This document shows positions 1 through 64,000 of a stretch of DNA of 64,000 nt, piece by piece. Source of the DNA: a virus. The position numbers and the translations under genes were made by a program. Under the pieces are notes generated by a model. It ran no database searches and was not told the DNA's origin. It saw nothing but the letters and a program-made list of their open reading frames with translations. The number at the start of each line of letters is the position of its first letter. Positions within the stretch are counted from its first letter, which is position 1. The stretch lies in the IMG/VR virus record IMGVR_UViG_3300008050_007409; one strand, given 5' to 3'.

Positions 1-4
1 CAAG

Positions 5-205
5 GTGGGCGGAGACACCCCGGCGGTGATCTACGCCTGCGACTGGAAGTCAGCGGCGGAGATGGCCAGCAAGAAGGCCCTGCGCCACCCCTTCTCGTCG
101 GTCACCATCGAGAGGGTCGGGAACGACGAGAAGTGGGAGGAGCAGTACATCATCCAGCCCAAGTTCGGGCGGATCATCGAGAAGGCCGACTTCGAGGCCG
201 CGTAG
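5..205 (+). CDS. hypothetical protein (probably 5'-truncated by window edge)
   Basis: ORF with phage-typical GC3-rich codons; followed by hairpins and the TCGCCYGTAGA motif. Confidence 0.6.
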   Translation: MGGDTPAVIYACDWKSAAEMASKKALRHPFSSVTIERVGNDEKWEEQYIIQPKFGRIIEKADFEAA

Positions 206-273
206 CTCTCCAGAGCGACTGACCCCCGCCGAAGGAGCGGGGCGAGGGAGGCCTTCGTGCCTTCGCCCGTAGA

Positions 274-304
274 GTGAAATTCACCTTTCTGATCCCCCAT
301 AAGC
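274..304 (+). promoter_or_regulatory. repeated promoter motif GTGAAA-N18-CATAAGC (copy 1)
   Basis: GTGAAA 274-279 and CATAAG 298-303; same spacing at 900 and 30952. Confidence 0.7.
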
Positions 305-313
305 AGGTGACAA

Positions 314-584
314 GGAAGGTGCCTGGGCCTGCGAGAGCAGGTTGGACCGGGGGACCTGACGAACCGTGGAGTTCAGAGGCAAGCGTCGCAACAACGCACG
401 ACCTCTATCCCACCTGCACGCGACCGACGAACGTGTAGATCACGGACGACGACTATCAGACCGATCCACGTGGCGGCCTGATAGTGGCACTTGATCTACA
501 GCGGGAAGACTGCGATGCGGGATGTCCAGAGGAGGGGCATCCACGGTGAGCTGGTCAGGGGTTCGACTCCCCTGCCTTCCTCCA
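314..584 (+). ncRNA. tRNA-ended structured RNA (tmRNA-like or intron-containing tRNA-like)
   Basis: 5' GGAAGGT pairs with 3' GCCTTCC followed by T-CCA; T arm AGGGG-TTCGACT-CCCCT (557-573); long-range helices 363-370/540-547 and 434-442/492-500; starts ~10 nt after the promoter motif. Confidence 0.7.
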
Positions 585-603
585 TCTACCAAAGGAGAGA
601 TCC

Positions 604-831
604 ATGCCATACATGGGCGAGAAGAAGTCGGGTGAAGAGGCCCGCCAGGAGCTCCGCCGCCAGAGCGGGTGGCTGAAGCTGACTGAGGAGAAGCTCGATG
701 ACCTGGTCGAGCGTGTCGAGGAGATCAAGTGGGAGCACAGCTCCTTCAGCGACCCCGGTGCTGACTGGAACAAGCTGCACCTGACCCTGAAGGACGGGTC
801 GAAGAAGGTGCTGCGCCAGGAAGGCTACTGA
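604..831 (+). CDS. hypothetical protein
   Basis: AAGGAG RBS upstream, clean ORF, typical codon usage. Confidence 0.75.
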   Translation: MPYMGEKKSGEEARQELRRQSGWLKLTEEKLDDLVERVEEIKWEHSSFSDPGADWNKLHLTLKDGSKKVLRQEGY

Positions 832-899
832 TGTCCTGAGAGAGGACACCGCGCCCGGGTTGGGCCGTCCAGGAGAACGCATCTCCTTTCGCCTGTAGA

Positions 900-930
900 G
901 TGAAATCAGGGTTGTGGATCCCCCATAAGC
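900..930 (+). promoter_or_regulatory. repeated promoter motif (copy 2)
   Basis: GTGAAA 900-905, CATAAG 924-929. Confidence 0.7.
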
Positions 931-957
931 TGTTGGATCCAAAACAGGAGGGAATCC

Positions 958-1470
958 ATGAAGTGCAAGATCTTCCACGGGAATCCGGGGAACGTCGAGT
1001 CCAAGATCAACGAGTGGCTGAAGGAGAGCAGCTGCACCATCTCGCACCGGGAGATGGTGCAGCTGCTCTCCGAGGTGGTGATAGAGCGCCCCGGCGGACT
1101 CCGTGAAGGGGCTGGTCTCGATCTCACGGGGGGTTCAGACCAAGGCCAGGATGCGCGGCGGGTGTTGGTGCCCGTCGTGGCCGTGACCGTCTGGTACGAG
1201 GAGCTCCCTCCCACACAGGTGGAGGCTCAGCATCGTAGGGAGCAGGGCGACCTGATCAAGAAGGCCCTGGGAGTCCGCGTCGACGAGTTCGACCTGTCGG
1301 TGCGCTCGGCCAGCTGCCTGCAGAACGCTGGCATCGAGTACATCTGGCAGCTCGTCGAGAAGACCGAGGCCGAGATGTATAGGACCAAGAAATTCGGCCG
1401 CAAGTCGATCAACGAGCTCAAGGAGCATCTCAAGGAGTACGGCCTCTCCCTGGGCATGTCCCGTCCGTGA
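958..1470 (+). CDS. RNA polymerase alpha C-terminal-domain (alpha-CTD) protein fused to a small N-terminal domain
   Basis: C-terminus [58 protein letters not shown] matches the RpoA CTD; no alpha-NTD; AGGAGG RBS. Confidence 0.9.
1062..1153. repeat. 92-nt inverted repeat, copy A (partner 30796-30887)
   Basis: Reverse complement of 30796-30887: 60/63 identical, then a 13-nt unmatched block, then 16/16 identical. Confidence 0.95.
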
Positions 1471-1516
1471 AGACCCGCCTGGTGCGGGCCAGGCCTACCG
1501 GCCTGTCTGTCGCCTG

Positions 1517-1546
1517 TAGAAACAGTCCTCCATATCCCCCATAAGC
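1517..1546 (+). promoter_or_regulatory. repeated promoter motif (copy 3)
   Basis: TAGAAA...CCCCCATAAGC upstream of AAGGAGG-ATG at 1569. Confidence 0.6.
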
Positions 1547-1568
1547 AGATGATCCAAGGAGGATTCAT

Positions 1569-1782
1569 ATGAGCAAGCTGAGGCTGAACATCAGCTACAC
1601 CACGGGAGGCGTCTGGAGTCGATCACGTTCCTGAGGCATTCGTACCGCTGCAAGGGGCTGACTTGGCCTTCTTCCATGAAGGAAGTCAGATCGTTCTGGA
1701 CGGGGAGGCCATGCGCATCACCCATTTCGACTACGTCGAAGCGGACTACACGCTCGTCTCCATCCAAGTCCACAAATCTTGA
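1569..1782 (+). pseudogene. frameshifted small gene
   Basis: Strong RBS and ATG at 1569; frame closes after 21 codons while the +1 frame stays open (EASGVDHVPEAF...IQVHKS) to TGA 1782. Confidence 0.5.
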
Positions 1783-1856
1783 TCCAAAGGAGTCGTCGGG
1801 AGTTCCGGGTCAGCCGGTTCTGCCAGGTGCAGCAAGACGCGTTCTTCGGAGGCTGA

Positions 1857-2330
1857 TCACTTCTTCGAGCTCCCGTAGCGTCGGCGGACGTTGTCGATCT
1901 CGCGCTGCTCCTCGAGAGTGGCCTTGGTCGCCATCGCTCCGCCGGCGCCGCCCGTGCCGATGATCTTCTTCATCGCTTCTTCGCGTTCGGACTTCTCGTT
2001 GATCCGGGTGACGCGGTAGACCTTCTTGACCTCCTTCGCCAGCATCTTCTTCGCCTGCTGCTCGAAGGTGTCGACGCTCCCGCCCTTCTCGATCCCAGGG
2101 AAGAGGAGTCCCGTGTAGTCGTCGGCGAGGCCCTTGAGCAGATCCTGGTTGTGCTCGTTGACCCCAGAGGCCGCTGCGATCTGCACACGGATCAACTGCA
2201 GCCTCATCCGCCTGGCGTGCACCAAGTAGATCAGACGGAGCTGCAGGCCCGTGAGGTTGCGGCGACCCTTCAGCTGATCGTAGAGGAGATCAGCCCGGAT
2301 GACGTCGATGGGCCGCCTTAGGAGTTTCCC
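1857..2330 (-). CDS. tail assembly chaperone, frameshift extension (gpT-like part)
   Basis: -1 frame is open from the slippery G GGA AAC site into the 1857..2225 ORF. Confidence 0.75.
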   Translation of the reverse strand, partial: GKLLRRPIDVIRADLLYDQLKGRRNLTGLQLRLIYLVHARRMRLQLIRVQIAAASGVNEHNQDLLKGLADDYTGLLFPGIEKGGSVDTFEQQAKKMLAKEVKKVYRVTRINEKSEREEAMKKIIGTGGAGGAMATKATLEEQREIDNVRRRYGSSKK

Positions 2331-3220
2331 ACCTTCTCCGTCAGATCACCCACGACCACCTTGCGCACCCGGCCGGAGAACCACGCCATGTTGGCGATCA
2401 GCAGATCCGTGATCTCCGTGGGGAGCTTGTGGATCCGCTTGATCCGAGGCTTCATGGCCTCCCAGAACTTCTCGACCAGGGCCTCCTCGTCGAAGGCGTT
2501 GAGGTCGGTGCCAATCTCCTTGCCGTTGAACTCCTGCACGCAGACGGCGAGCTGGAGCAGGGAGAACCAGTGCCGCCCGTACTGCTCGCTCATCTTGGAC
2601 GCCTCGTGCAGCCGCCTCTCGATCCACAGGGCGTGCTGCGTGGAGACGGTACGGAGGGTGACCACCATGCCCTTGCGCATGGGGACCTTCTGCTCGGCGA
2701 ACCCGTCGAAGATCATCTGGGCGAAGTCGATCTCCTCTTCGATCTCCTCTTCGATCCGCTTCCGCAGATCAGCGTCGAAGATGTACTGGTAGGTGGGATC
2801 ATCCGGCTGGGTCATGAAGCCGCGCAACGCCGCCTGGGCAGCATCGGCCTCCTCGCTGTCGATCTTCGCCTTCTCAGCCTGATCGAGCTGCGCCTCCAGC
2901 TCCAGGAGATCAGCGTGGTTGGTCGCCCGGAGATCGGAGACCACCTTCTTCTCCTCCACCCCGATGAGGATCAGACCGTCCTGCCACCCCTGCCAGATCC
3001 GCTCCCTACGCGAGGCGAGCGCAGCGTCTCTCTCCGCAGCTTCCTCCGCTGCCTTCCTCGCTGCCTCTGGATCTGCTGCGTGCTGGGCGGCTTGCTGAGG
3101 ATCACGGGCCCCATGCACTGCCTGATTCTGCGGAAGTCCTGCTCCTACGCCCCCAATGGGCTGCTGTGCCTTGCTGGCGAGGGAGGATCGGACGGGAGGG
3201 CGGTCGGACTCGCGGGACAT
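2318..3220 (-). CDS. tail assembly chaperone (gpG-like)
   Basis: Ends ...EKVGNS* with a G GGA AAC heptamer just before the stop, the lambda G/GT arrangement. Confidence 0.7.
   Translation of the reverse strand: MSRESDRPPVRSSLASKAQQPIGGVGAGLPQNQAVHGARDPQQAAQHAADPEAARKAAEEAAERDAALASRRERIWQGWQDGLILIGVEEKKVVSDLRATNHADLLELEAQLDQAEKAKIDSEEADAAQAALRGFMTQPDDPTYQYIFDADLRKRIEEEIEEEIDFAQMIFDGFAEQKVPMRKGMVVTLRTVSTQHALWIERRLHEASKMSEQYGRHWFSLLQLAVCVQEFNGKEIGTDLNAFDEEALVEKFWEAMKPRIKRIHKLPTEITDLLIANMAWFSGRVRKVVVGDLTEKVGNS
2324..2330 (-). other. -1 programmed ribosomal frameshift site GGGAAAC
   Basis: X XXY YYZ heptamer in the correct frame; long open -1 frame follows. Confidence 0.8.
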
Positions 3221-3336
3221 GGCGTGTCGCTCCTAAGTGCTTGAGGAGGGGACCATAACACGTCTGGCGGGATAGACCCGACGTTCGGTTCTGTTCTACG
3301 TTATGCGGATTGTCACTTCTGTAGTTGACAAACAGA

Positions 3337-3367
3337 TCGAAGTCCTTCCCTCTGATCTCCTATAAGC
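3337..3367 (+). promoter_or_regulatory. degenerate copy of repeated promoter (TCGAAG-N18-TATAAGC)
   Basis: Same spacing as other copies; upstream of ATG 3413. Confidence 0.45.
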
Positions 3368-3412
3368 CAGTGACCAGGAGACTCCCTCCTGTGTCAATCT
3401 CTGGAGAGACCC

Positions 3413-3782
3413 ATGATCACCATCGAGGACGTCACGGACATCAAGCCCGACGACGTCAGCATCGAGTCCACCTTCACCGCGACCCACCGGGTCAACGTGA
3501 GCGGGCGGCTCATCCGCTCCAACGCCAGCAACGGGAACGACCCGTTGCTGGGGTGACCAGCCCGTCTGCGTCATCCGCGTCCGGGGCATCAAGTTCCAGG
3601 GCGAGGTGCAGCTGGTCCACGGCGGGGAGCCCTTGACCGGCGACGGTCGTGAGGCTCCCACCGCCGTCTGGATCGAGACGGACAAGGAGCCCCTGGTCCA
3701 GCACGTCGAGCGCGACGGTCCCTGGGTGTTGCTCAGCACCCTGCCCGAGGTCTGCTGGCGTCGCGAAGAGCTGGGCTGCTGA
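3413..3782 (+). pseudogene. frameshifted phage protein (..VNV..IRSNA.NG.DP / ..AVWIET type)
   Basis: N-terminal half stops at DPLLG*; C-terminal half (VRGIKFQGEVQLVHGGEPL...AVWIETD) lies in another frame; together they resemble a common small phage protein. Confidence 0.55.
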
Positions 3783-3945
3783 GGTGTCGCCGACCAGGGA
3801 GTAGTTCCCTGCCTCCACCCCGCCGCTCGAGGTGGGGGCGCCTTTCGGGGCGTGTCTTCGCCTGCGGATCCTGTATAAGATCACGACCCCAACACACTAC
3901 CCTGGAGGACTGAGTGGAAGAAGATCAGAAGTTGGGAGAGCGGCG

Positions 3946-4566
3946 ATGAGTCTGCTTGAGCTGTTCGCAGAAGCTGACCGTGCCATGGAGGTCCTTCATG
4001 ACCTCGTGGAGAAGGACGGTCACCACATCCCCTGCGAGTCCTGCGAGACTCCGCACTGCTGCAAGTTCATGGTCAACGTCTGGCCGCAGGAGGCAGAGCT
4101 GATCGCCGACACCGTGCGCAGCTGGCCCAAGAAGGGACGCGAGCGGATCGAGCGCAAGCTGGTGAAGTGGCTGCGTGCCTGGCGCACGGCCCCGGCCGAC
4201 GTCCGACACAGCGACGCGAAGTGGTTCCTGCGCAAGCGGAACTGCCCCTTCCTGGATCACGGGCACTGCTCGATCTACGAAGTGCGCCCGTCTGGCTGCC
4301 GCTACCACTACGTCGCAGATCAGGAGCCTGAGCGCTGCGGCAACGAGATGAACAAGGACTCGTTCCTCAACGCCGAGCCGATCCACATGATGGTGGCCAC
4401 CCCGCTCAACCCGCAGTACCACGGACCTCTGGCCCTTCTCGTGTGCAGCGAGCTGGGCCTCGAAGAGGTCACGCAGTCCGAGATCCTCACCACCTTCTCC
4501 GCAGTGACTCTCGCGAGCCTGATGGAGATGGCCCCGACCCCGATTCCCCCGAAGGAGAGCACGTGA
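3946..4566 (+). CDS. YkgJ-family (CxxCxxxCC) cysteine-cluster protein
   Basis: PCESCETPHCC ... CPFLDHGHCSIYEVRPSGCRYH motifs. Confidence 0.85.
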   Translation: MSLLELFAEADRAMEVLHDLVEKDGHHIPCESCETPHCCKFMVNVWPQEAELIADTVRSWPKKGRERIERKLVKWLRAWRTAPADVRHSDAKWFLRKRNCPFLDHGHCSIYEVRPSGCRYHYVADQEPERCGNEMNKDSFLNAEPIHMMVATPLNPQYHGPLALLVCSELGLEEVTQSEILTTFSAVTLASLMEMAPTPIPPKEST

Positions 4567-5087
4567 AGCTCCGCACCTACCGAGACCGCATCGTCATCGA
4601 AGTCCCCACCAAGAAGGCGCTCATCAACAAGAGCGACCTGGTGGACCAGATCATCGACAACCTGCTCGACGGCGAGAAGGGCAGCCTGGCCCTCGACCTG
4701 AGCAGCGTCGACCCCAGCACCGCCGAGCGCAAGATGGGCGACCTCGTCCTGCCCTCGGACCGCAGCACCGTGGAGAAGACCTACGAGCTCCGCGAAGCCT
4801 GGATCAAGAAGGAGCTCCGCGGCTGGCTCACCCTGCAGGAGAAGGAGGTCCTCGCCGTCCTTCTCGCCTACTCCAACGGCATCGAGGAGGTCGTGCGCGG
4901 CCTCGGCCAGAAGGTGGGTGAGGCGCACTCCGCCTTCCACCCCCAGAAGGTGCAGCTGGAGATGATCGAGGAGATGAACGACCTCGAGCCCGGGCAGGGC
5001 CACCGCAGCCTGATGGCCGGCAAGAAGATGAAGCCGGACGAGGAGATGCCCAAGCTCAAGATCCAGCCGCCCATCGCGGAAGCGTGA
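4563..5087 (+). CDS. hypothetical protein
   Basis: GTGA overlap with previous stop; AAGGAG RBS. Confidence 0.75.
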   Translation: MKLRTYRDRIVIEVPTKKALINKSDLVDQIIDNLLDGEKGSLALDLSSVDPSTAERKMGDLVLPSDRSTVEKTYELREAWIKKELRGWLTLQEKEVLAVLLAYSNGIEEVVRGLGQKVGEAHSAFHPQKVQLEMIEEMNDLEPGQGHRSLMAGKKMKPDEEMPKLKIQPPIAEA

Positions 5088-5467
5088 TGAAGCACCAGAT
5101 CACGACTGACGGAAAGACAGTCTGGATCAACAGCCCTGAGGTGTGCCTGGGACGCTTCAGTCCCCAGGGCATCGACGTGCACAGAACTGCAGAACAGCAG
5201 ATCGAGTCCGGTATCTCCTGCTTGGCGTGCACGCCGGAGCCCGACTGGGACTCCTTCGTCGCCTCGATGAAGGAGTCCCACGACATCACCGTCGAGGTGA
5301 ACTACCGCCCCCTGTGGAGCTGGGACCCCGGCCGCTGGGCACGCGCCATGATCCTCGCCCACGGCCGTCGAGCTCTGCGTAAGGAGCTGGAGCGCCTGGC
5401 CTCCGCCGGCCTGAACCCCTGGGGCGACAAGATCCACTACGCCTGGGGCGCTCTGCGTGTCACCTGA
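5084..5467 (+). CDS. hypothetical protein
   Basis: Coupled ORF in operon. Confidence 0.7.
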   Translation: MMKHQITTDGKTVWINSPEVCLGRFSPQGIDVHRTAEQQIESGISCLACTPEPDWDSFVASMKESHDITVEVNYRPLWSWDPGRWARAMILAHGRRALRKELERLASAGLNPWGDKIHYAWGALRVT

Positions 5468-5714
5468 GCGAGAGGCACAGCTCCTCAAGATCGAGGAGGA
5501 GGCCCGAGGTCTCGCAGCCTGGTGTCGTGAGTTCGTGCACGTCGTCGACGACAGCTCGAACCACAGCATCAAGTCGGACTTCTTCGAGTTCCTCGGCGAC
5601 CTCGAGGGAGCGCTGAAGCCTCTGCCGTCTCAGAAGATCACGAAAGCTCCGAAGTGCAAGGTCTGCACCTACGCCAACTCGCCCACCTGCAACATCTGCG
5701 GATGGACGCTGTGA
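5457..5714 (+). CDS. hypothetical protein with C-terminal zinc ribbon
   Basis: CKVC...CNICG. Confidence 0.65.
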   Translation: MSPEREAQLLKIEEEARGLAAWCREFVHVVDDSSNHSIKSDFFEFLGDLEGALKPLPSQKITKAPKCKVCTYANSPTCNICGWTL

Positions 5715-5920
5715 GCCCCGCGGAGTGCATGGCCAAGGCCCAGGACCTCAAGGAGAAGTGGGACAACGGCAACCGGAAGGACGTGGTCAGGGAGCTGGCC
5801 AGGTCGGAGCGCGACGTGGTCTTCTCCTTCACGATGCTCCTCGAGGGGCTCACGGATCGCGCGACCTTCGCCGTCCTGGCGTTGGGCTACACACCTGGGC
5901 TCGGAGAGGGCTGGCGATGA
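5711..5920 (+). CDS. hypothetical protein
   Basis: GTGA-coupled short ORF. Confidence 0.55.
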   Translation: MSPAECMAKAQDLKEKWDNGNRKDVVRELARSERDVVFSFTMLLEGLTDRATFAVLALGYTPGLGEGWR

Positions 5921-6255
5921 GGATCGTGATCGTAGAGGACGAGCGGAACCTGGCTCGCGCCATCGAACGCTGCCTCGTCCGAGAGGGTCACGTCATCGTG
6001 GCCACGGCCGAGACCTACGAGGAAGCCGTCGAGAGGATCAACACCCACAAGCCGGAGATTGTGATCACCGACTACCACTTCCCAGGCGGGACTGGCTTGC
6101 AGGTGATGGATCAAGCACTACTGACTGGGGCGAAGGTGATCGGCATGACCGCGGACCCTCATGGACATCAAACCATGCTGGAGTACCTGAGCTACTTCGA
6201 GAAGGTGCTGGCCAAGCCCTTCGACATGAGCGAGTTGATCGAGGCCTTGCAGTGA
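5917..6255 (+). CDS. single-domain response regulator receiver (CheY-like)
   Basis: IVIVEDE, VITDYHFPGGTG (phospho-Asp), GMTA, LAKPF motifs. Confidence 0.9.
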   Translation: MRIVIVEDERNLARAIERCLVREGHVIVATAETYEEAVERINTHKPEIVITDYHFPGGTGLQVMDQALLTGAKVIGMTADPHGHQTMLEYLSYFEKVLAKPFDMSELIEALQ

Positions 6256-7088
6256 TCATCAGGGTCGGCCTGCCGAAGACCACCGGGGCCTTCCCCGGTG
6301 CGCTCTTCGAGCTCGACAAGCCGGGGCTCGTCAGCGCCAACGGCTTGTGGGTGCAGAAGACCGAGCGCTTCAGGGAGCCGGGCTTCGCCGTCTGCGACAT
6401 CGACTTGGCGCTCGACAGCGCTGGCTACGTCGTGATGAAGAAGTGGGGCGGCGAGTACCCCTGGACCATCCAGCAGTACGTGGAGCTCGCGGGGCTCTGG
6501 GGCTGGACCTGGTGGGCCAGCATGGACTTCTGCTGCGAGCCCGCCGTCGCCATCGGACAGGACCAGATCGATCACCGGGTGTGGCTCACGGCCATGCACC
6601 TCACGGCGATCAACTTCCAGGTGCGTGTCTGGCGAGACGCCGGCGCCTTCTGGCTCCAGTACCCTCTGCCCATCCTGCAAGGCTGGAAGCCGGACGACTA
6701 CCTCCGCTCCGTCGAGCTGACCTACGGGTCCATGGGCGGATTCCCTGATCTTGTTGGTCTTGGATCTGTCTGCGGCCGGCATCTGCACGGCCCGGACGGC
6801 TTCGAGGCCATCCTCAACGCTGTGGACCGGGAGCTGCCCGCCCACACCAAGCTCCACCTCTTCGGTGTGAAGGGCGCGATCCTCAAGAGGTTCCGTGATC
6901 ACCCCCGCATCGGGTCGATGGACTCCATCGCCTGGGACTTCCGAGCCCGCAAGCTGGCCAACGAGAGGCGAGCGGTGCAGGAGGAGTCCCTGGGCTGGAG
7001 GCCGACGAAGACCGACAAGGAGTGGATCCCCTGCAACAACGAGCTGCGCATCGAGGCCATGCGCCTCTGGACGGAGAAGCAGACTTGA
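6252..7088 (+). CDS. DpdA / queuine-tRNA-ribosyltransferase-like transglycosylase
   Basis: LDSAGY, ASMDFCCEP, PILQG, VGLGSVC, LHLFGVKG, SMDSIAW motifs of the TGT/DpdA fold. Confidence 0.75.
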   Translation: MIIRVGLPKTTGAFPGALFELDKPGLVSANGLWVQKTERFREPGFAVCDIDLALDSAGYVVMKKWGGEYPWTIQQYVELAGLWGWTWWASMDFCCEPAVAIGQDQIDHRVWLTAMHLTAINFQVRVWRDAGAFWLQYPLPILQGWKPDDYLRSVELTYGSMGGFPDLVGLGSVCGRHLHGPDGFEAILNAVDRELPAHTKLHLFGVKGAILKRFRDHPRIGSMDSIAWDFRARKLANERRAVQEESLGWRPTKTDKEWIPCNNELRIEAMRLWTEKQT

Positions 7089-7360
7089 AGTCGATCTGGA
7101 AGAAGCTCAAGGCGCTGTACGAACGCCTCCTGACCCTGAACGAGACCATCCTGGAGACGGAGCTCCGACGCGTGAAGCGATCGCGAGCTCGCCACAAGAA
7201 GCTCCTCGACGACATCGGAGGAGCCTGGTCTGAGGCAGGGGCACCCTGCTGCCCCAACTGCTACTCCGCAGGGGAGTACGGACGGCTCGCAGGCAAGGTC
7301 CAGCGACTGGATCAACACATCGAAGAACTCACCCTCAAGGTGGAGAAGCACAACCCATGA
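7085..7360 (+). CDS. hypothetical coiled-coil protein
   Basis: Coupled ORF; heptad pattern and CPNC. Confidence 0.55.
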   Translation: MKSIWKKLKALYERLLTLNETILETELRRVKRSRARHKKLLDDIGGAWSEAGAPCCPNCYSAGEYGRLAGKVQRLDQHIEELTLKVEKHNP

Positions 7361-7629
7361 GCACAATGCGAGACGCGATCGGAGAGATGATCTTCGGCTG
7401 CGGCATGTTCCGCCCAGACGTCGAGAAGGTCATGGACCTGGTCGTGGCGGACGAGAAGAACCTGTTCCCCAAGGCCCTCCGTTGGTCCGATCCGGCGGGC
7501 GGGTACCCTCCTGGACTCGGAGACGCCCTCTTCCTCAGCGCCAAGGTCTACGCCCTGGAGTACATCGACGAGCACCAGCCTGAGGCGTGGTACCGAAGTC
7601 TGTTCGTCCCTCCCGGAGCGGCCGCATGA
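7357..7629 (+). CDS. hypothetical protein
   Basis: ATGA-coupled ORF. Confidence 0.7.
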   Translation: MSTMRDAIGEMIFGCGMFRPDVEKVMDLVVADEKNLFPKALRWSDPAGGYPPGLGDALFLSAKVYALEYIDEHQPEAWYRSLFVPPGAAA

Positions 7630-8069
7630 CCAGGACCGAGATGCTCAAGTCCTTCGTCGACCACGTCGCGGGCCAGGACGCCTGCGCCCTGCCGGTCGAC
7701 GAAGAGATCCTCGACGAGCTCATCGAAGAGTGGCTCGAAGCCCACCCAGAAGTAGGGACGGTGACCGGGAGGATGCGGACCTCCAAGCCCAACCAGGCGA
7801 ACAAGCCCAAGCCTCGCTGGGGTGGAGGCAAGGCGGCCGCACCCAGGAAGAAGAAGGCGTCCGACTCCCCCTGGAAGGCCTTCATCGAGGCGTGCACGGA
7901 GGCCCTCGATGACATCGAGGATCTGCCTGACAAGCTCAACGACCGAGGCTCCTGGTACGAGAAGGTGGACAGCATGAGGACCTGGTCCGAGGAGCACGAG
8001 CACGTCACCGAGACGATGACCGAGTCGCTCGACCGCATCCTCGAGGGGGTGTCCAAATGGTCACGCTGA
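7626..8069 (+). CDS. hypothetical protein
   Basis: ATGA-coupled ORF. Confidence 0.7.
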   Translation: MTRTEMLKSFVDHVAGQDACALPVDEEILDELIEEWLEAHPEVGTVTGRMRTSKPNQANKPKPRWGGGKAAAPRKKKASDSPWKAFIEACTEALDDIEDLPDKLNDRGSWYEKVDSMRTWSEEHEHVTETMTESLDRILEGVSKWSR

Positions 8070-9412
8070 CCGGACACCAGCAGCAGCGGCTGGACACCAT
8101 CATCGCCGCGGGCAACGCCGGCGAGAAGGTCCTGTCCCTCGCCGGACCTGCAGGTACAGGCAAGACCACCGTGGTCTCCAAGCTGGGCATCGAGGCCGTG
8201 CGGCACGGGCCCTGGAACGACGTGATCTACTGGACCTCGACAGGTCGGGCGATGGTGGTCTTGACCTCCAAGCTCATGGCCGAGGTCAAGACCTTCCACT
8301 CCGGGCTCTACGGCCGTGGCATGGAGGAGAAGATCCCCCTCGAGGTCAACGGGAAGATCCGCTACGGCGGCGACGGCCTGCCTGTGATGGTCCGGACGGG
8401 ACGACTGTTCTTCGGATCTCCTCGGGAGAACTTCTGCGACCCCTTCACCCTCATCGTGGTCGACGAAGCCAGCATGATCACCATGCGGATGCACGAGGAC
8501 TTGATGTCCGTGCTGCCCTTCGGGTGTGCCGTGCTCTACGTCGGGGACAAGGAGCAGCTCCCGCCCGTCGTCGGAGACCCTGTGCCTGGGTTCCAAGAGG
8601 ACGACGAGCCTACGGCTGAGCTGGTGGAGATCCACCGCCAGGCATGGGACAACCCCGTGATTCGCCTCGCCACCGCCATCCGCAACGGCGAGGAGTACGA
8701 GGTCGACAAGGACGACGACCGCATCCTGGACCTGCGCTACGACGAGGAGGACGCTGCAGCCTGGAGGGCCGAGGCCTTCTACTCGGGCCGCGACGTCACT
8801 CTGATCACTGGCACCAACGCCGTCCGACAGCGGGTCAACCGCCGGGTGAGGGAGATGCTGGAGATCGAGGATGTCCTTGAGGTCGGGGAGCTCCTCTGCT
8901 GCTTCCGCAACGACCACCAGCGCGGCATCATGAACGGGGAGACCTTCACGGCCTCCAAGGTCGTCGAGTTCAAGGTCGACGGCTTCGGCTGGCTCATGAT
9001 CATCACCCGTGAGGGTGACCCCCGCCCCATCCTGATCCAGCAGGGGACCATCGGGATGAAGAGCAAGGGCTGGTCGAACTTCCGAGACGGCCTCGCAGAC
9101 ACCTTCGTTCACAGCGACCAAGTCGGGGTGAAGGTGATGACGACGATCAGAGAGCACCTGATCGAAGAGGGATGGCCCGACACGGCCGTCCACGTCCCAG
9201 TGCTCACGCCATCGCAGTCGAACGACTGGATGCGCAAGGCGTTCCTGCACGTCGACTACGGCTACTGCCTCACGATCCACAAGGCCCAGGGGTCGGAGTG
9301 GAACGAGGTAGGCGCCATCCTGGACAACTGGACGCTGAGCGTCCTGGGGGCCAAGGGAGAGTACACGGCAGTGACGAGAACGCGTGACAGACTCATCAGG
9401 TGGTCGGTCTGA
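8057..9412 (+). CDS. Dda/RecD2-like SF1B DNA helicase
   Basis: GPAGTGKTT, VDEASM, VGDKEQLPPV, HRQ, TIHKAQGSEW, YTAVTR. Confidence 0.92.
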   Translation: MVTLTGHQQQRLDTIIAAGNAGEKVLSLAGPAGTGKTTVVSKLGIEAVRHGPWNDVIYWTSTGRAMVVLTSKLMAEVKTFHSGLYGRGMEEKIPLEVNGKIRYGGDGLPVMVRTGRLFFGSPRENFCDPFTLIVVDEASMITMRMHEDLMSVLPFGCAVLYVGDKEQLPPVVGDPVPGFQEDDEPTAELVEIHRQAWDNPVIRLATAIRNGEEYEVDKDDDRILDLRYDEEDAAAWRAEAFYSGRDVTLITGTNAVRQRVNRRVREMLEIEDVLEVGELLCCFRNDHQRGIMNGETFTASKVVEFKVDGFGWLMIITREGDPRPILIQQGTIGMKSKGWSNFRDGLADTFVHSDQVGVKVMTTIREHLIEEGWPDTAVHVPVLTPSQSNDWMRKAFLHVDYGYCLTIHKAQGSEWNEVGAILDNWTLSVLGAKGEYTAVTRTRDRLIRWSV

Positions 9413-9422
9413 TCCGCAGGGG

Positions 9423-9451
9423 TTGACATCCCCGATCGGCAACCATAGTGT
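9423..9451 (+). promoter_or_regulatory. sigma70-type promoter
   Basis: TTGACA-N17-TAGTGT in the intergenic region. Confidence 0.55.
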
Positions 9452-9512
9452 GGATCACCATCCTGATCTCCATCCCGCCATGGGGGAGATCACTGAACCG
9501 GAGGAAGAGGAC

Positions 9513-9971
9513 ATGGCAAGCAAGCTCGACGCGTTCAAGGCTGAGATCCTGGACGGCAGTAAGAAGGACAAGGACATCGCCCGCGAGGCCGGCGTCACCA
9601 TGGGCGCCGTGCGCGCCTACCGCAACCGCCACAAGGGCAAGGCCACGAGCTCGACCAACGCGTCGAAGGCCTCCAAGCCCAAGGTCGCCACGAAGCCCAA
9701 GGTCGCCACGAAGCCCAAGGCCGCTCCGAAGGCCAAGCGCCCGAAGATCGTGCTGCCCGAGGGCGTGGACAAGCAGTGCCCCAAGTGCGGCTGCCAGGCC
9801 TCCGGAGACGAGGAGGTCCAGACGATGTTCGGCTTCCGGAACGTCTCCGCGGGCAAGGACGGCGGGAAGAAGAAGATCCCGCAGAGCCAGTGCCGGACCT
9901 GCCGCAAGGCGTCCGTCGCCGCGTCCAAGGCCAAGAAGGACGCGGCCGCCAAGCAGGCCGCGGCGAAGTAG
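9513..9971 (+). CDS. basic DNA-binding protein (HTH + KPKVAT repeats + zinc finger)
   Basis: DKDIAREAGVTMGAVRAYR HTH; Lys/Ala repeats; CPKCG...CRTC. Confidence 0.75.
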   Translation: MASKLDAFKAEILDGSKKDKDIAREAGVTMGAVRAYRNRHKGKATSSTNASKASKPKVATKPKVATKPKAAPKAKRPKIVLPEGVDKQCPKCGCQASGDEEVQTMFGFRNVSAGKDGGKKKIPQSQCRTCRKASVAASKAKKDAAAKQAAAK

Positions 9972-9981
9972 CGGGAGGTCT

Positions 9982-10596
9982 GTGTCCGGCTACGTCCGTG
10001 AGTCCTTGCGGCTTGCGATCTACCGCCGGGACAACTTCCGCTGCCTCTACTGCGGCTTCCAGGCTGACCTGCTCAAGGTCGAACGTCACGGAGCCCACCC
10101 CGACCTCGAGCTCGACCATGTCGTGCCTCGTCGTTGGGGTGGGGACTCCACGCCCTGGAACCTGGTGACATGCTGTCTCCCGTGCAACGACCGGAAGTAC
10201 AAGCGAGATCTGGACGACTTCATCCAGCGCAACGGCCTGGACTCGAAGGCGATCCATCGACGCCTCTACCTGGCTCGGCGTCGACGACTCAAGAGGGGGA
10301 GGAAGAAGGCCCGCGAGCTGATGAAGCTCCTTGCGTTCGTGGAGGACGCCCGGTGCCCCTGGTGCCCGAAGACCTGCGACCACTGCCTCACCTCCTACGC
10401 CAAGGTGATGCTGCTCAAAGGAGCGAGCGATGCCGACGCTGAAGGCGGAGATCCTACCGGGGCAGAAGGACTTCTGGGACAGGAAGAAGGAGGAGATCAA
10501 ACGTCAGCAGCGGTTGGCGGGGAAGGAGGGTCGAGTCACGAACGACACGATGCTACAGGGTCTCATCGACATGTGGATGAAGATGGAGCAACGTGA
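9982..10596 (+). CDS. HNH endonuclease
   Basis: RDNFRCLYCG...LDHVVP..GG....NLVTCC..CN. Confidence 0.85.
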   Translation: MSGYVRESLRLAIYRRDNFRCLYCGFQADLLKVERHGAHPDLELDHVVPRRWGGDSTPWNLVTCCLPCNDRKYKRDLDDFIQRNGLDSKAIHRRLYLARRRRLKRGRKKARELMKLLAFVEDARCPWCPKTCDHCLTSYAKVMLLKGASDADAEGGDPTGAEGLLGQEEGGDQTSAAVGGEGGSSHERHDATGSHRHVDEDGAT

Positions 10597-10615
10597 GCAG
10601 AAGGACGGTGCCTGA
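10430..10615 (+). CDS. small putative ribbon-helix-helix-like protein
   Basis: AAGGAG RBS; TGATG coupling to the next gene. Confidence 0.55.
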   Translation: MPTLKAEILPGQKDFWDRKKEEIKRQQRLAGKEGRVTNDTMLQGLIDMWMKMEQREQKDGA

Positions 10616-11265
10616 TGTCCGACTTCCAGATCTCAGACCTGATCGCCATGCCCATGGAGCCGGCCATCCGGATTCGCGTGGGCCCGACAGAGGTCGTCCA
10701 GGTCAGCCAGAGTGCCTGGGAGCTCAAGAAGGACGACTTCCTCGAGTGGGCCCTCGCCTTGCCTCGGATCGACCAGGGCATCGGCTACCGGCTCCTGAAG
10801 CCCTACACCGGCAACAACGGGATGCTGGCGAAGCTGGCGGTCGCCCTCGGGGACTTCGCCAAGATCTGGCGCATGTACCCCTCACCGGACCAGCCAGCTC
10901 TCTGGGGTCGGACCCACCCGGCCATCATGCAGCTCCGGAAGACGGATCAGCGCCGCAGAGTCCCCAAGCCCTCAGCGGGGGACCTGGACCCGGCCAAGAC
11001 CTGCACGTGCTGCCTTCGCGGCATGGGCGCCGCCGACAGCCAGGTCCACGACCTGGTCGAAAGCGATGACACGGAGGGCCTGTGCCTGGAGTGTGATCTG
11101 GTCTGTGGCCCCAGGGCCTCGGACTGCCAGCTCAGCGCCTCCAAGGAGAAGCGAGCTCAGGCCTACAAGCCCCCGGAGACCCTGCAGGACGAGGACGACC
11201 TGGACAACGTGGTCAGCATCGACGGTACCGAGTTCGAGCGGTACGCCAAGATGTTCGAGGACTGA
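10615..11265 (+). CDS. hypothetical protein with Cys motifs
   Basis: Clean ORF, typical codon usage. Confidence 0.75.
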   Translation: MSDFQISDLIAMPMEPAIRIRVGPTEVVQVSQSAWELKKDDFLEWALALPRIDQGIGYRLLKPYTGNNGMLAKLAVALGDFAKIWRMYPSPDQPALWGRTHPAIMQLRKTDQRRRVPKPSAGDLDPAKTCTCCLRGMGAADSQVHDLVESDDTEGLCLECDLVCGPRASDCQLSASKEKRAQAYKPPETLQDEDDLDNVVSIDGTEFERYAKMFED

Positions 11266-11291
11266 AACCGAGCGCGATCTCCGGTATAAGC
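11262..11291 (+). promoter_or_regulatory. repeated promoter motif variant CTGAAA-N17-TATAAGC
   Basis: Similarity to copies at 274, 900 and 30952. Confidence 0.55.
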
Positions 11292-11295
11292 CTTT

Positions 11296-11460
11296 GAGCC
11301 CAGGGACTCGCCTCCTGCCTCTGCCTGGCGGTGCCTCCCCCCCACCCCAGTGCTGTTGGGGCTGGGTGGGAGGCGTTCCCTGTGCTCACCCTCCTGGGTC
11401 CTCCAGCCCGGCCCGCACATCATGTTGGTGTGCGGTGTCCGGGCCCCAGACCCAGGGTCT
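11296..11460 (+). ncRNA. putative structured small RNA
   Basis: Intergenic, has its own promoter motif and downstream TCGCCCGTAGA; two multi-stem domains (GAGC.CAGGGA/TCCCTG.GCTC; CCTGGGTC/GACCCAGG enclosing CCGCACATC/GGTGTGCGG). Confidence 0.55.
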
Positions 11461-11474
11461 TCTTCGCCCGTAGA

Positions 11475-12227
11475 TCAGGCGGCGGAGCCGATGACGGTGC
11501 CACCCACGATCGCGGCGATGTCGCTGCTGTCCGCGATGATCTCGACGGCGTCGACCTTGACGGGCTCGATGCGCTCGTAGACCAGGCTGCAGTTCTCCGC
11601 GAGGATGGTGCCGCCGGCGTCGGTCTGGAAGTTGTGGTTCTGCACCATGCAGTACTCGACGTAGAAGGCGCCGTAGGTGTGGTTGTTGCTGTCGCGCAGG
11701 ATCACCAGGATGCCGATCGGCTGGTCGAACACGTCGCTGGCGAGGTTGATCCAGAAGTTCTCGTAGCCCGGAGGCACCTCGAACTGGGCCGCCTTCAGGT
11801 CGCCGCCGGGGCCGTCGAAGTTGAGCTTGGCCTGGGCGTCGTTCGTGAACAGCTGCTGGAACAGGTCGGCGCTGCCGTTCTTCGTCTTGCCCTTGGCGTA
11901 GGCGTAGAGCACGCGCAACAGGCTGGGCCCGTGGTACATGATCCGACCCAGGGCCATCTGCCCGGCCGTCCGACCCCGGATGAAGTAGCTCCGCTGCGAG
12001 CCGATCTCCCACACGCGCATGATCTGGGAGCTCTGCCCCAGGCCGACGCTCTGCAGGATGCCCACCGGGTAGGCGATGCCGTCCAGGTCGCTGCCCGAGC
12101 TGTAGAGGGCGTCGAGGCGAGGCGGACCGGCGGCGATCAGCGTGAACGCAGCGTTCAGGAAGCGCCCCTCGAGGAGACCGCTCTGGACGTTGCGGTTGAA
12201 GAAGTCCCAGTTGGCGAGGGTGGCCAT
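11475..12227 (-). CDS. tail tube protein
   Basis: PVGILQSVGLGQ...RVWEIGS...YFIRG and C-terminal ENCSLVYERI pattern; downstream of the sheath gene. Confidence 0.75.
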   Translation of the reverse strand: MATLANWDFFNRNVQSGLLEGRFLNAAFTLIAAGPPRLDALYSSGSDLDGIAYPVGILQSVGLGQSSQIMRVWEIGSQRSYFIRGRTAGQMALGRIMYHGPSLLRVLYAYAKGKTKNGSADLFQQLFTNDAQAKLNFDGPGGDLKAAQFEVPPGYENFWINLASDVFDQPIGILVILRDSNNHTYGAFYVEYCMVQNHNFQTDAGGTILAENCSLVYERIEPVKVDAVEIIADSSDIAAIVGGTVIGSAA

Positions 12228-12258
12228 GATGATCTCCGTGAAGCGAAGGGTAGCACGC

Positions 12259-13332
12259 TCAGCGTGCGATAGAAGTAGCCGACTTACCGCCGGGTTGCTT
12301 GATCTTGGGCTCTGCGGGGGACTTCGATCCCTCCGCCTGGGCCATCGGATGTAGGCCCGTGATCTGCTTCGGCTGTGGAACCTGAGGAGCTCCCGCCCCG
12401 GCCTGGGCAGCTCCTGGCTTCTGGACTGCTGCAGCTGCTTGGCCTGCAGCCGGGGCCTGCTGCATCTGCTGCTGCTGTGCCTCGAAGGCCTGTCCTGCAG
12501 CTTGCTCGGCCTCAGCCTGGGCGACGCCCTGCTGGTTGTCTGCCTGCCCCTGCTGGTACGCCTGGGCGTTCTCTGAGGCCTGCATAGCCTCAGGCTCGGT
12601 GAGCCAGCCTGGGTCGTTGCTGTCCGGAGCGAAGGCCCGGAGCTGGGGATCGTAGACGAAGCCAGGAGGCGGGTCCACGATCGGAACTCCGTGGGCAGTA
12701 CGGTCGTCCAGCTTCTCGACGCTGGCTCCGAGGATCTTGGCCACTGGAGATCCCTCAGGACCTTCGACGACCTCAGCCGTCTTGGTCTTCCTCTTCGCCA
12801 GGGCCTTCCTCTTCGCCAGGGCCTTCCGGCCCATGGAGTGTCCGGAGGGGAGGGCTGCCCCTGCACCTCCAGCCAGGAGGAGGAGAGCCGCACGCTGGTT
12901 GGGCCTCGGCATGGGAAGACCCCGCCTCGCAGCCTTCCGGATCCGCACGATGTCCCTGATGGAGACAGCGTTGCTTCCCACCAGAGCACCCATGCCTCCG
13001 GTGTAGAAGGCCTTGTCCTTCTGGGAGCCGGCATCCCAGCTCTCCTTGAAGGTGAGGTTGCTGGGCTTGACTCGCGCCATCTTGACGTTGCCTCGGATGT
13101 CCAAGAGGGACTCCCCCAGACCTCCGTCCGGGTTCTTCTTCGCCGCGGCGTCGAGGTCCTTGCCAAACTGGTTGGCCCCGGCCTTGATCCGCTGCCAGAG
13201 TGAGGTCGGCTTCGGGGTCACCCTACGGGGGGCCTTCACCACTCGCTTCAGGGTCAGCTTGGCGTTGGCGATCTTCTCGAGCTCTGTCCACATGGCCTGA
13301 GCCAGAGCGCGTCCTCGGAGTTCGTCGTTCAT
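12259..13332 (-). CDS. putative virion cargo protein (ELEKIA tag; hydrophobic segments; Gln/Ala-rich tail)
   Basis: AMWTELEKIA near the N-terminus. Confidence 0.65.
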   Translation of the reverse strand: MNDELRGRALAQAMWTELEKIANAKLTLKRVVKAPRRVTPKPTSLWQRIKAGANQFGKDLDAAAKKNPDGGLGESLLDIRGNVKMARVKPSNLTFKESWDAGSQKDKAFYTGGMGALVGSNAVSIRDIVRIRKAARRGLPMPRPNQRAALLLLAGGAGAALPSGHSMGRKALAKRKALAKRKTKTAEVVEGPEGSPVAKILGASVEKLDDRTAHGVPIVDPPPGFVYDPQLRAFAPDSNDPGWLTEPEAMQASENAQAYQQGQADNQQGVAQAEAEQAAGQAFEAQQQQMQQAPAAGQAAAAVQKPGAAQAGAGAPQVPQPKQITGLHPMAQAEGSKSPAEPKIKQPGGKSATSIAR

Positions 13333-14459
13333 CGCTTTCTAATCTCCGACGCCTGACGGCGCTTGTTCCGGATCGCCACCAGCCCGGCGATCGTACCGAG
13401 GCCTGCGGTGAAGGCGATGGAGCCCTTGGCGGCCTTCACCGCCCGTAGGGCGTTCCGCATCCGGACGCCGGTGTTACTGGGGAGCTTGACGTCCCCGTGA
13501 CGCTTCTCGATCTGCTGGATGATCTTGGTGATCGAGTCCTTCCCAGGCACCTGGCTGCTGGGCGTGGACGGGTACTTGAAGGGCTTGAGGTCCAGATGCT
13601 CCTGCCCGATCACATTTCGCTTGACGTGCCTACCAACCTGAGCCTGAGAGCCCTGGATGTTCAGGCCTTCCGTGGAGGACGAGCGCCTCGCCATGCGACG
13701 GACGTTCTCCTCCATCTCCCTCATGGCCGACTGCGCCAGAGCGTCCGGGGAATTCCCCGTAGCCTTGGGGATCCCCAGATGCTGGATCTTGGGGGTCGGG
13801 TTGACCACCTTGCCTCCAGGCTTCAGATGGGCCTCTATGTCTGCTGTCGACATGGCGACGGTCTTCTTGACGAGCTTCTGGTTCCTCTTGTGCAGGAACT
13901 CCTGCACGTCCTGCTGGCTCAAGATCACCCGGCCGTCTGAGTCGAGGTGGACCTTCCCCAGCATCTCGTGGACGGAGCCCTTCATCGAGGCAGGCATCGT
14001 CCAGCGAGGTCCGGTGGCCGGATCCCGGTACTGGGCGCGGACACCCTTCAGGAGCTCGTCGGGACCGCCGTGACGCAGGGCCTCGGGGGTCGAGTAGTAG
14101 TGCCGTGCCGTCTGCTCTGCGGTCTGGCGGATCTTCTTGGCGTCCTGCCCCTTCATCAGGTCCGGGTTCGCCTTGAGCGCCTTCTCCAGTGCGTTGGACA
14201 GGTACTCCCGACGCACGCCGGCCTCCATCGCCCGCTGGTCCGACGCCGCGGGGACCGCGTACATCAGAGTGGGGGCGACGGAGCCCAGGGTCAGTCCACT
14301 GATCCCGGCCTTGAGGTAGGCTCCCTTCCTCTCGGCATCCTTCAGATCCTCGCGCTGTGAGCGGAGGTTGTCTCGATGGATGCCAGAGAGGTCCAGTTCA
14401 CCGGGCCTCTTGGACCGGGCGATCTTGCAGAGCTCCTCCTGGAAGGACGCAACGACCAT
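13329..14459 (-). CDS. putative virion cargo protein (ELxKIA tag)
   Basis: SFQEELCKIA at the N-terminus; basic protein with hydrophobic segments. Confidence 0.65.
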   Translation of the reverse strand: MVVASFQEELCKIARSKRPGELDLSGIHRDNLRSQREDLKDAERKGAYLKAGISGLTLGSVAPTLMYAVPAASDQRAMEAGVRREYLSNALEKALKANPDLMKGQDAKKIRQTAEQTARHYYSTPEALRHGGPDELLKGVRAQYRDPATGPRWTMPASMKGSVHEMLGKVHLDSDGRVILSQQDVQEFLHKRNQKLVKKTVAMSTADIEAHLKPGGKVVNPTPKIQHLGIPKATGNSPDALAQSAMREMEENVRRMARRSSSTEGLNIQGSQAQVGRHVKRNVIGQEHLDLKPFKYPSTPSSQVPGKDSITKIIQQIEKRHGDVKLPSNTGVRMRNALRAVKAAKGSIAFTAGLGTIAGLVAIRNKRRQASEIRKR

Positions 14460-14462
14460 CCA

Positions 14463-17400
14463 TCAGACCTGCAGGGTCATGTAGATCGTGTTGCACGGGT
14501 ACAGCACGTCGAGGAGGCAGACGATGTCCACCTGGCTCGGGTCGTCGGCGTTCACCTTGATGCTGACGACGTCGAAGTCGTTGAGCACCTTGGTGGCCAC
14601 CAGGTAGCGGCCGAGGCCCTGGATCTGGACCGAGAGGGCGTCCATGAAGGACTGGGTGATGTTGAACTTGCCGATCTGGCTGGACAGGGCGTCCCGGAAG
14701 AACTTGGCCACGTAGTCGATGGCCTTGGTGATCGACAGCTCCCGGTACTGGACCGTGCTGGTGTCCGTGGAGAGCTGGTGACGGCACTTCAGCGCCGCGT
14801 TCTGGCTCTCCTGGATGAAGATCATCTGACCGCCGCCGGCGATGCGGTCGAGCTGCGAGGCGCTGAAGTAGCTGTTGCTGTACTTCAGGCCGGTGAAGCC
14901 GGAGACCGTGCTGTTGGTCATTCCCTGGCTCGGGTTCTTCTCCCCGATCCAACCCGCGACAGCGCAGGCCAGGTAGAAGCCCTCGAGCACGGAGCTGGAG
15001 CCGTCCACGTCGGCCACGACCTTGGAGGGCCAGATGTGGAAGCAGCGGCGATCCTCGAAGCCCTCGCCGATCTCGGCCACGGCGTCCCGCTGGTCGCTCT
15101 TGGCGCTGATCGCCGAGCCAGCCCGGTAGACCGTCCAGGTCACGTCGACCAGGTCATCCCAGTCGTCGGTGTCCCAGGAGAAGTCCTGCCCGTCGTCTTC
15201 CTCGGTGCGGTCGGTGAAGTCGATCTCCAGGGCGAAGTCGTCGCCGGAGTCCACACCCACGATCTCCACGCCGTAGAGGGCCTGGGTGCCGTTGACGGCG
15301 TCGGGGGACTCATCGCTGGTGGCCAGGGCGCTGACGACCAGGTAGTCGCCGGCCTCGACCTCGGCGTCGGTCAGGTTCACGCTGGTGGTGAAGGAGCCTT
15401 CCTCCTCGCCCACGACCTCCTCGGTGTTGCCCGAGGTGCCGCTGGCCACGGTGGTCGCCGTGGCGTAGGCCGGGAAGGCCTGGTTGAACAGCAGGATCCG
15501 CTCGGCCTTGTTGTCGGACTCGCTCATGGAGTCCACGTGGGTCTGGAAGATCTGGTGCACCGACGGGTCCTGCGTCAGCGGGACCATCACGTAGACCTCC
15601 TGGCCCTCGAGGAACTCCAGGGCCTCCTGGTAGCCGTCGAGGGTGCCATCGGGCTTGGTGGCGCTGATCTCGCCCACGCCGATGCCGCTGACGGCCTGGC
15701 TGGGGGCGTTGAGCAGGGCGAAGTACATGCCCAGGGACAGGGGGTTGTCCGTGGTCGAGTCGCCCAGGGCGTCCTGCATGTCCGAGGTGGACTCGTACTC
15801 GAGCAGGGTGGGCTCCTCGGCCCCAGCCGACACGTCCAGGCGCAGGGCCCGGTAGCTGACGTAGATCTTGCCCACGGGAGTCGAGGAGCCGATGAGGTCG
15901 GCATCCAGGATCAGCTGGTCGTCGTCGGCGCCGCCGTCGAGGGCGTAGCTGTCCACGTCGTCGTCGGTGAAGGTGGTGGAGCCGTCGCCGGTCACACCGC
16001 CCAGACTGGCCGTCAGGAAGGCCGAGACCGTGCTGTTGTAGGCGTCGTCCTCGTCGTCGGTGATGGCGTCGTAGATCGCCTCGTAGGACACCGTGCTCAC
16101 GCCGGTGGTACGCGGGAGGGTGATGGTCACCTCCTCGTCGTCCTCGTCCCAGGTGATCGCCAGCGCAGAGGTCGTGGCCACGACCTCGTAGGAGAGCGCC
16201 GCGGCACCGGTCATCGAGTCGGTCAGGGCGAGCTCGGTCTCGCTGGTGACCACGTCGACCAGGTTGTAGTCGTCACCGTCGCCGATGTCCATGATGTGGG
16301 TTGAGGCGGTCACGCCGTCGGTGCTGAAGGTCGCCGTGGGATCCACGAAGACCGTGTTCGCGGCCGTCCCACCATCGCCGGAGCCGGTCTCCACCTCGGT
16401 GATCGCAGTCCAGCTGCCCGAAGCCACGTCGCCGCCGGGGTTGGTGGCGGCGTCCAGGGTGACCTCGGTCGCCGACTCGACCGTGGCGACCGCGTAGACG
16501 CCGTTGCCCTCGATCTCGATCCAGGTGTTGGTGTCGGGGGCGCTGCCGTAGCCTGCTCCCGGAGCCGCCCAGGTCGCCGCCGCGTCGGTGAAGACCTTCT
16601 CGTGGGAGCCGCCGGTGTGATCGTAGGCTCCAGCCGAGCCGGTCTCGACCTCGACCCCGTAGACCCAGTCCTTGGACGCCACGGTGCCTTCACCCGTCTC
16701 GATCAGGGCGCGGGTCTCGCTGACCACGTAGAGGATCTGGCGGTAGGCCGAGCCGAGGCCCTCACCGTCGATGAAGATGAAGTGGTCGGTGCTGGGGGCT
16801 CCGGTCGCACCCACTCCGGTCTCGAAGGTCGCGGAGGCGGCGTCGAAGATGGTGTCGCCGACGTAGCCAGTGGAGGTCCCGCTGGAGATCTCCTCGGTCT
16901 CGGCGATCACGATGGTCAGGTCGTCGCCAGCGGAGCCTGCGTAGTCGGCCGCGTCGTTGTCGTCGTCCGTCGCCCGGGCGCTGACGACCAGGTAGTCGTC
17001 GAGGTCGCCGAAGCGGTAGTCGGCCTGGGCCTCGGCATCGAAGACGAACTGCGCCGGGTTGCGGACCACCTCGTAGTCCACGCCGGTGAGGTCCTCGTCG
17101 ATGTCGCCGGCGGTCAGCGTGAGCTCCGTGTCGCTCGCCGCGTCGGTGGCCACCACCAGGTCGATCTCGTCGCCCTTCCAGGTGACGCGCACCACGTCGC
17201 CAGCCTCGACACCGAGCTGCAGGAAGGTCCCGGCGCTGTCGGTGAAGGTGCCAGCGGACACGTCGTAGGTGCCGCTGTCTTCTCCGGAGGCGAGGACTTC
17301 CTCGTCGTCGTCGGAGTTGAGCTCGGTGGAGTCGCTGCCCAGGAGCAGGAAGACGCGGATCTCGTCGGTCAGACCGGAGAGGCTGTCCTCGTCATCCAGG

Positions 17401-17612
17401 GAGGGGAGGTCGTAGGCCACGGTGCCGTAGCCGTCCTGGTACGTCCCCGCGTAGGCCTCGGACTCGGGCTCGCCGTCGTCATCGAAGGCGCTGATCACGC
17501 GGAAGCAGGGCCCCACGATGAGGGGGACCAGGGTGGGGGAGGAGATCGTCGGGGAGCTGGTGACGAACTCCTGGGCGATCTCGACGCCGGGACGGCGGAT
17601 GGAGGTGCTCAT
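14463..17612 (-). CDS. contractile tail sheath protein with large inserted repeat domains
   Basis: N-terminal RPGVEI..E; C-terminal RHQLST...RELSITKAIDYVAK...DPSQVDI...YPCN.I. Confidence 0.88.
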   Translation of the reverse strand: MSTSIRRPGVEIAQEFVTSSPTISSPTLVPLIVGPCFRVISAFDDDGEPESEAYAGTYQDGYGTVAYDLPSLDDEDSLSGLTDEIRVFLLLGSDSTELNSDDDEEVLASGEDSGTYDVSAGTFTDSAGTFLQLGVEAGDVVRVTWKGDEIDLVVATDAASDTELTLTAGDIDEDLTGVDYEVVRNPAQFVFDAEAQADYRFGDLDDYLVVSARATDDDNDAADYAGSAGDDLTIVIAETEEISSGTSTGYVGDTIFDAASATFETGVGATGAPSTDHFIFIDGEGLGSAYRQILYVVSETRALIETGEGTVASKDWVYGVEVETGSAGAYDHTGGSHEKVFTDAAATWAAPGAGYGSAPDTNTWIEIEGNGVYAVATVESATEVTLDAATNPGGDVASGSWTAITEVETGSGDGGTAANTVFVDPTATFSTDGVTASTHIMDIGDGDDYNLVDVVTSETELALTDSMTGAAALSYEVVATTSALAITWDEDDEEVTITLPRTTGVSTVSYEAIYDAITDDEDDAYNSTVSAFLTASLGGVTGDGSTTFTDDDVDSYALDGGADDDQLILDADLIGSSTPVGKIYVSYRALRLDVSAGAEEPTLLEYESTSDMQDALGDSTTDNPLSLGMYFALLNAPSQAVSGIGVGEISATKPDGTLDGYQEALEFLEGQEVYVMVPLTQDPSVHQIFQTHVDSMSESDNKAERILLFNQAFPAYATATTVASGTSGNTEEVVGEEEGSFTTSVNLTDAEVEAGDYLVVSALATSDESPDAVNGTQALYGVEIVGVDSGDDFALEIDFTDRTEEDDGQDFSWDTDDWDDLVDVTWTVYRAGSAISAKSDQRDAVAEIGEGFEDRRCFHIWPSKVVADVDGSSSVLEGFYLACAVAGWIGEKNPSQGMTNSTVSGFTGLKYSNSYFSASQLDRIAGGGQMIFIQESQNAALKCRHQLSTDTSTVQYRELSITKAIDYVAKFFRDALSSQIGKFNITQSFMDALSVQIQGLGRYLVATKVLNDFDVVSIKVNADDPSQVDIVCLLDVLYPCNTIYMTLQV

Positions 17613-17618
17613 GTGGGA

Positions 17619-18398
17619 TCACTCCGAAGCTGTGGCTATCCAGGTGCTGACAATAACACCTTCCGAGGATGGATCGGGATCCCCATCCTCGTCGATGGCG
17701 TCAGGGTAGAGGAGATCTCCATCGAAGTCCCGGAAGACCGTGTTGGCGATGACCTTGAGGGCTGAGAGGGTCTCGGCGTTGGGATACTCGTAGGTCCAGG
17801 ACTCTTCGTAGTACACCGGGAAGCTGACCGCGACGGCGATGAAGTCCTCATCGGAATCGCCGGGCATGAGGGTGTGGGCCGGGGACTCCTCACCGATCCG
17901 GATCCGCAAGCCGATGTTGAAGAAGCCCGCCTGCTGCAGCGGAACCCTGTAGATCCGAATGGCCTTGGCGACGAGGAGTGCGAGCTTCTCGGCCTCCTCA
18001 CCGATCCGGCTGACACAGTGCACCGTGAACGACCCGCTGAGGAGGTCCGTCCTGGTTTCCTTGCCGGTGTCGAACTCCAGGTGCTGCAGCGAGTCAAGCG
18101 AAGTGTCTCCGTACCCGAAGGGGCCTCTCGAAATCATGATCGCGGGGCGCTTTTCCACGGTATCGGTATTGATCGCTCCGGCGACGCCAATGATCAGCTC
18201 GGTCTCGAGCTCCGACGTCTGCCCCGTCTCCTCCCCCGGCTCGTAGTGGAACAGATTTTCCCCGCTTGGCATCCCGTAGAAGAAGTCCTGCAGGAACCTC
18301 AGCAGGATGTCCTTCGTGTCGCTGAGCCAGTTCCCCGTCCTTGGGTTGTACGTCTGGATCAGCTCGTCGAACTCGGTCTGTCCGGATCGCAGAGCCAT
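17619..18398 (-). CDS. putative tail terminator/completion protein
   Basis: Position just upstream of the sheath; EKRPAIMISRG motif; acidic. Confidence 0.55.
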   Translation of the reverse strand: MALRSGQTEFDELIQTYNPRTGNWLSDTKDILLRFLQDFFYGMPSGENLFHYEPGEETGQTSELETELIIGVAGAINTDTVEKRPAIMISRGPFGYGDTSLDSLQHLEFDTGKETRTDLLSGSFTVHCVSRIGEEAEKLALLVAKAIRIYRVPLQQAGFFNIGLRIRIGEESPAHTLMPGDSDEDFIAVAVSFPVYYEESWTYEYPNAETLSALKVIANTVFRDFDGDLLYPDAIDEDGDPDPSSEGVIVSTWIATASE

Positions 18399-18993
18399 GA
18401 TGGGTGTACCTGTTCATCTGGGAGGTCAGACCGGACGTTAGCCCAGCAGCGAGGAGGGAGGCGAACAGCTTCGTCCGACTCGAGGCGGGGCCGGCCTTTC
18501 CCGTGATGGCCTTCCTGATCTTCGGGGCCAGGTAGCGTGCTCCGACGTAGCCGCCAGCGCCGCCAGCCAGTCCAGCTCCGGCCGCAGCTGCGTACCTCTG
18601 AGCCTTGGTGGCCTTCCTCTTCCGAGCCCCTGCGATCTTCTCCAGCTCCTCCCAGAAGGCAGCGGCGGACGCCACCGACACGGAGCTGGTCTTGATCTTC
18701 TGGACGCCGTGAGCTGCAGCGCCGCCACCGAACACGCCGTAGATGGCCAGAGCTCTTCGGCTCTTCTTCCTGGAGTCGGAGCTGGCCTTGACCATCTTGG
18801 AGCCCGCAGTGGCACCCAGGACGCCCCCCAGACCCCCTACAGCCCACTCACCAGCTGAAGCCAGGGCAGGGGTCTTCACGCCACGCGCCAGGTGCTTGCC
18901 GAGGCCGCCACCGATGGCACCTCCAGCGATCAAGCCAGCAGAGGTGGCCAGGAACCTCCTCCTCTTCTGCTTCTTGAGCTGCTCCCGGGTCAT
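18094..18993 (-). CDS. putative virion cargo protein with glycine-zipper segments
   Basis: AFWEELEKIA internal tag; several GxxxG hydrophobic stretches; the 3' 305 nt overlap the next gene. Confidence 0.6.
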   Translation of the reverse strand: MTREQLKKQKRRRFLATSAGLIAGGAIGGGLGKHLARGVKTPALASAGEWAVGGLGGVLGATAGSKMVKASSDSRKKSRRALAIYGVFGGGAAAHGVQKIKTSSVSVASAAAFWEELEKIAGARKRKATKAQRYAAAAGAGLAGGAGGYVGARYLAPKIRKAITGKAGPASSRTKLFASLLAAGLTSGLTSQMNRYTHHGSAIRTDRVRRADPDVQPKDGELAQRHEGHPAEVPAGLLLRDAKRGKSVPLRAGGGDGADVGARDRADHWRRRSDQYRYRGKAPRDHDFERPLRVRRHFA

Positions 18994-19913
18994 GTGTCGG
19001 TCACTCCGAGCTCGCGGGCCCGCTTGTAGTAGCTGTCGATGTCGGTCGCGGCGATGTGCTGCCGTGCCGGACTGGCCTTGAAGGGATCGATGGCCCAGTC
19101 CGACGAGTCGATGTCGATGTCGTACTCTACCTGATCACGGGACAGCTCACGAACCACGATGGTCTGGTGGGTGAGGGACCAGAGCTTCTCGGACCTCCCC
19201 ACGTTGATCACCCGCCACCGTCGACCGTCTGCGTCGATGACCAGGTCCCTGGGCTTGAGCCGCGGGGAGGCGCTGAAGACCATCACCGTGTCGTGCGGCT
19301 GCAGCTCCAGGACGCCGCCGATCGCCGCGACCTTCTTGTCGGGCGCCTTCATGCAGTAGGTCTCCTTGGGGGAGAAGTACCCGCTGGTGATCCCGGTGTC
19401 GTAGCAGCTGGTGCAGCCGGACTTGTTCCGACGCCGCTTCAGGTGGTCCCAGCACTCGCTGCAGCGCGTCCCCCAGGTCCTCTGGGTCAGGGCCAGGACC
19501 TTCCGGCCGCTGTACTCCTTCAGCATCAGGTTGAAGCGCCTGACCGCCTCCAAGGCACCCAGGTCAGGTGGGGACTCCATGACCACACCGCCGGCGTAGT
19601 CGCCCTGGACCACCGAGTCCGGATCTGCGGAGCCGAAGTCGAGGGTCTCCCCATCGGAGCTCCGCGTCACTCGGATGCGGTAGAAGTGCTCCCTCCACTT
19701 CGAGTGGAGGTTGACGGTGGTGTCCTCGAGCTCGTCCTTGGCCTCGGCTGAGAAGGATGAGCTGACCTCCTCGTACTCGCCTGCAGCAGAGTCCGACCGC
19801 AGGATCGTGAGCGTGAAGTCCGCCAGGTCCTTGGTCGTGTTGCGGATCTCCCAGGAGATCGTCAGGCTGTCACGAGAGAGAGTCCAGACCCGGATGTTCG
19901 TGATGATGATCAC
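18990..19913 (-). CDS. head closure/neck protein
   Basis: N-terminal Fn3-like beta domain; RCSECWD...CTSCYDTG..GY; PRLKPRDLVID...RWRV. Confidence 0.6.
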   Translation of the reverse strand: MIIITNIRVWTLSRDSLTISWEIRNTTKDLADFTLTILRSDSAAGEYEEVSSSFSAEAKDELEDTTVNLHSKWREHFYRIRVTRSSDGETLDFGSADPDSVVQGDYAGGVVMESPPDLGALEAVRRFNLMLKEYSGRKVLALTQRTWGTRCSECWDHLKRRRNKSGCTSCYDTGITSGYFSPKETYCMKAPDKKVAAIGGVLELQPHDTVMVFSASPRLKPRDLVIDADGRRWRVINVGRSEKLWSLTHQTIVVRELSRDQVEYDIDIDSSDWAIDPFKASPARQHIAATDIDSYYKRARELGVTDT

Positions 19914-19935
19914 GGATCACCTCCGGTTGGGTGAT

Positions 19936-20970
19936 CTACTTCTTGGACTTGGTCCGACTCGCTGCGGACTGGGCCTGGGCCATGCGAGCCCGAAGCTGAT
20001 GGATCGTGTGCCGCTGTCCGGCCTGGAAGCCTCGACGGGCCCCGGCCATGTAGCCGGCACGCATGCCCTCCTGCTGTCCGGTCCTCCGGCCCTTCTTGTG
20101 ACCGGTGTAGGTGCCTCCGGCCGTGCCGACGACTCCGAGGCCGCCCATGGCTGCCAGAGCGCCTCGACCCGCCTGGGCTCTGGCGATCTTCTCGATCTCC
20201 TCCAGTTCGGAGAAGAAGGCGTCGACGGTGTGCTGTGGAAGGGACATGGTGTGATCCTCGGAGGTCTTGATCTTCGGCTTGGCGTTGTTCCCGAAGTCCT
20301 TCTTGAGCCTCCGGTAGGCGAGGGTGGCTACCCCTCCAAGAGCCAGTCCGCCGCCGAGAGCGCCCAGAGTCTTGCTGCTGACCAGATTTGCTGCAGCTGT
20401 CTTGCTGAAGCCCATCTGTTCCAGGCGCCAGCCTGCCAGATCGGCGTCGAGTTCAGCACGCTTGATGCTGATCTGATCGTCCTTCCGCCAGCGCTCGCTG
20501 TCGGCCATGCTGCGCTTGCGGCGGTCGATCTCTCGTCGGGCGTCGTCGACCTCGAGGGCCATCGCCGTCTTGTAGAAGGGGGAGCCCTTGAAGTAGTCGG
20601 ACCACTCCTTGAACGACCGGTAGCGGCACTCGGCCAGCTTCTCGGCGAAGGCGCTCTTCTCCTTCCCCTCCTGGCTGTGCGTCCAGTCGGTGAGGCTCTG
20701 CTCGAGCGAGGCGATCTTCGTCTCGAACTTGGCGTCCTCCAGGCGCTCCTCTGCCCTACGGACACGTAGGGCAGCGTCCTGAGTCCGGTCGCCAGCTGCA
20801 GACACCTCGAGGGCCTTCGCCTTCTTGAGGAAGGGAGTGCCCTCGAACTTCTTCAGCCAGTGATCTTCACCGGCGGTGGACGGGATGGCCTCACTGCACA
20901 CGCCCAGAGGACGTGACCAGATCCGGGCGGTCTTCTCCAGCCCAGAGACCTTGAGGTAGGCGTCCAGCAC
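19936..20970 (-). CDS. putative virion cargo protein (KxA motifs, internal repeat)
   Basis: LEKTA, FSKTAA, AFFSELEEIEKIA; repeated F.G.PF.K.A.ALEV unit. Confidence 0.65.
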   Translation of the reverse strand: MLDAYLKVSGLEKTARIWSRPLGVCSEAIPSTAGEDHWLKKFEGTPFLKKAKALEVSAAGDRTQDAALRVRRAEERLEDAKFETKIASLEQSLTDWTHSQEGKEKSAFAEKLAECRYRSFKEWSDYFKGSPFYKTAMALEVDDARREIDRRKRSMADSERWRKDDQISIKRAELDADLAGWRLEQMGFSKTAAANLVSSKTLGALGGGLALGGVATLAYRRLKKDFGNNAKPKIKTSEDHTMSLPQHTVDAFFSELEEIEKIARAQAGRGALAAMGGLGVVGTAGGTYTGHKKGRRTGQQEGMRAGYMAGARRGFQAGQRHTIHQLRARMAQAQSAASRTKSKK

Positions 20971-20979
20971 GGGCGCCTC

Positions 20980-21366
20980 CTACAGCTGGATGCCGCGCCG
21001 AGCGAGCTCCGCCTGGATCGCCTGCTTGGCCGCAGCCCGCTGGTCGATCTCGGTCGCGCCGTCCACGTTGGCGAAGAACGCCTCCAGGGCACTCGGATCG
21101 CCTTCGGCGGCAGCCTTCTCCATCTCGGAGAACTCGGCCTGGGCGACGTGTCGTCCTGCGGCGTCGAAGTCGATGAGGGAGCCCAGGACATTCTCGTGCG
21201 CGGCAGCGGTCTTCTGGAGATCGCCGTCGTCGTCGGAGACGATCATGAGGGCCAGGTCGCTGAGCGTGTCCGGCAGATCGTCGGAGGTCACGCCTTCGGG
21301 CAGCTCGGCGGCGACCTTCTCCAGGCCCCCGTGCGTGCTGTAGATGTTGGCGAGGAGCACGTTCAT
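20980..21366 (-). CDS. small acidic head/scaffold-type protein (KxA motifs)
   Basis: LEKVAA, LQKTAA, FSEMEKAA. Confidence 0.7.
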   Translation of the reverse strand: MNVLLANIYSTHGGLEKVAAELPEGVTSDDLPDTLSDLALMIVSDDDGDLQKTAAAHENVLGSLIDFDAAGRHVAQAEFSEMEKAAAEGDPSALEAFFANVDGATEIDQRAAAKQAIQAELARRGIQL

Positions 21367-21404
21367 GTGATCAGATCCTCAAGAGGTGGTTGGTGGGACC
21401 AGCC

Positions 21405-21431
21405 TGAGGGACGCCCTTGCGGACATCCCTC
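21405..21431 (-). terminator. stem-loop after the 21440 gene (GCAA tetraloop)
   Basis: GAGGGATGTCC-GCAA-GGGCGTCCCTC on the - strand; no U tract, so it may be a stability hairpin. Confidence 0.45.
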
Positions 21432-21439
21432 AAGTCAGA

Positions 21440-22192
21440 TCAGCCGTTGCGGCGGGCGAGGTGCATGCCGCCGGCGCCGAGGGCGGTGCCTCCGAGACCC
21501 ATGAGCGCGAGCTTGCCGCGGGTGCTGCCGGCGCCCTTGCGAGCGAGAGCGGCCCACTTCTTCGGCTGGCCCTTGTACTGGCGGAACTTCTCACCGCGCT
21601 TGAAGGCGGCCTGGGCCTTGCGGGAGGCGTCGGCGTCCATGCCCCTCAGGCCCGTGCCCTTCTGCTTGCCCTTGCGGCCCTTGCGGTACTCGATCTGCTG
21701 GGCCTTCTGCTTCTTGGACATCTGGCGGAGGGGCTTCCACGAGCCATCGGGCATCTGGGAGGCGACCTTCTCGACGTCCTCGATGAGCTCGTACTCACCC
21801 GACTCGATGAGCTCCATCATGGTCTCGCCGTCGATGTCGTCCAGGTCGATGAAGTCGGGGCCGGCGGTCTTGTTCAGCTCGTCGTTGTAGGCGTGGGCCA
21901 TGATCCGACCGGCCATGTCCCAGTACTCGGCGGAGCCGTCGGAGGCCATCTTGCTGAGGACCTCACCACCGTCGTCGACCTCGTCCATGAGCTCCAGGAG
22001 CTCGGTACCGGTCAGCTGGGTCAGATCGATCTCGTCGTCACCGGCCTCCTTGTCCATGCCGTCCAGCACGATCTGCCCCGACTCGATGCCGGCGAGGAGA
22101 TCGGCACCGCTGATGGTGTCGAGGTCGATGGTGTTGTCGGACGCGGTCTTGTCGAAGCCGCGGCCGTAGATCTGAGCGAGGACGGGGTTCAT
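21440..22192 (-). CDS. head/scaffold-type protein with acidic repeats and basic C-terminus
   Basis: Repeated IDLD.I.G..L..L units separated by DKTAS, DKEAG, SKMAS, NKTAG, EKVAS. Confidence 0.7.
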   Translation of the reverse strand: MNPVLAQIYGRGFDKTASDNTIDLDTISGADLLAGIESGQIVLDGMDKEAGDDEIDLTQLTGTELLELMDEVDDGGEVLSKMASDGSAEYWDMAGRIMAHAYNDELNKTAGPDFIDLDDIDGETMMELIESGEYELIEDVEKVASQMPDGSWKPLRQMSKKQKAQQIEYRKGRKGKQKGTGLRGMDADASRKAQAAFKRGEKFRQYKGQPKKWAALARKGAGSTRGKLALMGLGGTALGAGGMHLARRNG

Positions 22193-22242
22193 GGTGTCAC
22201 TCCAGGAAGGTGTCAAGAGGGTAGCGAGGTGGTCCGATCACG

Positions 22243-22719
22243 TCAAGCCGTGCCGTGCCATCCGTGGATCCAACCATACTCTGATCCGATGCCAGCGCCC
22301 CAGCCACCCTGGATGTTCAGGGCGATCTTCAGCTCCTTGATGGCCTGGCGCGAGACCGGGCCCATCGAACGGAACATCTGGATCCAACGCTGGTAGCGGG
22401 AATCGTGCTCCTCCGTCTGCACCTGGAAGCCGCCGTCGCTGTACGCGAAGGAGTTGCGGCTCTTGAGGATGCCCACGGAGGTGAGGAGGTTGATCACGGT
22501 GAGGTGCAGAAGGACAGAACGGGAGGGGAAGTTGGCGATGCCGTGGCCGGACAGGGGAGGGGTGGTGTTCCACTCGTCCACAGCCAGGGTGGCGCAGTAG
22601 CGGATCATCCGATCACTGGACTCCTCTCCCGAGATCAGCCGGTTCAACGGGGGGAAGTCACGCATGAAGGCGCGGACTTCTCCGACGAACTGGTTCTCTG
22701 TGAGGGGAGGAGTGCTCAT
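22243..22719 (-). CDS. head-tail adaptor/connector
   Basis: VRAFMRD.P.LNRL...ESSD..I...AVDEWN helical pattern; downstream of the capsid gene. Confidence 0.6.
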   Translation of the reverse strand: MSTPPLTENQFVGEVRAFMRDFPPLNRLISGEESSDRMIRYCATLAVDEWNTTPPLSGHGIANFPSRSVLLHLTVINLLTSVGILKSRNSFAYSDGGFQVQTEEHDSRYQRWIQMFRSMGPVSRQAIKELKIALNIQGGWGAGIGSEYGWIHGWHGTA

Positions 22720-22723
22720 GGGA

Positions 22724-22915
22724 TCAGACGGCCCGGATCTGGACCATGCCCTTCTTGTTGGAGGCGACGATCTTGATCCGTCCGCGGGTCTCCATCTTCC
22801 GCTCACGCGATCCGATGGCACCCGCCTTGACGGTGAGGGTCTGCCCCTTGCGGAGCATCTTGCCACAGACGGACACCGAGGAGACCGTCCGGGACTTGAG
22901 ATCCTGGCGAGCCAT
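22724..22915 (-). CDS. small basic protein
   Basis: Coupled ORF with AAGGAG RBS. Confidence 0.6.
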   Translation of the reverse strand: MARQDLKSRTVSSVSVCGKMLRKGQTLTVKAGAIGSRERKMETRGRIKIVASNKKGMVQIRAV

Positions 22916-23517
22916 CAGGCTGCTCCTTGGTGAGAGAGGATGCGCTCCACGATCTCGTCCTTGGAGCCGTTGGCGGCGAGGCCGAGGCTCTTGGAGAGGG
23001 GCTGGAGCTCGTTGCGGTAGTGCATGCCCTCGAGGTCGGCCTTGGAGAAGACGTGGGCAGCCTCTTCAGGCTCGTCATCCTCTTCGGGCTCATCCTCGAC
23101 GACAGGCTCGGGATCTTCCTCGACCACGGGGGCCGGGGGATCAGCGGGAGGTGCCGGAGGGTCTTCCGGCACAGGGGGCTCGTCTTCACCCGAAGGCTCG
23201 ACGGGCTCGATCACGTTCTCGTCCTGCTCGGGAGCGGACTCGACGGTCTCTTCCTGGGGAGGGGACTCCTCCGACTCGTCCGCGAAGCGCTGGTCCAGGT
23301 AGGCCTGGACCTCGGCCATCGTGGTGCCCTCGCAGTCGACGACCTTGAGGCGCTGGAGCCGGAGCAGCTTGGTGACCTGCCCACCCGTGAAGGTGACCTC
23401 GTCGAGCCACATCTCCCCAGCCGCGACCGACCGAGACGGACGACTGGCTCGAAGGACTCTGCCTTCGAGGTTGATCGTCCGGCGAGGCCGGTTGTTGCGC
23501 ACCAGGAAGCGGGGCAC
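22915..23517 (-). CDS. protein with acidic linker and C-terminal SAP/HeH-like domain
   Basis: LEGMHYRNELQPLSKSLGLAANGSKDEIVERIL. Confidence 0.65.
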   Translation of the reverse strand: MPRFLVRNNRPRRTINLEGRVLRASRPSRSVAAGEMWLDEVTFTGGQVTKLLRLQRLKVVDCEGTTMAEVQAYLDQRFADESEESPPQEETVESAPEQDENVIEPVEPSGEDEPPVPEDPPAPPADPPAPVVEEDPEPVVEDEPEEDDEPEEAAHVFSKADLEGMHYRNELQPLSKSLGLAANGSKDEIVERILSHQGAA

Positions 23518-23533
23518 GGAGGACCTCCGAGGA

Positions 23534-24583
23534 TCAGTACTGGCTGATGGCGGGGTAGGTGACCCCGTCGGCGGCCTGGTTGTAGACCGTGGTGCCCACG
23601 GCCGACTCGGCGATCAGGGAGTCGCTGGAGTCGTCGCCGCCGCCCTGCCCGTTGTAGAGCTCGAGCTTGGCGATGGACGCCACGTTGCCGATGCCGATCC
23701 CGATGTCCTCCCAGGCCTGGAACATGATCAGGTTGGCGACCTTGTCCAGGTAGAACTTCGTCGAGTTCAGGATGAGGAACTTGCCGATCCACTCCGGGCT
23801 GGTGAACCCGTAGATGTTGCCGGTCTCGAGGATGTCGGTCTTGATCGTGCGGACGACCAGGCGGCCCAGGATCTTGTCGTAGGTGTAGCCCTCGACGATG
23901 ACCTTGCTGGCGACGGAGTCACCGAAGTCCTCGACGGTCCACAGCATGACGTCGTCCCAGTCCTCCTCGTTCATGAGGACCTTCTCCAGGCGGCGGCGCC
24001 GGCCGTCGAGCTGCTTGAACAGCTTGACCAGGTCGCCCTTCTGGATGGTGCCTCGGAGGCCGTTGCCCGAGCCGTTCTCGGTCGCGTCGTCGGTCGCCTG
24101 CTCGCCGCGGACGACGTAGCCCGTGGCGGTGACGGCGGCGTCGATGTGGACCAGGAAGCGGTAGTCCTCGATCTCCTGGATGTCCTTGACGGAGTTGTCC
24201 TCGATCACCTTGGTGATGGGCATCCGGTAGGCCAGGAGCTCCTGCTCGGGCTTCTCGAAGCGCTCGCTGGAGATCGTGTAGAAGGCGATCTCGTACCGCT
24301 CGCCCGAGATCAGACGCGACGTGGGCTGACCGCGGAAGGTCATGCTCATGGCACGGCTGTTGGGCTCGATCTCGTCGATGAACACCAGCGTGTCGTGGTT
24401 GACACTGCGCTGGCACTCGCTCGGCTGCACCATCTTGGGGGGCAGGATCTTGCGGGCGAAGCTGTTCTCGCGCAGCTTGTCGCGCACGTAGGACTGGGCC
24501 TTCGCGGCGACCTTCTCCTTGCCTTCGGCGGTGGAGAGGTGCGCGGTGAAGAGCTGGTTCAGGGTTGCGGTCTGAGCATCCAT
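23534..24583 (-). CDS. major capsid protein (HK97 fold)
   Basis: VRDKLRENSFARKILPP, FYTISS..F, IQEIED..FL and C-terminal AWEDIGIGIGN..SIAKL; strong codon bias; follows protease, scaffold and decoration genes. Confidence 0.85.
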   Translation of the reverse strand: MDAQTATLNQLFTAHLSTAEGKEKVAAKAQSYVRDKLRENSFARKILPPKMVQPSECQRSVNHDTLVFIDEIEPNSRAMSMTFRGQPTSRLISGERYEIAFYTISSERFEKPEQELLAYRMPITKVIEDNSVKDIQEIEDYRFLVHIDAAVTATGYVVRGEQATDDATENGSGNGLRGTIQKGDLVKLFKQLDGRRRRLEKVLMNEEDWDDVMLWTVEDFGDSVASKVIVEGYTYDKILGRLVVRTIKTDILETGNIYGFTSPEWIGKFLILNSTKFYLDKVANLIMFQAWEDIGIGIGNVASIAKLELYNGQGGGDDSSDSLIAESAVGTTVYNQAADGVTYPAISQY

Positions 24584-24638
24584 GATGGGGTCCGTCTCCA
24601 GGAAGTCGGTAGAAGCTGAGGTGAGGGGGAGACCCCGA

Positions 24639-25109
24639 TCAGTCGTTGATCAGGTGGGGCGAGTGGCAGTGGACGCGGAGCAGATCGTCGTTGTTGTCCG
24701 GATCCAGGGTCACCACACCGTAGGAGTAGTGGCTGCCTGCGGTGAGCTCGCTCACCGGCCGGAAGACGCAGCGGGTGGCTCCGTCGACGGTCTGCTGATC
24801 GAGCCCGACCTCGACACCGATCGCGTAGGTGTCGGAGGTCAGGTACATGTCCGTGTCGACCTCGAAGTCGCGGGACATGATGATGCAGACCTTGCCGAGC
24901 GCCTGGGCGTCCGTGCTCCCCTTGGGGGTGAAGAGCATGTAGGCGTTGGCCTCATCCGAGTCCGCCCGGACCAGCTTGGCGCTGGTGTTGAGGGACATCC
25001 ACTCGCCGTGGACCAGACAGTCGCTGTCGGTCGGGTCGAGAAGGTCGGTGTCGGCCACGTCGTAGTCGCGTCGGTGCGCGGAGTTGACGAAAGTGACGAG
25101 CTTCATCAT
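24639..25109 (-). CDS. putative capsid decoration/cement protein
   Basis: Small beta-rich protein immediately upstream of the MCP gene. Confidence 0.55.
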   Translation of the reverse strand: MMKLVTFVNSAHRRDYDVADTDLLDPTDSDCLVHGEWMSLNTSAKLVRADSDEANAYMLFTPKGSTDAQALGKVCIIMSRDFEVDTDMYLTSDTYAIGVEVGLDQQTVDGATRCVFRPVSELTAGSHYSYGVVTLDPDNNDDLLRVHCHSPHLIND

Positions 25110-25169
25110 GGCGAGGGCTCCTGGAGTTCTTGCGGAGAGGGTATCTGATCTGAGCGCAGGAGGGAAGTC

Positions 25170-25547
25170 CTACACGTGATCCGAGGTGAGAAGGAAGTTG
25201 GTGAAGCGGCCTTCGGCGGTGTCGCCGTCCCCCAGCTCGGTCTCGGAAGCGGACTTGACCAGTTCGCTGCCCAGAGGGACGCCGGCGCCGTTGTTGCGGG
25301 CCACGAAGTCCTCGACCATCGCCAGGTCCTTGTCGCCGGAGGCGAGCTCGGTGGCGTAGGCCTCGGCGTTGTCCTCGGACATGATGCCACGGTCGACCGC
25401 GATGCTCGCGATCTTCTCCGCATGGGAGTGACGGTCCTTGTCGGCCAGCTGACGCTTGAGCTCCGCGTTCTCGGTCTCGAGAGACCGGATCACGTGGGCG
25501 CTCTTGATCATCAGATGGTTCAGATCAGCGGCTGCGATCTTCTGCAT
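25170..25547 (-). CDS. putative scaffolding protein
   Basis: Coiled coil; QKIAA, EKIAS, VKSAS motifs. Confidence 0.6.
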   Translation of the reverse strand: MQKIAAADLNHLMIKSAHVIRSLETENAELKRQLADKDRHSHAEKIASIAVDRGIMSEDNAEAYATELASGDKDLAMVEDFVARNNGAGVPLGSELVKSASETELGDGDTAEGRFTNFLLTSDHV

Positions 25548-25549
25548 GA

Positions 25550-26161
25550 TCAGACTCCCTGCTCAGCCCGCTTCTTGGCCAGGGCAGCGCGGAGGCGCTC
25601 CTTGTCCGAAGCGGTCTTGACGTTGATGTTCTTGTCGCCCTTGCCGGAGGCACCGGTCAGGTTCTCCTTCAGCTTCTTGTCGGCGAAGGGCTCCGCGTCG
25701 AAGAGCGCCGACAGATCGGCGTTGACCTGCTTGGCCTTCTCCTTCTTGTCGAAGCCGATCGCAGCCTGGGAGCTGGCGAGAGCGGGGTGGTGCGTCTGGC
25801 CGTCGCCGCGGGGCTTGGGCTGTTCGCCCCCGCCACCGGGCTTGTCGCCAGCGTTGTTGGAGGGATCCTTCCCTCCGTCAACCATCGGAGGAGCTCCCTT
25901 GTGGGGCTTCTGCGTGGACTGCTTGTGATCCGCGTGGCGCACACCGTGGTTGGTGCCGGGGGGCGGAGCGGCGCCTGCACCCTTGACCATGTTCTCGACG
26001 CCGCGGCGACCGATGAACTCGAGGGTGGTGGCGATCTTCTCGGCCTCGGTGACCGTCGACGTGGAGCGCCGTGTGGAGGCGACCTTCACCTGGGTGGGAT
26101 CACCCGAGGGGGCGTCGTCCCCATAGACGGCCTTCTGGATCATTTGATCGATCGTCGGCAT
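25550..26161 (-). CDS. head/scaffold-type protein (KxA motifs)
   Basis: VKVAS, EKIAT, VKTAS; low complexity. Confidence 0.65.
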   Translation of the reverse strand: MPTIDQMIQKAVYGDDAPSGDPTQVKVASTRRSTSTVTEAEKIATTLEFIGRRGVENMVKGAGAAPPPGTNHGVRHADHKQSTQKPHKGAPPMVDGGKDPSNNAGDKPGGGGEQPKPRGDGQTHHPALASSQAAIGFDKKEKAKQVNADLSALFDAEPFADKKLKENLTGASGKGDKNINVKTASDKERLRAALAKKRAEQGV

Positions 26162-26177
26162 GGTGCAGGTCTCCAGA

Positions 26178-26564
26178 TCAGCTGAGGCAGGAGGAGCAGA
26201 TGGAGGCGCCCTGGACGTCCAGGGGGTTCTCCTTGCAGACCCGGCAGTTGCCGTTGATCATGGCGATCTTGATCTGCCCGAGCTCGTGGAAGGCGGCGTG
26301 AGCCATGACCTGGCCACCGAGGGCGTCGAACGCGGCCTTCTCCATCTCGACATCACCGACGCCTTCGTCGACCTCGATGCCGTGATCCTGGGCGAGCTTG
26401 GTGAGCTCCTCCAGGGAGAGCTCGTCGAAGGGGTTCTCGTCGACACCCTCCTGACCCTCGTTGAGTGCGTCGAAGAGTCGGGCTTCCGCCGTCTTCTCGA
26501 TGGCCGCCTCGTCACCCGAGGCCTCGTTGTAGATGTTGTCCAGAAGGGAGGAGATCTGCTGCAT
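26178..26564 (-). CDS. small acidic head protein with C-terminal zinc finger
   Basis: EKTAE, EKAAF; CRVC...CSSC. Confidence 0.65.
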   Translation of the reverse strand: MQQISSLLDNIYNEASGDEAAIEKTAEARLFDALNEGQEGVDENPFDELSLEELTKLAQDHGIEVDEGVGDVEMEKAAFDALGGQVMAHAAFHELGQIKIAMINGNCRVCKENPLDVQGASICSSCLS

Positions 26565-26572
26565 GATGTCCT

Positions 26573-28219
26573 TCAGGATCCGAGGAGGAGGGATGCTGGG
26601 GAATGGCGGGGCAGTCCGAAGACTGTGTCCCAGGGATCCGAGCATACGGTATCGCGGAACGCTCCGCAAAGGTAACCCGTCGTGAGCTTTCGCTCGTCAG
26701 GAACCAGATCCGTGATGGCCGCTGTCTTGGTCATTGCTCGGTCGAGGAGATCCCCGAAGAAGTTCTGCTGGTAGTACCCGAAGTGCTCTTGCACTGCAAC
26801 GTCAAGGGCTTTCGGAAGCCCCAGCAGGGAGTCTCGATAGGCCGTGTAGGCCTCTCCGAGCTTGTCCATCAGCTCGTTGTCCTGCACCACCACCTCGGTG
26901 CGCGGCGTCGTCTGGCTCGCGCTCTTGATCATGGTGATGCGGATGATCCGGTGTCCGACATGGGGATGGAAAGCTGATCTCCCTCCGATGTGCGGGGAGA
27001 TCTTCCTGGCCAGATCAGCGTCGAAGTCTCCTGCGGACAGGCCGACTGGGCACGACGCCTCTCGTTGGGGGAAGACCATACCACGATCATGCAGTCGGTC
27101 GGCGAGCTCGGGCCGCTTGCGGCAGAGGGCCGAGTACTGGAACTCGCGGGGCTTGAGGATGATCCCCAACAGGGCCAGCGTGGTGAGCAGGCCCTGGAGA
27201 TCACCTGCCTTCAGGATCTCCTTGGGTAGATCCTCCTCACGGTCCGCGACACGGCGGGCCAGCGAGTAGCCCGCGTTCGGCAGCACCTTCTTGTCGATCT
27301 CGGCGCTCTTGTCCTTCGCCCGCTTGATCAGGACCCTCTTGCTGGCAGTCTTGATCAACTGATTCGGCTCATCCAGGCTGTACTGGGGAGCGGTCTTCCG
27401 GTCGTGGGAGAGGTAGAGGAATTGGGGTGTCCTCTGAGCCACCTTCATCAGGACGCCCGACTCCTTCGCAGCCGGGACGATGACGTCGCTCAGATCGAAG
27501 AAGTTGGGGAAGAAGTTGACGGCGCCGACGATGCGGCCGTCGTTCCGGATCTTCCCCATCTCGGTGCGCAGGTGGTCGCAGTAGTCGCGCTGGGTCCGGG
27601 AGATGTGCCCGCAGATGGTGCACACGTCGAACTTGACCCGACACCCCATGCTGATCTGACGAGGCTTCCCGTTGTCCAGGTCCTCGATGATCTCGTCGGC
27701 TCCGACCTGCTTGGCCTTCTCCCGATCGTGCCTGGCGACCACCTCGACGCGGTGCATCTTGGAGTTCCACACAGCGAGGACCACGTCGCCGTAGGCGATG
27801 CTCGGGTCCTTGTTGATGTGGTGCCGGTAGCGGAGGGCCTCCTCGAAGGTCCGGTAGCCGAACTTGCTCCAGTCGCCGGGAGGTAGCGACTTGCCGTGGG
27901 GCTGGAGCCACTTCCGCTCGAGCTCCAGGGCGACCTTGGCGTGGTCGGACCTGATGGTGTGGTCGTAGGCGAGGCTGATCTCCGGGAAGACGTCGCCGTT
28001 GACGTTCATCCCCCAGTACTCGAACGACCCCATCGGAGTCATCAGCACGAACTGGTAGTTCGGATCCGGCTTGAGGTTCCGCAGGTAGCGAGACACCTGG
28101 GGGTGCATCTCCCCGGCGATCTTCGCCAGGCCTCCCCCACCTCGAGGAGTCACGTCGACCGTCTCGGCAAACCAGTTGCCGTCTCGATCGTGCGTGTTGA
28201 AGGTGATGCGCTTCTTCAT
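26573..28219 (-). CDS. prohead (capsid maturation) protease
   Basis: NVNGDVFP, HHINKDP (His), ISMGC..FDVCTICG (Ser), YCDHL, FFDLS.V.VPA. Confidence 0.8.
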   Translation of the reverse strand: MKKRITFNTHDRDGNWFAETVDVTPRGGGGLAKIAGEMHPQVSRYLRNLKPDPNYQFVLMTPMGSFEYWGMNVNGDVFPEISLAYDHTIRSDHAKVALELERKWLQPHGKSLPPGDWSKFGYRTFEEALRYRHHINKDPSIAYGDVVLAVWNSKMHRVEVVARHDREKAKQVGADEIIEDLDNGKPRQISMGCRVKFDVCTICGHISRTQRDYCDHLRTEMGKIRNDGRIVGAVNFFPNFFDLSDVIVPAAKESGVLMKVAQRTPQFLYLSHDRKTAPQYSLDEPNQLIKTASKRVLIKRAKDKSAEIDKKVLPNAGYSLARRVADREEDLPKEILKAGDLQGLLTTLALLGIILKPREFQYSALCRKRPELADRLHDRGMVFPQREASCPVGLSAGDFDADLARKISPHIGGRSAFHPHVGHRIIRITMIKSASQTTPRTEVVVQDNELMDKLGEAYTAYRDSLLGLPKALDVAVQEHFGYYQQNFFGDLLDRAMTKTAAITDLVPDERKLTTGYLCGAFRDTVCSDPWDTVFGLPRHSPASLLLGS

Positions 28220-28221
28220 GA

Positions 28222-29304
28222 TCAGCCGATGATGTTGGCGGCGCCGCGCAGGTCGGCTTCAGGACGTCCCTTGACTTCCTGCATGAAGGGGTATCGCGTC
28301 CCCTGCCGTCCGGACTCCAGATCCAGGACCCGCTTCACGGCATCGACACTGATCACCGGAGTCCGGGACGTGTGGGATGCACGAGGGGTGTCGAGGATCG
28401 AGCGCACCGTACTGGCCGCCAGGAGTGGCTCCTTGGACACGTAGGGACTCGACCTGTGGATCACACCGAAGACCTTCTCGACCTCGGCGGGATTGTACTG
28501 CTTGAGCTCCGGGTCGGCCTTGATCATGGCGTTGTAGTGCCGGTTCCTGCCCATGCGGTGCACCAGGTCCCCGGCTTCCCCCATGCCCTTGCCGACCCTG
28601 TCGCCACCAAGACCGGCGACGGCAGCGCCTCCTCCCAGGAGGAGGCCGGCACCTACGAGGTCGCGGTAGCGGTAGCCGTCCTTGCCACCGATGCGCTGAT
28701 CCCCCAGAGACTTGCGAGCCTCCTTCCCACCCTTGGCAGCAGCTTCGGACGCATCACCTGCCGCGTCGGCGGCGTGATCGACGACCCTCTTGAATCCCGA
28801 TCCCCCATTCCGCGCAGCCTGGTCGAACCGTCTGTAGATCTGATCCAAGGGTCGGAGCTTCCGAGAAGCCTGCTTCTCCAGCTGGGCGCAGACCGCGAGA
28901 TGGGTCCGGAGATCTTCCGGGGAGATGGTGTTCACGTGGCTTGCCTTCATGAAGTGTTGCGCCTGTCGGCCCATCGCAGCGGAGGCCTGCCGCTTGGCAG
29001 CGCTGGCGGGACCTCCCAACTGACTGGGGATCATCCCCAGAGAGGCGATCCCCAGACCGGTGGCGAGGGGAGCTCGGGCGGCGATACCGACCATGGCCTT
29101 GCCGGCGCCGGCGGCCAACCTTCCGGTCACCTTGGCGGCGCCTCCGAGCCCGTAGCCGACGCCCCTCCCGACAGCACGGAAGGGCTTCCCAGCATGGTGA
29201 CCCGCGGTGTCGATCACCCGGTTCCGGAGCTTCGCCCCGTCGTCGAGCCACTGGGTGTAGGCCTTGGCCCTCGGGGTAGCCTCTCCAGCGAAGCCGAAGT
29301 CCAT
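28222..29304 (-). CDS. putative virion protein with Gly/Ala hydrophobic segments
   Basis: LEKQAS; glycine-zipper stretches. Confidence 0.65.
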   Translation of the reverse strand: MDFGFAGEATPRAKAYTQWLDDGAKLRNRVIDTAGHHAGKPFRAVGRGVGYGLGGAAKVTGRLAAGAGKAMVGIAARAPLATGLGIASLGMIPSQLGGPASAAKRQASAAMGRQAQHFMKASHVNTISPEDLRTHLAVCAQLEKQASRKLRPLDQIYRRFDQAARNGGSGFKRVVDHAADAAGDASEAAAKGGKEARKSLGDQRIGGKDGYRYRDLVGAGLLLGGGAAVAGLGGDRVGKGMGEAGDLVHRMGRNRHYNAMIKADPELKQYNPAEVEKVFGVIHRSSPYVSKEPLLAASTVRSILDTPRASHTSRTPVISVDAVKRVLDLESGRQGTRYPFMQEVKGRPEADLRGAANIIG

Positions 29305-30164
29305 CAGACCCCTCGCAGCTTGTCTCGGATGTACCCCATGGTCTTCTTGCTCTGACCCACCAGGACCTCATGGGCCTGGGAGGATCGGACGTAGGCCTGG
29401 GCCTGCTTCTCCAGGAGCGCGGTCTGGATCACCAGGGGGTGTTCGTCGTTGATCGCGACGGCGTGGGCGACCTTGTCCATGCAGACCTTGGTGCCGTCCT
29501 GGGACATGCGGGCCGAGGCCACCTTCAGGACGTCAGCGGCGAAGGCCGGATCCTCACAGGCATGGGCGACGGCCCGACAGACCAGCTCGAAGGGAGTCTC
29601 CTCCGCCATGGCGGTCTTGATCAGGACGTAGACCTCTTCCGCCTGCTGGTTGAGACCCAGGTAGGCGTTGTCCATCGCGGACTGGGCGAAGTTCCGAGCA
29701 TGGGAGACCTTCTCGTGCACAGCCTCCGCGTCGGCAGCCGGGTTGAGCCGGGCGATGTCAGGTCCGGGCTCTGCGTCGAAGGCCGACAGGAGCTGGTCCA
29801 TCCCAGAGGCTGGGAGGGCTGGCTCTCGGTGGTAGTCGGTGTTGATCTCCGAGACCTCGGGAGCCGACGGAGCGACCTCTGAGAGGACGTCGGATGCGTC
29901 GGCCGGCTCGAAGTCGACACCGGACTCGCTCCCGCCCTCCACGAACAGGGACTTCCAGGCCTGCTGGTTCGCGGCCTCCGAGACCCGCTCGATCTGTGCA
30001 CGGGAGAGATCACCCTCCTCGCCCACCACCGAGCTCACGGCCGCGGTGAGGTTCCTGTCGTCGGAGTCGATGAACCGCTGAGCAGCTCGCCGCCCCAAGC
30101 TGGTGATCCTCTCGGAGGATTCCCCACCTCGGGCATACGCGGTCTTGATGAGGTCTTGCAGCAT
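29304..30164 (-). CDS. putative head protein (KxA motifs)
   Basis: IKTAY, IKTAM, LKVAS, DKVAH, EKQAQ. Confidence 0.7.
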   Translation of the reverse strand: MLQDLIKTAYARGGESSERITSLGRRAAQRFIDSDDRNLTAAVSSVVGEEGDLSRAQIERVSEAANQQAWKSLFVEGGSESGVDFEPADASDVLSEVAPSAPEVSEINTDYHREPALPASGMDQLLSAFDAEPGPDIARLNPAADAEAVHEKVSHARNFAQSAMDNAYLGLNQQAEEVYVLIKTAMAEETPFELVCRAVAHACEDPAFAADVLKVASARMSQDGTKVCMDKVAHAVAINDEHPLVIQTALLEKQAQAYVRSSQAHEVLVGQSKKTMGYIRDKLRGV

Positions 30165-30241
30165 GGAGCGAATCTACTCCTGTGAGAGATCGAACGTCAA
30201 CCTCACCTCATCCGGAACCGACGATCGGTTATGGTGCGCCG

Positions 30242-30934
30242 ATGGAAGGCTTCTACGACAAGGCGAAGACAGGACGTATCCTGGGGGTGTCCACGCGTCA
30301 GGTGGACAAGTACATCAAAGCCAGGAAGCTCCGCCGCGTCAAGGAACACGGGAAGGTTTGGATCCCCCGAGAAGACGTGGAGATCCTCTACCGAGATCGG
30401 TCCCTGGTACGGGTCCCCACCATGCAAGAGGTGGTGAACCTACAGCTCCGCATGGATCAGATGGAGAAGAAGGTCAAGATCCTCCAGCGAGGTCTGGGCT
30501 TCGGTGCCAGTGGAGAGGTGCGCGGCGACGCTGAGCTGCGTCTGCTCTACCAGGCGACCCTGGATGACCTCGGCGAACCCGGCTGGCCGGTCACCCGAGT
30601 GATGGAGTACACCGAGGAGCTGTTCAGTTTCAGGGAGGAGGAGCTCGAGTCCATGCTCAGGCTCCGAGGACCGGCCGCCATGCTCCCCTTCTTCGACCTG
30701 GCACGCCGGATGGTGTCCTACCTCGAGGGTCACGACCAGTACCCGAGCGCCGGGATGCAGGCGATTCGAGACAGACTGCTGCGTGCACGGAAGATCATCC
30801 TGGCCTTGGTCGAGATCAACATGAAGATCGAGACCAGCCCCTTCACGGAGTCCGCCAGGGCGCTCTACCAGCACCTCGGAGAGCAGCCGGACTTCATCTC
30901 TGATCAGGTCGGCAGGTACATCGCGGGATTGTAG
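30242..30934 (+). CDS. HTH (excisionase/MerR-type) DNA-binding regulator
   Basis: YDKAKTGRILGVSTRQVDKYIKARKL...GKVWIPREDVE followed by a coiled coil. Confidence 0.8.
   Translation: MEGFYDKAKTGRILGVSTRQVDKYIKARKLRRVKEHGKVWIPREDVEILYRDRSLVRVPTMQEVVNLQLRMDQMEKKVKILQRGLGFGASGEVRGDAELRLLYQATLDDLGEPGWPVTRVMEYTEELFSFREEELESMLRLRGPAAMLPFFDLARRMVSYLEGHDQYPSAGMQAIRDRLLRARKIILALVEINMKIETSPFTESARALYQHLGEQPDFISDQVGRYIAGL
30796..30887. repeat. 92-nt inverted repeat, copy B (partner 1062-1153)
   Basis: See copy A. Confidence 0.95.
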
Positions 30935-30951
30935 GTAGAACCTGCTAAATA

Positions 30952-30982
30952 GTGAAAATCGCAAACGGTTTCCTCCATAAGC
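30952..30982 (+). promoter_or_regulatory. repeated promoter motif (copy 4)
   Basis: GTGAAA 30952-30957, CATAAG 30976-30981. Confidence 0.7.
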
Positions 30983-31042
30983 AGTTGAGCCGAAAGAGAG
31001 CCCTCAAAAGAGAGTGATCCGAAGTTCATCAAGGAGGACCGA

Positions 31043-31717
31043 GTGTCTGACAGCGACCCGCAGGGTGGTTCGCAGGCGCTCCTCGACCAGTCGATCGTCG
31101 AGTCCAACAAGCTCATCAAGGAACAGGGACACCTGCTCCGCGACATCCGGAGCGTGAGCATCCGGGACGTCATGGCGAAGCTGTTGACTCTGCTGTCGGC
31201 GATGGTGCCCGTCACCTGGGACAAGAAGGCGAAGGCCTACGTGTCCCAGGGCGGCGACGCCATCGACCAGCAGCAGATGATCGAACTGACGCGGGAGAAC
31301 CTGCGGTCCGTCTTCACCCCCAACAACACCCCCAACAACAGCAGCAAGATCCCGAAGGAGGGAAACGACAACATGAGCACCATCAGCTTTCGCAAGTTCA
31401 CCATGGGCACCGACAACGAGTCGGTGTCCATCGACATGAGCGAGCTCTCGGACAAGAAGGCCGAGGCCGTCCTCTCCGAGCTCGGCCTCGTCGAGTACAA
31501 GAAGGCCTCCGACCTGAAGGACGGTCAGATCATCCGCCTCGACGACAAGACCATCAAGGTCATGAAGCGAGGTGAGAAGTTCTGGCTGGTCGTCGCGGCC
31601 GTCGCCGGCGCCGCCATCGTGGTGGGCGTCCTGGGCACCCTGGGTGTCCAGTGGGCCCTGGGCGACGCGACCGAGACCGCCGGCAGCGGCGAGGGCGCGC
31701 ACCTGCAGGCCATGTAG
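31043..31717 (+). CDS. membrane-anchored hypothetical protein (possible second start at 31373)
   Basis: AAGGAGG RBS; C-terminal hydrophobic helix; internal AGGAGG..ATG. Confidence 0.7.
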   Translation: MSDSDPQGGSQALLDQSIVESNKLIKEQGHLLRDIRSVSIRDVMAKLLTLLSAMVPVTWDKKAKAYVSQGGDAIDQQQMIELTRENLRSVFTPNNTPNNSSKIPKEGNDNMSTISFRKFTMGTDNESVSIDMSELSDKKAEAVLSELGLVEYKKASDLKDGQIIRLDDKTIKVMKRGEKFWLVVAAVAGAAIVVGVLGTLGVQWALGDATETAGSGEGAHLQAM

Positions 31718-31785
31718 CAGCCGCACAACCCAGACCTGCCCCCTCGGGGGCAGGGGACCCTGGGCTCTGTGCTTGCCTGTAGATC

Positions 31786-33513
31786 CTACCGGCGTGCGTT
31801 GCGGTGCTTGAACTTCTTGCCGGTGCCGGGGGCGTGGAGGTCCGGACGCTGGTGATCGAACTGGCTGACCAGGAGGGCCAGGACCCCGGTGTGCATGAAG
31901 TCGTCAGGGGTGCCAGGCGGATGGTTGAAGATGATCTCCCGAGCCTTGTCGCTGTACTCGGAGTAGATCGCCAGGATGTCTCGGGCGAAGGTCTCGAACT
32001 GCTCCCAGTTGAAGAAGGCGATGCCTCCCGACTTCGGCCCCCGCTTGATCAAGGAGAAGAAGTCCTGCATGACGCGGGAGCGGTGGCAGATGAACTTGTT
32101 CCCCTGCTTGTCCCACTTCACCTTCTCCTTGAGGCGGCCGACGTACTGGTACTGGATGATCCGCTGGGCGCCCAGCTTCTTCTGCATGATCCGGTTGGTG
32201 TGGAAGCCGAAGCCCCAGTCAGCCCCGATGCGGTTCACACCGAAGACTCGGATCCACATGATCATGTCCTCGACCACGTAGTCAGGGTCGGTCTCTCGGC
32301 CCTCGTAGCGCTTGGCGAAGATGCACCGGAACCTGCCTCGGCTGTCGTAGTTCCAGATCGAGATCACGGAGTAGCTCTGGTCGCCAGTACCCCAGTCGAT
32401 GCCCGCCCAGGAGAAGCTCTGCTTCATGCCCTTGGCAGGGCTGTCGATCATCTCGTAGTCCTGGACGCAGCAGTCCCGGACCTCCTGCAGGGTCACAGGC
32501 TTGAGGCCAGCGTCGTAGCTGCGCCCCATGACCTCGTTCATCCACTTCTGGCGCGGGTACCGCTTGTGCTTGAGCAGCAGCCCCTGCCACATCCGGTTAA
32601 AGATGTCGGGCTGGTGGCGGTAGGAGTAGACCACGATGGGCTGGCAGAGGTGGAAGCCCTCCCACTCCGCGTTCTCAGACCCCAGACGTACCCACTGAGA
32701 CAGGCCGTCGACCGGGTTGATCTCCTTGGAGCACTCCTTGCACTTCAGGCCGGTGGGACCGATGTGGTCCTCGTCGATGACCGCCCACTTCCCGCAGCCG
32801 CACTTGGTCATCCACTCGTTCTGGGTGGAGTGCCTGCTCCAGTAGAACTCGAGGGCGTTGTCGAAGGTCTTCGGCGTGCCAGCGTAGATGGAGAGAGGTC
32901 CGCCGGCGAGCTCCGAACGGAAGAGGACCTCCTCGATGACCGGCAGGATGTCGATGATGATGTCCTGGATCTCGTCGATAGCCAGGAGGTCTGAGGCGAT
33001 ACCGCGGACACGGTCTGCGTTCCGGTAGGCGGCGCGGAGGGCGATCTTCGCCTCGGTGACCCACCGCTTCGTCTGGACGTTCTGCGTCTGTAGGTGTCCC
33101 TTCAGGCCGACGCCGACCATACGCTGCAGGATGGGGGACGTAGCGATCACAGCCCGGAGCCGCTCGTCGCTGAACTCCCGCATCTGCGTGTCGGAGGCGC
33201 TGACGTAGAGGGCCCGGAGGAACGGGATCAGGTTGCAGAGCGCGATGAGCAGGTTGCCCAGGGTCGTGCTCTTCTCCGACTGCCGGCCGAACATCAGCAG
33301 CAGGTTCCGCCGGTAGACCTCCTCCATGTGGTCGGTGAGTTCGTTCAGCCGCTCGATCGGCGTCGCCGGCAGGTCGTAGATCTCGTCGAGCCACGGCCGC
33401 CTGAGGAGCTCGATGGGCTCTCCCTTGTGACGGATGGCGAGCTCGGTGAACTCCAGGGGAGTCAGCTCGAGGTTCCCTTCGTCCTCCTCAGCTATGTTGT
33501 GGGCATGCTGCAC
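31786..33513 (-). CDS. terL: terminase large subunit
   Basis: FGRQSEKST Walker A, RGIASDLLAIDEIQD Walker B, GTPK coupling motif, GIDWG and PDDFMH nuclease motifs. Confidence 0.92.
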   Translation of the reverse strand: MQHAHNIAEEDEGNLELTPLEFTELAIRHKGEPIELLRRPWLDEIYDLPATPIERLNELTDHMEEVYRRNLLLMFGRQSEKSTTLGNLLIALCNLIPFLRALYVSASDTQMREFSDERLRAVIATSPILQRMVGVGLKGHLQTQNVQTKRWVTEAKIALRAAYRNADRVRGIASDLLAIDEIQDIIIDILPVIEEVLFRSELAGGPLSIYAGTPKTFDNALEFYWSRHSTQNEWMTKCGCGKWAVIDEDHIGPTGLKCKECSKEINPVDGLSQWVRLGSENAEWEGFHLCQPIVVYSYRHQPDIFNRMWQGLLLKHKRYPRQKWMNEVMGRSYDAGLKPVTLQEVRDCCVQDYEMIDSPAKGMKQSFSWAGIDWGTGDQSYSVISIWNYDSRGRFRCIFAKRYEGRETDPDYVVEDMIMWIRVFGVNRIGADWGFGFHTNRIMQKKLGAQRIIQYQYVGRLKEKVKWDKQGNKFICHRSRVMQDFFSLIKRGPKSGGIAFFNWEQFETFARDILAIYSEYSDKAREIIFNHPPGTPDDFMHTGVLALLVSQFDHQRPDLHAPGTGKKFKHRNARR

Positions 33514-33939
33514 GTCCCTGACCTCACGCCTCTACTCGCGGTCCTGGAGAAGGTCTCCGCGGGGAGGATCATAGCGGGTGTAGATCAGAGCGAAACGGGG
33601 ACTGGGGTAGTCCTCCGGATCCCTGTCAGGAGTGCGGCGCCGGGGGACCGGAAGGATGTCGAGGCTCGCCGCTACGTCCGGTCCTGGCTCCGGGATGCAC
33701 TGAAAGACCTGAAGGGCCTGCGCATCACCACCAGGTGCACCCCAGTCGATCCCCACCAGGTAGCTTGGACCCCCACAGGCGGCCGTCCCATCCCTGTCCG
33801 CCTCATGCTGGAGATCTCCCTCGACCTGGTGAAGGAGGGGGAGATCGACGAGTGGAAGAGGAAGAAGGAGAAGCGGCATGCGGCTGCGAAGAAGTCCTTC
33901 TACGAGGAGCTGGCGACGGAGAAGTCGTCCGACTCGTAG
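33505..33939 (+). CDS. hypothetical protein
   Basis: Fills the gap between - strand genes; start uncertain. Confidence 0.45.
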   Translation: MLHVPDLTPLLAVLEKVSAGRIIAGVDQSETGTGVVLRIPVRSAAPGDRKDVEARRYVRSWLRDALKDLKGLRITTRCTPVDPHQVAWTPTGGRPIPVRLMLEISLDLVKEGEIDEWKRKKEKRHAAAKKSFYEELATEKSSDS

Positions 33940-34289
33940 ATCAGGGTGTAGCGACCCGTCTTGGCGTCGCGGGAGAAGTGCTTGACGTCCGACCAGCTGG
34001 CGACCAGGCGGCTGTGGGTGATCCGCCAGGAGGTGTCCGAGATGGTCGCAGCCAGGTTGCTGTCCAGCTCCAGGGTGGTCTCGTCCGTGACCGAGAGGAC
34101 CTCGAACTCGCCCTGACCCGAGATGAAGACGACGTCGCCGGTGACGACGCCGTCCGTCTGGAAGGTCGCGTCGGCGTCAACCCACGTCGCGTCGCTGACG
34201 CTTCCGCCGCCGGCGCTTCCTTCGGCGCGGAGCGTCCCGTTCAGCTTCTTGTCCAGGTCGTCGCTGTGGATGGTCTTCTTGATGATCAT
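33900..34289 (-). CDS. small virion protein sharing the sheath repeat domain
   Basis: WVDADATFQTDGVVTGDVV...FEVLSVTDETTLELD resembles repeats in the sheath. Confidence 0.65.
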   Translation of the reverse strand: MIIKKTIHSDDLDKKLNGTLRAEGSAGGGSVSDATWVDADATFQTDGVVTGDVVFISGQGEFEVLSVTDETTLELDSNLAATISDTSWRITHSRLVASWSDVKHFSRDAKTGRYTLIYESDDFSVASSS

Positions 34290-34743
34290 GAGCTTGCACC
34301 TGTGTGTCGAGGCGGGAAAGGAGGTCGTCCTTGAGGAGCTGATCCGCCATCGGGTTCGAGGCCCAACCTACCACCCTGACGTGGAATGTCGCCAGCGCCT
34401 CAGCGGGCTGATCGGCAGGTGCGGTGGCCTTCACCGGGATGGGGGCACCCAAGGCCAGCCTGGTCTTGGAGTCCTCGTAGGAGGTGTAGTCCGCCTGGAC
34501 GTCCACCTTCGGGAAGCCGTCGTCGTCCTTCGGCTGCCTGCGGAAGGCGTGGCGGAAAGAGTCCTGCAGCTCCTCACCGAACTGGGCCGAGAACTCGGTG
34601 AGCTCTCCAGGCGGCCAGAAGTGGTAGATCAGGTCTTCGCCCTCCTCAGAGAGTTCGACCTGGAACGTCTCGAAGACCCTCAGATCCCAGTGGAATCGGG
34701 CCTGTCGGAGATCAACCCCGCTCGACGAGCTTTGCTGTGACAT
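34177..34743 (-). CDS. hypothetical protein
   Basis: ORF in the operon; start at MSQQ. Confidence 0.55.
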   Translation of the reverse strand: MSQQSSSSGVDLRQARFHWDLRVFETFQVELSEEGEDLIYHFWPPGELTEFSAQFGEELQDSFRHAFRRQPKDDDGFPKVDVQADYTSYEDSKTRLALGAPIPVKATAPADQPAEALATFHVRVVGWASNPMADQLLKDDLLSRLDTQVQAHDHQEDHPQRRPGQEAERDAPRRRKRRRRKRQRRDVG

Positions 34744-35593
34744 CGATGACCTTCTCCTCTTCCGCTTCCTGGGCAAGAAGATCTTCGTAGGAGGGGATCC
34801 TGCGAGTCTTCTTCCGCTTCCGCATCCGGAACGCCGAGAGTTCCTTCTTGATCGTATCAGCAAGGCCGGCACTGCGCATGTCCCGACGCTGCTGGATGGC
34901 GTCATCGGCCACTCGAGCCAGGGCGGCGATTCCCATGATGTGGGTGCCGCTGAGCTTCGTTCCCTCCGCCCGGGCGATCTGCACCTGCTCATTGGCCAGG
35001 GCGATCACGTTGTCGTAGAACTCCTCGTCCTCGATCCGGTGTCGCAGTCCCAGGATGCCGTAGGTGGCTGCCATGTCGCCCGAGTAGGCGATCAGCTGGG
35101 TCTGGTTCTCGTCTTGCACCTGGAGGAAGGCGAAGATCCCAGACTGGCTCATCTCGGCCAGGTTCCAGAAGAAGTGGGCGTAGAACTCCAAGGCCTTCAA
35201 GCTGGGGACACGGAGCTCCCCGTACTTCAGGACCATCTGATCCCGAGCCTTGGACACGTTCCACTCCAGGAGGAGCAGGTGCTCGAGGTCGGGGCGCGGT
35301 CCGGCCTCGCCGGTAGAGGCGTAGAGGAAGTCGATGGCCTTGGTGGTCTCCGGCCCCTGCTTCCAGAGGTCCAGGATCTTCCGGTCCCTGAGCCACCGGT
35401 ACAGCCGAGTGTTCGTGGGGGTCAGGTCTGCACGCCAGTACGAGGGGATGCCTCCCAGCTCACGTCGGAGCTGGTTGAGATCTGACTCCTTAGGCTGCAC
35501 CAGCGACTTCGACTGGCAGACGCTCATGATCTCTGGATCAGTGAGCTGTCGGGAGAGGAGGTAGAGCAGGTACCGGCGGTGCGGGTACTCCAC
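34712..35593 (-). CDS. hypothetical helical protein (terminase small subunit candidate)
   Basis: Located upstream of terL; helical with basic C-terminus; function inferred from position only. Confidence 0.45.
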   Translation of the reverse strand: MEYPHRRYLLYLLSRQLTDPEIMSVCQSKSLVQPKESDLNQLRRELGGIPSYWRADLTPTNTRLYRWLRDRKILDLWKQGPETTKAIDFLYASTGEAGPRPDLEHLLLLEWNVSKARDQMVLKYGELRVPSLKALEFYAHFFWNLAEMSQSGIFAFLQVQDENQTQLIAYSGDMAATYGILGLRHRIEDEEFYDNVIALANEQVQIARAEGTKLSGTHIMGIAALARVADDAIQQRRDMRSAGLADTIKKELSAFRMRKRKKTRRIPSYEDLLAQEAEEEKVIDVTAKLVERG

Positions 35594-36138
35594 TACTTCC
35601 GCCAGGGCGCTCGGACACGGTGGTCGATGGGGATGCCCTCACCCCCTTCCCGCAAGGACTTCTTGATCCCGCGACCGGCCCCACGGCCGATGTTCTCGGA
35701 CTCGTTCGTGATCTCGTGCACCAGCTTCTTGGTGTGCTGGTCCATGGCCTCGCTCAGCTCCCTGCGGGCGTTCTTCACCACCTTCTGGGAGCTGTTCTCG
35801 AACTGATCCCCGAGAGGCTTGGCGGCCTCCCTCGCTGAGTCGATCACCCAGGCGCGAGCCCGTCCCGCCAGGTGAGGGAGGGTGGCCCCTACGGACCCGC
35901 CAAGAGCGGTGGTGCTGATGCCTCGAAGGACTCGGAAATCCCTACGGTCCTTCCACTCCTTCGAGGAGATCAACCCCTGGCGGAGTCGGTCGTCGTCCTT
36001 CCACTGGTCGTTGATGGCCCCCTCGAAGCCTCTCTTCGCACCCAGGGCTGCACCCATGCCGGACGTGATCGCGACGGTAGGGATCTTGTACTTGGCCACC
36101 TTCTCCATCTCGGAGGCGAAGGCATGGAGCTTGGACAT
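35593..36138 (-). CDS. putative virion cargo protein (EMEKVA tag)
   Basis: MSKLHAFASEMEKVA; Gly-rich hydrophobic segments. Confidence 0.65.
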   Translation of the reverse strand: MSKLHAFASEMEKVAKYKIPTVAITSGMGAALGAKRGFEGAINDQWKDDDRLRQGLISSKEWKDRRDFRVLRGISTTALGGSVGATLPHLAGRARAWVIDSAREAAKPLGDQFENSSQKVVKNARRELSEAMDQHTKKLVHEITNESENIGRGAGRGIKKSLREGGEGIPIDHRVRAPWRK

Positions 36139-36148
36139 CGGAGGTCTC

Positions 36149-38149
36149 CTACTGGATCTTGCGCCGAATCTCCATGAGACCTCCGATCACATCGCTGAGG
36201 CTCTTCATGGCACGACAGGCCGCGGACTCACGTACCTCGTCCAACCCCATGCGGCTGGCGACGACGATCTCGGCGAGCTTGTTGGCGGTCTTCTCGAACT
36301 CCGGGAGGGCTTCGATGAAGGCCGAGACGTTCTCGGGGGTGATGAAGTTCAAGGAGAGGACAGCGTCCAGGTTCTCCCGGTCGATCACCACGGACGCCTG
36401 CTTGTAGAGCAGGTGCGCCTTGGGCATGCACAGCAGAGCGACCTCACGCACCAGGTCGTGGCGGAGGTGGTCCGTGTTCCTGACCACGGCGGCAGCCTGC
36501 TTGATCATCGCCGCAGTCGCCAGCTCCTCGGACACCACCCGGCGGGTGCCAGGGATCTTGAGAGGGCTGGAGGCCGCGGCCGACTTCTCCAGGACGGTGG
36601 GGATCTGACCGCCAGGGACTCCCAGAGCTCCCAGGGCGAAGCCTGCCTCCTCCACGCTCATGACCCGGTCGTAGCCGGCGAGCTCGGCGTTGCGGCCGCG
36701 CAGGCTGTAGGACGTGCCGTCCGAGACCACCTCGACGGCGTTGATGTCCATCGCCACCTTCTCCGCCTGGAGCTGGTTGATGAGCTCGGGGTTGTCCTGG
36801 ACACTGATCTGCTTCCCACGCAGCGGGAGGAAGACCATCGATCCGGGGATGGCGTACTTGCCGGGGCCGAGGCTGGCGATCTTCTTCAGGCTGGGGGAGG
36901 GCATCAGCTCGATGGACTCCCCGGTGCTGACTCGGACGGCCAGGTAGCTGGCGACCTTCTCGGCGCCCTCGCCAGTCGTGACCCGGTTGGTGATCTTGAC
37001 CGGCTCGGTGGCGATGCCCTGAGCTCCGGCCTGGTAGACGAAGACACCCAGGCCGGAGGGGGTGCAGGCTGGGAGGGTGAAGTCCTTGACGTGTACGCCG
37101 GCCAGCTTCTGGAGGGCGTGGCACTCCTTCCCGGAGAAGACCGCGTGGTCCAGCATGTCGCCGTCGAAGGTCAGGGTGCGGGGTACGACGATGCCCAGGA
37201 TCTCCCTGGTTCCGGAGAGGGCCTGGTAGACGCCGACGGTCGACGCATCCTGAGCCCGCTTCTCCATCCGAGGACCGTCCGTGGTCGAGTCCAGGGTCAA
37301 GACCAGGCTGCCCTTCTCGCGGAGCGTCGCCATCTTCTCCATGCCCAGCAGCTGCTGGACCTCGACGACGTTCCGGCGCTCCTCGACGACTCGGAAGCAG
37401 CGGGAGTTGGCGTGCTTGACCAGGTAGCCAGCCCCATCCTCTGTGATCTGGATCACGTTCGGAGGGGTGTTGACCCGTCGCTGGACTCGGATGTCGCCGG
37501 CGGTCTTCTCCTTCCCACCGCCCACGGCGAGGAGAGCGGCCTTCAGTGCGGGAGTGCCCTCGAAGATGGTGCGGAGTCCCTTGGACGATCCGACCTTCAC
37601 GAAGAGCGCCTTGCGGTCCTCCTCTCGGATGGTGTGCGCCACCTTCTCGAGGACGGAGCTGGTCTTGAAGAAGCCGCCGGAGCCACCGGATCGGCCGGAG
37701 CTCGTGGGGGGTCCGATCTGGTTGCCGATCCCTCCGCCGAGGACGTCGCCCTTCTTGGCCGGCGTGCCGAAGACGTCCGGTTGGAACAGCACTCGCTCGA
37801 CGGCCTCCTTGGTCATGGGCTGGAGCTGGCCGTCGTGCGAGAACACGTCGAAGGGGGACAGGTTCTTCTCCCGCACGATGATGGGGAAGACGACCAGGCT
37901 CTTCTGCTTGATCGCTGCGTCCTTCTCCATGCCCATCGGGTAGACCAGCAGCTTGCCGATCCCGTAGCCGCGGCTCCCGTCCACGCGCTCCAGCTCCGCG
38001 TCCATCTCGAAGGACTTGAGGAAGGGCATGTCCTTGTAGGCGGCGGAGATGATCTCAGGAGCCCAGTCCGTGGGCTCCTTCTGGAGCCGGGTGTCCAGGG
38101 CCACCTTCTCGATCCCCACGGAGGTGTCGACAGTCAGGCTGATGTGCAT
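36149..38149 (-). CDS. large head-associated protein with many KxA motifs
   Basis: More than ten K-x-A motifs (EKVAL, EKVAH, EKTAG, EKMAT, EKVAS, KKIAS, EKVAM, EKSAA...). Confidence 0.7.
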   Translation of the reverse strand: MHISLTVDTSVGIEKVALDTRLQKEPTDWAPEIISAAYKDMPFLKSFEMDAELERVDGSRGYGIGKLLVYPMGMEKDAAIKQKSLVVFPIIVREKNLSPFDVFSHDGQLQPMTKEAVERVLFQPDVFGTPAKKGDVLGGGIGNQIGPPTSSGRSGGSGGFFKTSSVLEKVAHTIREEDRKALFVKVGSSKGLRTIFEGTPALKAALLAVGGGKEKTAGDIRVQRRVNTPPNVIQITEDGAGYLVKHANSRCFRVVEERRNVVEVQQLLGMEKMATLREKGSLVLTLDSTTDGPRMEKRAQDASTVGVYQALSGTREILGIVVPRTLTFDGDMLDHAVFSGKECHALQKLAGVHVKDFTLPACTPSGLGVFVYQAGAQGIATEPVKITNRVTTGEGAEKVASYLAVRVSTGESIELMPSPSLKKIASLGPGKYAIPGSMVFLPLRGKQISVQDNPELINQLQAEKVAMDINAVEVVSDGTSYSLRGRNAELAGYDRVMSVEEAGFALGALGVPGGQIPTVLEKSAAASSPLKIPGTRRVVSEELATAAMIKQAAAVVRNTDHLRHDLVREVALLCMPKAHLLYKQASVVIDRENLDAVLSLNFITPENVSAFIEALPEFEKTANKLAEIVVASRMGLDEVRESAACRAMKSLSDVIGGLMEIRRKIQ

Positions 38150-38158
38150 GGGAGATCC

Positions 38159-39415
38159 TTAGAAGTGGGAGGTGACTTCGTCGATGGTGTCTTCCACCTG
38201 AGCACGCCTCGTATCCTGACCGTCAGTGTGCTCGCTAACGGTCACGCCGATCAAGTCGAAGAAGGACTGCAGGTGGTTGATGGGGTTGTCGGCGGTCACG
38301 ACGCCTACGATACCACCGAAGATAGCCTCTGATCCCAGATCGGGCTTGTTGTCTCCGGCGAGGGCCTCGGCGATGAAGTTGTTCATGCCTCCGGTCGCGC
38401 TGTCGGGATCTCCAGCATCCAGAGGGCCTACCTGGATCCAGATGAAGTTCCCGCCCTCGAGGAGAGTGGCCAACGCCAGGAGCTGTTGGATGATGTCTCC
38501 GACCTCGATGGCGAGCTCGGCCAAGATCTCCGCCTTCTTCGCCAGCAGCTCGGCCAGCTCCTCCAGGGGGTTGCCGCCCGGCATGCGTAGAGCGTCGACG
38601 ACAGCACGCAGACGCTCCAGCAGAGCATGGATAGGCGGAAAGATCCGAGCCATCGGGATCGACATCCACTTCGGGAAGGAGCCGGGCTTGAAGGACCAGT
38701 CGTTGATGGTCTCGTCGAACTCGTCTCCGAGGGCCATCTGAATGGCGTCCTTGACAGAGTTCGGGCTCTTCACCCAGAGGTGCACCGCCTCGGAGTAAAG
38801 AGCGGACTTGGCCCTCATCAGCGCCCTCGTCTGGGCGGGTCCGTCGAGCTTGGCCTGGTCGAAGATCTCCTTGGCGTCGCTGAAGTCCGTCAAGGCGTCC
38901 AGCAGCTCTGTGATGTCTCCGATGTTGTCGAAGGACGGGACGCCGAGGACGTAGATGAACCCCGCCACCATGGTCTCGCTGTCCGTGAGAGGTCGGAAGG
39001 GATCCGCCTCGTTCTGTGCACTGGCCGCGATGTCCAGGAGCCAGCCATCGAGACCCGTTGCCTTCCAGGGGAGATCACGCGCCTCAGTCCAGTTCGGAAC
39101 TCCTCTTCTCCTGTCGTAGGGCACCGTCTCGATGTCCCAGACCCACTCCGGGTTCCAGGTCATGTTGACGTGAAAGGCCAGCGCCGCGTTGGTCTGGAGG
39201 ATGTCGAGGATCATCGCTTCGAGCGTGTCGATCGTAGCGTTGAGGATCGCCGTGATGATGTCGCTGTCCGGCAGCAGGAAGGCTGCGATCACGCGCAGGG
39301 CAGCCGCCACCGCTGTCAGGAAGCCGGCGACGGTGTTGGAGGCGCTCTCGACGGTCTCCGCCAGGCTCTCGACTGGCGAGAGATCGATCCCGGTGAGTGG
39401 ACTCCATTCAGCCAC
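38159..39415 (-). CDS. putative baseplate/tail protein
   Basis: Downstream of the spike genes; acidic and helical. Confidence 0.5.
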   Translation of the reverse strand: MAEWSPLTGIDLSPVESLAETVESASNTVAGFLTAVAAALRVIAAFLLPDSDIITAILNATIDTLEAMILDILQTNAALAFHVNMTWNPEWVWDIETVPYDRRRGVPNWTEARDLPWKATGLDGWLLDIAASAQNEADPFRPLTDSETMVAGFIYVLGVPSFDNIGDITELLDALTDFSDAKEIFDQAKLDGPAQTRALMRAKSALYSEAVHLWVKSPNSVKDAIQMALGDEFDETINDWSFKPGSFPKWMSIPMARIFPPIHALLERLRAVVDALRMPGGNPLEELAELLAKKAEILAELAIEVGDIIQQLLALATLLEGGNFIWIQVGPLDAGDPDSATGGMNNFIAEALAGDNKPDLGSEAIFGGIVGVVTADNPINHLQSFFDLIGVTVSEHTDGQDTRRAQVEDTIDEVTSHF

Positions 39416-39572
39416 GGGACTTCGCCGCCTGCTTCAAGAGCTGCTCCGCCTTCCGAGCCTCCACGAGAGCCTGCTCCTCCAGGTGCTTCTGGACCGGACG
39501 GAGGCTCTCCGCCAAGGCCCGGAGGGAGCTGGGCTTGACGTTCTTGGCCCACTTCGGCTTCTGATCACTCAC
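39408..39572 (-). CDS. small hypothetical protein
   Basis: GTGA-coupled, 54 aa. Confidence 0.5.
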   Translation of the reverse strand: MSDQKPKWAKNVKPSSLRALAESLRPVQKHLEEQALVEARKAEQLLKQAAKSRG

Positions 39573-40246
39573 ACCACGCTCCCGGTCACCACACCAGCTG
39601 CCGCCGAAGGCGACGCCCCTCCAACGTAAGGCACGGAGGACGTCAGCGTCGAGAGGCCCAGGGCGTAGGCGTCTGCATAGTAGGGGATCGACGCCGCGAG
39701 GTCCGCATTGATCGGTGTTCCCGGCACGTCCTCCTGACCGAAGACCCCCGTGGCCTGCAGAGCAGCAGGGAGGGTCGTCAGCAGGCTGCCCAGCGCGGTG
39801 GCGTAGATGTCTGGGTTCGAGGCGATCACGAAGACCGCTGTCCCGGTACCCACCGTCGTGGACGTGTCCCCCTGCAGGAGGGCCAGGGCCGGGATGTTGA
39901 AGAGCATGTTCTGGATGACGGACTGGGCGAACAGCGCCGAGCTCGCCCCGACCCAGGCCGAGGAGGCCAGGAAGGCGGCCGCGGCTGACGGAGCTCCAGG
40001 CAGGGTGAAGGCGAAGGGCGCGGCTGTACCTCCGGGAGCGGCTGTGCCGGAGATCGCGCCCTTCCACTTGAGCGTCGAGATGGTGGTGGCCAGGCCGCTG
40101 GCCAGTCCCTCGATCAGCTTCTGAGCTGGGTTGTGGGTCACGACCCCGGTGGCGGCGTTGCTCCTCATGGCGACCGCAGCGGTGGGGAAGAGTGCGACGT
40201 GGCCGGTGAAGGTCAGATCGGCCAGGCCTGACCCTGTCAGAGGCAT
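39569..40246 (-). CDS. putative baseplate/spike-associated protein
   Basis: Ala/Gly/Thr-rich; coupled to the spike gene. Confidence 0.5.
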   Translation of the reverse strand: MPLTGSGLADLTFTGHVALFPTAAVAMRSNAATGVVTHNPAQKLIEGLASGLATTISTLKWKGAISGTAAPGGTAAPFAFTLPGAPSAAAAFLASSAWVGASSALFAQSVIQNMLFNIPALALLQGDTSTTVGTGTAVFVIASNPDIYATALGSLLTTLPAALQATGVFGQEDVPGTPINADLAASIPYYADAYALGLSTLTSSVPYVGGASPSAAAGVVTGSVV

Positions 40247-41814
40247 CAGAGGCTCTCACTGACGAATGTTGAGGGCAGAGCCACGGGGCTCGGGATGCCG
40301 CTGGCGCCGACTGAGCTCGCTCCCAGGATGGGAGCACCCGTCACGTAGTCGACGGGGTGGGTGAGGGTGGTGACGACTGCGCCGGCGGCGCCCGCCATGC
40401 CCATGAAGACTGTCCCAAGCTGGTCGATCGAAATCTCCCCAGCCGCTGTGGTGATCTGGATTCCAGTGGCGTTGATCTCCACCTTGGACAACTCGCCGAG
40501 CATGTTCTCCAAGAAGATGGCTCCGGTAGGGGAGATCCGAATCTCTCCGAAGGGGGCCAGCTTCGTGAGCCCCATCGTGATGCGGAGGTCGCTGGTGATT
40601 CCGTGGATGCCGATCTCACCTTGGTTGCAGGTGAGCTGGTAGCCCACATCCTCGCCGGAGAGCCAGTTGGCGTTGGTGATCGTGACCTCCTTCTTCCCGC
40701 TGATGATCTCCTTCGTGTTCCCTCCGACCTTCTCTCGGTAGTCGGCACCGGCGGTGATCTGAGCTGTGCCCGTGGCGACCTCCGCCAGGTCTCCGTTGAC
40801 TGTCCTCTCGACTGCGCCCTTGATCTCTTCAGTGAGCCTGCCCGTGGTCCTGGTGACGGGTCCGCTGATCGTCTCCGTCAGGCTGCCGTTCACCGAAACC
40901 GCCCTGTCCGTACCCACGCTGAGGGAGTCGGACCTGTGCACGACCACGTTCCTGGAGCCGTAGTCGACGGAGCTGATGCCTCGAACCTGCTGGAAGAAGT
41001 CCGCAGCGATGAACTCGATCTTCTTCCCCTCCAGGTTGACGAACTCGCCTCCGCCCTGGATCCTCTGGCAGTTGCCGTCCTTGTCGATCCAGACCTGGTA
41101 GTTGTTGTTGATCAGCAGACGGCCGACGATCTGGCCGTTGCTGCCGTTGATGACCGCCTGGGCGTCCTCGTCAGAGATACGACCCAGCCCCAGGTCGATC
41201 ATGGGGTCCTCGTCGGAGAACTCCTTGACCTGCAGCCGGAACTCGACCGGGTCCTTTCCCGAGCCGTGGGAGTCGTCGCTGGTCCTGGACTTCCACTCGA
41301 GCTTGCCGCCGGCGGCGTTCTGCTCCCAGTTCGAGAAGAACTCCCGGATGGTGTCCTGCAGAGGGAGGTAGATCCTCTGGCTCATCTGCGTGGAGCCGAT
41401 CTCCAAAGAGCCGCCCTTGCGCAGGATGATGAAGGGGTTGGACCCCGGCCCGGAGATCATCTGATCGCCCTGACCGAGCACCGGCCTGTTCATCCGGTGG
41501 TCGTTGGGGTCCTCCTCGTCGTCCGCGTCGTCGAGCTGCCTGGGGAGGCTGGCGCCGGCCATGATGAAGGGGGCCTTCTGGTCGCTGGGGCGGCAGAGCC
41601 AGACGGGCGTGTTGACCTCCGGCATGAAGAAGTTGCCCTGGCCGTCCGCCCCCACGTTCATGGGGTTGATCGGGACGCCCTCGTGGACGCAGTTGTCCGG
41701 CGTCACCACCGTGCACGTGTAGGAGGTGTTGTTCACCTCCTGGATCATCCCCATCGTCACCTTGGACTGGTGCTGGTGGATGTTCGTGGATCCCTGGAAT
41801 CGCCTCTTCCACAT
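40246..41814 (-). CDS. baseplate central spike (gp5/gpV-like)
   Basis: N-terminal OB fold (G.FFMPEVNTPVWL), then beta-helix-type repeats (VGTDRAVSVNGSLTETISG...). Confidence 0.75.
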   Translation of the reverse strand: MWKRRFQGSTNIHQHQSKVTMGMIQEVNNTSYTCTVVTPDNCVHEGVPINPMNVGADGQGNFFMPEVNTPVWLCRPSDQKAPFIMAGASLPRQLDDADDEEDPNDHRMNRPVLGQGDQMISGPGSNPFIILRKGGSLEIGSTQMSQRIYLPLQDTIREFFSNWEQNAAGGKLEWKSRTSDDSHGSGKDPVEFRLQVKEFSDEDPMIDLGLGRISDEDAQAVINGSNGQIVGRLLINNNYQVWIDKDGNCQRIQGGGEFVNLEGKKIEFIAADFFQQVRGISSVDYGSRNVVVHRSDSLSVGTDRAVSVNGSLTETISGPVTRTTGRLTEEIKGAVERTVNGDLAEVATGTAQITAGADYREKVGGNTKEIISGKKEVTITNANWLSGEDVGYQLTCNQGEIGIHGITSDLRITMGLTKLAPFGEIRISPTGAIFLENMLGELSKVEINATGIQITTAAGEISIDQLGTVFMGMAGAAGAVVTTLTHPVDYVTGAPILGASSVGASGIPSPVALPSTFVSESL

Positions 41815-44800
41815 CAGTACTGCCCTGCCCAGTCCTTCCCGAGTACCTCCTCACCCTTGCCGAATTCGGAGGCATGCGCCGCCGCGGGGATCGGATGGTA
41901 GCCGTGGATGTCGCTCTTCCAGCCCTCTCGTACCGCACGCTCCATGGTGTCGTTGAGCTTCTGGAAGTTCAAGCGTGCCATCCAGTCCTCCTGCATGGCC
42001 AGCGGCATCTGCCCGACACCCTTGAGGGTGGGCGTGTATCGCACGTCCTTCTTGGACGGACCGGACACGTCGTTCCAGTGCTTGATCTCACTGATGCGTC
42101 GGAAGTCACCCGGCGACCAGTCCGGGTTGTCCCCAGGGTCGTCGACCTCCGCCAGGTTGGTGATGGCGCGGACGATGACCTCGATGTTGCGGCGCTTCAC
42201 CTTGGCCGCGTTGTTGTGCAGGACGCTCTCGATCTCGTCCGACATCAGGTCCTGCACGTCCTCGACGTCGCGGAGCTCCAGGAGCTTCCGGGGATCGACC
42301 ACGCCATCCGAGAGCGCGTCGCCCTTCCGGACCTCCTGTCCACGGCGCACCATGAGCTCGTGATCACCTCGGACGTAGTGCTTCTTCCCTCCGATCTCCA
42401 CATCCCAGCCGCCCTGGGGAGCTTGCCGGACCGTGGACACCTTCCCGCCCCTCTCAGCCAGCGGGGCCGAGTCCGGGAGGTTCTTGGGCAGCGTCAGGAG
42501 GTTGTTCAGGGTCTGGAAGGTGTTCGCGGAGCGGGCTGACCGGCCCTTGGCGATGCCTCCGGTGTGGAAGGTGTTGAGGCTGAGCTGGACGCTGGGCTCT
42601 CCCACGGCCTGACCGGCGATGACGCCGATGTTGGTGCCGATGTCCGACTCCTTCCCCATCTCGTTGAGGCCCAGGCACTTCTGGCACACCCCGTTCTTGG
42701 CCCGGCACCGGAGGGGAGAGCGGACGGGGAGGTCGGACCTCTTCGACTTGCGGGCAGCGGCGACCACGCTGGGCGTGACCATCGACCCGGCCTTGTGGAC
42801 CTTGCCGTCGAGCTTCACTGAGGTGGAGAGGTAGCGGTCGACCAGGTCCCTGTTGTCCAGGTCCAGCTTGATCCCCGCGGTGGTCCCGCAGTCGCCCTTG
42901 GAGACGACCTGGTCCATCGTGGTGTTGTTGATCCGCTTGGACAGGTAGCCGGGGTCGCGGACGCCCTGCACCTTCTGCACAGCGCCCTTCCGAGCTCCGT
43001 GCATCGTGGTCCAGTAGGAGCCCAGGTCCATGCCCTCCGAGTAGCTCCGGTCGATCATGAACGGGACCACCCGGCTCTTGGCGTCCATCACCAGCGCAGG
43101 GGTGCTGATGATCTGCTTGAGCTGCTCAGGCTTCCCTCGGGATCCGGAGATCACCATCTCGTAGATGTTGGTGGGGTTGTCCCTGAGCGCCAGATCGCTG
43201 AGCCTGTCGATCTCGTCGTCCACCTTCTGCAGGTGAGCGATGGCCTTCGCCTTGCCCTTCTTCTTGTCCTTGGTCGTGGACCGGATCCGGTCGGCCTCGC
43301 GCTGAGCCCCGTCGATCATCTTGTCTCGCTGGGACTTGTTGACCACCTGGAAGTCGTCCAGGCCGATGGAGAAGCCGATCTCGTAGCTGTGGTCGTTGCC
43401 GATGTCCTTGAAGCGGTTGGAGACCTCGGCGTAGAGGTCCGGGTGGTTCTTGGCGATGTCGGCCAGGATGGTCTTGGTCCCACCCTTGTCCATCAGCCGC
43501 ATCTTGCCGACAGGCTTCTTCCCGGTCTCACGCATCTCGGCAGGGAGCACGGCCTCGATCTCCAGACGACCCAGGGTGGTCGGGTCTCCACCCACCTTGA
43601 TCTGGTCTGTGAGCTTGATCTTGCCCTGCATCTTGGCCCGCCGGGCGTCGTGCATGTCCTTGAAGGCGTGGGAGGTCTTCCTGCCCGGCTTGCTCGCCAG
43701 GTACATCCCCAGGAGGGCTTCATGCCCTGGGGTATACATGACGGATCCGTCGGTCGGGTTGAACAGGTTGTTCGAGGGGAACATCTGCGTCGCCTCCCGA
43801 GCCGCCTTGCTGGTGACCGGCAGGTAGACGCTCATGGCGTCGCCGTCGAAGTCGGCGTTGTAGCCGGACGTGACCAGCGGGTGGATCTCCAGGGCGTTGC
43901 CCTTCACGATCCGAGGCTTGAAGGCCATGACGTTGAACTTGTGCAGCGACGGGTCCCGCTTGAGCAGGATCGGCCGGTCCTTCATGACCCGCTCGAGGGT
44001 CTTCTGGGCGGGCACGGACTTCTTGTTGATGGCCTCCCTGGCATCCAGTGGGTTCCAGTTCATCCGGACGAGCTCGCGCTGGACGTAGGGCGCGTAGAGG
44101 CCCCAGGCGATCTTCTCGGGGACGCCCAGCTCGTCGATGCCCTGGTGGGGCTCAGGGATGATGATGGACCGGCCCGAGTAGGCCTGCCGCCTCTTGATCA
44201 GCGTCTTCTGGAAGTAGCCGTTCTTGGACCGCCCCTTGCGGGAGCCGTCCTTGCTCTTGGTCTGCCCGGAGATGATGTCCAGGACACCGCGGTACTCGCG
44301 GGTGAGGCTGGGCCCGTTGCCGTTGAGCGCCGAGAGCGCGTCGTAGACGGCGACCCGGTCCTCGGCCAGGCCGTACGACGGGATCCCAGCCTTCTTGGCG
44401 TCGGTCATGGTCTGGTTGACCGTGCCCAGGTCCTTGTAGAGGTAGTTCAGATCCGTGTTGGAGAGGGAGCCGTCGTCGTTGACCACCGGCGGGCGGAAGA
44501 CGGGGGGCAGGACCGGGACCGCCCGCATCATGTAGATCGAGGGGTCGAGGTTGTTGTCCTCGAGCATCTTGAAGACGCGGAGCCGCTTGTGGACCTTGGA
44601 GCGCGACCCGGCCTTCAGGCGCTTGGCCCGCTCCTCCAGCTCTGCTCGCTCCTTCTTCACGTCGACCTGCTTGAGCATCTCCTCGAAGGCGGCGCCGCCG
44701 ACCTTGCCGTTGACCTTGACCTCCCCGGCCAGGATCTTGCGGTAGCGGGTCTTGTCGATGTCGAGGACCTTCTGGACGGCCTCCTCGAACAGGGGGTTGG

Positions 44801-47800
44801 GGAGGGGCTCCGCGAGCTCGATGTGGCTCCACTTCGTGCCGTTGAGTCCCCCGGTGGTGGCCGGGTCGAAGATCCCTCCCACCTCCGGCTTGATGTCCTT
44901 CCCCATGACGGCGCGGTTGGGCTTCGTGAGCTTGCCCGAGCTCATCTTGCGGACCTGGGCCTCCGTGAAGGGCATCAGGGAGATCTGCGACCCCTCCTTC
45001 ACGGGGTTCACCCGCATGGAGCGGAGGTAGTTCTCGAACTTGTCGTAGGCGAAGGGGACCTTGGCCGGAGGGATCCGCTTGTTGTCCCGGATGGCGTCCC
45101 AGAGCGCGTCGTTGCGCGTGCTCTTGTAGGCGTACATCTCGTGGAGGTTGTCGCGGGCGCCGTGGGCCAGCATGGCGTAGAGCCCCAGCTCGCCCAGGGA
45201 CTGACCGCCGTGCGGAGCTCCTCCTGTCGGGGCGTGGTGCACGTCCCACCCAGCTCCGGGGTCTCCGGACCTGACGGCGATCTTCTTGCCCGCCTGGTGC
45301 TTGAGCTTCACGATGTACTGGCGGCCGGTCAGCACGTCCTGATCGAAGGGCTTCCCCGTCTTGGGGTTGATCAAGGACTCCTTGTCCGTGAGCCCCAGGG
45401 CTGCCAGGTCCTTCTTGACCATGGCGAGGTAGTCGGTGTCGCCGTCGAAGTTCCTGACCCGGTAGGTCTCGCCGGTCTTCTCTGCGACCTTGCCGGCCGC
45501 GGTCTCCAGGACCTGACCCAGGTTGATGCGCCCAGGCACGCCCAGAGGGTTCAGGGCGATCTCGACGTGCTTGTTCTCGCCGTCCTCGTCCATGAACGGC
45601 ATCTCCGCATCCGGGACGATGCGGGTGATCACGCCCTTGTTTCCGTGTCGGCCGACGAGCTTGTCTCCGATCTGCGCAGGCTCCTCGGTCTTCACGTAGA
45701 CCATGATGCTGCCGTCGCTGCGGCGCACCACGTCGCTGACCACTCCGGGGTAGGGCTTGTCCCAGGTCATCGAGCGGTTCCGGAACTTCCTGCTCCGCCC
45801 GCGCCGGAACTCTCGGATGTCCTTGAGCTGCTGGCTGGGCGTCGGCGGCTTGAGCACCAGTACCAGCGGGTCACCCTCGACGACCTTGGAACCGATCTTG
45901 ATCCGTCCATCGTCGTCGATGCTGGCCAGCTGATCCTTGTCGAAGTCGCTGGGGTACTGAGACAAGAACTTCTTCCGCTCGGTGATCGCCAGCTTGTCCA
46001 GGCGTGCCTGGTTCGGGTGCACGTGGAGCGAGGTCAGCTTCTTCGCCGCCGTCTCGCTGATGACGATCCCATCCTCGAAGTTGTAGCCCTGGAACGGGAT
46101 GTAGGCGGCCCGGAGGTTGGTGCCCAGGGCCAGGGTACCGTCCTTGGTGAAGGTGGAGTCGACGAGGAGGTCCCCCTCCGCGACCTTGTCTCCGGCCTTG
46201 ACCTTGACCTCGGAGTCGTAGAGCGAGCCGCCCGGCAGGGCGAAGTCCCGGTAAAACTGGACCTCGTGCTTCTTCCCCTTGCGGTCCTTGATGATCACCG
46301 CGTCCTTCCGGACCTGGTCGACGGTGCCTGCGATCGGTGCCTTCCGCGCCGAGTACTCTCCGAAGATCTCCTCGAACGACTGGTCGCCGTCTGTCTGCAC
46401 CTGGACCAGGGGAGCCTCCCGCTCCTTCAGAGGCACGGCCTGCTCCGCCTGCTTGGCGGCAGTCATGGCCCGGTTGCCCTGGTTGTTCTGCAGGAAGGGC
46501 ACCAGGTTCGAGCTCACCCCGAACACAGCCCGCGGGCTGGGGAGGATGTAGTCGACCTCCTTGGGGCTCACGTAGGTGATCTCCCCATCCCGGAGTGCCT
46601 TGACCCGCTTCCCACGAGCCTTGCGCCCCTTGTACTGGTCCGGGAAGGAGATCACCTTTCCAGCGGTGTCCGCCGGCGACAGCTTCTCGGTCCTGCCGGT
46701 CCTGGCGTTCTTGAAGCGGGAGACGACGGTGTCGCCCTTCTTCTCCGTGCCGAGGGCCAGGGACAGGGTGATGCCCGTCTTGTCGCCCTCCGGCGTCCTC
46801 ACGGGGTCCAGGAAGCCGAACTGGCTGGCGTTCAGGAGCTTGGCCTCGTCCAGGACGGCGAAGGGGTTGGCGATGCCTCCCTGCTCTCCTAGGATGGTCG
46901 TGGCGGTCTGCCCGGCCAGCATCCCGAGCGGGTTGGTCTGGTCCGGCTCGTTGGCGAGGCTCTGGCTGAAGAACTTCTTGATCGACGGCGTGACGGTCCC
47001 GGAGGGGACCACCTTCTTCAGATTGCGCCGCTTGTCGATGTTCCACCGGATCTTCCGCTGGATGGTCGAGGCGTCCCTCCGGATGCGTCCTGAGATCAGG
47101 TCCTCAGCCGCGTTGACCGACTGGAATTCCATCGAGGACTTGTTGTCCGGCTCGCGGTCGCCGCGGGAGATGGACAGGAGCTGCTTCGAGGATTCGATCA
47201 GCGTGTCACCGTCCACGCTCTTGAAGCCCTTGCCCAGGGTCCGCTTGGTGGTCTGCTGGTCGACTTCCGTGCGGGCCAGGTGCTCGGCGAACAGGCCGGC
47301 GTGCTCGGCGGGGTTCTCCGGCAGAGATCCGTGCACGGCCTTGTAGAACTTGCCGTAGACCCGCTCGGGCTTGGAGTAGCGCTTGTTGCGCTCGAGCAGC
47401 TTCTTCCCCCAGGCGCGCTCCAGGGCATCGTCGGAGACGCCCGCCGACTTGAGCAGGGGGTAGGCCGCCATCTTCGAGGTGCCGACGTGCACCAGGAACA
47501 GCGCTCGCTTCGGATCAAACTCCATCTTGAAGGAGCGGCCGCGCCTCCCCTCCTGTCCGGTGAGGGCCTCGTGGTTCCCGAGGTTGAACTCCGCGTAGAG
47601 CTTGTCGTCTCGGCTCCTCCGGTGGTAGACGCCGGGCCGGAGACGGAGCTGGTTGAAGATCTGGTACTCGCTGCCCTTGTGGATGTAGCCGAATCGGTCT
47701 GTAGTCCGGGGGAGGTGCCCGACGATCACCTTCTTCCTGTCGATCTCCTTCATGTCGCCGTCACGGCCCTTCCGCATCAGGGACATGTCCGCGTAGATCG

Positions 47801-47996
47801 GCACCTGCCAGGACTTCCCGCTTCGGATGGCCTTCTGCTGGTCCCGCAGGTCGGAGGCACTCTTGGTGTCCCTCACCTCGACGGAGTGGACCACCAGCTT
47901 GGAGTTCTTGGTCTCAACCTGGAGCGCCTCCTCGACAGCCTCCGAGACCTTCGCGGAGAGCGCCTCGAACTGCTGATCCGGATTGAGGTGGGGCAT
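41814..47996 (-). CDS. single-polypeptide multisubunit-type RNA polymerase (beta-beta' fusion)
   Basis: beta motifs DQTNPL, TPEG, YNFEDGI, GDKLVGRHGNKG, GGQSLGE, then beta' motifs PVLPP.FRP, YSGRSII, RDPSLH, YNADFDGD, HGARKG, GEPSVQL.LNTFHTGG. Confidence 0.97.
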   Translation of the reverse strand: MPHLNPDQQFEALSAKVSEAVEEALQVETKNSKLVVHSVEVRDTKSASDLRDQQKAIRSGKSWQVPIYADMSLMRKGRDGDMKEIDRKKVIVGHLPRTTDRFGYIHKGSEYQIFNQLRLRPGVYHRRSRDDKLYAEFNLGNHEALTGQEGRRGRSFKMEFDPKRALFLVHVGTSKMAAYPLLKSAGVSDDALERAWGKKLLERNKRYSKPERVYGKFYKAVHGSLPENPAEHAGLFAEHLARTEVDQQTTKRTLGKGFKSVDGDTLIESSKQLLSISRGDREPDNKSSMEFQSVNAAEDLISGRIRRDASTIQRKIRWNIDKRRNLKKVVPSGTVTPSIKKFFSQSLANEPDQTNPLGMLAGQTATTILGEQGGIANPFAVLDEAKLLNASQFGFLDPVRTPEGDKTGITLSLALGTEKKGDTVVSRFKNARTGRTEKLSPADTAGKVISFPDQYKGRKARGKRVKALRDGEITYVSPKEVDYILPSPRAVFGVSSNLVPFLQNNQGNRAMTAAKQAEQAVPLKEREAPLVQVQTDGDQSFEEIFGEYSARKAPIAGTVDQVRKDAVIIKDRKGKKHEVQFYRDFALPGGSLYDSEVKVKAGDKVAEGDLLVDSTFTKDGTLALGTNLRAAYIPFQGYNFEDGIVISETAAKKLTSLHVHPNQARLDKLAITERKKFLSQYPSDFDKDQLASIDDDGRIKIGSKVVEGDPLVLVLKPPTPSQQLKDIREFRRGRSRKFRNRSMTWDKPYPGVVSDVVRRSDGSIMVYVKTEEPAQIGDKLVGRHGNKGVITRIVPDAEMPFMDEDGENKHVEIALNPLGVPGRINLGQVLETAAGKVAEKTGETYRVRNFDGDTDYLAMVKKDLAALGLTDKESLINPKTGKPFDQDVLTGRQYIVKLKHQAGKKIAVRSGDPGAGWDVHHAPTGGAPHGGQSLGELGLYAMLAHGARDNLHEMYAYKSTRNDALWDAIRDNKRIPPAKVPFAYDKFENYLRSMRVNPVKEGSQISLMPFTEAQVRKMSSGKLTKPNRAVMGKDIKPEVGGIFDPATTGGLNGTKWSHIELAEPLPNPLFEEAVQKVLDIDKTRYRKILAGEVKVNGKVGGAAFEEMLKQVDVKKERAELEERAKRLKAGSRSKVHKRLRVFKMLEDNNLDPSIYMMRAVPVLPPVFRPPVVNDDGSLSNTDLNYLYKDLGTVNQTMTDAKKAGIPSYGLAEDRVAVYDALSALNGNGPSLTREYRGVLDIISGQTKSKDGSRKGRSKNGYFQKTLIKRRQAYSGRSIIIPEPHQGIDELGVPEKIAWGLYAPYVQRELVRMNWNPLDAREAINKKSVPAQKTLERVMKDRPILLKRDPSLHKFNVMAFKPRIVKGNALEIHPLVTSGYNADFDGDAMSVYLPVTSKAAREATQMFPSNNLFNPTDGSVMYTPGHEALLGMYLASKPGRKTSHAFKDMHDARRAKMQGKIKLTDQIKVGGDPTTLGRLEIEAVLPAEMRETGKKPVGKMRLMDKGGTKTILADIAKNHPDLYAEVSNRFKDIGNDHSYEIGFSIGLDDFQVVNKSQRDKMIDGAQREADRIRSTTKDKKKGKAKAIAHLQKVDDEIDRLSDLALRDNPTNIYEMVISGSRGKPEQLKQIISTPALVMDAKSRVVPFMIDRSYSEGMDLGSYWTTMHGARKGAVQKVQGVRDPGYLSKRINNTTMDQVVSKGDCGTTAGIKLDLDNRDLVDRYLSTSVKLDGKVHKAGSMVTPSVVAAARKSKRSDLPVRSPLRCRAKNGVCQKCLGLNEMGKESDIGTNIGVIAGQAVGEPSVQLSLNTFHTGGIAKGRSARSANTFQTLNNLLTLPKNLPDSAPLAERGGKVSTVRQAPQGGWDVEIGGKKHYVRGDHELMVRRGQEVRKGDALSDGVVDPRKLLELRDVEDVQDLMSDEIESVLHNNAAKVKRRNIEVIVRAITNLAEVDDPGDNPDWSPGDFRRISEIKHWNDVSGPSKKDVRYTPTLKGVGQMPLAMQEDWMARLNFQKLNDTMERAVREGWKSDIHGYHPIPAAAHASEFGKGEEVLGKDWAGQY

Positions 47997-48066
47997 GTTG
48001 ATCCAGAGAAGAGGGTGCCGTCATTCTGGCATAAGAGCCATGAAAGTAACCTGGAGGAAGAAGCCT

Positions 48067-48198
48067 ATGGGCAAGGACAAGGACCCCCGCGAGGAGTCCA
48101 AGAAGCGTTTCGGCAAGCTCAACGACCGGATCACCAAGAACCTGTACCCCGACAAGGACGACAGGGACAAGGACGACAAGGACAAGGGCGGCCGATGA
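48067..48198 (+). CDS. small charged protein
   Basis: GGAGG RBS; CATAAG promoter motif at 48030; typical codons. Confidence 0.6.
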   Translation: MGKDKDPREESKKRFGKLNDRITKNLYPDKDDRDKDDKDKGGR

Positions 48199-48257
48199 TC
48201 TACTGCTTCATGTGGGGCGTCGCCGTCGGCGTCGCTTTCGGCATCGCCGACAGCTGA
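48195..48257 (+). CDS. 20-aa hydrophobic peptide
   Basis: ATGA coupling; MIYCFMWGVAVGVAFGIADS. Confidence 0.4.
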   Translation: MIYCFMWGVAVGVAFGIADS

Positions 48258-50177
48258 TCAGATCCCCGCGCCACCTGCGCGACGTGGAGGACGCTGCTCT
48301 GGGAGCGGCTGCTGCTCCAAGGCGGTCATGACCGCCATCTTCTGCTGGACCAGCTCAGAGAGCCTCGGGCTCTGCTGCGCCATGTTCTGCAGGTAGCCGG
48401 CCCTCTCCTGGTCCGGCATCCGCGAAAGCCTCTTCGCGAGGGCCTCAGCGTAATCGATGAGGTTGACCCCGCCGCCCTGAGGCGGCTGACCGGCTGCGGG
48501 GTTTCCTTCGGGTGTAGGTCCGGGCTGCGCGGCCATCCCCTGCGGGTGCTGCATGCCAGGCATGCCACCCTTCTCCTGCATCTTCTTCTGGGCCTCCTGC
48601 ATCTTCTTCTGGGCTTCGATCTGGTACTTGGTCTGGATCTGCTGCATCTCGCCCTGGATCTCAGCCTTGTAGAGCGAGTCGAGCTTGGCCACCTCGAGGT
48701 TGCGCCTGAGCTCCGTCTCGATGAGCCTCGTCTCGTCCAGGGCGTCCTTGTCGAACTCGGACAGCAGGGTCTTGTCGCTGATCTTCTTGAGCTGGTTGAG
48801 GCTCATGAGCAGCTGCTTGGACTGGAGGTCATCCGCCATCTTGAAGGCCTTCATGTGGGCCTTGGGCTGCTTCCAGGACATGAAGCGGGCGATGTTGGGC
48901 AGCAGGAAGTGGTTGAGGAAGCGGTGGTGCTCCTCCCGGTAGTTCAGGAACCGGTTCTCCAGCATCCGGAGGGTCACGCTCGACCCGGTCCAGCTCATGC
49001 CTCCGAAGACGAACTCCTGCGGAGCTCCCATGCCGGTGATGATGTGCTCAGACCAGACCCGGATCTCCTGGGTCGGCATGAGGGACCGGCCGTCGCCGCC
49101 GATGCGAGTGTGCCCGATGGGCAGCGGCATGATCGGCTTGTAGTTCGGGTCCTGCCGCCAGCGCTTCAGCTCCACCTCGACCCGACGCTTCCAGTCGGAC
49201 AGGTTGACCATCGTGTACGGGCTGGCGTTCGGATCCTGTGTCGAGGGGAACAGAACGTCGAGCGGGACCAGGTGCTCGAGCATGACGGCCTCGTTGGCCT
49301 TCTTGAGCACCTGCAGGTAGAAGCTGTCCTTCAAGGCCGGCAGGATCGGCGGGTAGGCCCAACCGGAGTCGTTGTCCTGCACCGAGGGCGTCGGCGCCTT
49401 GAAGTGGTAGAGGTTCCGCTCGACGAGCTCGATCGGGCGGCGAGTCTTCATCGCCTTGATGAAGGAGTCCGGCATCTCCTCGAGGTAGTGCCGGTGCTTG
49501 GTCAGAACCCGCTTCCTGATCCGCGCCGGGATGTTGTAGTAGTACCGGGTCCGCTGGGTGATCGGGTTGAAGTCGATGTCGACGTCAGACGGGTTCCACC
49601 GCAGGAGCTTGATGTCCCGGTAGGAGTGGTACCACTTGTCGTCGACCTTGGCGGGGCCGTTGTGGAAGCACGTCGGGCAGTTCAGCGTGTACTTCCAGCT
49701 GGAGAAGTCCCACTGGACCTTGAACTTCAGCCTCTTGATCCGCTTGCTGAATCCGCAGTTCCTGCACGTCAGGTACTTGTGGAACGGGTAGACGATCGAC
49801 ACCAGGCAGTTGCCGTAGGCGTGGTAGTCGAGGCCGGCCTCGACCTGGAAGCGGTGGATGTCCAGGACGTTGTAGAGGAGGTCCTCCCACCGCTTCTTCT
49901 GGTGATCGAAGCCCTCTCGCTCGTCGTAGTCGAGGATCACCCGCGTGATCGGGTACTCCGCCATCTTGCGGATCACCGCACTGATCAGCGGGTTGGCCAG
50001 GGCGTGGTAGCGGCACCACCGGAACAGGTGCTTGACCGTGCTCGGCAGGTCCATGTGCGCCACGTCCCACCAGGGGGACGGGTAGCGGAAGTTGGACGTG
50101 CGCCCGTCCAAGTTCCCATGCTTGTAGCCTGAGAACCTGAAAGAGCTGCCTGGTCCGAACGTGCCGCCGAGAGCCAT
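48258..50177 (-). CDS. portal protein
   Basis: LFRWCRY...PLISAVIRKMAEYPIT, LDYHAYGNCLVS, YHFKAP, W.YPPILPALK, I..GMGAPQEFVFGG.SWTGSSV.LRMLEN. Confidence 0.85.
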   Translation of the reverse strand: MALGGTFGPGSSFRFSGYKHGNLDGRTSNFRYPSPWWDVAHMDLPSTVKHLFRWCRYHALANPLISAVIRKMAEYPITRVILDYDEREGFDHQKKRWEDLLYNVLDIHRFQVEAGLDYHAYGNCLVSIVYPFHKYLTCRNCGFSKRIKRLKFKVQWDFSSWKYTLNCPTCFHNGPAKVDDKWYHSYRDIKLLRWNPSDVDIDFNPITQRTRYYYNIPARIRKRVLTKHRHYLEEMPDSFIKAMKTRRPIELVERNLYHFKAPTPSVQDNDSGWAYPPILPALKDSFYLQVLKKANEAVMLEHLVPLDVLFPSTQDPNASPYTMVNLSDWKRRVEVELKRWRQDPNYKPIMPLPIGHTRIGGDGRSLMPTQEIRVWSEHIITGMGAPQEFVFGGMSWTGSSVTLRMLENRFLNYREEHHRFLNHFLLPNIARFMSWKQPKAHMKAFKMADDLQSKQLLMSLNQLKKISDKTLLSEFDKDALDETRLIETELRRNLEVAKLDSLYKAEIQGEMQQIQTKYQIEAQKKMQEAQKKMQEKGGMPGMQHPQGMAAQPGPTPEGNPAAGQPPQGGGVNLIDYAEALAKRLSRMPDQERAGYLQNMAQQSPRLSELVQQKMAVMTALEQQPLPEQRPPRRAGGAGI

Positions 50178-50183
50178 GAACGT

Positions 50184-50981
50184 CTACCCCTGCACCCTAC
50201 GGGCTGTGATCTTGGTGGAGGGTGTCTTCTTGGACTTGCCTCGGATCTTCTTCTTCTGATCCTGCATCTTCTTGATGGCGTAGACGCTCCCCGCGGGGAT
50301 GGCAGCGTAGGTGCCGAAGGCGAGTCCGGTGCGGCCCAGGTACTTGGGGATGCGCTTCATCCCGGCCTTCCGGGCAACCATGCGAGCTCCTCGAGCTGTC
50401 GCCCGAGCCTCCTCTGCCACCATTGGCGCCTGACTGGCTGCGGAGATCCCGGTGATCGCCTGCCCCTCTCGGATCGCCTTGAGACGCTCCTCCTTGGACA
50501 TGTTCCCCTTGTCGCGGGTAGCTCTGTGGATCCCCACACCAGTCCCGAGTAGGGAGGGGATCATCATCAGCTTGCTCGCCTGGTAGGCGCGGGTGTTGTG
50601 CATGACCTTGTTCCCCGTCGCGTGCCCAGCTTCATGGGCCAGGGCGTCGAGGCTCATGTTCTTGGGGCCGATGACGGAGTTGGGCTTCAGTCCCATCCGC
50701 TTGAGCTGTTCGGCCTGGGAAGTGGTCAGGTTCTTCCGCTTCGTGATGTAGGCCGGAGAGCCGTACTCGCCGCGCTCTACGCCCTTGGCCTTCAGCTTGG
50801 CCTCGATGGCGTCGATGGCCTTCTGGTCCTTCTCGGTGGACCTTCCCAGAGCTTTCAGGGCTGCCACGCCGACGCCCGTCTGTCCGAGGAGGGACAGGAG
50901 GGGGATCTTCGCTGGATGGCTCAGAGAATCGTCAGCGGCGATCTTGGCCAGCTCCAGACCGAAGTAGTCCAGAACGTCCAT
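50184..50981 (-). CDS. tagged putative zinc metallopeptidase
   Basis: FGLELAKIA tag; LAHEAGHA and downstream EEARA. Confidence 0.65.
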   Translation of the reverse strand: MDVLDYFGLELAKIAADDSLSHPAKIPLLSLLGQTGVGVAALKALGRSTEKDQKAIDAIEAKLKAKGVERGEYGSPAYITKRKNLTTSQAEQLKRMGLKPNSVIGPKNMSLDALAHEAGHATGNKVMHNTRAYQASKLMMIPSLLGTGVGIHRATRDKGNMSKEERLKAIREGQAITGISAASQAPMVAEEARATARGARMVARKAGMKRIPKYLGRTGLAFGTYAAIPAGSVYAIKKMQDQKKKIRGKSKKTPSTKITARRVQG

Positions 50982-50983
50982 GA

Positions 50984-51376
50984 TCAGTAGCCCCCACCCG
51001 ACTTCTTCTTCTTCTTCTTCTCGGAGCCACCGCGAGCCTGGGCCAGCTCCAGCTTGTGTCGAGCCTCTATGATCTTCTGCTTCTGGGTCTTGTTCTTGCC
51101 GTGAGCCAGGTAGGCGCCGGCGGCGCCGCCGACGCCCGCACCCACGAAACTCAGCGGGTTGATACGCCCGCCTCCGACCGCGGTACCGAGGTAGCCGCCG
51201 GCGATCTGACCTCCCAAGGCACCACCCCAGGAGCGGGCCCTCTTGCCCTTCTCAGCACCGACAGGGGCTCCGAGGGCAAGGATGCCGGGGATGGCACCGC
51301 CGACGGCTGCGCCTTCGCGAGAGCCGGCGATCTTGGTGAGTTCATCGTTGAACGCGAGGAAGAGTCGAGGGTTCAC
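50984..51376 (-). CDS. tagged glycine-zipper protein
   Basis: AFNDELTKIA followed by GxxxG hydrophobic segments. Confidence 0.65.
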   Translation of the reverse strand: MNPRLFLAFNDELTKIAGSREGAAVGGAIPGILALGAPVGAEKGKRARSWGGALGGQIAGGYLGTAVGGGRINPLSFVGAGVGGAAGAYLAHGKNKTQKQKIIEARHKLELAQARGGSEKKKKKKSGGGY

Positions 51377-52023
51377 AGCTGGAGCTCCTTGATCTGCTGA
51401 TCGATGAGGCGATTGTAGCCTGCCAGCGTCTCTCGGACACTGATCACGTTGTTGACCTGGACGTCGACGAAGTCCTGGGGATCTTGAATCATTCCGCTGG
51501 ACCTGTCCAGCCGAGCTCGCACAGCATCGTGGTCTCGGACGATCCGCCGACCACGATCATACTCATCCAGCTCGTGTTGGAGGATGTCAAGGGGCTCCTC
51601 CAGGAACCATGTAGCATCCTCCAGGCAGCAGGACAGGGCGTAGCCCGTGACCTCGCCTGAGAACTCGTGCTCCTTGATCAGGGCAGCGGTGGTCAGGATG
51701 ACTGCGATGCTCTCCGCCTCCAGAGGCTGGAAGTGCGAGAAGACTGGGATCTCCCCCACCAGAGCCAGGCCACAGTTCTCGAAGATCTCCATGTGGAGCC
51801 AGAAGCCGTCGTGCCCCGCCATGATCCTGGCAGCCTGGATGCGTTCCCAGGTCAGCGGTCCGGGATCTCCCCACCGCTCGCCCAGCTCCAAGCGCAAAGC
51901 GACCGAGTCCCAGGCGAGGAACTCAGGTCCGAGCTCCCTCAGCAGGAACTTCAGCAGCGGGTAGAGGTGCAGTCCGCGCTCGTCGTCGAGCAGCCGCACC
52001 CGCCTGGCGACGGCTTGGGTCAT
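51373..52023 (-). CDS. hypothetical virion-module protein
   Basis: ATGA-coupled ORF. Confidence 0.65.
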   Translation of the reverse strand: MTQAVARRVRLLDDERGLHLYPLLKFLLRELGPEFLAWDSVALRLELGERWGDPGPLTWERIQAARIMAGHDGFWLHMEIFENCGLALVGEIPVFSHFQPLEAESIAVILTTAALIKEHEFSGEVTGYALSCCLEDATWFLEEPLDILQHELDEYDRGRRIVRDHDAVRARLDRSSGMIQDPQDFVDVQVNNVISVRETLAGYNRLIDQQIKELQL

Positions 52024-52316
52024 GTGTTCAAGAGTCCCTGTAGACGGCGGTCCTCCATGGACTTGTACCTGTCGGTGATCTTCTTGGAAGCCCCCATGTT
52101 GCGAGACCTGACGGAGTGCCAAGAAGCTCGGTCGAGTGCCTGGGCAGCTGGCTTCACGTTGGGCTTCACTCCAGCCCCGCCGTGGGCGCGGGCCATGGAC
52201 CGCCAGCTCATGGACTCGTGAGGCCGTACCGACTTCAAGAACGACTTCGCCCTGGCGTTCATCGTCCCGATCTTCTCGAGCTCGTCAGAGAAGGCGTGCA
52301 TCAGAAGCGGGTTCAT
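52020..52316 (-). CDS. small tagged basic protein
   Basis: AFSDELEKIG at the N-terminus. Confidence 0.65.
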   Translation of the reverse strand: MNPLLMHAFSDELEKIGTMNARAKSFLKSVRPHESMSWRSMARAHGGAGVKPNVKPAAQALDRASWHSVRSRNMGASKKITDRYKSMEDRRLQGLLNT

Positions 52317-52318
52317 GG

Positions 52319-53440
52319 TCAGCTCCGAGCCTCGGTGGCGAGGCGGGCCAGGGTCACCTTGTCAGGAGCAGGCATCGAGTTGAAGACGGCGACTGGGTTC
52401 TTGCAGAAGCCCTGCCGGACCTTGGCGCCGAAGGCCTGCTCGACGAGCTCGGGGCACTTCTCGGCCAGGTGGCAGATGTCGGCGTCGGTGGTGCGCTCGA
52501 CGCCGGCCTTCAGGATCTTGCTGGGGGCGTCACTCGACGCCGTCTTGCTCATCCCGAACTGGGTCGGACGCATGAAGAACGTCGAGTACCAGGGATCGGG
52601 GATGTGGCTGTTCCAGGCCTTGTCCAGTCCGCAGTCCCGGTCGAAGGTCTCCAAGGTCTGGGCGAAGGTCTCCGGATCCAGGTGATCCTTCGCGGCGGCC
52701 ACCTTCTCCAGGAGGGACACGGCGTCCGGGTCGTTCATGTCCATGAGGTAGTGGTGCCGCACGTCGATGAAGGCCTGGAGCTGGTCGCTGTACCCAGGGC
52801 TGGCGTAGCTGGCGATGCCCGCGCCTACCGGCAGCCCTGCACGACCCTTCGCCGCGGCCGTCTTGACGGCGAACTCCCGGCGCTGGCGGAAGGTGAACTT
52901 GTGCTTCTCGGTGTCGAAGTACTTCTCGGCCGCCTCGGCGTTCTCGGCGTCCTTCAGCGGGTAGAGCTTCTCTCCGCTGGCGGTCTCCTCGAGGGCGTAC
53001 TGCACCTCGGCCCGAGCGTCGGCGTCCTGCGTGGTCGGTCGGATGACCGCGGCGGGGCGATGGCGGGAGATGTCGACGACGTTGGTGGCGATGTCCTCGC
53101 TCTCGGCCAGCTTCTCGATCAGATCCGTGACCGGCATCCCGTAGGACTCCATGGCCATCTTGAGCATGACCGCCGCCGTCTTCTGCGCATCTCCGGGCAG
53201 AGCCTCGTGGGTGCCGTGGAAGTAGACCGAGCTCAGCCAGGCGTTCCCGGCGTCGCTGATCGGGTAGCGGGGGATGGTCTTGTCGCCGTCCACCATGACC
53301 ACTGCGAACTGGTTGGGGTGAGCGTCGCGTGAGACCGCGGAGGCGGTCTTGACGAAGTCGGGGATCAGGCTCTGATCAGGGATCAGCTCCTTGAGAGTCC
53401 CGCCCATGTCGTCGTAGAAGTCGAGGACAGCAGCGCGCAT
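52319..53440 (-). CDS. head-associated protein (KxA motifs)
   Basis: VKTAS, QKTAA, EKVAA, SKTAS; repeated YP(I/L).DA..A..YF unit. Confidence 0.7.
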   Translation of the reverse strand: MRAAVLDFYDDMGGTLKELIPDQSLIPDFVKTASAVSRDAHPNQFAVVMVDGDKTIPRYPISDAGNAWLSSVYFHGTHEALPGDAQKTAAVMLKMAMESYGMPVTDLIEKLAESEDIATNVVDISRHRPAAVIRPTTQDADARAEVQYALEETASGEKLYPLKDAENAEAAEKYFDTEKHKFTFRQRREFAVKTAAAKGRAGLPVGAGIASYASPGYSDQLQAFIDVRHHYLMDMNDPDAVSLLEKVAAAKDHLDPETFAQTLETFDRDCGLDKAWNSHIPDPWYSTFFMRPTQFGMSKTASSDAPSKILKAGVERTTDADICHLAEKCPELVEQAFGAKVRQGFCKNPVAVFNSMPAPDKVTLARLATEARS

Positions 53441-53537
53441 CAGGTGTCTCCGGGAGAGCAGGATCTTCAGTCTACCTCGTATAAGAGGTCGACACGCACC
53501 CATAGCATCCAGCAGCCTCAGGAGGCGAGTAGATCCA

Positions 53538-53975
53538 ATGAGCAGTAGTAACCAGAGCCTGTACCATCAGCTCCTGAAGAGGTCCAAGAGCGGAAGCTCC
53601 GAAGACAGCTCCAGCAAGGGCGGACGGTACGGGTTCGGAGGGTCCAAGGGTGGGGGCGGCCGCTTCCACGGGACCACCAAGAAGAAGAAGAGTCAGGGGC
53701 AGGATCGAGAGAGGTCCAGGGACCGCGAGCATGCGGAACCTGTGATCCGCGAAGGGCGGGTCCTGCGAGCAGACGACACCGACAGGGACCTGGCGTACAG
53801 GCCCCCCGCACCGCGCCAGGATCAGGCCATCACCTGGCGTCCGCCCACCTTCGCCGACATCATGGTCGACCTGGGACTCCGCATCGTCGAGGTGGGCATC
53901 GCCTCCATGGCGCAGGAGATCGCCTACTTCTTCACCCGCCGCCGGTTCATGCCCAAGTACCTCCGGCAGGGTTGA
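53538..53975 (+). CDS. hypothetical protein
   Basis: AGGAGG RBS; TATAAG at 53480. Confidence 0.7.
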   Translation: MSSSNQSLYHQLLKRSKSGSSEDSSSKGGRYGFGGSKGGGGRFHGTTKKKKSQGQDRERSRDREHAEPVIREGRVLRADDTDRDLAYRPPAPRQDQAITWRPPTFADIMVDLGLRIVEVGIASMAQEIAYFFTRRRFMPKYLRQG

Positions 53976-54028
53976 TGGATCGCTCCGATTCTGATAGCAC
54001 ATAGTATCACCCGCTATCAGGAGTCGGA

Positions 54029-54211
54029 GTGGCTGACAAGGAAGACCCTTACGTCCCGATGATGGCGTACCCACGACAGTCCCAGAAGGACTGGCTGGAC
54101 GAGCTCAACAAGAAGACGCGGGTCCCTACGGCTGCCCGTGTCCGAGAAGCTCTCGACCTCTTGAAGGAGAAGCACTCGCCCCAGACCGTGAAGCCTCAGG
54201 AACAGGGGTAG
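54029..54211 (+). CDS. ribbon-helix-helix DNA-binding protein
   Basis: Y....QKDWLDELNKKTRVPTAARVREALDLL. Confidence 0.7.
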   Translation: MADKEDPYVPMMAYPRQSQKDWLDELNKKTRVPTAARVREALDLLKEKHSPQTVKPQEQG

Positions 54212-54217
54212 ACGACT

Positions 54218-54619
54218 GTGCTGGGGCCACTGATCTGCAAGCTCAGGAAGCGTCTGCCGCACTACGCGAAGGCGTCGAGGTTCGCCTCGGCCCTTGGATG
54301 CACCCGTGAGCACTATCGACGGATCGAGGCGGGGACCGGATTCCCTTCTCGGGCCTTGATGACGCGGATCATCGCAGAGTTGGAGGTCGGCGACGACCAA
54401 GCTGACGGCCTCTGGATTGCCTGGGGCCTGTCGAGCATCCCGAAGGGGGTGAGCGGCAACCTCCTGGTCCTGCGACGGGACCAGGCGGGACTTCAGACCA
54501 CCCAGGCCGTCCTCGAGGAGCTCCTCCTCATGTACGACCTGAGCCCCGAAGACGGAGAAGACTTGAAGAAGATCATCACTGAGACCTTGACGAAGGAGGA
54601 GACCCTGTGGCGCGCCTGA
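54218..54619 (+). CDS. XRE-family HTH protein
   Basis: FASALGCTREHYRRIEAG..FPS. Confidence 0.7.
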   Translation: MLGPLICKLRKRLPHYAKASRFASALGCTREHYRRIEAGTGFPSRALMTRIIAELEVGDDQADGLWIAWGLSSIPKGVSGNLLVLRRDQAGLQTTQAVLEELLLMYDLSPEDGEDLKKIITETLTKEETLWRA

Positions 54620-55968
54620 GGCTCATGCGCCCGGACCGCGGCTACCGGAAGGACTTCCTCTGGCTGCCTAAGAAGAGCATCAAGAACCTGAGGGGGATGA
54701 AGTCCGCCCTCTCCTTCACCCGAGAAGGTGAAGCACCGATCTACGCCTGGGACGAGACGGACACGCACCTCATCGTCCCTCGGGAGTTCATCCCGGTCAG
54801 CCACTACCCGGAGCTGAACTTCGAGATCGAGGACCGCATCGACTGGGACTTCCCCCGCGTCGACTTCCGAGCCACCAGCACGCTGCGTGACGCCGTCCAG
54901 AACCTGGCCTTCAGCGCCTTGGTGGACAACGGCAGCGGCATCCTCTCCCTGAGCTGCGGCAAGGGGAAGACCGTGATCGGCCTGCACGCCGCGGCCGCCG
55001 TCGGGATGCCGACGATGATCGTGGTCAACACCTCCGACCTGGCTCATCAGTGGAAGAGCCGGATCATGGAGCACACGAACCTTCGAGAGAAGGACATCGG
55101 GTGGATTCAGGGCAAGAAGTGGGACTGGGAAGGCAAGGCGATCTGCATCGCCATGGTCCAGACCCTGTCCTCTCGGGTTGCTGAGATCCCCGCAGAGCTC
55201 AGCCGACACTTCGGCGTGGTGATCTACGACGAAGTGCACATCCTCGGAGCCCCCTACTTCAACCTGACCGCGGGGATCTTCAAGGGCATCCGGTGGGGAC
55301 TCTCCGCGACCTGGGAGCGTAGCGATGGCCTCGAGCAGCTCTACATGTACCACCTCGGGGAGATCCTCTACGAGAACCTGGACCACGACATCATCCCTGA
55401 GATCTTCTTCATGCAGACCGGCGTGAAGTTCCCCAAGAAGATGGGGGAGATGAAGAAGCTCCGGGACGTGACGGGCGAGTTGTCCATCCCTAAGATCCAC
55501 TCCTGGCTCTCAGAGCACCAAGGCCGGAACGCCTTCATCGGGGAGCAGCTCGACTCCGCCCTGGATGAGGGACGGAAGATCCTGGTCCTGGGCGAGCGCA
55601 TCCCGCAGCTCCGGATGTTCCACGGCGCGTACAAGCCGAAGGCGGGGCTGATCTACGGCAAGGTGAAGGGGAAGGACCGCGAGGCCCAGCTCCAGAACTA
55701 CGACGTGGTGTTCGCCATCGCAGCCCTCGCCAAGCAGGGACTCGACCGGAAGGAGCTGGACACCCTGTTCATCCTCCTGCCCTTCACCGACGAGGGGCGC
55801 TTCCGTCAGATGATGGGCAGGATCCAGAGGGCCTACAAGGACAAGTACCCGCCCTTCGTGATCATCTTCGAGGACGAGAACGTCAAGACCCACCAGAACA
55901 TGTGCCGGAGGCTGCGCAGGCACCTCAACGCACTGAAGTACCCCTACCACATCGTGAAGGCAGCCTGA
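54607..55968 (+). CDS. SF2 DNA helicase (UvsW/XPB-like)
   Basis: LSCGKGKT, DEVH, LSAT, QGLD, QMMGRIQR. Confidence 0.9.
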   Translation: MARLRLMRPDRGYRKDFLWLPKKSIKNLRGMKSALSFTREGEAPIYAWDETDTHLIVPREFIPVSHYPELNFEIEDRIDWDFPRVDFRATSTLRDAVQNLAFSALVDNGSGILSLSCGKGKTVIGLHAAAAVGMPTMIVVNTSDLAHQWKSRIMEHTNLREKDIGWIQGKKWDWEGKAICIAMVQTLSSRVAEIPAELSRHFGVVIYDEVHILGAPYFNLTAGIFKGIRWGLSATWERSDGLEQLYMYHLGEILYENLDHDIIPEIFFMQTGVKFPKKMGEMKKLRDVTGELSIPKIHSWLSEHQGRNAFIGEQLDSALDEGRKILVLGERIPQLRMFHGAYKPKAGLIYGKVKGKDREAQLQNYDVVFAIAALAKQGLDRKELDTLFILLPFTDEGRFRQMMGRIQRAYKDKYPPFVIIFEDENVKTHQNMCRRLRRHLNALKYPYHIVKAA

Positions 55969-56756
55969 TGGACTCAGACACCAAGATCGAGATGCTCCAG
56001 GCCTTGCGACTCCAGTACGTCGGTGGTCAGGACCCGGATGATCCGGAGTCGGTCATCTCCCCCTGCCAGCGATGCGACCTCTGCCGGCCCCGAGCTCGGC
56101 AGAGGACCCACGTAGTCTTCGGAGGTCCCAACGTCGACGCAGACGTGATGATCATCGGAGAGGCTCCCAGGGGGAAGGAGGACCGCTACAACGGCCTCTT
56201 CTGGGAGGACACCCCTGTCGGCGCCATGGTCGACAACTTCCTGAAGTCCATGAACGTCACCCGCGACGACGTGTGGTTCGACAGCATGGTCTCCTGCCGG
56301 GCGACGGAAGCGGGGGATGCCTCCAGGGACCGGCCGCCGAACAAGGACGAGCTCGCCGCCTGCCGGGAACGCCTCTACGAGGTGATCCGCATCGTGGACC
56401 CCAAGGTCGTCATCCTCCTGGGCAAGGCCGCCCTCAAGCTGGCCAAGAAGTGGGGGGACTACGAGGACAAGGAGCTGGTGCCCTGCAAGACGGGGATCAC
56501 CTCCATCGCCCAGGAACCGGACCCCCTCCGCCTCTGCGTGGAGATCCCAGGCGTGCTGCGGCCCGTCCGCTTCTCGGCCTTCGCAACCTTCAACCCCGCC
56601 TACCTGCTCCGACTCAAGGACGCAGACCTGAAGCGGACGAATTCTGACCTGGAGATGGCCTGGCGGGTGTGGCGACACGCCTTCCGCATGGCCGACTCCT
56701 TCAACTACGTCTACGAGGGGACCATCCCCCCGCAGCGCGGCATCGACACGGAGTGA
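55968..56756 (+). CDS. uracil-DNA glycosylase family 4-like
   Basis: CQRCDLC, IIGEAP, VSCR..RPP...E..AC, DPKVVILLG, ATFNPAYLLR. Confidence 0.85.
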   Translation: MDSDTKIEMLQALRLQYVGGQDPDDPESVISPCQRCDLCRPRARQRTHVVFGGPNVDADVMIIGEAPRGKEDRYNGLFWEDTPVGAMVDNFLKSMNVTRDDVWFDSMVSCRATEAGDASRDRPPNKDELAACRERLYEVIRIVDPKVVILLGKAALKLAKKWGDYEDKELVPCKTGITSIAQEPDPLRLCVEIPGVLRPVRFSAFATFNPAYLLRLKDADLKRTNSDLEMAWRVWRHAFRMADSFNYVYEGTIPPQRGIDTE

Positions 56757-56759
56757 CCC

Positions 56760-57350
56760 TTGAGCATTGAGACCAAGATCGCCGAGACCAAGAAGGCGAT
56801 CATCAAGAAGGCCAAGGCCCTGGCCAACGTCCTGCAGACCCTCCGGGAGTCTGACGAGTACATCCAGGAGACCCAGGCCGACAAGGTGGCAGAGATCACC
56901 AAGCTGGAGAAGCGGCGGGAGGGCATCGACAACAAGATCGCCCAGCTCCGTCTGGCGATCGACGAGGCCGACCCCGAGAACACCCAGCTGGTCGAGGACA
57001 AGCAGAACGAGGCGGCTCGACTGGAGAAGGAGATCAAGGCCCTCGCCCACGGCATGCCCGTCGAGTGCCTGATGAAGAAGGGCTTCAAGGTCGTCGACGA
57101 CGAGGACAACGTGTCCGTGTCCGTCACGGTCTCCAAGGCCCAGATCGTCACGGCCTTCAACGCCGAGGCCCTGCTCGAGGAGTTCCCCGAGCTCGTGGCT
57201 CAGGAGATCGACGGAGACTTCGTCGTGGTCCGCACCATCGACGCAGCTGTGCTGGAGCGCCTGGTCGAGCAGGAGGACGTCTCCAAGGACGTCTACAAGC
57301 ACCGGACCACCGCCAAGGCCAAGAACCCCAGCGTCCGGATCGCAACGTGA
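56760..57350 (+). CDS. hypothetical coiled-coil protein
   Basis: Clean ORF in the replication operon. Confidence 0.7.
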   Translation: MSIETKIAETKKAIIKKAKALANVLQTLRESDEYIQETQADKVAEITKLEKRREGIDNKIAQLRLAIDEADPENTQLVEDKQNEAARLEKEIKALAHGMPVECLMKKGFKVVDDEDNVSVSVTVSKAQIVTAFNAEALLEEFPELVAQEIDGDFVVVRTIDAAVLERLVEQEDVSKDVYKHRTTAKAKNPSVRIAT

Positions 57351-57730
57351 GCGACTCCTCATCCCCCTACGGCTTCCTCAGGCGCAAGAAGGGGGCCCGA
57401 AAGCGGGCCTCCGTGACACCTCGGAACGAGGACGAGCGGGTCATCGCTGACCGCGAGACCACCGAAGACGGTGGCCAGGGCGTGCTCGCCACCCAGCCCA
57501 TGGGGTCCGTCGGACTCTCCCTCACGGTCGGCATGAGCACGAAGTTCGCCCGCGAGAAGATCGAGATCACTGTCTGGGAGACCCAGCCGGTGTTCTTGGA
57601 CCCGGCCGACAAGCGGCGGGCTCGCGAAGAGATCAACGCCAGCTTGACCAAGGAAGCCGCCGAGCGTCTCGACGCCGCGGTACGTGAGTTCTTCCCACAC
57701 ATGCTCGAGGACGACACCGATGCCGACTGA
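57347..57730 (+). CDS. hypothetical protein
   Basis: GTGA coupling. Confidence 0.6.
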   Translation: MSDSSSPYGFLRRKKGARKRASVTPRNEDERVIADRETTEDGGQGVLATQPMGSVGLSLTVGMSTKFAREKIEITVWETQPVFLDPADKRRAREEINASLTKEAAERLDAAVREFFPHMLEDDTDAD

Positions 57731-58022
57731 GTACCCTCCCGGAACCGGGCCCGTCATCAAGGGCGTCGGGGTCATGGAGCTCAACATCAAGCTGGGTGGA
57801 CAGAACCCGGTGGTCTTCTACGGCGTCGCCTACCTGGACGGTGGCGGGCAGACGATGGGCCAGGTCCGCTGCAACGTGATGAGCCCGGAGGCGCAGGCGC
57901 TCCTGGACGCCTTCGTTACCCAGCTGGAGTCCGACTTCATCGAGGTCTCGGGCACTGAGCTCCACGATCCCGAGAGCATCATGGAACCCTCGGGAGACGG
58001 CCTGACCTACCCTGCGCCGTGA
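57720..58022 (+). CDS. hypothetical protein
   Basis: Overlapping start, typical codons. Confidence 0.6.
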   Translation: MPTEYPPGTGPVIKGVGVMELNIKLGGQNPVVFYGVAYLDGGGQTMGQVRCNVMSPEAQALLDAFVTQLESDFIEVSGTELHDPESIMEPSGDGLTYPAP

Positions 58023-58152
58023 GGGAAGTAGGGTCGTTGACCGCCCGGTACTCGTCCAATAGGATGGGTGGGCTGAACTACTTCCGGCGCTGTTGCGGTC
58101 TTCGCAAACCTCCTTCAGCAGCGCCAGGAAGGCATACCCTTCGGAGCGGTAG

Positions 58153-59499
58153 ATGAATCACGACATGGCGCTCGTTGCGCAGGTGTTGGAGACTGGGGAC
58201 TACAAACAGGCCGTCAAGTCCGGCCTGAAGAAAGCGATGCTGGGCGACCGTGCAGCGCTGTACTGGGACATCCTCGGGGACTTCTACGAGGAGCACCGGA
58301 AGGTCCCCTCGGTGGACCTGTTCAAGTCCCTCTGCCCCGACTACGATCACCATCCGACCGACGATCCGATGGACTCGCTGGTGCAGGAGATCAAGACGAT
58401 CTACCTGGGGTCGGAGCTCAACCGGATCCTGAACATCCTGGTGGACGAGAACTCCTCGGACCCCTGGGAGGCGAAGAAGACTCTGGTGCGCCTGGCAGAC
58501 GAGGTCAACTCGCAGCACCAGCTCAGGAACACCAGGGTCGTGGCCGGCGAGAAGGGCGACTACGTCCTGAACATGCTGAGGCGCCTGCGCGACGGCACCG
58601 GGATGCTGGGCATGAAGTGGCCCTTCAAGGCGCTCAACGCCTGCACACCTGGGATCATGCCCGGCAACGTGATCTACCTCTACGGTCGGCAGAAGTCGAA
58701 GAAGACCTGGCTCCTCCTCCAGATGGCCCTCCACTTCTACTTCATGGGCCACCGCGTCCTGCTGTTCACAGGGGAGATGACCACGGAGGAGCTCCACTGG
58801 CGTCTGGCAGCTCTGGTCCTGGCGATCCCCCTCAACGACTTCAACAAGGGCAAGGTCACCCGCCTGGGCGAGGAGACCATCAAGGAGGTCATGGACGAGC
58901 TGCTCAAGACGGGGCGGCTGATCTTCTCCGAGAGCTACGAAGGCCTGGCCGAGTACAAGGCTGAGATCGAGGACGTGCAGCCGGACATCGTGCTGCATGA
59001 CTACTGGAAGCTCATGGCCGACGACCTCATGGAGCACCGGAGGATCTCGGAGAAGGCCGCCGTCGACCGCACCATCGACGCCCTGGTCAAGTTCCACAGG
59101 AAGTGCAAGATCCCCGCCATCGTCTGCGGTCACGCCAACCGAGAGGGCGACAAGTCCAAGGGGAAGGGCAGCACCGAGCACGCGTGGAGTGACCACATCA
59201 CTCGCCGCGTCCATGCTGCTCTGCGGGTGATCAAGAGCCCGGACGAGACCAAGCTGGGCATCGTCGTCAACGCAGGCCGGAACATGCCCGAGGACGTGGT
59301 CTTCACGCTGGACGGGACGCTCTGCTACAACTTCGGCGAGGAGCTGGACGTGGACCACAACTGGATCTGGACCAGTGACGCCGCGTCCGATGCCTCGTCG
59401 GCGAGTTCGACGAAGAAGGACAAGGAGCCCGCGTCCACGTCGGCGCTCGACGCCATCAAGAAGGGAGCCTTCAGGGGCTTCAAGAAGAAGAGGAGCTGA
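58153..59499 (+). CDS. DnaB-like replicative helicase
   Basis: GRQKSKKTW Walker A variant, LLFTGEM, IVLHDY, HANREG; adjacent to primase. Confidence 0.85.
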   Translation: MNHDMALVAQVLETGDYKQAVKSGLKKAMLGDRAALYWDILGDFYEEHRKVPSVDLFKSLCPDYDHHPTDDPMDSLVQEIKTIYLGSELNRILNILVDENSSDPWEAKKTLVRLADEVNSQHQLRNTRVVAGEKGDYVLNMLRRLRDGTGMLGMKWPFKALNACTPGIMPGNVIYLYGRQKSKKTWLLLQMALHFYFMGHRVLLFTGEMTTEELHWRLAALVLAIPLNDFNKGKVTRLGEETIKEVMDELLKTGRLIFSESYEGLAEYKAEIEDVQPDIVLHDYWKLMADDLMEHRRISEKAAVDRTIDALVKFHRKCKIPAIVCGHANREGDKSKGKGSTEHAWSDHITRRVHAALRVIKSPDETKLGIVVNAGRNMPEDVVFTLDGTLCYNFGEELDVDHNWIWTSDAASDASSASSTKKDKEPASTSALDAIKKGAFRGFKKKRS

Positions 59500-59527
59500 G
59501 ACAGATCACAAGGGAGAGGAAGCGGCA

Positions 59528-60613
59528 ATGAGCAGCCCTGTACGGCAGCTCGCGGAGCAGTATCTGCACAACGTCAGGCCGAGCGGGAGAGGCAACTTCC
59601 GTGCAGCTTGTCCGTTCCACGACAGCGCCTCCGCGAAGCGATCGTTCTACATCTACGGAAAGTCTGGAGGATGGGCCTGTTTCGGCTGCGGCCTGACAGG
59701 TACGCTTCCGAGTCTGCTCTACCGCCTTGGGATGTCCAGGGAGCGGGTAGATCAGGTTCTCAACGGCGTCAACTACTCCAGCTGGAAGCCGGAGTCTGCC
59801 GAGCGCCGCGGCCGCATCAAGGCCCAGGGATGGGACGTCCTGCCCGAGTTCATCTTGGGAGCCTGGGACTGGTGCCCCGAACGGATGATCTGGTGGGGCT
59901 TCTCCGAGGAGATCCTCCAGGAGTTCGACATCGGCTTCGACAAGGTCCGCAAGAGGATCACCTTCCCGATCCGCGACCACGCTGGCCGACTGGCTGGGGT
60001 GAGCGGCCGGGCCGAACCGGGAGGATTCCCCCGGTATAAGGTGTATGACGCGACCCCACCTTCCAACGGAGTGAGGGCCGGAGAGCTCTACGAGGTCCTC
60101 GAGAAGAAGGCCTACACTCCAGACAACCGGCGACACGTCTACGGACTCGACCGGTTCTACGCCGCCAGGCTGCTACGGCCTGACGAAGACCACCCTCCCC
60201 TCCTCCTGGTCGAGGGGTACAAGGGCACCCTCTGGATGGTCCAGAACGGGTTCGATCACACGGGAGGGCTACAAGGCTCCTCCCTGACCAGGCACCAGGA
60301 AGACGTCCTCGGAGCCATCCGAGGGACCAAGTACGTCCTGCTGGATCACGAGCCGGGGAAGGCCTTCCCCGACGAGAACGGGCGCTGCGCTGCGTACTGG
60401 ATTACTGAACGCTTGTCCAGGTATGGTAAGGCGTTGGTCTGCCAGTACCCAGAGGGAACCGAACTCGGTACCAGCCCCGACGATCTCACCAAAGATCAGC
60501 TACAGCAGTTGGTTGACACAGCAACCACTACGGCGAAAGCCAACCTCCACAACCGCTCCGGCCTCGATGGCTGGACTCGCACAACAACGACAAGAAGGAT
60601 CAGAACATCATGA
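59528..60613 (+). CDS. DnaG-type primase
   Basis: CPFHD...CFGCG zinc finger, RITFPIRD, LVEGY TOPRIM. Confidence 0.88.
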   Translation: MSSPVRQLAEQYLHNVRPSGRGNFRAACPFHDSASAKRSFYIYGKSGGWACFGCGLTGTLPSLLYRLGMSRERVDQVLNGVNYSSWKPESAERRGRIKAQGWDVLPEFILGAWDWCPERMIWWGFSEEILQEFDIGFDKVRKRITFPIRDHAGRLAGVSGRAEPGGFPRYKVYDATPPSNGVRAGELYEVLEKKAYTPDNRRHVYGLDRFYAARLLRPDEDHPPLLLVEGYKGTLWMVQNGFDHTGGLQGSSLTRHQEDVLGAIRGTKYVLLDHEPGKAFPDENGRCAAYWITERLSRYGKALVCQYPEGTELGTSPDDLTKDQLQQLVDTATTTAKANLHNRSGLDGWTRTTTTRRIRTS

Positions 60614-61782
60614 GTGGATTCCACGCGTTCCGCAAGGCGCAGAAGAAGAGCAACGCCGCCTCCTCCGGTGGCGGGGGCCGCACCCCCTGGCAGTCCTACA
60701 TCCTGAAGATGGACACCGGCGAGACCGCCGGCATCCGCGTCCTGTCGCCCGGCGACGAGGGCTTCTTCATCTTCAAGTCCCACGGCTTCCCGCAGCAGAT
60801 CTGCACGGCGGAGCTCCCCGGCTTCGACGGCAAGTGCGTCTACTGCCACTACAACGAGCGGGACAAGGAGTTCCGTGACGCCTACTACGCGAAGGTCCGC
60901 ACCGTCGCCTGCGTGGTCGACTTCCGCTACTTCCACTGGGACAACTCCGGTGAGAAGACCCTGGTGCACCCCTGCGCCGACGCCGAGCCGAACCCCAAGA
61001 AGGTCCGGTGCCGTCACTGCAAGAGCACCAACGCCGAGCTCAGCGCCCGCCACTTCGGTGGCCAGAAGCGCTGGGAGCTGACCAACGACCAGCGCGACCA
61101 GCTCGCTGAGGTCCACGGCAAGCTCCAGGCCGTCTGCGTGGCCCAGAGCGACGAGGACGATGCCGAGAGCGTCTGCGGCCAGCGGATCGACGTGCTGGGC
61201 TACCAGTGCGGCAACCCCGAGTGCTCCGAGCTCATCATCACCGAGCGCGACATGGAGACCCACGACATCTCCGAGGCGCTCGAAGACACCTACGAGTGTG
61301 AGGAGTGCAACCAGGAGAACTGGCTCGAGCCCATCCTGGTCTGCGAGTCTGGCGACCACGAGGCCGAGCCCGGCTCCATCTTCGGCAAGATCGTCGAGGT
61401 GACCTGCAGCGGCCGGACCGTGAAGACCAAGAGCGGTGACCGTACCCGCAAGTCCTACAACTTCGACCGCAACGTCGCCCCCTGGAGCCGGGTCGAGGAC
61501 GACCTCGCCGCCTTCGGGCTGTCGGACGAGGAGATCGAGAAGACCTCCAAGCACGACGACCTGCTGAAGCGCTTCGCACCCTTCCGCCTCGACCCCGGCG
61601 AGTACGGCAACGAGGCCGAGTACGTGGTGGCCGTGCTGGAGAAGCAGGTCGAGAAGATCAACGACAAGGTCAAGAAGGAGCGCGACAAGATCTCGCTCCC
61701 CGATGGCTGGGGTGACAGCGACGACGGTGGCGGCGGCAAGCGCAGCACCGGCGGCCGCCCCTGGCAGCGCAAGCGGTCCTGA
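60610..61782 (+). CDS. putative single-stranded DNA-binding protein (gp32-like, Cys-rich)
   Basis: Lies between primase and polymerase; strong codon bias; several CxxC pairs. Confidence 0.5.
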   Translation: MSGFHAFRKAQKKSNAASSGGGGRTPWQSYILKMDTGETAGIRVLSPGDEGFFIFKSHGFPQQICTAELPGFDGKCVYCHYNERDKEFRDAYYAKVRTVACVVDFRYFHWDNSGEKTLVHPCADAEPNPKKVRCRHCKSTNAELSARHFGGQKRWELTNDQRDQLAEVHGKLQAVCVAQSDEDDAESVCGQRIDVLGYQCGNPECSELIITERDMETHDISEALEDTYECEECNQENWLEPILVCESGDHEAEPGSIFGKIVEVTCSGRTVKTKSGDRTRKSYNFDRNVAPWSRVEDDLAAFGLSDEEIEKTSKHDDLLKRFAPFRLDPGEYGNEAEYVVAVLEKQVEKINDKVKKERDKISLPDGWGDSDDGGGGKRSTGGRPWQRKRS

Positions 61783-61793
61783 TCTGCCCCCAC

Positions 61794-61834
61794 GAGGTCG
61801 GTCTCGGCGGGCGCTGCCTGTCGGGGCCGACCTC
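61794..61834 (+). terminator. 19-bp stem-loop after the SSB-like gene
   Basis: GAGGTCGGTCTCGGCGGGC-GCT-GCCTGTCGGGGCCGACCTC with G-U pairs; no U tract. Confidence 0.55.
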
Positions 61835-61843
61835 ACTGGAGAC

Positions 61844-63001
61844 ATGATGTTTACACCGCAGATCCAACGAGCATTGGGCGAGGGTTGCCTCCGCCTGATC
61901 AACGACAACCTCTACATCGGGAACGGCCGGTGGCTGTTCCGGCTCTACAGCCCTGAGCTGCACATCCCTCAGCAAGTCCTGGACCTGGCCCACACCGTCG
62001 AGGACCTGGAGGGGAACCACGTGCTCGACTACCGGGTCCTCAACGCCCGGTCGATCGACGTGAAGAACGAGAGCTTCCTCCCAGCCGGGATGCGGAAGCA
62101 CCACCCCCTCTACATCCGACTGGACTCACGCCTACCCGCTGACGGCGACGAGATCGAGGAGATGTTCGAGAGCACCCGCGGGCACGCGGAGGAGCCGAGG
62201 CTCGACCTCATGTCCCTCTACCGCTCTGGCGAGATGCGCACCGTCTACGAAGGGGCGATGACCTACGACCCCAACAAGGAGCTGGGCGCCCGCCGGACCA
62301 AGCTCGCCAAGGCGTCCAAGGCGTCCGCCTACTTCTACGAGGGAGACGAGGTCGTCGTCGGAGTCCCCGCTGCTCTGATGGAGATGCTGTCCTCCCTGGA
62401 CTTCGACCTCTGGATCCCGATGGAGAAGGAGAACGAGATCCCAACCATCGGAGGGTGGAACAACGAGCTGAGGGCTGAGATCCTCTTGGGCCCCGTCAGC
62501 GACCTCCACGTGACGCACACTCCCGACGGCCGGAAGCTCAACTCCCGCAAGGGGTGCATGCTCTGCTGGTGGACGGAGGAGCGGGCGATGCAGGAAGTCA
62601 ACACCACTGTGGGCTTCGACCCGACCCGGTACGACCAGAAGAAGGTGATCTCCGCGTGGCTCTCCGGCGAGATCAACCACCCCCACATGGGCATCGATGC
62701 TCTTCGCTGGCAGGGTGTCCCTGAGGACATGATCCGGACCCACCTGGAGAAGGTCCAGGAAGCCTCCTGGCCTGTGATCTACAAGGGACACATGGAGACC
62801 GCTGACCGCCTCATGACGCGGATCATCGAAGAGACAGCGAGCGACAAGGTCATCCCGGACTGGCAGGTCCGGAGCTGGAAGTCGGAGCTGGAGAGGCTCT
62901 GCAACTTCATCGAGGCGATGCAGCCTCTGGTAGAGGAAGAGCTGAGTCTGGGAGTCATCCCGGAGATTGCAGAAGCCCTGCAGGAGGTTGAAGTCGCATG
63001 A
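61844..63001 (+). CDS. hypothetical protein
   Basis: GGAG RBS; ATGA coupling to the polymerase gene. Confidence 0.7.
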   Translation: MMFTPQIQRALGEGCLRLINDNLYIGNGRWLFRLYSPELHIPQQVLDLAHTVEDLEGNHVLDYRVLNARSIDVKNESFLPAGMRKHHPLYIRLDSRLPADGDEIEEMFESTRGHAEEPRLDLMSLYRSGEMRTVYEGAMTYDPNKELGARRTKLAKASKASAYFYEGDEVVVGVPAALMEMLSSLDFDLWIPMEKENEIPTIGGWNNELRAEILLGPVSDLHVTHTPDGRKLNSRKGCMLCWWTEERAMQEVNTTVGFDPTRYDQKKVISAWLSGEINHPHMGIDALRWQGVPEDMIRTHLEKVQEASWPVIYKGHMETADRLMTRIIEETASDKVIPDWQVRSWKSELERLCNFIEAMQPLVEEELSLGVIPEIAEALQEVEVA

Positions 63002-64000
63002 GATTCCGCAGCGTTGCCCCGAACCCGATCTACGTGGACACACCGGAGCTGGTGGAGTCCTGCCTCAAGCGGTGCTTCCGCTCCAGCCTCCTCGCCATCG
63101 ACACCGAGACCATGGGTCGGGAGAAGGACGGCTACCTGAAGCTGGACGACCAGGTCGTCAACATGGGGCTGAGTCCGGACGAGGGGAGTCGCTTCTTCGT
63201 CCCCCGCCGGCTGCTCCACCACTTCCGGGTCCTCCTGGCGGATTCGTCCATCCCGAAGGCGCTGCACAACTACAAGTTCGACGCGCACCGGCTGGCCAAC
63301 GCAGGCTGCGAGATCGAAGGACCCCTCTGGGAGACTCTGATCTTCGACTTCCTCTACGACGAGGACATCCGGGAGAATCGGCACGGTCTCGATCAGTGCT
63401 CGATGGACTACTTCGAGATCCCGATGGCCAAGTACGCGGACATCGTGGGCAGGACGGACCCGCGGACCCTCGTCCCTGGTCACGAGAAGTGGCTCCGCTA
63501 CCTCGACTACGGCTCTCTGGATGGCTGGGTGACGAGGAAGCTGGCGCTCCTCCTGGCCGACAAGCTCCAGAAGATCCACCTGTTCCGGGTGGAGGCCTAC
63601 GAGCAGGAGCTGGATGACGGCCGGATGTCTCCGGAGGAGGTCGAGGAGCTCTGCAACCGGACCATGTGGGACCACTACTGGGACTACGAGGAGCCGCAGG
63701 TCAAGGCCCTCTACAAGATGGAGAGACGGGGCATCACCATCAACGATGCCCACCTGGAGCGCATCGCGAAGGAGCTCCAGCTGGAGATGGACGAGGCCGC
63801 CGCTGAGATCAGCCGCATGGCGGGCTACCCGCTGAACCCCAACAGCACCAAGCAGATAGGGAAGTGGCTGTTCGAGGACCTGGGCCTGACTCCCCTGGGC
63901 CGGACGCCCACTGGCAACCCCCAGGTCGGGGAGGACGTGCTCAAGCACTTCGCCGCCCAGGGCGTCGAGGGCTGCCAGGTGGCCATGCGCTACAAGAAGG
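62998..64000 (+). CDS. family A DNA polymerase (3'-truncated by window)
   Basis: LAIDTET, HNYKFD, WDTLI, YGSLD exonuclease motifs; MERRGI, NPNSTKQI..WLF thumb region. Confidence 0.92.
   Translation, partial: MRFRSVAPNPIYVDTPELVESCLKRCFRSSLLAIDTETMGREKDGYLKLDDQVVNMGLSPDEGSRFFVPRRLLHHFRVLLADSSIPKALHNYKFDAHRLANAGCEIEGPLWETLIFDFLYDEDIRENRHGLDQCSMDYFEIPMAKYADIVGRTDPRTLVPGHEKWLRYLDYGSLDGWVTRKLALLLADKLQKIHLFRVEAYEQELDDGRMSPEEVEELCNRTMWDHYWDYEEPQVKALYKMERRGITINDAHLERIAKELQLEMDEAAAEISRMAGYPLNPNSTKQIGKWLFEDLGLTPLGRTPTGNPQVGEDVLKHFAAQGVEGCQVAMRYKK

Follow-up and report, generated by a model that had tools for sequence, protein, structure and literature searches.

An antisense copy of a helix-turn-helix gene translated in frame within the alpha-CTD gene of a large marine phage

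On the + strand of the window, by which we mean the whole stretch of 64,000 nucleotides analysed here, a gene of 170 aa at 958-1470 combines a beta-alpha-beta-beta N-terminal domain with an RNA polymerase alpha-CTD (residues 99-160; PF03118, E 5e-19). This gene, hereafter the recipient, carries within its N-terminal domain a stretch copied in antisense from a second gene, the donor, which encodes a helix-turn-helix (HTH) protein. The phage is uncultured, large and marine, with a contig of 165 kb; helicase, primase and family A polymerase genes occupy the right end of the window, and the terminase gene lies at 31786-33513. No cultured relative exceeds 30% identity, the best being the terminase at 30%. 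Searches of a viral contig collection by HTH protein, alpha N-terminus, terminase or promoter pattern returned no relatives, the genome contig collection matched none, and in the metagenome contig collection the alpha N-terminus was without a match. A JGI contig of 146 kb was considered as a relative and rejected, being the same strain. Two further features of the window are a 2060-aa ORF within the virion operon (41814-47996) and a segment at 314-584 with tRNA-like ends, a large structured interior and its own promoter motif upstream, for which there was neither an ARAGORN call nor an Rfam match.

The N-terminal domain of the recipient is covered by no homologue and gave no Pfam match at E 10, nor did it match the Spore_Cse60 profile (PF10957). 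The domain resembles viral and bacterial small proteins of 62-69 aa (TM 0.58-0.62, to be taken as a lead), and some of the look-alike clusters carry Spore_Cse60 on 21-23% of their members; the likeness to Cse60 is purely structural, with a score under 0.9. The extra length of the domain relative to the small look-alikes is the insert itself. Folding the alpha protein from its sequence alone gave a model of unusable quality (pLDDT 38). An alpha-CTD devoid of an alpha-NTD is likewise found in another large phage, vB_BmeM-Goe8 of Bacillus, in a protein annotated as RNA polymerase subunit alpha (41% over 58 aa). In contrast to the stand-alone alpha-CTD of the Goe8 type, that of the recipient is fused to the small Cse60-like domain that holds the insert.

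The recipient constitutes a cassette of its own between two TCGCCYGTAGA motifs, and shares a promoter-like element with several small genes. At the left boundary (889-930, + strand) the motif is accompanied by this element, a putative phage promoter (GTGAAA ... CCATAAGC) that is repeated before several small genes. At the right boundary (1472-1520, + strand) there are terminator-like hairpins and the motif TCGCCTGTAGA; a scan for T-tailed terminators over that interval found none. Within the window the motif follows hairpins at 263, 889, 1510, 11464 and 31773, and does so in sequence L001 at 810 and 8748. It is often succeeded by GTGAAA-N15-17-CCATAAGC, and the motif and promoter are kept downstream of the HTH gene in relatives. 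These repeats are likely to be the boundaries of small exchangeable gene cassettes together with a promoter for a phage polymerase.

The donor, also on the + strand (30242-30934), encodes a protein of 230 aa with a Xis/MerR-like winged HTH, a coiled coil and a helical C-terminal domain. PF12728 was found below its cut-off (E 0.001), and the Foldseek search with the structural model placed Xis, BldC and MerR at the top, all of them weak matches with none at E<=0.001. We identified 13 homologues at 57-77%, and wherever their contigs reach, the gene sits between the virion operon and the terminase. The segment from which the copy derives (30796-30889, + strand) encodes residues ~185-216, that is, the last two helices, and is conserved in the homologues at the protein level. 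At the DNA level it is matched at 65-71 of 94 positions in close relatives and at 45-71 across relatives, and the longest run held in common is 14-15 nt in the three relatives measured. Upstream of the gene, a conserved divergent control region (30171-30230) comprises a sigma-70-like promoter on the - strand (30200-30171) facing the virion operon and the palindrome AACCGA-N3-TCGGTT (30216-30230). Since this arrangement is kept upstream of the HTH gene in five relatives, the HTH protein probably regulates the virion operon, with the palindrome as a putative operator. The palindrome overlaps a TATGGT box 6 nt ahead of the HTH start (region 30171-30244), and the sequence suggests a leaderless, autoregulated gene. 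Two candidates in this context were rejected. One was a sigma-70-like promoter on the - strand (30956-30928) for a cis-antisense RNA over the donor, whose -35 is the reversed phage promoter motif and whose -10 spacing is not kept in relatives; the other was a second operator-like palindrome at 3276-3290, which has two mismatches and is within chance. In a related phage (L007, 3145-3271) the region upstream of the HTH gene contains a 58-nt tandem duplication (91%) overlapping an imperfect inverted repeat.

The initial annotation had described the interval 1062-1153 as the reverse complement of 30796-30887, and our analysis bears this out at 79 of 92 positions, laid out as claimed: 60/63, a replaced block of 13 nt (1125-1137) and 16/16, with no net indel. 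A sister allele, X3, reveals that the true span of homology is 94 nt (1060-1153 on the + strand against 30889-30796). The window copy retains 80 of these positions, including an exact core of 32 nt (1093-1124), while that of X3 retains all 94. Both ORFs are on the + strand, and the copy is read in frame within the N-terminal domain of the recipient, where it contributes ~31 residues between the last two predicted strands, also as had been claimed. A self-BLAST of the 64-kb window ranks the copy and its donor as the strongest repeat by far (E 1e-25), ahead of the next non-promoter repeat at 1e-5.

The window is metagenome-derived, and a chimeric assembly could in principle create such a pair. 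This explanation has a practically negligible probability: the insert is given by several assemblers, its mismatches to the donor are common to several studies, the identical alpha protein is present on an ENA contig (165 kb) and on a JGI contig, and contigs from other studies (X2, 1076-1581; X5, 1040-1190; and L005) cross the insert unchanged. In addition, among the Logan contigs (k=31) of run SRR5467136 one breaks off at 1095 and another sets in at 30827, at each locus inside the exact 32-nt core, as a de Bruijn graph is expected to do with reads that contain both copies. The copy is thus real. The same data bear on a further proposal of the initial annotation, namely that the inverted repeats flip the intervening 29.6 kb as a recombinational switch. 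An inverted repeat of 94 nt does exist, but a single orientation is found in all assemblies and contigs, no inverted joint was detected in four runs, the product of inversion would lose the alpha-CTD and have an altered HTH C-terminus, and the repeats are diverging; a switch of this kind is therefore very improbable.

The direction of copying follows from conservation and codon use. The region is conserved in the homologues of the HTH gene, and GC3 of the copied stretch is 29/30 in the HTH frame versus 16/30 in the alpha frame, the rest of the alpha gene having 114/126; the HTH gene is therefore the donor. This supports the earlier suggestion that new coding sequence was captured from an antisense strand. 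A copy from another HTH allele was rejected, because the replaced block interrupts the donor frame with a stop codon and relatives do not match beyond the range given above. Opposite the HTH gene (30440-30964, - strand), the antisense frame that the captured piece uses runs for 174 codons without a stop, probably as a by-product of GC-rich codon use. Among the homologues and contigs searched, we found no alpha gene lacking the insert; an empty site that preserves the frame can be reconstructed on the assumption that the right junction shares one base.

A perfect 21-bp hairpin (1023-1071, + strand; z -5.3), longer than any other in the window, overlaps the left end of the copy: its 3' arm extends over the copy's first 12 nt, and its outer 12 bp match the donor. 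The 5' arm begins with a 12-mer equal to the donor sense sequence 30878-30889 (11/12 in the window, 12/12 in L005), the chance expectation of such a shared 12-mer being 0.07 in 2 x 165 kb. Immediately to the right of the insert there is a further hairpin of 10 bp (1154-1179), the same in all alleles, so that the copy is flanked by hairpins on both sides. The stem of the left hairpin varies. X3 contains two G.U pairs and, at 1033/1061, C-G, where L005 has a C-A mismatch and the window U-A, a series indicating that pairing at this position was lost and later regained. Each of the four changes in the stem either preserves base pairing or re-establishes it, as would also be expected under selection on RNA structure.

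Two classes of mutation offer a framework for these features. Template-switch mutations at inverted repeats, as in the Ripley model, produce arm homogenisation and spacer inversion (PMC8604942), and microhomology-mediated templated insertions are those of MMBIR/FoSTeS (PMC3678771). The 21-bp hairpin and the shared 12-mer point to a fold-back combined with microhomology-dependent template switching. With this class the locus shares an inverted copy from a distant site in the same replicon, with a known direction of copying, as well as a fold-back hairpin and a 12-nt microhomology at one junction, the left. Later arm repair, a multi-base change in a hairpin loop and a spacer inversion elsewhere in the genome are further points of likeness. 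It differs in that the donor is 29.6 kb away in a phage, in that the insert is translated in frame from the antisense strand of the donor, and in that the allele series suggests an erosion dependent on the presence of the donor in the same genome. We found no paper on in-frame antisense self-capture in phages. The spacer inversion mentioned concerns an 11-bp hairpin at 3525-3551, with a 5-nt spacer (3536-3540) that has opposite orientations in the window and in three other assemblies (L001, L002 and L015), with a change of two residues of a 47-aa ORF. Such an inversion within a hairpin is a known mark of template switching (PMC8604942), of which this one may be a product; an assembler effect there is also possible.

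The explanation to which we give somewhat better than even chances is a recent templated insertion by polymerase template switching, now undergoing erosion where copy and target share a genome. Synthesis in the alpha gene would have folded back and copied ~21 nt of itself, thereby generating the hairpin. The new 3' end, matching the HTH gene over 12 nt, would then have annealed to it, copied ~82 nt more backwards and returned. In an alternative order, the insertion may have come first and the extension of the hairpin arm later. In either order, the insert preserved the reading frame and came to lie in a tolerant loop, so that the recipient gene survived.

The later history of the copy is documented by its alleles. 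X3, a single contig rebuilt from a difference table, comes from a hydrothermal vent metagenome run (depth 20) and covers 889-1512; its copy is identical to the donor of the window over 94/94 nt. It is not a graph chimera, as the mere 16 nt shared at each junction fall short of k. The contig departs from the window just upstream of 889, where a different sequence lies beyond the left boundary motif, and it stops at the right-hand motif, at 1512; the cassette therefore sits in another context. Moreover, X3 spans all 94 nt unbroken, and no donor-derived contig was seen from the same run. Judged by the k=31 calibration described above, this suggests a phage that apparently has no identical HTH gene. 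The contigs X2 and X5 likewise cross the 32-nt core unbroken, at depth 2-6, so that an unbroken contig is no proof of donor absence. Stretches uncovered in the runs were not used as evidence, the unbroken X3 contig, argued from this calibration, being the exception. Under the templated insertion favoured here, the promoter-gene-terminator cassette would have moved between related phages at the boundary motifs while the copy was still perfect; X3 points to such a transfer, the direction of which is our inference.

Compared with X3, the window shows 10 change events, eight of them within 1023-1153 (P 1e-4), and five fall in the 94-nt copy versus none in 382 nt of other coding sequence (Fisher p 0.0015). 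The five consist of four point changes (at C, G, T and G) and the 13-nt block, which involves a -1/+1 shift. All but one alter the protein (R to Q, L to V, V to I and HVDL to TGGS), towards strand-forming or flexible residues. The eroded copy is also present on the L005 contig. With the replaced block (1125-1137, + strand; HVDL to TGGS), the loop that could pair with the loop of the donor mRNA is gone, and a firmer hairpin with three G.U pairs is formed (-14.3 vs -11.6 kcal/mol), a value matched by 4.6% of random blocks and 8% of shuffles. A search of 73 kb found no template for the block. The donor underwent no compensating change and stayed as it was while the copy went from 94/94 to 80/94.

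The alleles differ accordingly in the duplex predicted with the donor mRNA, which amounts to -105 kcal/mol for the window and -145 for X3, random 94-mers giving -11; with the HTH mRNAs of relatives, the perfect copy is predicted to reach -53 to -62 kcal/mol. In the perfect allele, a loop bearing a YUNR-type motif is open and complementary to a loop that is likewise open in the target. Through the changes in the window the two best pairing seeds are lost, among them an 8-nt loop that is the sole one open on both RNAs. As a sign of targeted escape, this weakening of seeds is not significant (31-42% of random mutants achieve the same), nor is the longest perfect run shortened more than by chance (P 0.58). 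No Rfam match was found in the window.

In the donor-carrying lineage, the copy acquired the four point changes and the block at a pace well above that of the remaining gene. In terms of the templated insertion, the likeliest reason is the cost of a long perfect match alongside the donor. The cost might arise in either of two ways. RNase III cuts long RNA duplexes, and the two mRNAs could pair and be cut, a form of self-silencing; or the repeats could recombine and break both genes, with the alpha-CTD deleted and the HTH C-terminus replaced. On this reading, no evolved regulatory switch is at work in the genome of the window, yet the copy is probably not inert. Against a targeted erosion, the effects on seeds and run length are no stronger than random and the duplex stays strong. 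The fast erosion could also have come about under neutral capture, in which pairing is not selected at all, though we regard this as unlikely. Here an older copy would have decayed by drift and by hairpin-driven multi-base mutation while the ancestor of X3 was refreshed by gene conversion, or else the changes would have been selected only for a better protein loop. Mutations concentrate at hairpins, and changes of several bases at once can look like positive selection (PMC8604942); the predominance of protein-altering events, with the residues they favour, and the non-significant tests on pairing agree with this scenario. However, the refresh demands an extra event before the cassette transfer, and X3, with the same hairpins and protein context, shows no change in 94 nt.

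The initial annotation also considered a trans-acting control between the two mRNAs. As an evolved function in this genome, the idea finds no support: complementarity was lost fast in the lineage that has the target, despite the strong predicted duplex, and with an unchanged donor it is neither conserved nor co-varying. A specific version would have the alpha transcript, or a piece cut by RNase III at the 21-bp stem, pair with the HTH mRNA and lower the regulator early in infection, the mismatches tuning the strength. We judge it quite unlikely. It would account for a predicted binding far above that of random 94-mers, for the 32 nt that are still perfect, for a stem kept across alleles by two G.U pairs and one compensatory pair, and for a target gene at the conserved control point of the virion operon. 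Yet complementarity falls instead of being kept in the very genome that holds the target, the two best seeds are those lost, the target is in the middle of the coding sequence and not in the start region, arm repair by template switching accounts for the compensatory pair, and the combination of copy and donor is seen in no relative.

Among known antisense systems, lambda OOP, P22 Sar, P1/P4 C4 and CopA/CopT are separate non-coding RNAs, conserved, and mostly encoded opposite their target or aimed at its start region. The copy resembles them in its extended complementarity to a regulator mRNA with a stable predicted duplex, in the YUNR-type loop-loop seed of the perfect allele and as a possible RNase III substrate; it differs by lying inside the coding sequence of another gene, by facing the 3' coding part of its target and by losing complementarity. 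Diversity-generating retroelements, in which a reverse transcriptase and adenine-specific mismatches link a template repeat to a variable repeat, were considered as well. Like these, the locus has a repeat pair of ~100 nt of which one copy, inside a coding region, is changed. Such an element was rejected, given that the copy is antisense, that the template is an ordinary conserved gene and that neither the point changes nor the shifted block are adenine-specific. No reverse transcriptase was found among ~20 proteins scanned plus the listed genes of the genome.

The antisense could alternatively act between phages. The cassette with the perfect copy would silence the HTH gene of a co-infecting relative, and the phage of the window, having kept or received the cassette for its alpha-CTD, would have had to blunt the antisense. 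This is quite unlikely, although X3 does combine a perfect copy with another flank and apparently no identical donor, the cassette is bounded by repeated motifs, the YUNR-type loop of the perfect copy faces an open loop in the target, and binding to the HTH mRNAs of relatives is also predicted. On the other hand, the carrier is represented by one contig, a recent accident followed by hitchhiking gives the same picture, and the HTH genes of relatives would be partly hit too, including the carrier's own. In its broadest form, which we hold to be equally unlikely, a mobile cassette would hide within its coding sequence an antisense element which, released or presented by the 21-bp stem, acts to silence the regulator of the virion operon in a related competitor phage; carriers of the target would have to mutate the element, and such captures may recur in the phage family as a route to new antisense regulators.

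Returning to the templated insertion as the preferred reading, the three alleles offer a rare snapshot of how a replication accident may give rise both to new coding sequence from an antisense strand and to an mRNA able to pair with one of the phage's own genes. A copy that is perfect where its target seems absent and eroded where the target is present would provide a simple test of whether accidental self-antisense costs phages. If the perfect allele does suppress a related phage, a protein-coding gene would carry within it a new form of competition between phages.

Follow-up and report, generated by a model that had tools for sequence, protein, structure and literature searches.

We propose that a short motif recurring in the virion proteins of IMG/VR virus IMGVR_UViG_3300008050_007409 is recognised and cut by the prohead protease that the phage itself encodes, and that its longer form acts as a loading leader comparable to the capsid-targeting sequence (CTS) of phage T4; we put the probability of this reading at roughly 60%. 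The five-residue core, hydrophobic-x-K-[I/T/V]-A and usually then a small residue, would be the cut site. In its long form, M-x(~6)-A-F-x-[D/E]-E-L-x-K-I-A-[A/G], the motif is predicted to be an amphipathic helix in which F, L, I and A share one face; it would act from the extreme N-terminus of small proteins that are strongly basic and in many cases have glycine zippers.

Results

Tagged proteins of the window

All ten long tags named in the initial annotation were located in the minus-strand open reading frames to which it had assigned them. The window is the whole 64,000-nucleotide stretch analysed.

12259..13332, minus: 357-aa basic protein, pI 10.1, leader ending AMWTELEKIA; tag at 13267-13296, within first 22 residues
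13329..14459, minus: 376-aa basic protein, pI 10.4, leader MVVA-SFQEELCKIA; tag at 14418-14447, within first 22 residues
18094..18993, minus: glycine-zipper basic protein; internal tag AFWEELEKIA at 18631-18660, residues 112-121
19936..22216, minus: three adjacent multi-site proteins of 344, 128 and 258 aa, with the internal long tags of the next three lines
20182-20220, minus: tag AFFSELEEIEKIA of gene 19936, residues 251-263
21109-21138, minus: tag AEFSEMEKAA of gene 20980, residues 77-86
21863-21892, minus: tag AYNDELNKTA of gene 21440, residues 109-118
35593..36138, minus: 181-aa basic protein, pI 10.3, leader MSKLH-AFASEMEKVA; tag at 36094-36123, within first 22 residues
50184..50981, minus: 265-aa basic protein with an HEAGH motif, leader MDVLD-YFGLELAKIA; tag at 50937-50966, within first 22 residues
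50984..51376, minus: 130-aa basic glycine-zipper protein, pI 10.6, leader VNPRLFL-AFNDELTKIA; tag at 51326-51355, within first 22 residues
52020..52316, minus: 98-aa basic protein, leader MNPLLMH-AFSDELEKIG, part after tag pI 11.7; tag at 52266-52295, within first 22 residues

Six of the ten lie within the first 22 residues, in keeping with the description of the tag as often N-terminal, and four are internal. That the carriers lack other similarity is borne out by BLAST, which relates none of them to one another; the tag itself is a conserved module, usually placed at the N-terminus. A basic segment (pI 9.9-12) comes next after nine of the ten tags, and the 130-aa protein has eight GxxxGxxxG patterns. 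The frame at 18094-18993 carries a coding signal in approximately its first 200 codons, with the tag inside this part, and its last ~100 codons are not real; a syntenic tagged gene is present in the relative G001. Several tagged proteins (12259-14459) adjoin tail genes.

The tag, described earlier as scattered through the morphogenesis module, is limited to the virion module: we find the extended pattern nine times in minus-strand frames and never in plus-strand frames; in automatically called genes it occurs seven times against a shuffle mean of 0.03. Within this window the motif is indeed missing from tail, terminase and replication proteins. A double-glycine bacteriocin leader (LSxxELxxIxGG), considered for its EL..I spacing, was rejected: the tags have no terminal GG.

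Enrichment and selectivity of the core

Among the minus-strand virion proteins there are 33 copies of the core [LMF]xK[IVTAM]A, where shuffles give 3.15±1.72; the plus-strand proteins, which include the replication genes, have one, where 1.18 are expected. The motif is not equally common in non-structural proteins. An unbiased k-mer count returned KTA, EKV, KIA and KVA as the top enriched tripeptides and EKVA and EKIA as the top tetrapeptides. The shuffles and the plus-strand control rule out chance or composition as the source of the motif. A GC artefact is rejected as well, because the same enrichment is present in relatives with 44% to 67% GC, over which the motif search was extended. Strict core sites number three to four apiece in the protease and four further head proteins of the window; its portal, TerL, hub, 1049-aa sheath and 2060-aa RNA polymerase have none. 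The core Ala is invariant and is preferentially followed by a small residue (Ser/Ala favoured), and motif logos from unselected loci differ only modestly between N-terminal and internal sites. Literature searches did not turn up any account of a prohead-protease motif of the K-x-A type.

Three observations had escaped the initial annotation. The short core is about three times commoner than the long tag; it is also found in multi-site acidic head proteins that resemble degradable substrates, not cargo; and the probable virion RNA polymerase is untagged, which means that the tag cannot be an address used by every virion protein.

A motif-bearing prohead protease

Based on its structure model, the window encodes a prohead protease, of the serine type, with the T4 gp21/assemblin fold.

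26573..28219, minus: prohead protease with C-terminal helical (scaffold-like) domain, 548 aa, assigned by fold match of the AF2 model
28115-28129, minus: protease motif site, residues 31-35
27437-27451, minus: protease motif site, residues 257-261
27344-27358, minus: protease motif site, residues 288-292
26720-26734, minus: protease motif site, residues 496-500

The AF2 model (mean pLDDT 76) comprises a protease domain (residues 49-262), a disordered linker (265-315) and a helical part (315-548). Residues 49-248 match T4 gp21 (5jbl_A) with a Z of 8.9 and an rmsd of 2.6 Å over 130 aligned residues, the model matches herpesvirus assemblins with Z 5-7.5, and Foldseek probabilities are 0.75-0.93. 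By sequence there is a weak match to phrog_18299 (head maturation protease), and PDB sequence searches with the protease and its profile gave no meaningful match. H133, H134 and S190 are unchanged across 34 orthologues, and the His-Ser spacing of 56-57 residues is similar to that of His85-Ser140 in T4 gp21. Across the same orthologues the motif islands are the sole conserved positions in the variable, low-pLDDT linkers. The sites lie in the linkers on either side of the catalytic domain and ~50 residues before the C-terminus; assemblins (at their R and M sites) and gp21 self-process at such positions.

The 265-aa HEAGH protein was considered as the processing enzyme and rejected, because every member of the clade has the gp21-fold protease, which also bears the motif. 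The HEAGH protein is itself tagged, and a homologue was found in G001 only, not in the relative G004 or in Salmonella phage Arash; the homologue (611 aa, 29% identity) retains the N-terminal tag. The homologue search gave two matches only, and an Atlas structure search returned PF04298 Zn_peptidase_2 at TM 0.50, a lead only, and otherwise viral hypotheticals. From its sequence motif it is possibly a Zn-peptidase-like cargo.

Capsid protein and multi-site head proteins

Further core sites are found in the capsid protein and in several head proteins.

23534..24583, minus: major capsid protein (phrog_2522)
24506-24517, minus: EKVA ending the N-terminal 26 residues of the capsid protein, a candidate propeptide
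25170..26669, minus: three small genes (125, 203 and 163 aa) that separate the protease gene from the capsid gene; core sites include AEKIA, IEKTA and MEKAA
29304..30164, minus: 286-aa acidic head-module protein with 3-4 core sites
36149..38149, minus: 666-aa protein; 4 sites by the strict pattern, as many as 9 by the loose one
52319..53503, minus: 394-aa acidic protein, first gene of its operon; 4 sites by the strict pattern, as many as 7 by the loose one

The capsid N-terminus, ...LNELF..K....EGKEK[IVLM]A, is kept in nearly all of ~60 distinct relatives; this conservation could instead be structural. The three genes at 19936-22216 together hold nine strict core sites and 10-11 core sites overall, a basic C-terminal module comes after the tag in two of the three proteins, and the internal tag of 21440-22216 is kept in the G004 counterpart (AMGRIMAHSFVAELNKIAE); they are candidate scaffold/core-like or polyprotein substrates. 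The G001 orthologues of 26178-26669 and of the 286-aa protein have three sites each, and the orthologues of 52319..53503 in G001 and G004 have two apiece. The 666-aa protein has a conserved N-terminal F-E-K-T-A in which K15 and A17 are invariant. Its model is poor (pLDDT 61, pTM 0.31; residues 1-18 and 124-172 under pLDDT 50) and gave no fold match, so asking whether its sites lie in linkers is only partly informative; a PDB sequence search with this protein found nothing meaningful. Pfam and PHROGs searches with 20 virion proteins gave almost no matches.

The placement of these sites bears on whether the motif is cut or merely bound. K-[ITV]-A with its hydrophobic anchor might dock on scaffold, capsid protein or portal and stay on the mature proteins; we regard this as improbable. 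Some core sites do fall in predicted helices or strands, not loops (protease site 257; sites 270, 462 and 618 of the 666-aa protein), and motif-rich Arash proteins are found in virions with high reported sequence coverage. Against docking alone speak the conserved motif in disordered linkers around a gp21/assemblin-type catalytic domain and ~50 residues from the C-terminus, the small residue preferred past Ala, and the multi-site acidic proteins beside the capsid gene, which resemble degradable core proteins.

The motif and the leader across the clade

Megablast of 24 kb of the window against phages found no close annotated relative, and a portal-anchored search for related loci found no relatives. 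The clade comprises at least 231 IMG/VR contigs together with Arash, which infects Salmonella, and the Vibrio phages D69, D148 and D181; its members are mostly uncultured myophages of ~180-195 kb with a 349-aa capsid protein. Whole-genome core counts are 35 against 12.9±3.4 expected in G004 and 27 against 6.7±2.5 in G001, the core clusters in head genes of Arash and D69, and enrichment in head proteins is ~10-fold clade-wide, down to 31-35% capsid-protein identity. Mass spectrometry of purified Arash virions detected the core-rich gp220, 222, 223 and 225; that proteome is trypsin-based and lacks N-termini, so it cannot reveal cleavage, and its 116 proteins are an implausibly broad detection (PMC10585845).

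The long form M-x6-A-F-x-[DE]-E-L-x-K-I-A-A, searched for as a DNA pattern with an estimated chance expectation of less than one match, has 47 instances in IMG/VR in 32 protein clusters that BLAST does not relate to one another. Most of the 47 have a start codon exactly seven codons upstream, and 30 of the 32 clusters have a pI above 9.4. The long tag is absent from Arash. Tag-gene content at one locus differs between the window and G001; cargo gene content is likewise variable at T4 IP loci.

These unrelated clusters weigh against the idea that the motif has no role in the capsid. The tagged proteins would then be diverged paralogous small membrane proteins (for lysis, exclusion etc.) with an inherited amphipathic anchor, and the likeness to head sites would be coincidental, which we hold to be very improbable. 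Many tagged proteins do have glycine-zipper, TM-like segments and basic tails, and some G004 tag genes, at 75-77 kb, are not part of the head module; in T4, however, the IP and alt genes are likewise dispersed. The ~10-fold, clade-wide core enrichment is specific to head proteins and protease, and the tags terminate in the same core.

It is also unlikely, though less so, that the leader is a processing site only, i.e. a removable propeptide that might, for example, keep membrane-active glycine-zipper proteins inert until they are in the head, with the basic bodies driving packaging. Basic charge and glycine zippers are common to the cargo bodies and could by themselves drive co-packaging, the core alone accounts for most sites, and the Arash RNA polymerase is apparently a virion protein and is untagged. 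Yet the ~10 positions before the core (A-F-x-[DE]-E-L) are conserved at a fixed distance from the start in the 32 clusters, which exceeds what cutting needs. In T4, moreover, the equivalent residues 4 and 7 are targeting determinants (PMC9026906).

Discussion

In our model of leader-guided loading and cleavage, the leader holds cargo on the prohead assembly core, and the protease would next remove it; the internal proteins so released would remain with the DNA and probably enter the host by ejection. The protease would trim itself at its N-terminus, in the linker past the catalytic domain and ~50 residues before the C-terminus, the capsid protein N-terminus would be cut at its core, and the acidic multi-site head proteins would probably be fragmented, as happens to T4 gp22. 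We infer cleavage, targeting, ejection and the exact bond cut from sequence patterns. The cut may fall after Ala (P1 Ala and a small P1', as in assemblins), which we hold to be slightly more likely, or, by analogy to the T4 register (hydrophobic-x-charged), after Lys.

The closest fit among known systems is T4, as the initial annotation had suggested, and the fit extends to the basic cargo. The T4 CTS, 10-19 residues long, is carried by IPI, IPII, IPIII and Alt, of which the IPs are basic, and is removed by gp21 (Mullaney & Black 1996, reviewed in PMC9026906). Both systems have a short N-terminal leader (~17-18 aa here, 10-19 in T4) on otherwise unrelated small basic proteins, the leader ends in a motif shared with scaffold and capsid proteins and with the sites of protease self-processing (candidate sites here), the protease fold is the same, and cargo genes vary among relatives. 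In contrast to T4, the motif is h-x-K-[ITV]-A rather than (L/I)-x-E, the leader AFxDELxKIA is unrelated to MKTYQEFIAE, and the protease has a ~290-residue linker and C-terminal helical domain missing in crystallised T4 gp21; the lineage is Arash-like, not T4-like by sequence, and the system here is a prediction. Because cleavage motif and leader differ from those of T4, we regard the predicted system as analogous to that of T4, with a protease that is homologous, and place it outside the T4 sequence family.

Herpesviruses share the protease fold, a single chain in which a linker joins the protease to a scaffold-like C-terminal region, and candidate sites right after the catalytic domain and near the C-terminus. 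Their assemblin/scaffold precursor (UL26-type) has R and M sites with the consensus (V/L/I)-x-A↓S, and the invariant Ala and small residue here resemble its P1 Ala and P1' Ser; three residues before the Ala, the window has Lys where the herpesvirus consensus is hydrophobic. Candidate substrates are far more numerous in the window, and we know of no leader-tagged cargo class in herpesviruses.

phiKZ and SPN3US are large myoviruses with many head-internal or ejection proteins that carry N-terminal propeptides, some with multi-copy motifs, and a virion RNA polymerase is found in relatives. Their proteases gp175 and gp245 cut at (S/A/G)-x-E or A-x-E (PMC10052503, PMC5694885), whereas the enriched words of the window (KTA, KIA, KVA and EKVA) are of no x-E type; the propeptides of phiKZ-type phages are long, without a leader sequence in common, and capsid protein and genome type are unrelated. 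In phage P1, the N-terminal ~30 residues of DarB suffice for head loading (PMC9024508), likewise an N-terminal signal; Dar proteins, however, lack a shared consensus and their signal is not tied to a protease motif. The encapsulin analogy drawn earlier is weak. Encapsulins also address cargo to the interior of an HK97-fold shell by a short peptide, but these peptides are typically C-terminal and not removed, no protease takes part, and the shell is portal-less and not a virus; here the phage is tailed, has portal, terminase and sheath, and carries its tags at N-termini or internally.

More tentatively, the motif may be a clade-wide capsid 'postal code', in which the protease has switched to K-[ITV]-A↓small with P1 Ala specificity as in herpesvirus assemblins, a portable 17-18-residue leader turns any gene into injected cargo, and leader-module units are strung together in polyproteins. 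Cargo would then range from basic DNA-coating proteins and membrane-active glycine-zipper proteins to enzymes, e.g. Zn-peptidase-like ones. If this wider reading were true, the leader would join the T4 CTS as a second protein-delivery tag, independent of it and open to engineering, and specificity would link phage and herpesvirus maturation proteases; a possible P1-Ala specificity would bear on the divergence of gp21-type and assemblin-type proteases.

The leader and core are most likely a T4-like CTS/internal-protein system with a different cleavage code, and the general principle has been known since T4. If true, our reading would supply the cleavage code and loading label for a large, almost unstudied clade with cultured members (Arash and the Vibrio D69-like phages), make mature virion proteins and injected cargo predictable from their genes, and provide a candidate tag to package foreign proteins into these phages. 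It would also mean that the T4 strategy of leader, protease motif and fast-evolving basic internal proteins exists beyond T4-like phages under a different code, and would support a general route by which large phages renew their injected arsenal.

Results

Gene content and relatives

By megablast of 24 kb against phages, the window (64% GC) has no close annotated relative. Many of the 231 relatives of its capsid protein in IMG/VR (51-75% identity) lie on contigs of 175-198 kb, and the only cultured phages matching this protein are Salmonella phage Arash (35%) and Vibrio phages D69, D181, and D148 (31%). Judged from its genes, the minus strand at 12.2-53.5 kb is the virion module of a myophage:

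14463-17612 (-), sheath, 1049 aa
23534-24583 (-), major capsid protein, phrog_2522
26573-28219 (-), prohead protease, 548 aa, assigned by alignment and structure model
31786-33513 (-), large terminase
40246-41814 (-), baseplate hub
41814-47996 (-), RNA polymerase, single-chain β-β'
48258-50177 (-), portal, 28% identity to Arash gp204 over 541 aa
plus-strand blocks (+), replication and DNA-modification genes (SF1, SF2, and DnaB-type helicases, UDG, DpdA)

The DpdA-like protein at 6252-7088 (+) (PF23859, E 4.6e-15) points to phage DNA with a 7-deazaguanine modification.

A short core motif in virion proteins

All ten peptides that the initial annotation had named as a shared tag are found in their ORFs; their placement, described there as often N-terminal, is so in six, where the tag ends at residues 14-22, and internal in four. 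The extended pattern occurs nine times in minus-strand frames of the window and not in its plus-strand frames; called genes hold seven copies, compared with 0.03 in shuffled proteins. A five-residue core, [LMF]xK[IVTAM]A, of which the ten tags are a longer form, is far commoner: it is present 33 times in minus-strand proteins (3.15±1.72 in shuffles) and once in plus-strand proteins (1.18 in shuffles). When all tri- and tetrapeptides were counted, with no pattern set beforehand, KTA, EKV, KIA, and KVA together with EKVA and EKIA were the top over-represented words of the virion proteome. Motif-bearing peptides include AFNDELTKIAGSRE and GGLEKVAAELP. Core sites are spread very unevenly: genes 26573-28219, 29304-30164, 36149-38149, and 52319-53503 have three to four apiece, and three genes at 19936-22216 have nine together. 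The claim that tail, terminase, and replication proteins lack the tag was borne out: strict core sites are missing from sheath, terminase, and hub, and the plus strand is at chance. Among the window proteins scanned, RNA polymerase, portal, and the products of 17619-18398, 18990-19913, and 38159-39415 likewise have none.

A modular leader formed by the long tag

N-terminal tags in the window follow M-x(4-7)-[AS]-F-x-x-E-[LM]-x-K-[IV]-A, and reading the sequence as a helix places F, L, I, and A on one face (i, i+4, i+7, i+8). In nine of the ten cases a basic segment follows (pI 9.9-12), frequently with glycine zippers. The tripeptide NPL is over-represented in the window (10 vs 1.6 expected), and NP[LVR] stands near the start of genes 52020, 50984, 21440, and 20980 (MNPLL, VNPRL, or MNPVL); the stretch before A-F is therefore partly conserved as well.

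Two relatives, G001 (110.7-kb contig, 70% capsid-protein identity, CheckV ~65% complete) and G004 (195,580 bp with terminal repeats, 51% capsid-protein identity), carry the same leader in front of other proteins, in G004 on three consecutive genes at 75-77 kb, distant from the head module. Upstream of the portal, three genes are tagged in the window and one in G001, where the HExxH cargo of the window has a homologue at a different locus that retains the tag. This cargo, a tagged basic protein (50184-50981, -), contains HEAGH, and its matches in an Atlas structure search include a Zn_peptidase_2 (PF04298) cluster (TM 0.50); a packaged metallopeptidase is one possibility.

Searching IMG/VR with a nucleotide pattern that encodes AFx[DE]ELxKIAA returned 46 stretches with 47 tags, where by our own estimate (~38 bits) less than one match is expected by chance. 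The matches lie mostly on large contigs, several of them known capsid-protein relatives, and in most the start codon is exactly seven codons upstream of Ala-Phe. The parts downstream of these leaders form 32 clusters without BLAST relation at E<1e-3, 30 of them with pI >9.4. In the largest (L128, L131, L132, L138, L143, and L150, all IMG/VR loci), a conserved segment, G-[KR]-x-x-R-R-P-[IML]-x-V-x-x-L-L-[RQ]-K, directly follows the leader.

The tagged ORF 18094-18993 (-) has no stop before running ~300 nt into the next gene, 17619-18398 (-), and its GC3 falls from ~0.8 to ~0.4 precisely at the overlap; its last ~100 codons are therefore non-coding read-through, which reflects loss of the stop codon, a frameshift, or a misassembly. 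The G001 counterparts are two separate genes.

The prohead protease and other candidate substrates

In the protease model (mean pLDDT 76), residues 49-262 match T4 prohead protease gp21 with Z 8.9 and an rmsd of 2.6 Å over 130 aligned residues; herpesvirus assemblins, which are maturation proteases, rank below (Z 5-7.5). His133, His134, and Ser190 are invariant in an alignment of the window gene and 33 orthologues (34 in total), and the 56-57 residues between His and Ser are close to the spacing of the catalytic His85 and Ser140 of gp21. Residues 265-315, beyond the catalytic domain, are a disordered linker in the model, and residues 315-548 form a helical domain at the C-terminus; this is the arrangement of a protease-scaffold precursor. 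Within otherwise variable sequence, the motif forms conserved islands across the 34 orthologues:

residues ~31-35, [FL]-E-K-[ITV]-A, ahead of the fold start
end of the catalytic domain, GADKTAKVMxKIA
linker, EKTAS
~50 residues from the C-terminus, L-x-K-[LI]-A, in the low-pLDDT stretch 492-506

Both gp21 and assemblins self-process at positions of the same kind. Protease homologues at L015, L025, L028, L042, L067, and L076 have 937-1339 aa vs the usual ~570, and portal homologues in two further relatives (G003:65406-68399 and G005:114575-120394) have open reading frames that encode 1136 and 1953 aa vs ~640; these large in-frame insertions are possibly inteins.

The capsid protein opens with 26 residues that end in EGKEK[IVLM]A, a segment conserved across almost all distinct relatives. 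An N-terminal F-E-K-T-A with invariant K15 and A17 is also found in the 666-aa protein at 36149-38149 (-), and each of five further orthologues scanned has five to six core sites; the model of this protein is poor, only part of its sites lie in disordered regions, and a structure search with this model gave no fold match. Near the capsid gene, the proteins with several sites are acidic, with net charges of -8 to -18, and by analogy look like core or scaffold proteins bound for degradation, as is T4 gp22 (PMC9026906).

An RNA polymerase without the tag

The RNA polymerase (2060 aa) combines β (Rpb2_3, Rpb2_6) and β' (Rpb1_1 to Rpb1_5) domains in one chain, and its gene adjoins the portal within the virion module. 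It is probably a virion enzyme, since in mass spectrometry of Arash virions the homologues gp206 and gp216 rank at or near the top by spectral count. By spectra, RNA polymerase is the most abundant protein of that preparation. K-[ITV]-A is missing from the chain, so there must also be a way into the particle other than the tag.

Discussion

The most economical reading of these sequences is that the core is the protease's site and the long leader a capsid-targeting propeptide. K-[ITV]-A would be recognised by the phage's own prohead protease, while the leader would target cargo to the capsid and be clipped off by the protease, and the released cargo would then presumably be ejected. A cut after Ala would be assemblin-like, the assemblin consensus being (V/L/I)-x-A↓S, and would fit the small residue after the motif; alternatively, with a cut after Lys, the site would stay in the T4 register, hydrophobic-x-charged.

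The targeting principle is established for the T4 capsid targeting sequence, and T4 internal proteins have a short leader, a small basic body, and rapid turnover (PMC9026906), the same signature that the tagged proteins of the window and IMG/VR present at the sequence level. The propeptides of phiKZ and SPN3US (PMC10052503) and P1 DarB (PMC9024508) follow a related principle. Our literature search found no description of a K-x-A prohead protease code.

Every long capsid-gene locus examined (48-67% GC) shows enrichment of the core on its coding strand, and there are 35 sites in the whole G004 genome (12.9±3.4 expected) and 27 in the G001 contig (6.7±2.5 expected). Arash (180.8 kb) has 17 core sites within 7 kb, in gp218-gp225, which lie immediately upstream of its capsid gene, a cluster that includes the protease homologue gp222. 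The motif-rich gp220, gp222, gp223, and gp225 were detected in sucrose-gradient virions, in a tryptic dataset that lists 116 proteins without termini (PMC10585845); since trypsin cleaves after Lys, such data would hide a K↓ cut. Each of the same genes in D69 has two to seven core sites, and the tail proteins downstream have one in ~2,900 residues. The long leader is evident in environmental members and not in Arash. The observation itself is solid and open to direct testing in Arash or D69. Given the enrichment in relatives, Arash, and D69, the K-x-A code is old and clade-wide.

What the first reader, a model, noticed from the sequence alone, without database searches (positions are those of the whole stretch)
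41814..47996. Single-chain bacterial-type beta-beta' RNA polymerase inside the virion morphogenesis module
Seen: one 2060-aa ORF with beta motifs followed seamlessly (…FENYLRSMRVNPVKEGSQISLMPFTEAQVRKMSSG…) by beta' motifs, with intact NADFDGD, both beta catalytic lysines, bridge helix and trigger loop. It is far shorter than cellular beta+beta' and lacks the beta' N-terminal zinc-binding domain (GGIFDPATTGGLNGTKWSHIEL). It lies between the portal and baseplate spike genes, and its stop overlaps the spike start (TGATG). Established: beta-beta' fusions occur in Helicobacter and Wolbachia; phiKZ-like phage RNAPs are split, and crAss-like ones are highly divergent. Inference: a streamlined, late-expressed, virion-packaged RNAP of bacterial ancestry that transcribes the ATAAG-class early genes, possibly without alpha.
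Basis: partly seen in the sequence, partly recalled or inferred. Interest (0 to 1): 0.9.

Follow-up and report, generated by a model that had tools for sequence, protein, structure and literature searches.

The report
One-chain phage RNA polymerase with sigma
A large uncultured marine phage encodes both big subunits of a bacterial-type RNA polymerase as one protein among its particle genes, and probably carries it into the cell with its own sigma factor to switch on early genes; many uncultured phages share this design, and I found no paper that describes it as a family.

Summary
Confirmed: one 2060-aa minus-strand ORF, beta (1-~1003) fused to beta' (~1004-2060), catalytic residues intact, first zinc domain deleted, between portal and spike, on a 165-kb marine myophage contig. 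An independent sample spans the junction unchanged. At least 120 full-length relatives exist. They form one clade, outside Bacteria and separate from the published mReC enzymes. The clade includes Salmonella phage Arash, whose partly fused homolog is the top spectral-count protein in purified virions. An ortholog of Arash's virion sigma Gp10 occurs in all near-complete single-chain genomes tested except the deepest-branching one (weak hit). A bipartite motif ([CG]AA, then ATAAG 21-24 nt on) precedes non-structural genes across the family, Arash included. No alpha or omega genes were found in complete relatives, and key alpha-contact residues are lost. Best model: a virion-packaged, alpha-less polymerase plus sigma for early genes (~0.6). 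Activity, packaging here and late transcription are untested. This scan had already noted the family on about 79 other genomes.

The parts
41814..47996 (-). Single-chain beta-beta' RNA polymerase, 2060 aa (P0001)
44988..47996 (-). beta-like part (residues 1-~1003): R509, E641/D642, K779, K787, R823, H900 conserved; rifampicin pocket and alpha-contact positions changed; flap tip not conserved
44970..45011 (-). Fusion junction (residues ~996-1009), predicted as a confident beta-hairpin joining the last beta strand to the first beta' strand
   Evidence: pLDDT 83-93 around it; spanned by an independent contig
44829..44867 (-). Site of the deleted N-terminal beta' zinc-binding domain (residues ~1044-1056)
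44349..44432 (-). beta' clamp helices (residues ~1189-1216), the predicted docking site of the phage sigma; host-sigma70 contact residues not conserved
43839..43859 (-). NADFDGD catalytic motif (1380-1386)
42564..43001 (-). Bridge helix (~1666-1687), second zinc site (C1703, C1764, C1771, C1774), trigger loop (Q1804-H1811)
48258..50177 (-). Portal protein gene, upstream neighbour
   Evidence: homolog of Arash Gp204
40246..41814 (-). gp5-like baseplate spike gene, start overlaps the polymerase stop (TGATG)
48031..48035 (+). ATAAG promoter-like core firing away from the polymerase start into a 43-aa ORF (48067-48198), antisense to the portal-polymerase read-through; same orientation near the polymerase start in 26 of 49 relatives
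274..303 (+). Bipartite promoter-like site (GTGAAA ... CATAAG)
900..929 (+). Bipartite promoter-like site upstream of the alpha-CTD gene
1541..1545 (+). ATAAG site; further intergenic copies at 3362, 3875, 11286, 30977 and 53481, all on the + strand
958..1470 (+). Stand-alone RNA polymerase alpha C-terminal-domain gene (no alpha N-terminal domain matched, so not an assembly subunit)
23534..24583 (-). Major capsid protein (phrog_2522; homolog of Arash Gp226; no PF07068 match)
31786..33513 (-). Terminase large subunit (PF05876/phrog_675 type)

Best explanation
P0001 is the whole catalytic core of a phage RNA polymerase: beta and beta' in one chain, without alpha, omega or the beta' zinc finger. 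It is made late with the head and tail proteins, packed into the particle together with a phage sigma70-family factor (ortholog of Arash Gp10, encoded further up the same structural operon), injected with the DNA, and as a two-protein holoenzyme it transcribes the non-structural early and replication genes from bipartite promoters ([CG]AA box, then GGYATAAG-like box). SHOWN here: anatomy, conserved active site, family, synteny, sigma co-occurrence, motif conservation, absence of alpha/omega genes in complete relatives. FROM A PAPER: Arash homologs and sigma are in purified virions. INFERRED: activity (~0.95), use of the phage sigma (~0.88), reading of ATAAG promoters (~0.8), packaging in this phage (~0.78), independence from host alpha (~0.75), rifampicin resistance. 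Who transcribes late genes is unresolved.
For: Catalytic residues R509, D642, K779, K787, R823, R1347, D1382/4/6, H1811 are 100% conserved in 107 relatives. Portal upstream in 32 and spike downstream in 28 of 35 single-chain loci. Arash Gp206 (30% identity over residues 11-1469, both barrels in one chain, two genes after the portal) has the most spectra in purified virions; unique peptides per 100 aa are 8.4 (Gp206), 6.6 (Gp216), 10.3 (sigma Gp10) and 5.5 (portal) against 0.2-1.4 for primase, ligase, UDG and RNR (PMC10585845). One polymerase per complete genome. Gp10 orthologs in G001-G008, G011, G012 and D69, on the structural strand wherever position was checked. Complex model of a cognate pair from one relative's contig (P0022 600-1345 + P0258): score 0.76, best of 3 controls 0.00; the mark was reached by 58 of 80 solved complexes and 2 of 110 mismatched pairs; runs agree in >=92% of contacts, partner pLDDT >=81; sigma helix 53-63 on the clamp helices, C-terminal part on the flap; like complexes are solved, so this may show likeness only. 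ATAAG enriched upstream of opposite-strand genes in 7 of 8 genomes including Arash (p<=0.01) with [CG]AA peaking 21-24 nt upstream in all eight. No PF01193, PF01000 or PF01192 in complete relatives while 14/14 controls ring. Beta E1083 and G1215 (100% in the sampled bacteria) and R1216, E1219 (81%) are replaced (their role as alpha contacts is recalled). AR9 nvRNAP shows that an alpha-less two-barrel core can work (PMC9209446).
Against: No biochemistry, virion proteome or RNA data for this phage. The Arash preparation also held many non-structural enzymes and its authors allow carry-over; Arash is only ~30% identical and has a split beta'. With a single polymerase gene and no ATAAG sites on the structural strand of this window, late genes need another route that I could not identify. 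The sites at 274 and 900 also resemble the sigma32 consensus (recalled). The deepest-branching complete genome G013 has only a weak sigma hit (E 0.0014). The trigger-loop Arg (E. coli R933) is Asn here and variable in the family.
Confidence: 0.6

Rival explanations
1. Non-virion enzyme: the host holoenzyme (here perhaps with sigma32) starts early genes at the ATAAG sites; the phage polymerase is made during infection and transcribes middle/late genes, and its presence in Arash particles is carry-over.
For: Only one polymerase per genome and late genes need some enzyme. Window sites 274/900 contain TGAAA-N14-CCCCAT, like the recalled sigma32 consensus. The Arash proteome lists 116 proteins, many non-structural.
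Against: Gene sits in the late structural operon with its stop coupled to the spike, an odd place for the enzyme that must transcribe it first. Peptide depth in Arash matches true structural proteins, 5-40 times that of replication enzymes. In most relatives the box is GG(T/C/G)ATAAG, not CCCCAT, and it is kept in phages of unrelated hosts and 49-64% GC.
Confidence: 0.15
2. Packaged or not, the fused core still borrows host alpha2 (and omega) to assemble or work, like the fused cellular enzymes of Helicobacter and Wolbachia.
For: Overall fold and sequence are closest to bacterial enzymes; the phage carries an alpha-CTD gene.
Against: Alpha-contact positions of beta are not conserved, and G1215 is Pro in 94% of the family and in all mReC-type rows. 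The alpha-CTD gene matches no N-terminal assembly domain. AR9 and phiKZ cores work without alpha. An enzyme folded inside a particle cannot easily wait for alpha (inference).
Confidence: 0.13
3. The phage sigma redirects the host core to ATAAG promoters (T4 gp55-like takeover), and the fused polymerase uses other, unrecognised promoters or a sigma-free mechanism.
For: Sigma-only takeover is common in large phages (PMC7598289). Arash and D69 carry a second sigma (Gp196 type) absent from single-chain genomes.
Against: Sigma and polymerase co-occur and both are in Arash particles. The clamp-helix and flap residues that bind host sigma70 are not conserved, as expected for co-evolution with a private sigma. 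The cognate-pair model passes against its controls, with the memory caveat.
Confidence: 0.1
4. Artefact: mis-assembly, host rpoBC captured recently, or an inactive relic.
For: None beyond the single source assembly.
Against: Independent contig across the junction; >=120 full-length clusters; clade outside Bacteria; invariant catalytic residues.
Confidence: 0.02

Closest known systems
Salmonella phage Arash Gp206 + Gp216 with sigma Gp10 (OQ632216; PMC10585845); Vibrio phages D69, D148, D181
   Same: Same clade (100* support); beta fused to the beta' catalytic half in one chain; next to the portal; no N-terminal zinc-finger motif found; orthologous sigma, capsid and protease genes; same ATAAG motif upstream of non-structural genes. 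Found in purified Arash virions.
   Different: Beta' is cut at ~residue 1470 into a second gene (9 loci, a nested subclade); catalytic motif reads DYDGD; a second sigma (Gp196). The paper labels Gp206 simply 'beta' and does not note the fusion or test the enzyme.
mReC, multi-subunit RNAP-encoding Caudovirales (Weinheimer and Aylward 2020, PMC7481178), and cultured YerA41 / Carin-5 enzymes
   Same: Phage two-barrel polymerase readily alignable to cellular beta/beta', branching outside Bacteria; similar total length in one mReC type; loosely joined to this family (SH-aLRT 92); shared Gly-to-Pro change at beta 1215.
   Different: Separate beta and beta' genes in all mReC entries read in the supplement (beta' before beta in the loci fetched); several contigs with two sets; some keep the zinc finger; capsid PF07068 and terminase PF03237 markers not matched here; this family is its own 100* clade.
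phiKZ / AR9 virion and non-virion RNA polymerases
   Same: Alpha- and omega-less two-barrel core; virion packaging for early transcription; AR9 beta' split lies near the alpha-II interface, as the Arash-type split does.
   Different: Four to five core polypeptides, two enzyme sets, specificity subunit without sequence similarity to sigma; only weak matches to P0001 (PHROG E 1e-4 to 1e-26 against 1e-108 for bacterial chains).
Single-chain two-barrel phage polymerases: crAss-like gp66, SPbeta YonO, P23-45 enzymes
   Same: Both barrels in one polypeptide; gp66 and the P23-45 tail-fused enzyme are virion polymerases for early genes.
   Different: Described as too divergent for cellular profiles (PMC7481178); P0001 keeps nearly the whole bacterial architecture (clamp, flap, bridge helix, trigger loop, second zinc site) and appears to use a true sigma70-family factor.
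Cellular beta-beta' fusions (Helicobacter, Wolinella, Wolbachia; own knowledge)
   Same: Same order and same junction geometry.
   Different: Those are ordinary bacterial enzymes of ~2800-2900 aa with alpha, omega and zinc finger; P0001 is not nested in Bacteria.

Membership tests
Two-barrel (cellular-type) DNA-dependent RNA polymerases | DxDGD metal triad in the beta' barrel | tested here: met
   NADFDGD 1380-1386, Asp triad 100% conserved
Two-barrel (cellular-type) DNA-dependent RNA polymerases | Two lysines from the beta barrel, bridge helix, trigger-loop His | tested here: met
   K779, K787, H1811 100% conserved; model matches bacterial beta chains
Two-barrel (cellular-type) DNA-dependent RNA polymerases | RNA synthesis activity | not testable with these tools
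   needs purified protein
Bacterial RNA polymerase (alpha2 beta beta' omega) | N-terminal beta' zinc-binding domain | tested here: not met
   C70/72/85/88 align to gaps
Bacterial RNA polymerase (alpha2 beta beta' omega) | Alpha and omega subunits and conserved alpha-contact residues | tested here: not met
   no genes in complete relatives; beta E1083, G1215, R1216, E1219 replaced; use of host alpha not testable here
Bacterial RNA polymerase (alpha2 beta beta' omega) | Falls inside the bacterial clade | tested here: not met
   Bacteria form one side of a 99* branch without it
mReC (Weinheimer and Aylward 2020) | Alignable beta and beta' regions of >=800 aa with NADxDGD on a tailed-phage contig | tested here: met
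   (Pfam and profile alignment; COG models themselves not available)
mReC (Weinheimer and Aylward 2020) | Separate beta and beta' subunits | tested here: not met
   one ORF here; all supplement rows read list two proteins
mReC (Weinheimer and Aylward 2020) | Clusters within the mReC polymerase clade | tested here: inconclusive
   own 100* clade, not nested among two identified mReC contigs and kin; joined to them at only 92; AU test against grouping with Bacteria p=0.046
mReC (Weinheimer and Aylward 2020) | Capsid PF07068, terminase PF03237 | tested here: not met
   capsid has no Pfam hit, terminase hits PF05876
Arash-like phage polymerase lineage (not formally named) | Beta fused to beta' catalytic half, gene behind the portal, same clade as Arash Gp206 | tested here: met
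Arash-like phage polymerase lineage (not formally named) | Gp10-type sigma in the same genome | tested here: inconclusive
   met in 10 relatives and D69; not in the window; this genome's copy rests on an unchecked note
Arash-like phage polymerase lineage (not formally named) | Present in the virion | not testable with these tools
   shown only for Arash (PMC10585845)
phiKZ/AR9-type jumbo phage polymerases | Core split into 4-5 polypeptides; separate virion and non-virion sets | tested here: not met
   one chain, one copy per complete genome
crAss gp66 / YonO-type single-chain polymerases | Too divergent for cellular beta/beta' profiles | tested here: not met
   Pfam Rpb2_6 E 3e-60; bacterial beta' chains E 1e-108

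The most novel reading that the evidence does not exclude
A widespread, unnamed lineage of 160-210 kb myophages carries the simplest known sigma70-dependent transcription machine: one polypeptide for the whole catalytic core plus one true sigma factor, with no alpha, omega or zinc finger, injected from the virion and reading its own promoter class. It is a third deep branch of bacterial-like polymerases, and may also serve late genes with another factor.
Probability: 0.5. Interest if true: 0.85.

Novelty: new variant of a known kind. Interest (0 to 1): 0.7.

Why it matters
It would show directly that a bacterial-type polymerase can fold and use a real sigma factor without the alpha dimer that is essential in cells, with the beta-beta' fusion as a likely substitute. 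A two-protein, probably rifampicin-resistant enzyme with its own promoter would be a simple model for structure and evolution work and a candidate orthogonal expression system. The lineage is common in metagenomes, and a cultured member on a laboratory Salmonella strain (Arash) makes every step testable now.

Tried and rejected
No whole genome is held for the window and the source record could not be searched, so this phage's own sigma was not examined; it was not among the 120 listed sigma hits, and I did not walk along the contig because of the stated cap on how much of one metagenome record a session may hold. No RNA holder listed. Pfam Sigma70_r2 alone missed the phage sigma in most genomes; 'sigma-independent' was dropped once Gp10 was used as the query. 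No late-promoter motif found: sigma70-like -10 boxes were enriched on the structural strand only in G006 and Arash, none in window 40-55 kb. The sigma could not be assigned to a bacterial subfamily (all NCBIfam scores far below cut-off). The candidate cargo tag seen on other virion-region proteins is absent from the 120 polymerases and from the first 60 residues of the 120 sigmas. The beta' columns of my alpha-contact table were mis-registered for bacteria and were not used. Host not identified: no family member among the 80 genome loci kept from a truncated scan; alpha-CTD look-alikes gave mixed phyla. ARAGORN found no tRNA/tmRNA in the window. Literature searches found no description of the fused family; subscription journals are not covered. 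Spectral counts were not used as copy numbers.
Full report
OBSERVATION. The ORF is real: minus strand, 47996 to 41814, 2060 aa. Pfam finds beta domains then beta' domains in order. Profile alignment to Salmonella RpoB and RpoC places beta at residues 1-~1003 and beta' at ~1004-2060 with no linker. All catalytic landmarks are there and are invariant or nearly so in 107 full-length relatives: R509, E641/D642, K779, K787, R823, H900, R1347, the Asp triad, H1811. The cysteine cluster of the N-terminal beta' zinc domain is deleted; the second zinc site is kept. The stop overlaps the spike start. The window comes from a 165,236-bp contig held in marine metagenomes; a contig from another study spans the junction with no difference. 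An AlphaFold model of residues 480-1480 (pLDDT 86.7, pTM 0.74) shows the junction as a confident beta-hairpin, and its best fold matches are bacterial beta chains. One correction: the smallest full cellular pairs sampled total ~2280-2290 aa, so the protein is about 10% shorter than those, and most of the gap to E. coli is lineage-specific inserts.

SURROUNDINGS. The minus strand carries portal, polymerase, spike, terminase, head protease, capsid and sheath genes; the plus strand carries helicases, primase, UDG and small genes. ATAAG occurs 10 times on the plus strand and never on the minus strand; nine copies are intergenic.

FAMILY. At least 120 clusters at 40-81% identity are full-length single chains, on contigs up to ~200 kb. 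Among 35 single-chain IMG/VR loci the portal lies upstream in 32 and the spike downstream in 28. Nine loci, including the cultured Salmonella phage Arash and Vibrio phage D69, keep beta fused to the catalytic half of beta' but put the rest of beta' (from ~1470) in a second gene. In trees of 1380 columns the whole family is one clade (100*), the Arash type is nested in it, Bacteria form a separate 99* clade, and two contigs identifiable as published mReC members by sample id and length fall with other split enzymes outside the family. The family joins mReC at only 92; forcing it with Bacteria is borderline rejected (p-AU 0.046), with long branches in play and an outgroup that has beta' only. 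All mReC rows I read in the paper's supplement list two separate proteins (PMC7481178), and the capsid and terminase markers differ. So it resembles mReC but is not shown to be a member.

VIRION PACKAGING. In purified Arash particles Gp206 has the most spectra; Gp216, a sigma (Gp10) and a SNF2 helicase (Gp217) are also deeply covered (PMC10585845). Unique peptides per 100 residues are 6.6-10.3 for these, 5.5 for the portal, and 0.2-1.4 for replication enzymes. The authors allow carry-over, and Arash is only ~30% identical, so this is support by homology.

SIGMA AND PROMOTERS. Five complete single-chain genomes have one polymerase each, and no alpha or omega gene was found in the complete genomes tested. 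A Pfam sigma search nearly missed them, but Arash Gp10 as query finds one ortholog in each of G001-G007, in a conserved spot of the structural strand in the genomes mapped, and a family member as query finds it in G008, G011, G012 and D69; only the deepest-branching genome gives a weak hit. The family has sigma regions 2, 3 and 4 and fits no bacterial subfamily. A model of a cognate pair from one relative scored 0.76 against a best control of 0.00 (mark reached by 58 of 80 solved complexes and 2 of 110 mismatched pairs; runs agree in at least 92% of contacts; partner pLDDT at least 81), with sigma on the clamp helices and flap; since such complexes are solved, the pass may reflect likeness. 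The residues that bind host sigma70 there are not conserved. ATAAG is enriched upstream of opposite-strand, non-structural genes in 7 of 8 genomes including Arash, with GG before the box and a [CG]AA element 21-24 nt upstream: the layout of a sigma70-family promoter, but ending in G where host -10 boxes have the near-invariant T (own knowledge).

ALPHA. Beta positions recalled as alpha contacts (E1083, G1215, R1216, E1219) are conserved in the sampled bacteria and replaced in the family. The phage's alpha-CTD gene matches no assembly domain. AR9 shows that an alpha-less core can work (PMC9209446). Independence from host alpha remains an inference.

MECHANISM. Most likely: made late, packed with its sigma, injected, and used for early and replication genes at ATAAG promoters without alpha (0.6). 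Rivals: non-virion enzyme with host-driven early genes (0.15), dependence on host alpha (0.13), sigma acting on host core (0.10), artefact (0.02). Late transcription is unexplained: no structural-strand motif was found, and the second sigma of Arash/D69 is absent from single-chain genomes.

NOVELTY. Each ingredient has a precedent: virion polymerases, alpha-less cores, single-chain two-barrel enzymes, cellular fusions. The combination (a nearly complete bacterial architecture in one chain, a true sigma70-family partner, a family-wide promoter) was not found in the papers I could search; the Arash paper records the proteins without noting the fusion. I rate it a new variant of a known kind. This scan has noted the same family on about 79 genomes, with matching follow-ups; the Arash link, sigma orthology and motif conservation were reached here before those notes were seen, and the notes are not independent evidence.

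Noticed in passing
L112:172-7017 (DATJQA010000074.1): A Candidatus Paceibacterota MAG has a cellular beta-beta' fusion (2281 aa, followed by what look like the S6 and SSB genes), inside the bacterial clade, zinc finger kept with one Cys changed: an independent fusion in a CPR bacterium (single contig, could be an assembly error).
   Followed up: partly
window 48031-48035 (+) and 26 of 49 related loci: An ATAAG box in antisense orientation lies within 120 nt upstream of the polymerase start (3.5 expected). It may just drive an early-gene cassette between portal and polymerase, or damp polymerase expression early by transcriptional interference.
   Followed up: partly
window 958-1470 (+): Stand-alone alpha-CTD protein behind an ATAAG promoter; possible decoy for host activators.
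   Followed up: partly
window 6252-7088 (+): DpdA / queuine tRNA-ribosyltransferase-like gene, suggesting 7-deazaguanine DNA modification.
   Followed up: no
P0001 residues ~349-370, 518: Rifampicin-pocket positions are replaced family-wide (H526 to Gly 96%, S531 to Thr 99%, R687 to Glu 96%), predicting resistance.
   Followed up: partly
L001, L002, L036, L037, L038, L040, L051, L061, L063: A nested subclade splits beta' at ~residue 1470 (E. coli beta' ~550-570), near the alpha-II interface where the AR9 enzyme is also reported to be split.
   Followed up: partly
family alignment; Single-chain enzymes are strongly basic (median net +62) against -63 for bacterial pairs; Arash and D69 are about neutral, so this is not a reliable packaging signature.
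   Followed up: partly
Arash Gp217 and L026, L056, G004, G005 and others: A SNF2 helicase that is deeply covered in Arash virions has orthologs downstream of the polymerase in part of the family; no ortholog in this window.
   Followed up: partly
P0059, P0090, P0098, P0101, P0102, P0114, P0116: Many family members carry LAGLIDADG/intein insertions in the polymerase.
   Followed up: no
window 265-273, 891-899, 1512-1520, 11466-11474, 31775-31783 (+): A repeated GCCYGTAGA box (5 copies, 0.6 expected), three of them just upstream of ATAAG promoters.
   Followed up: no
   Followed up: partly
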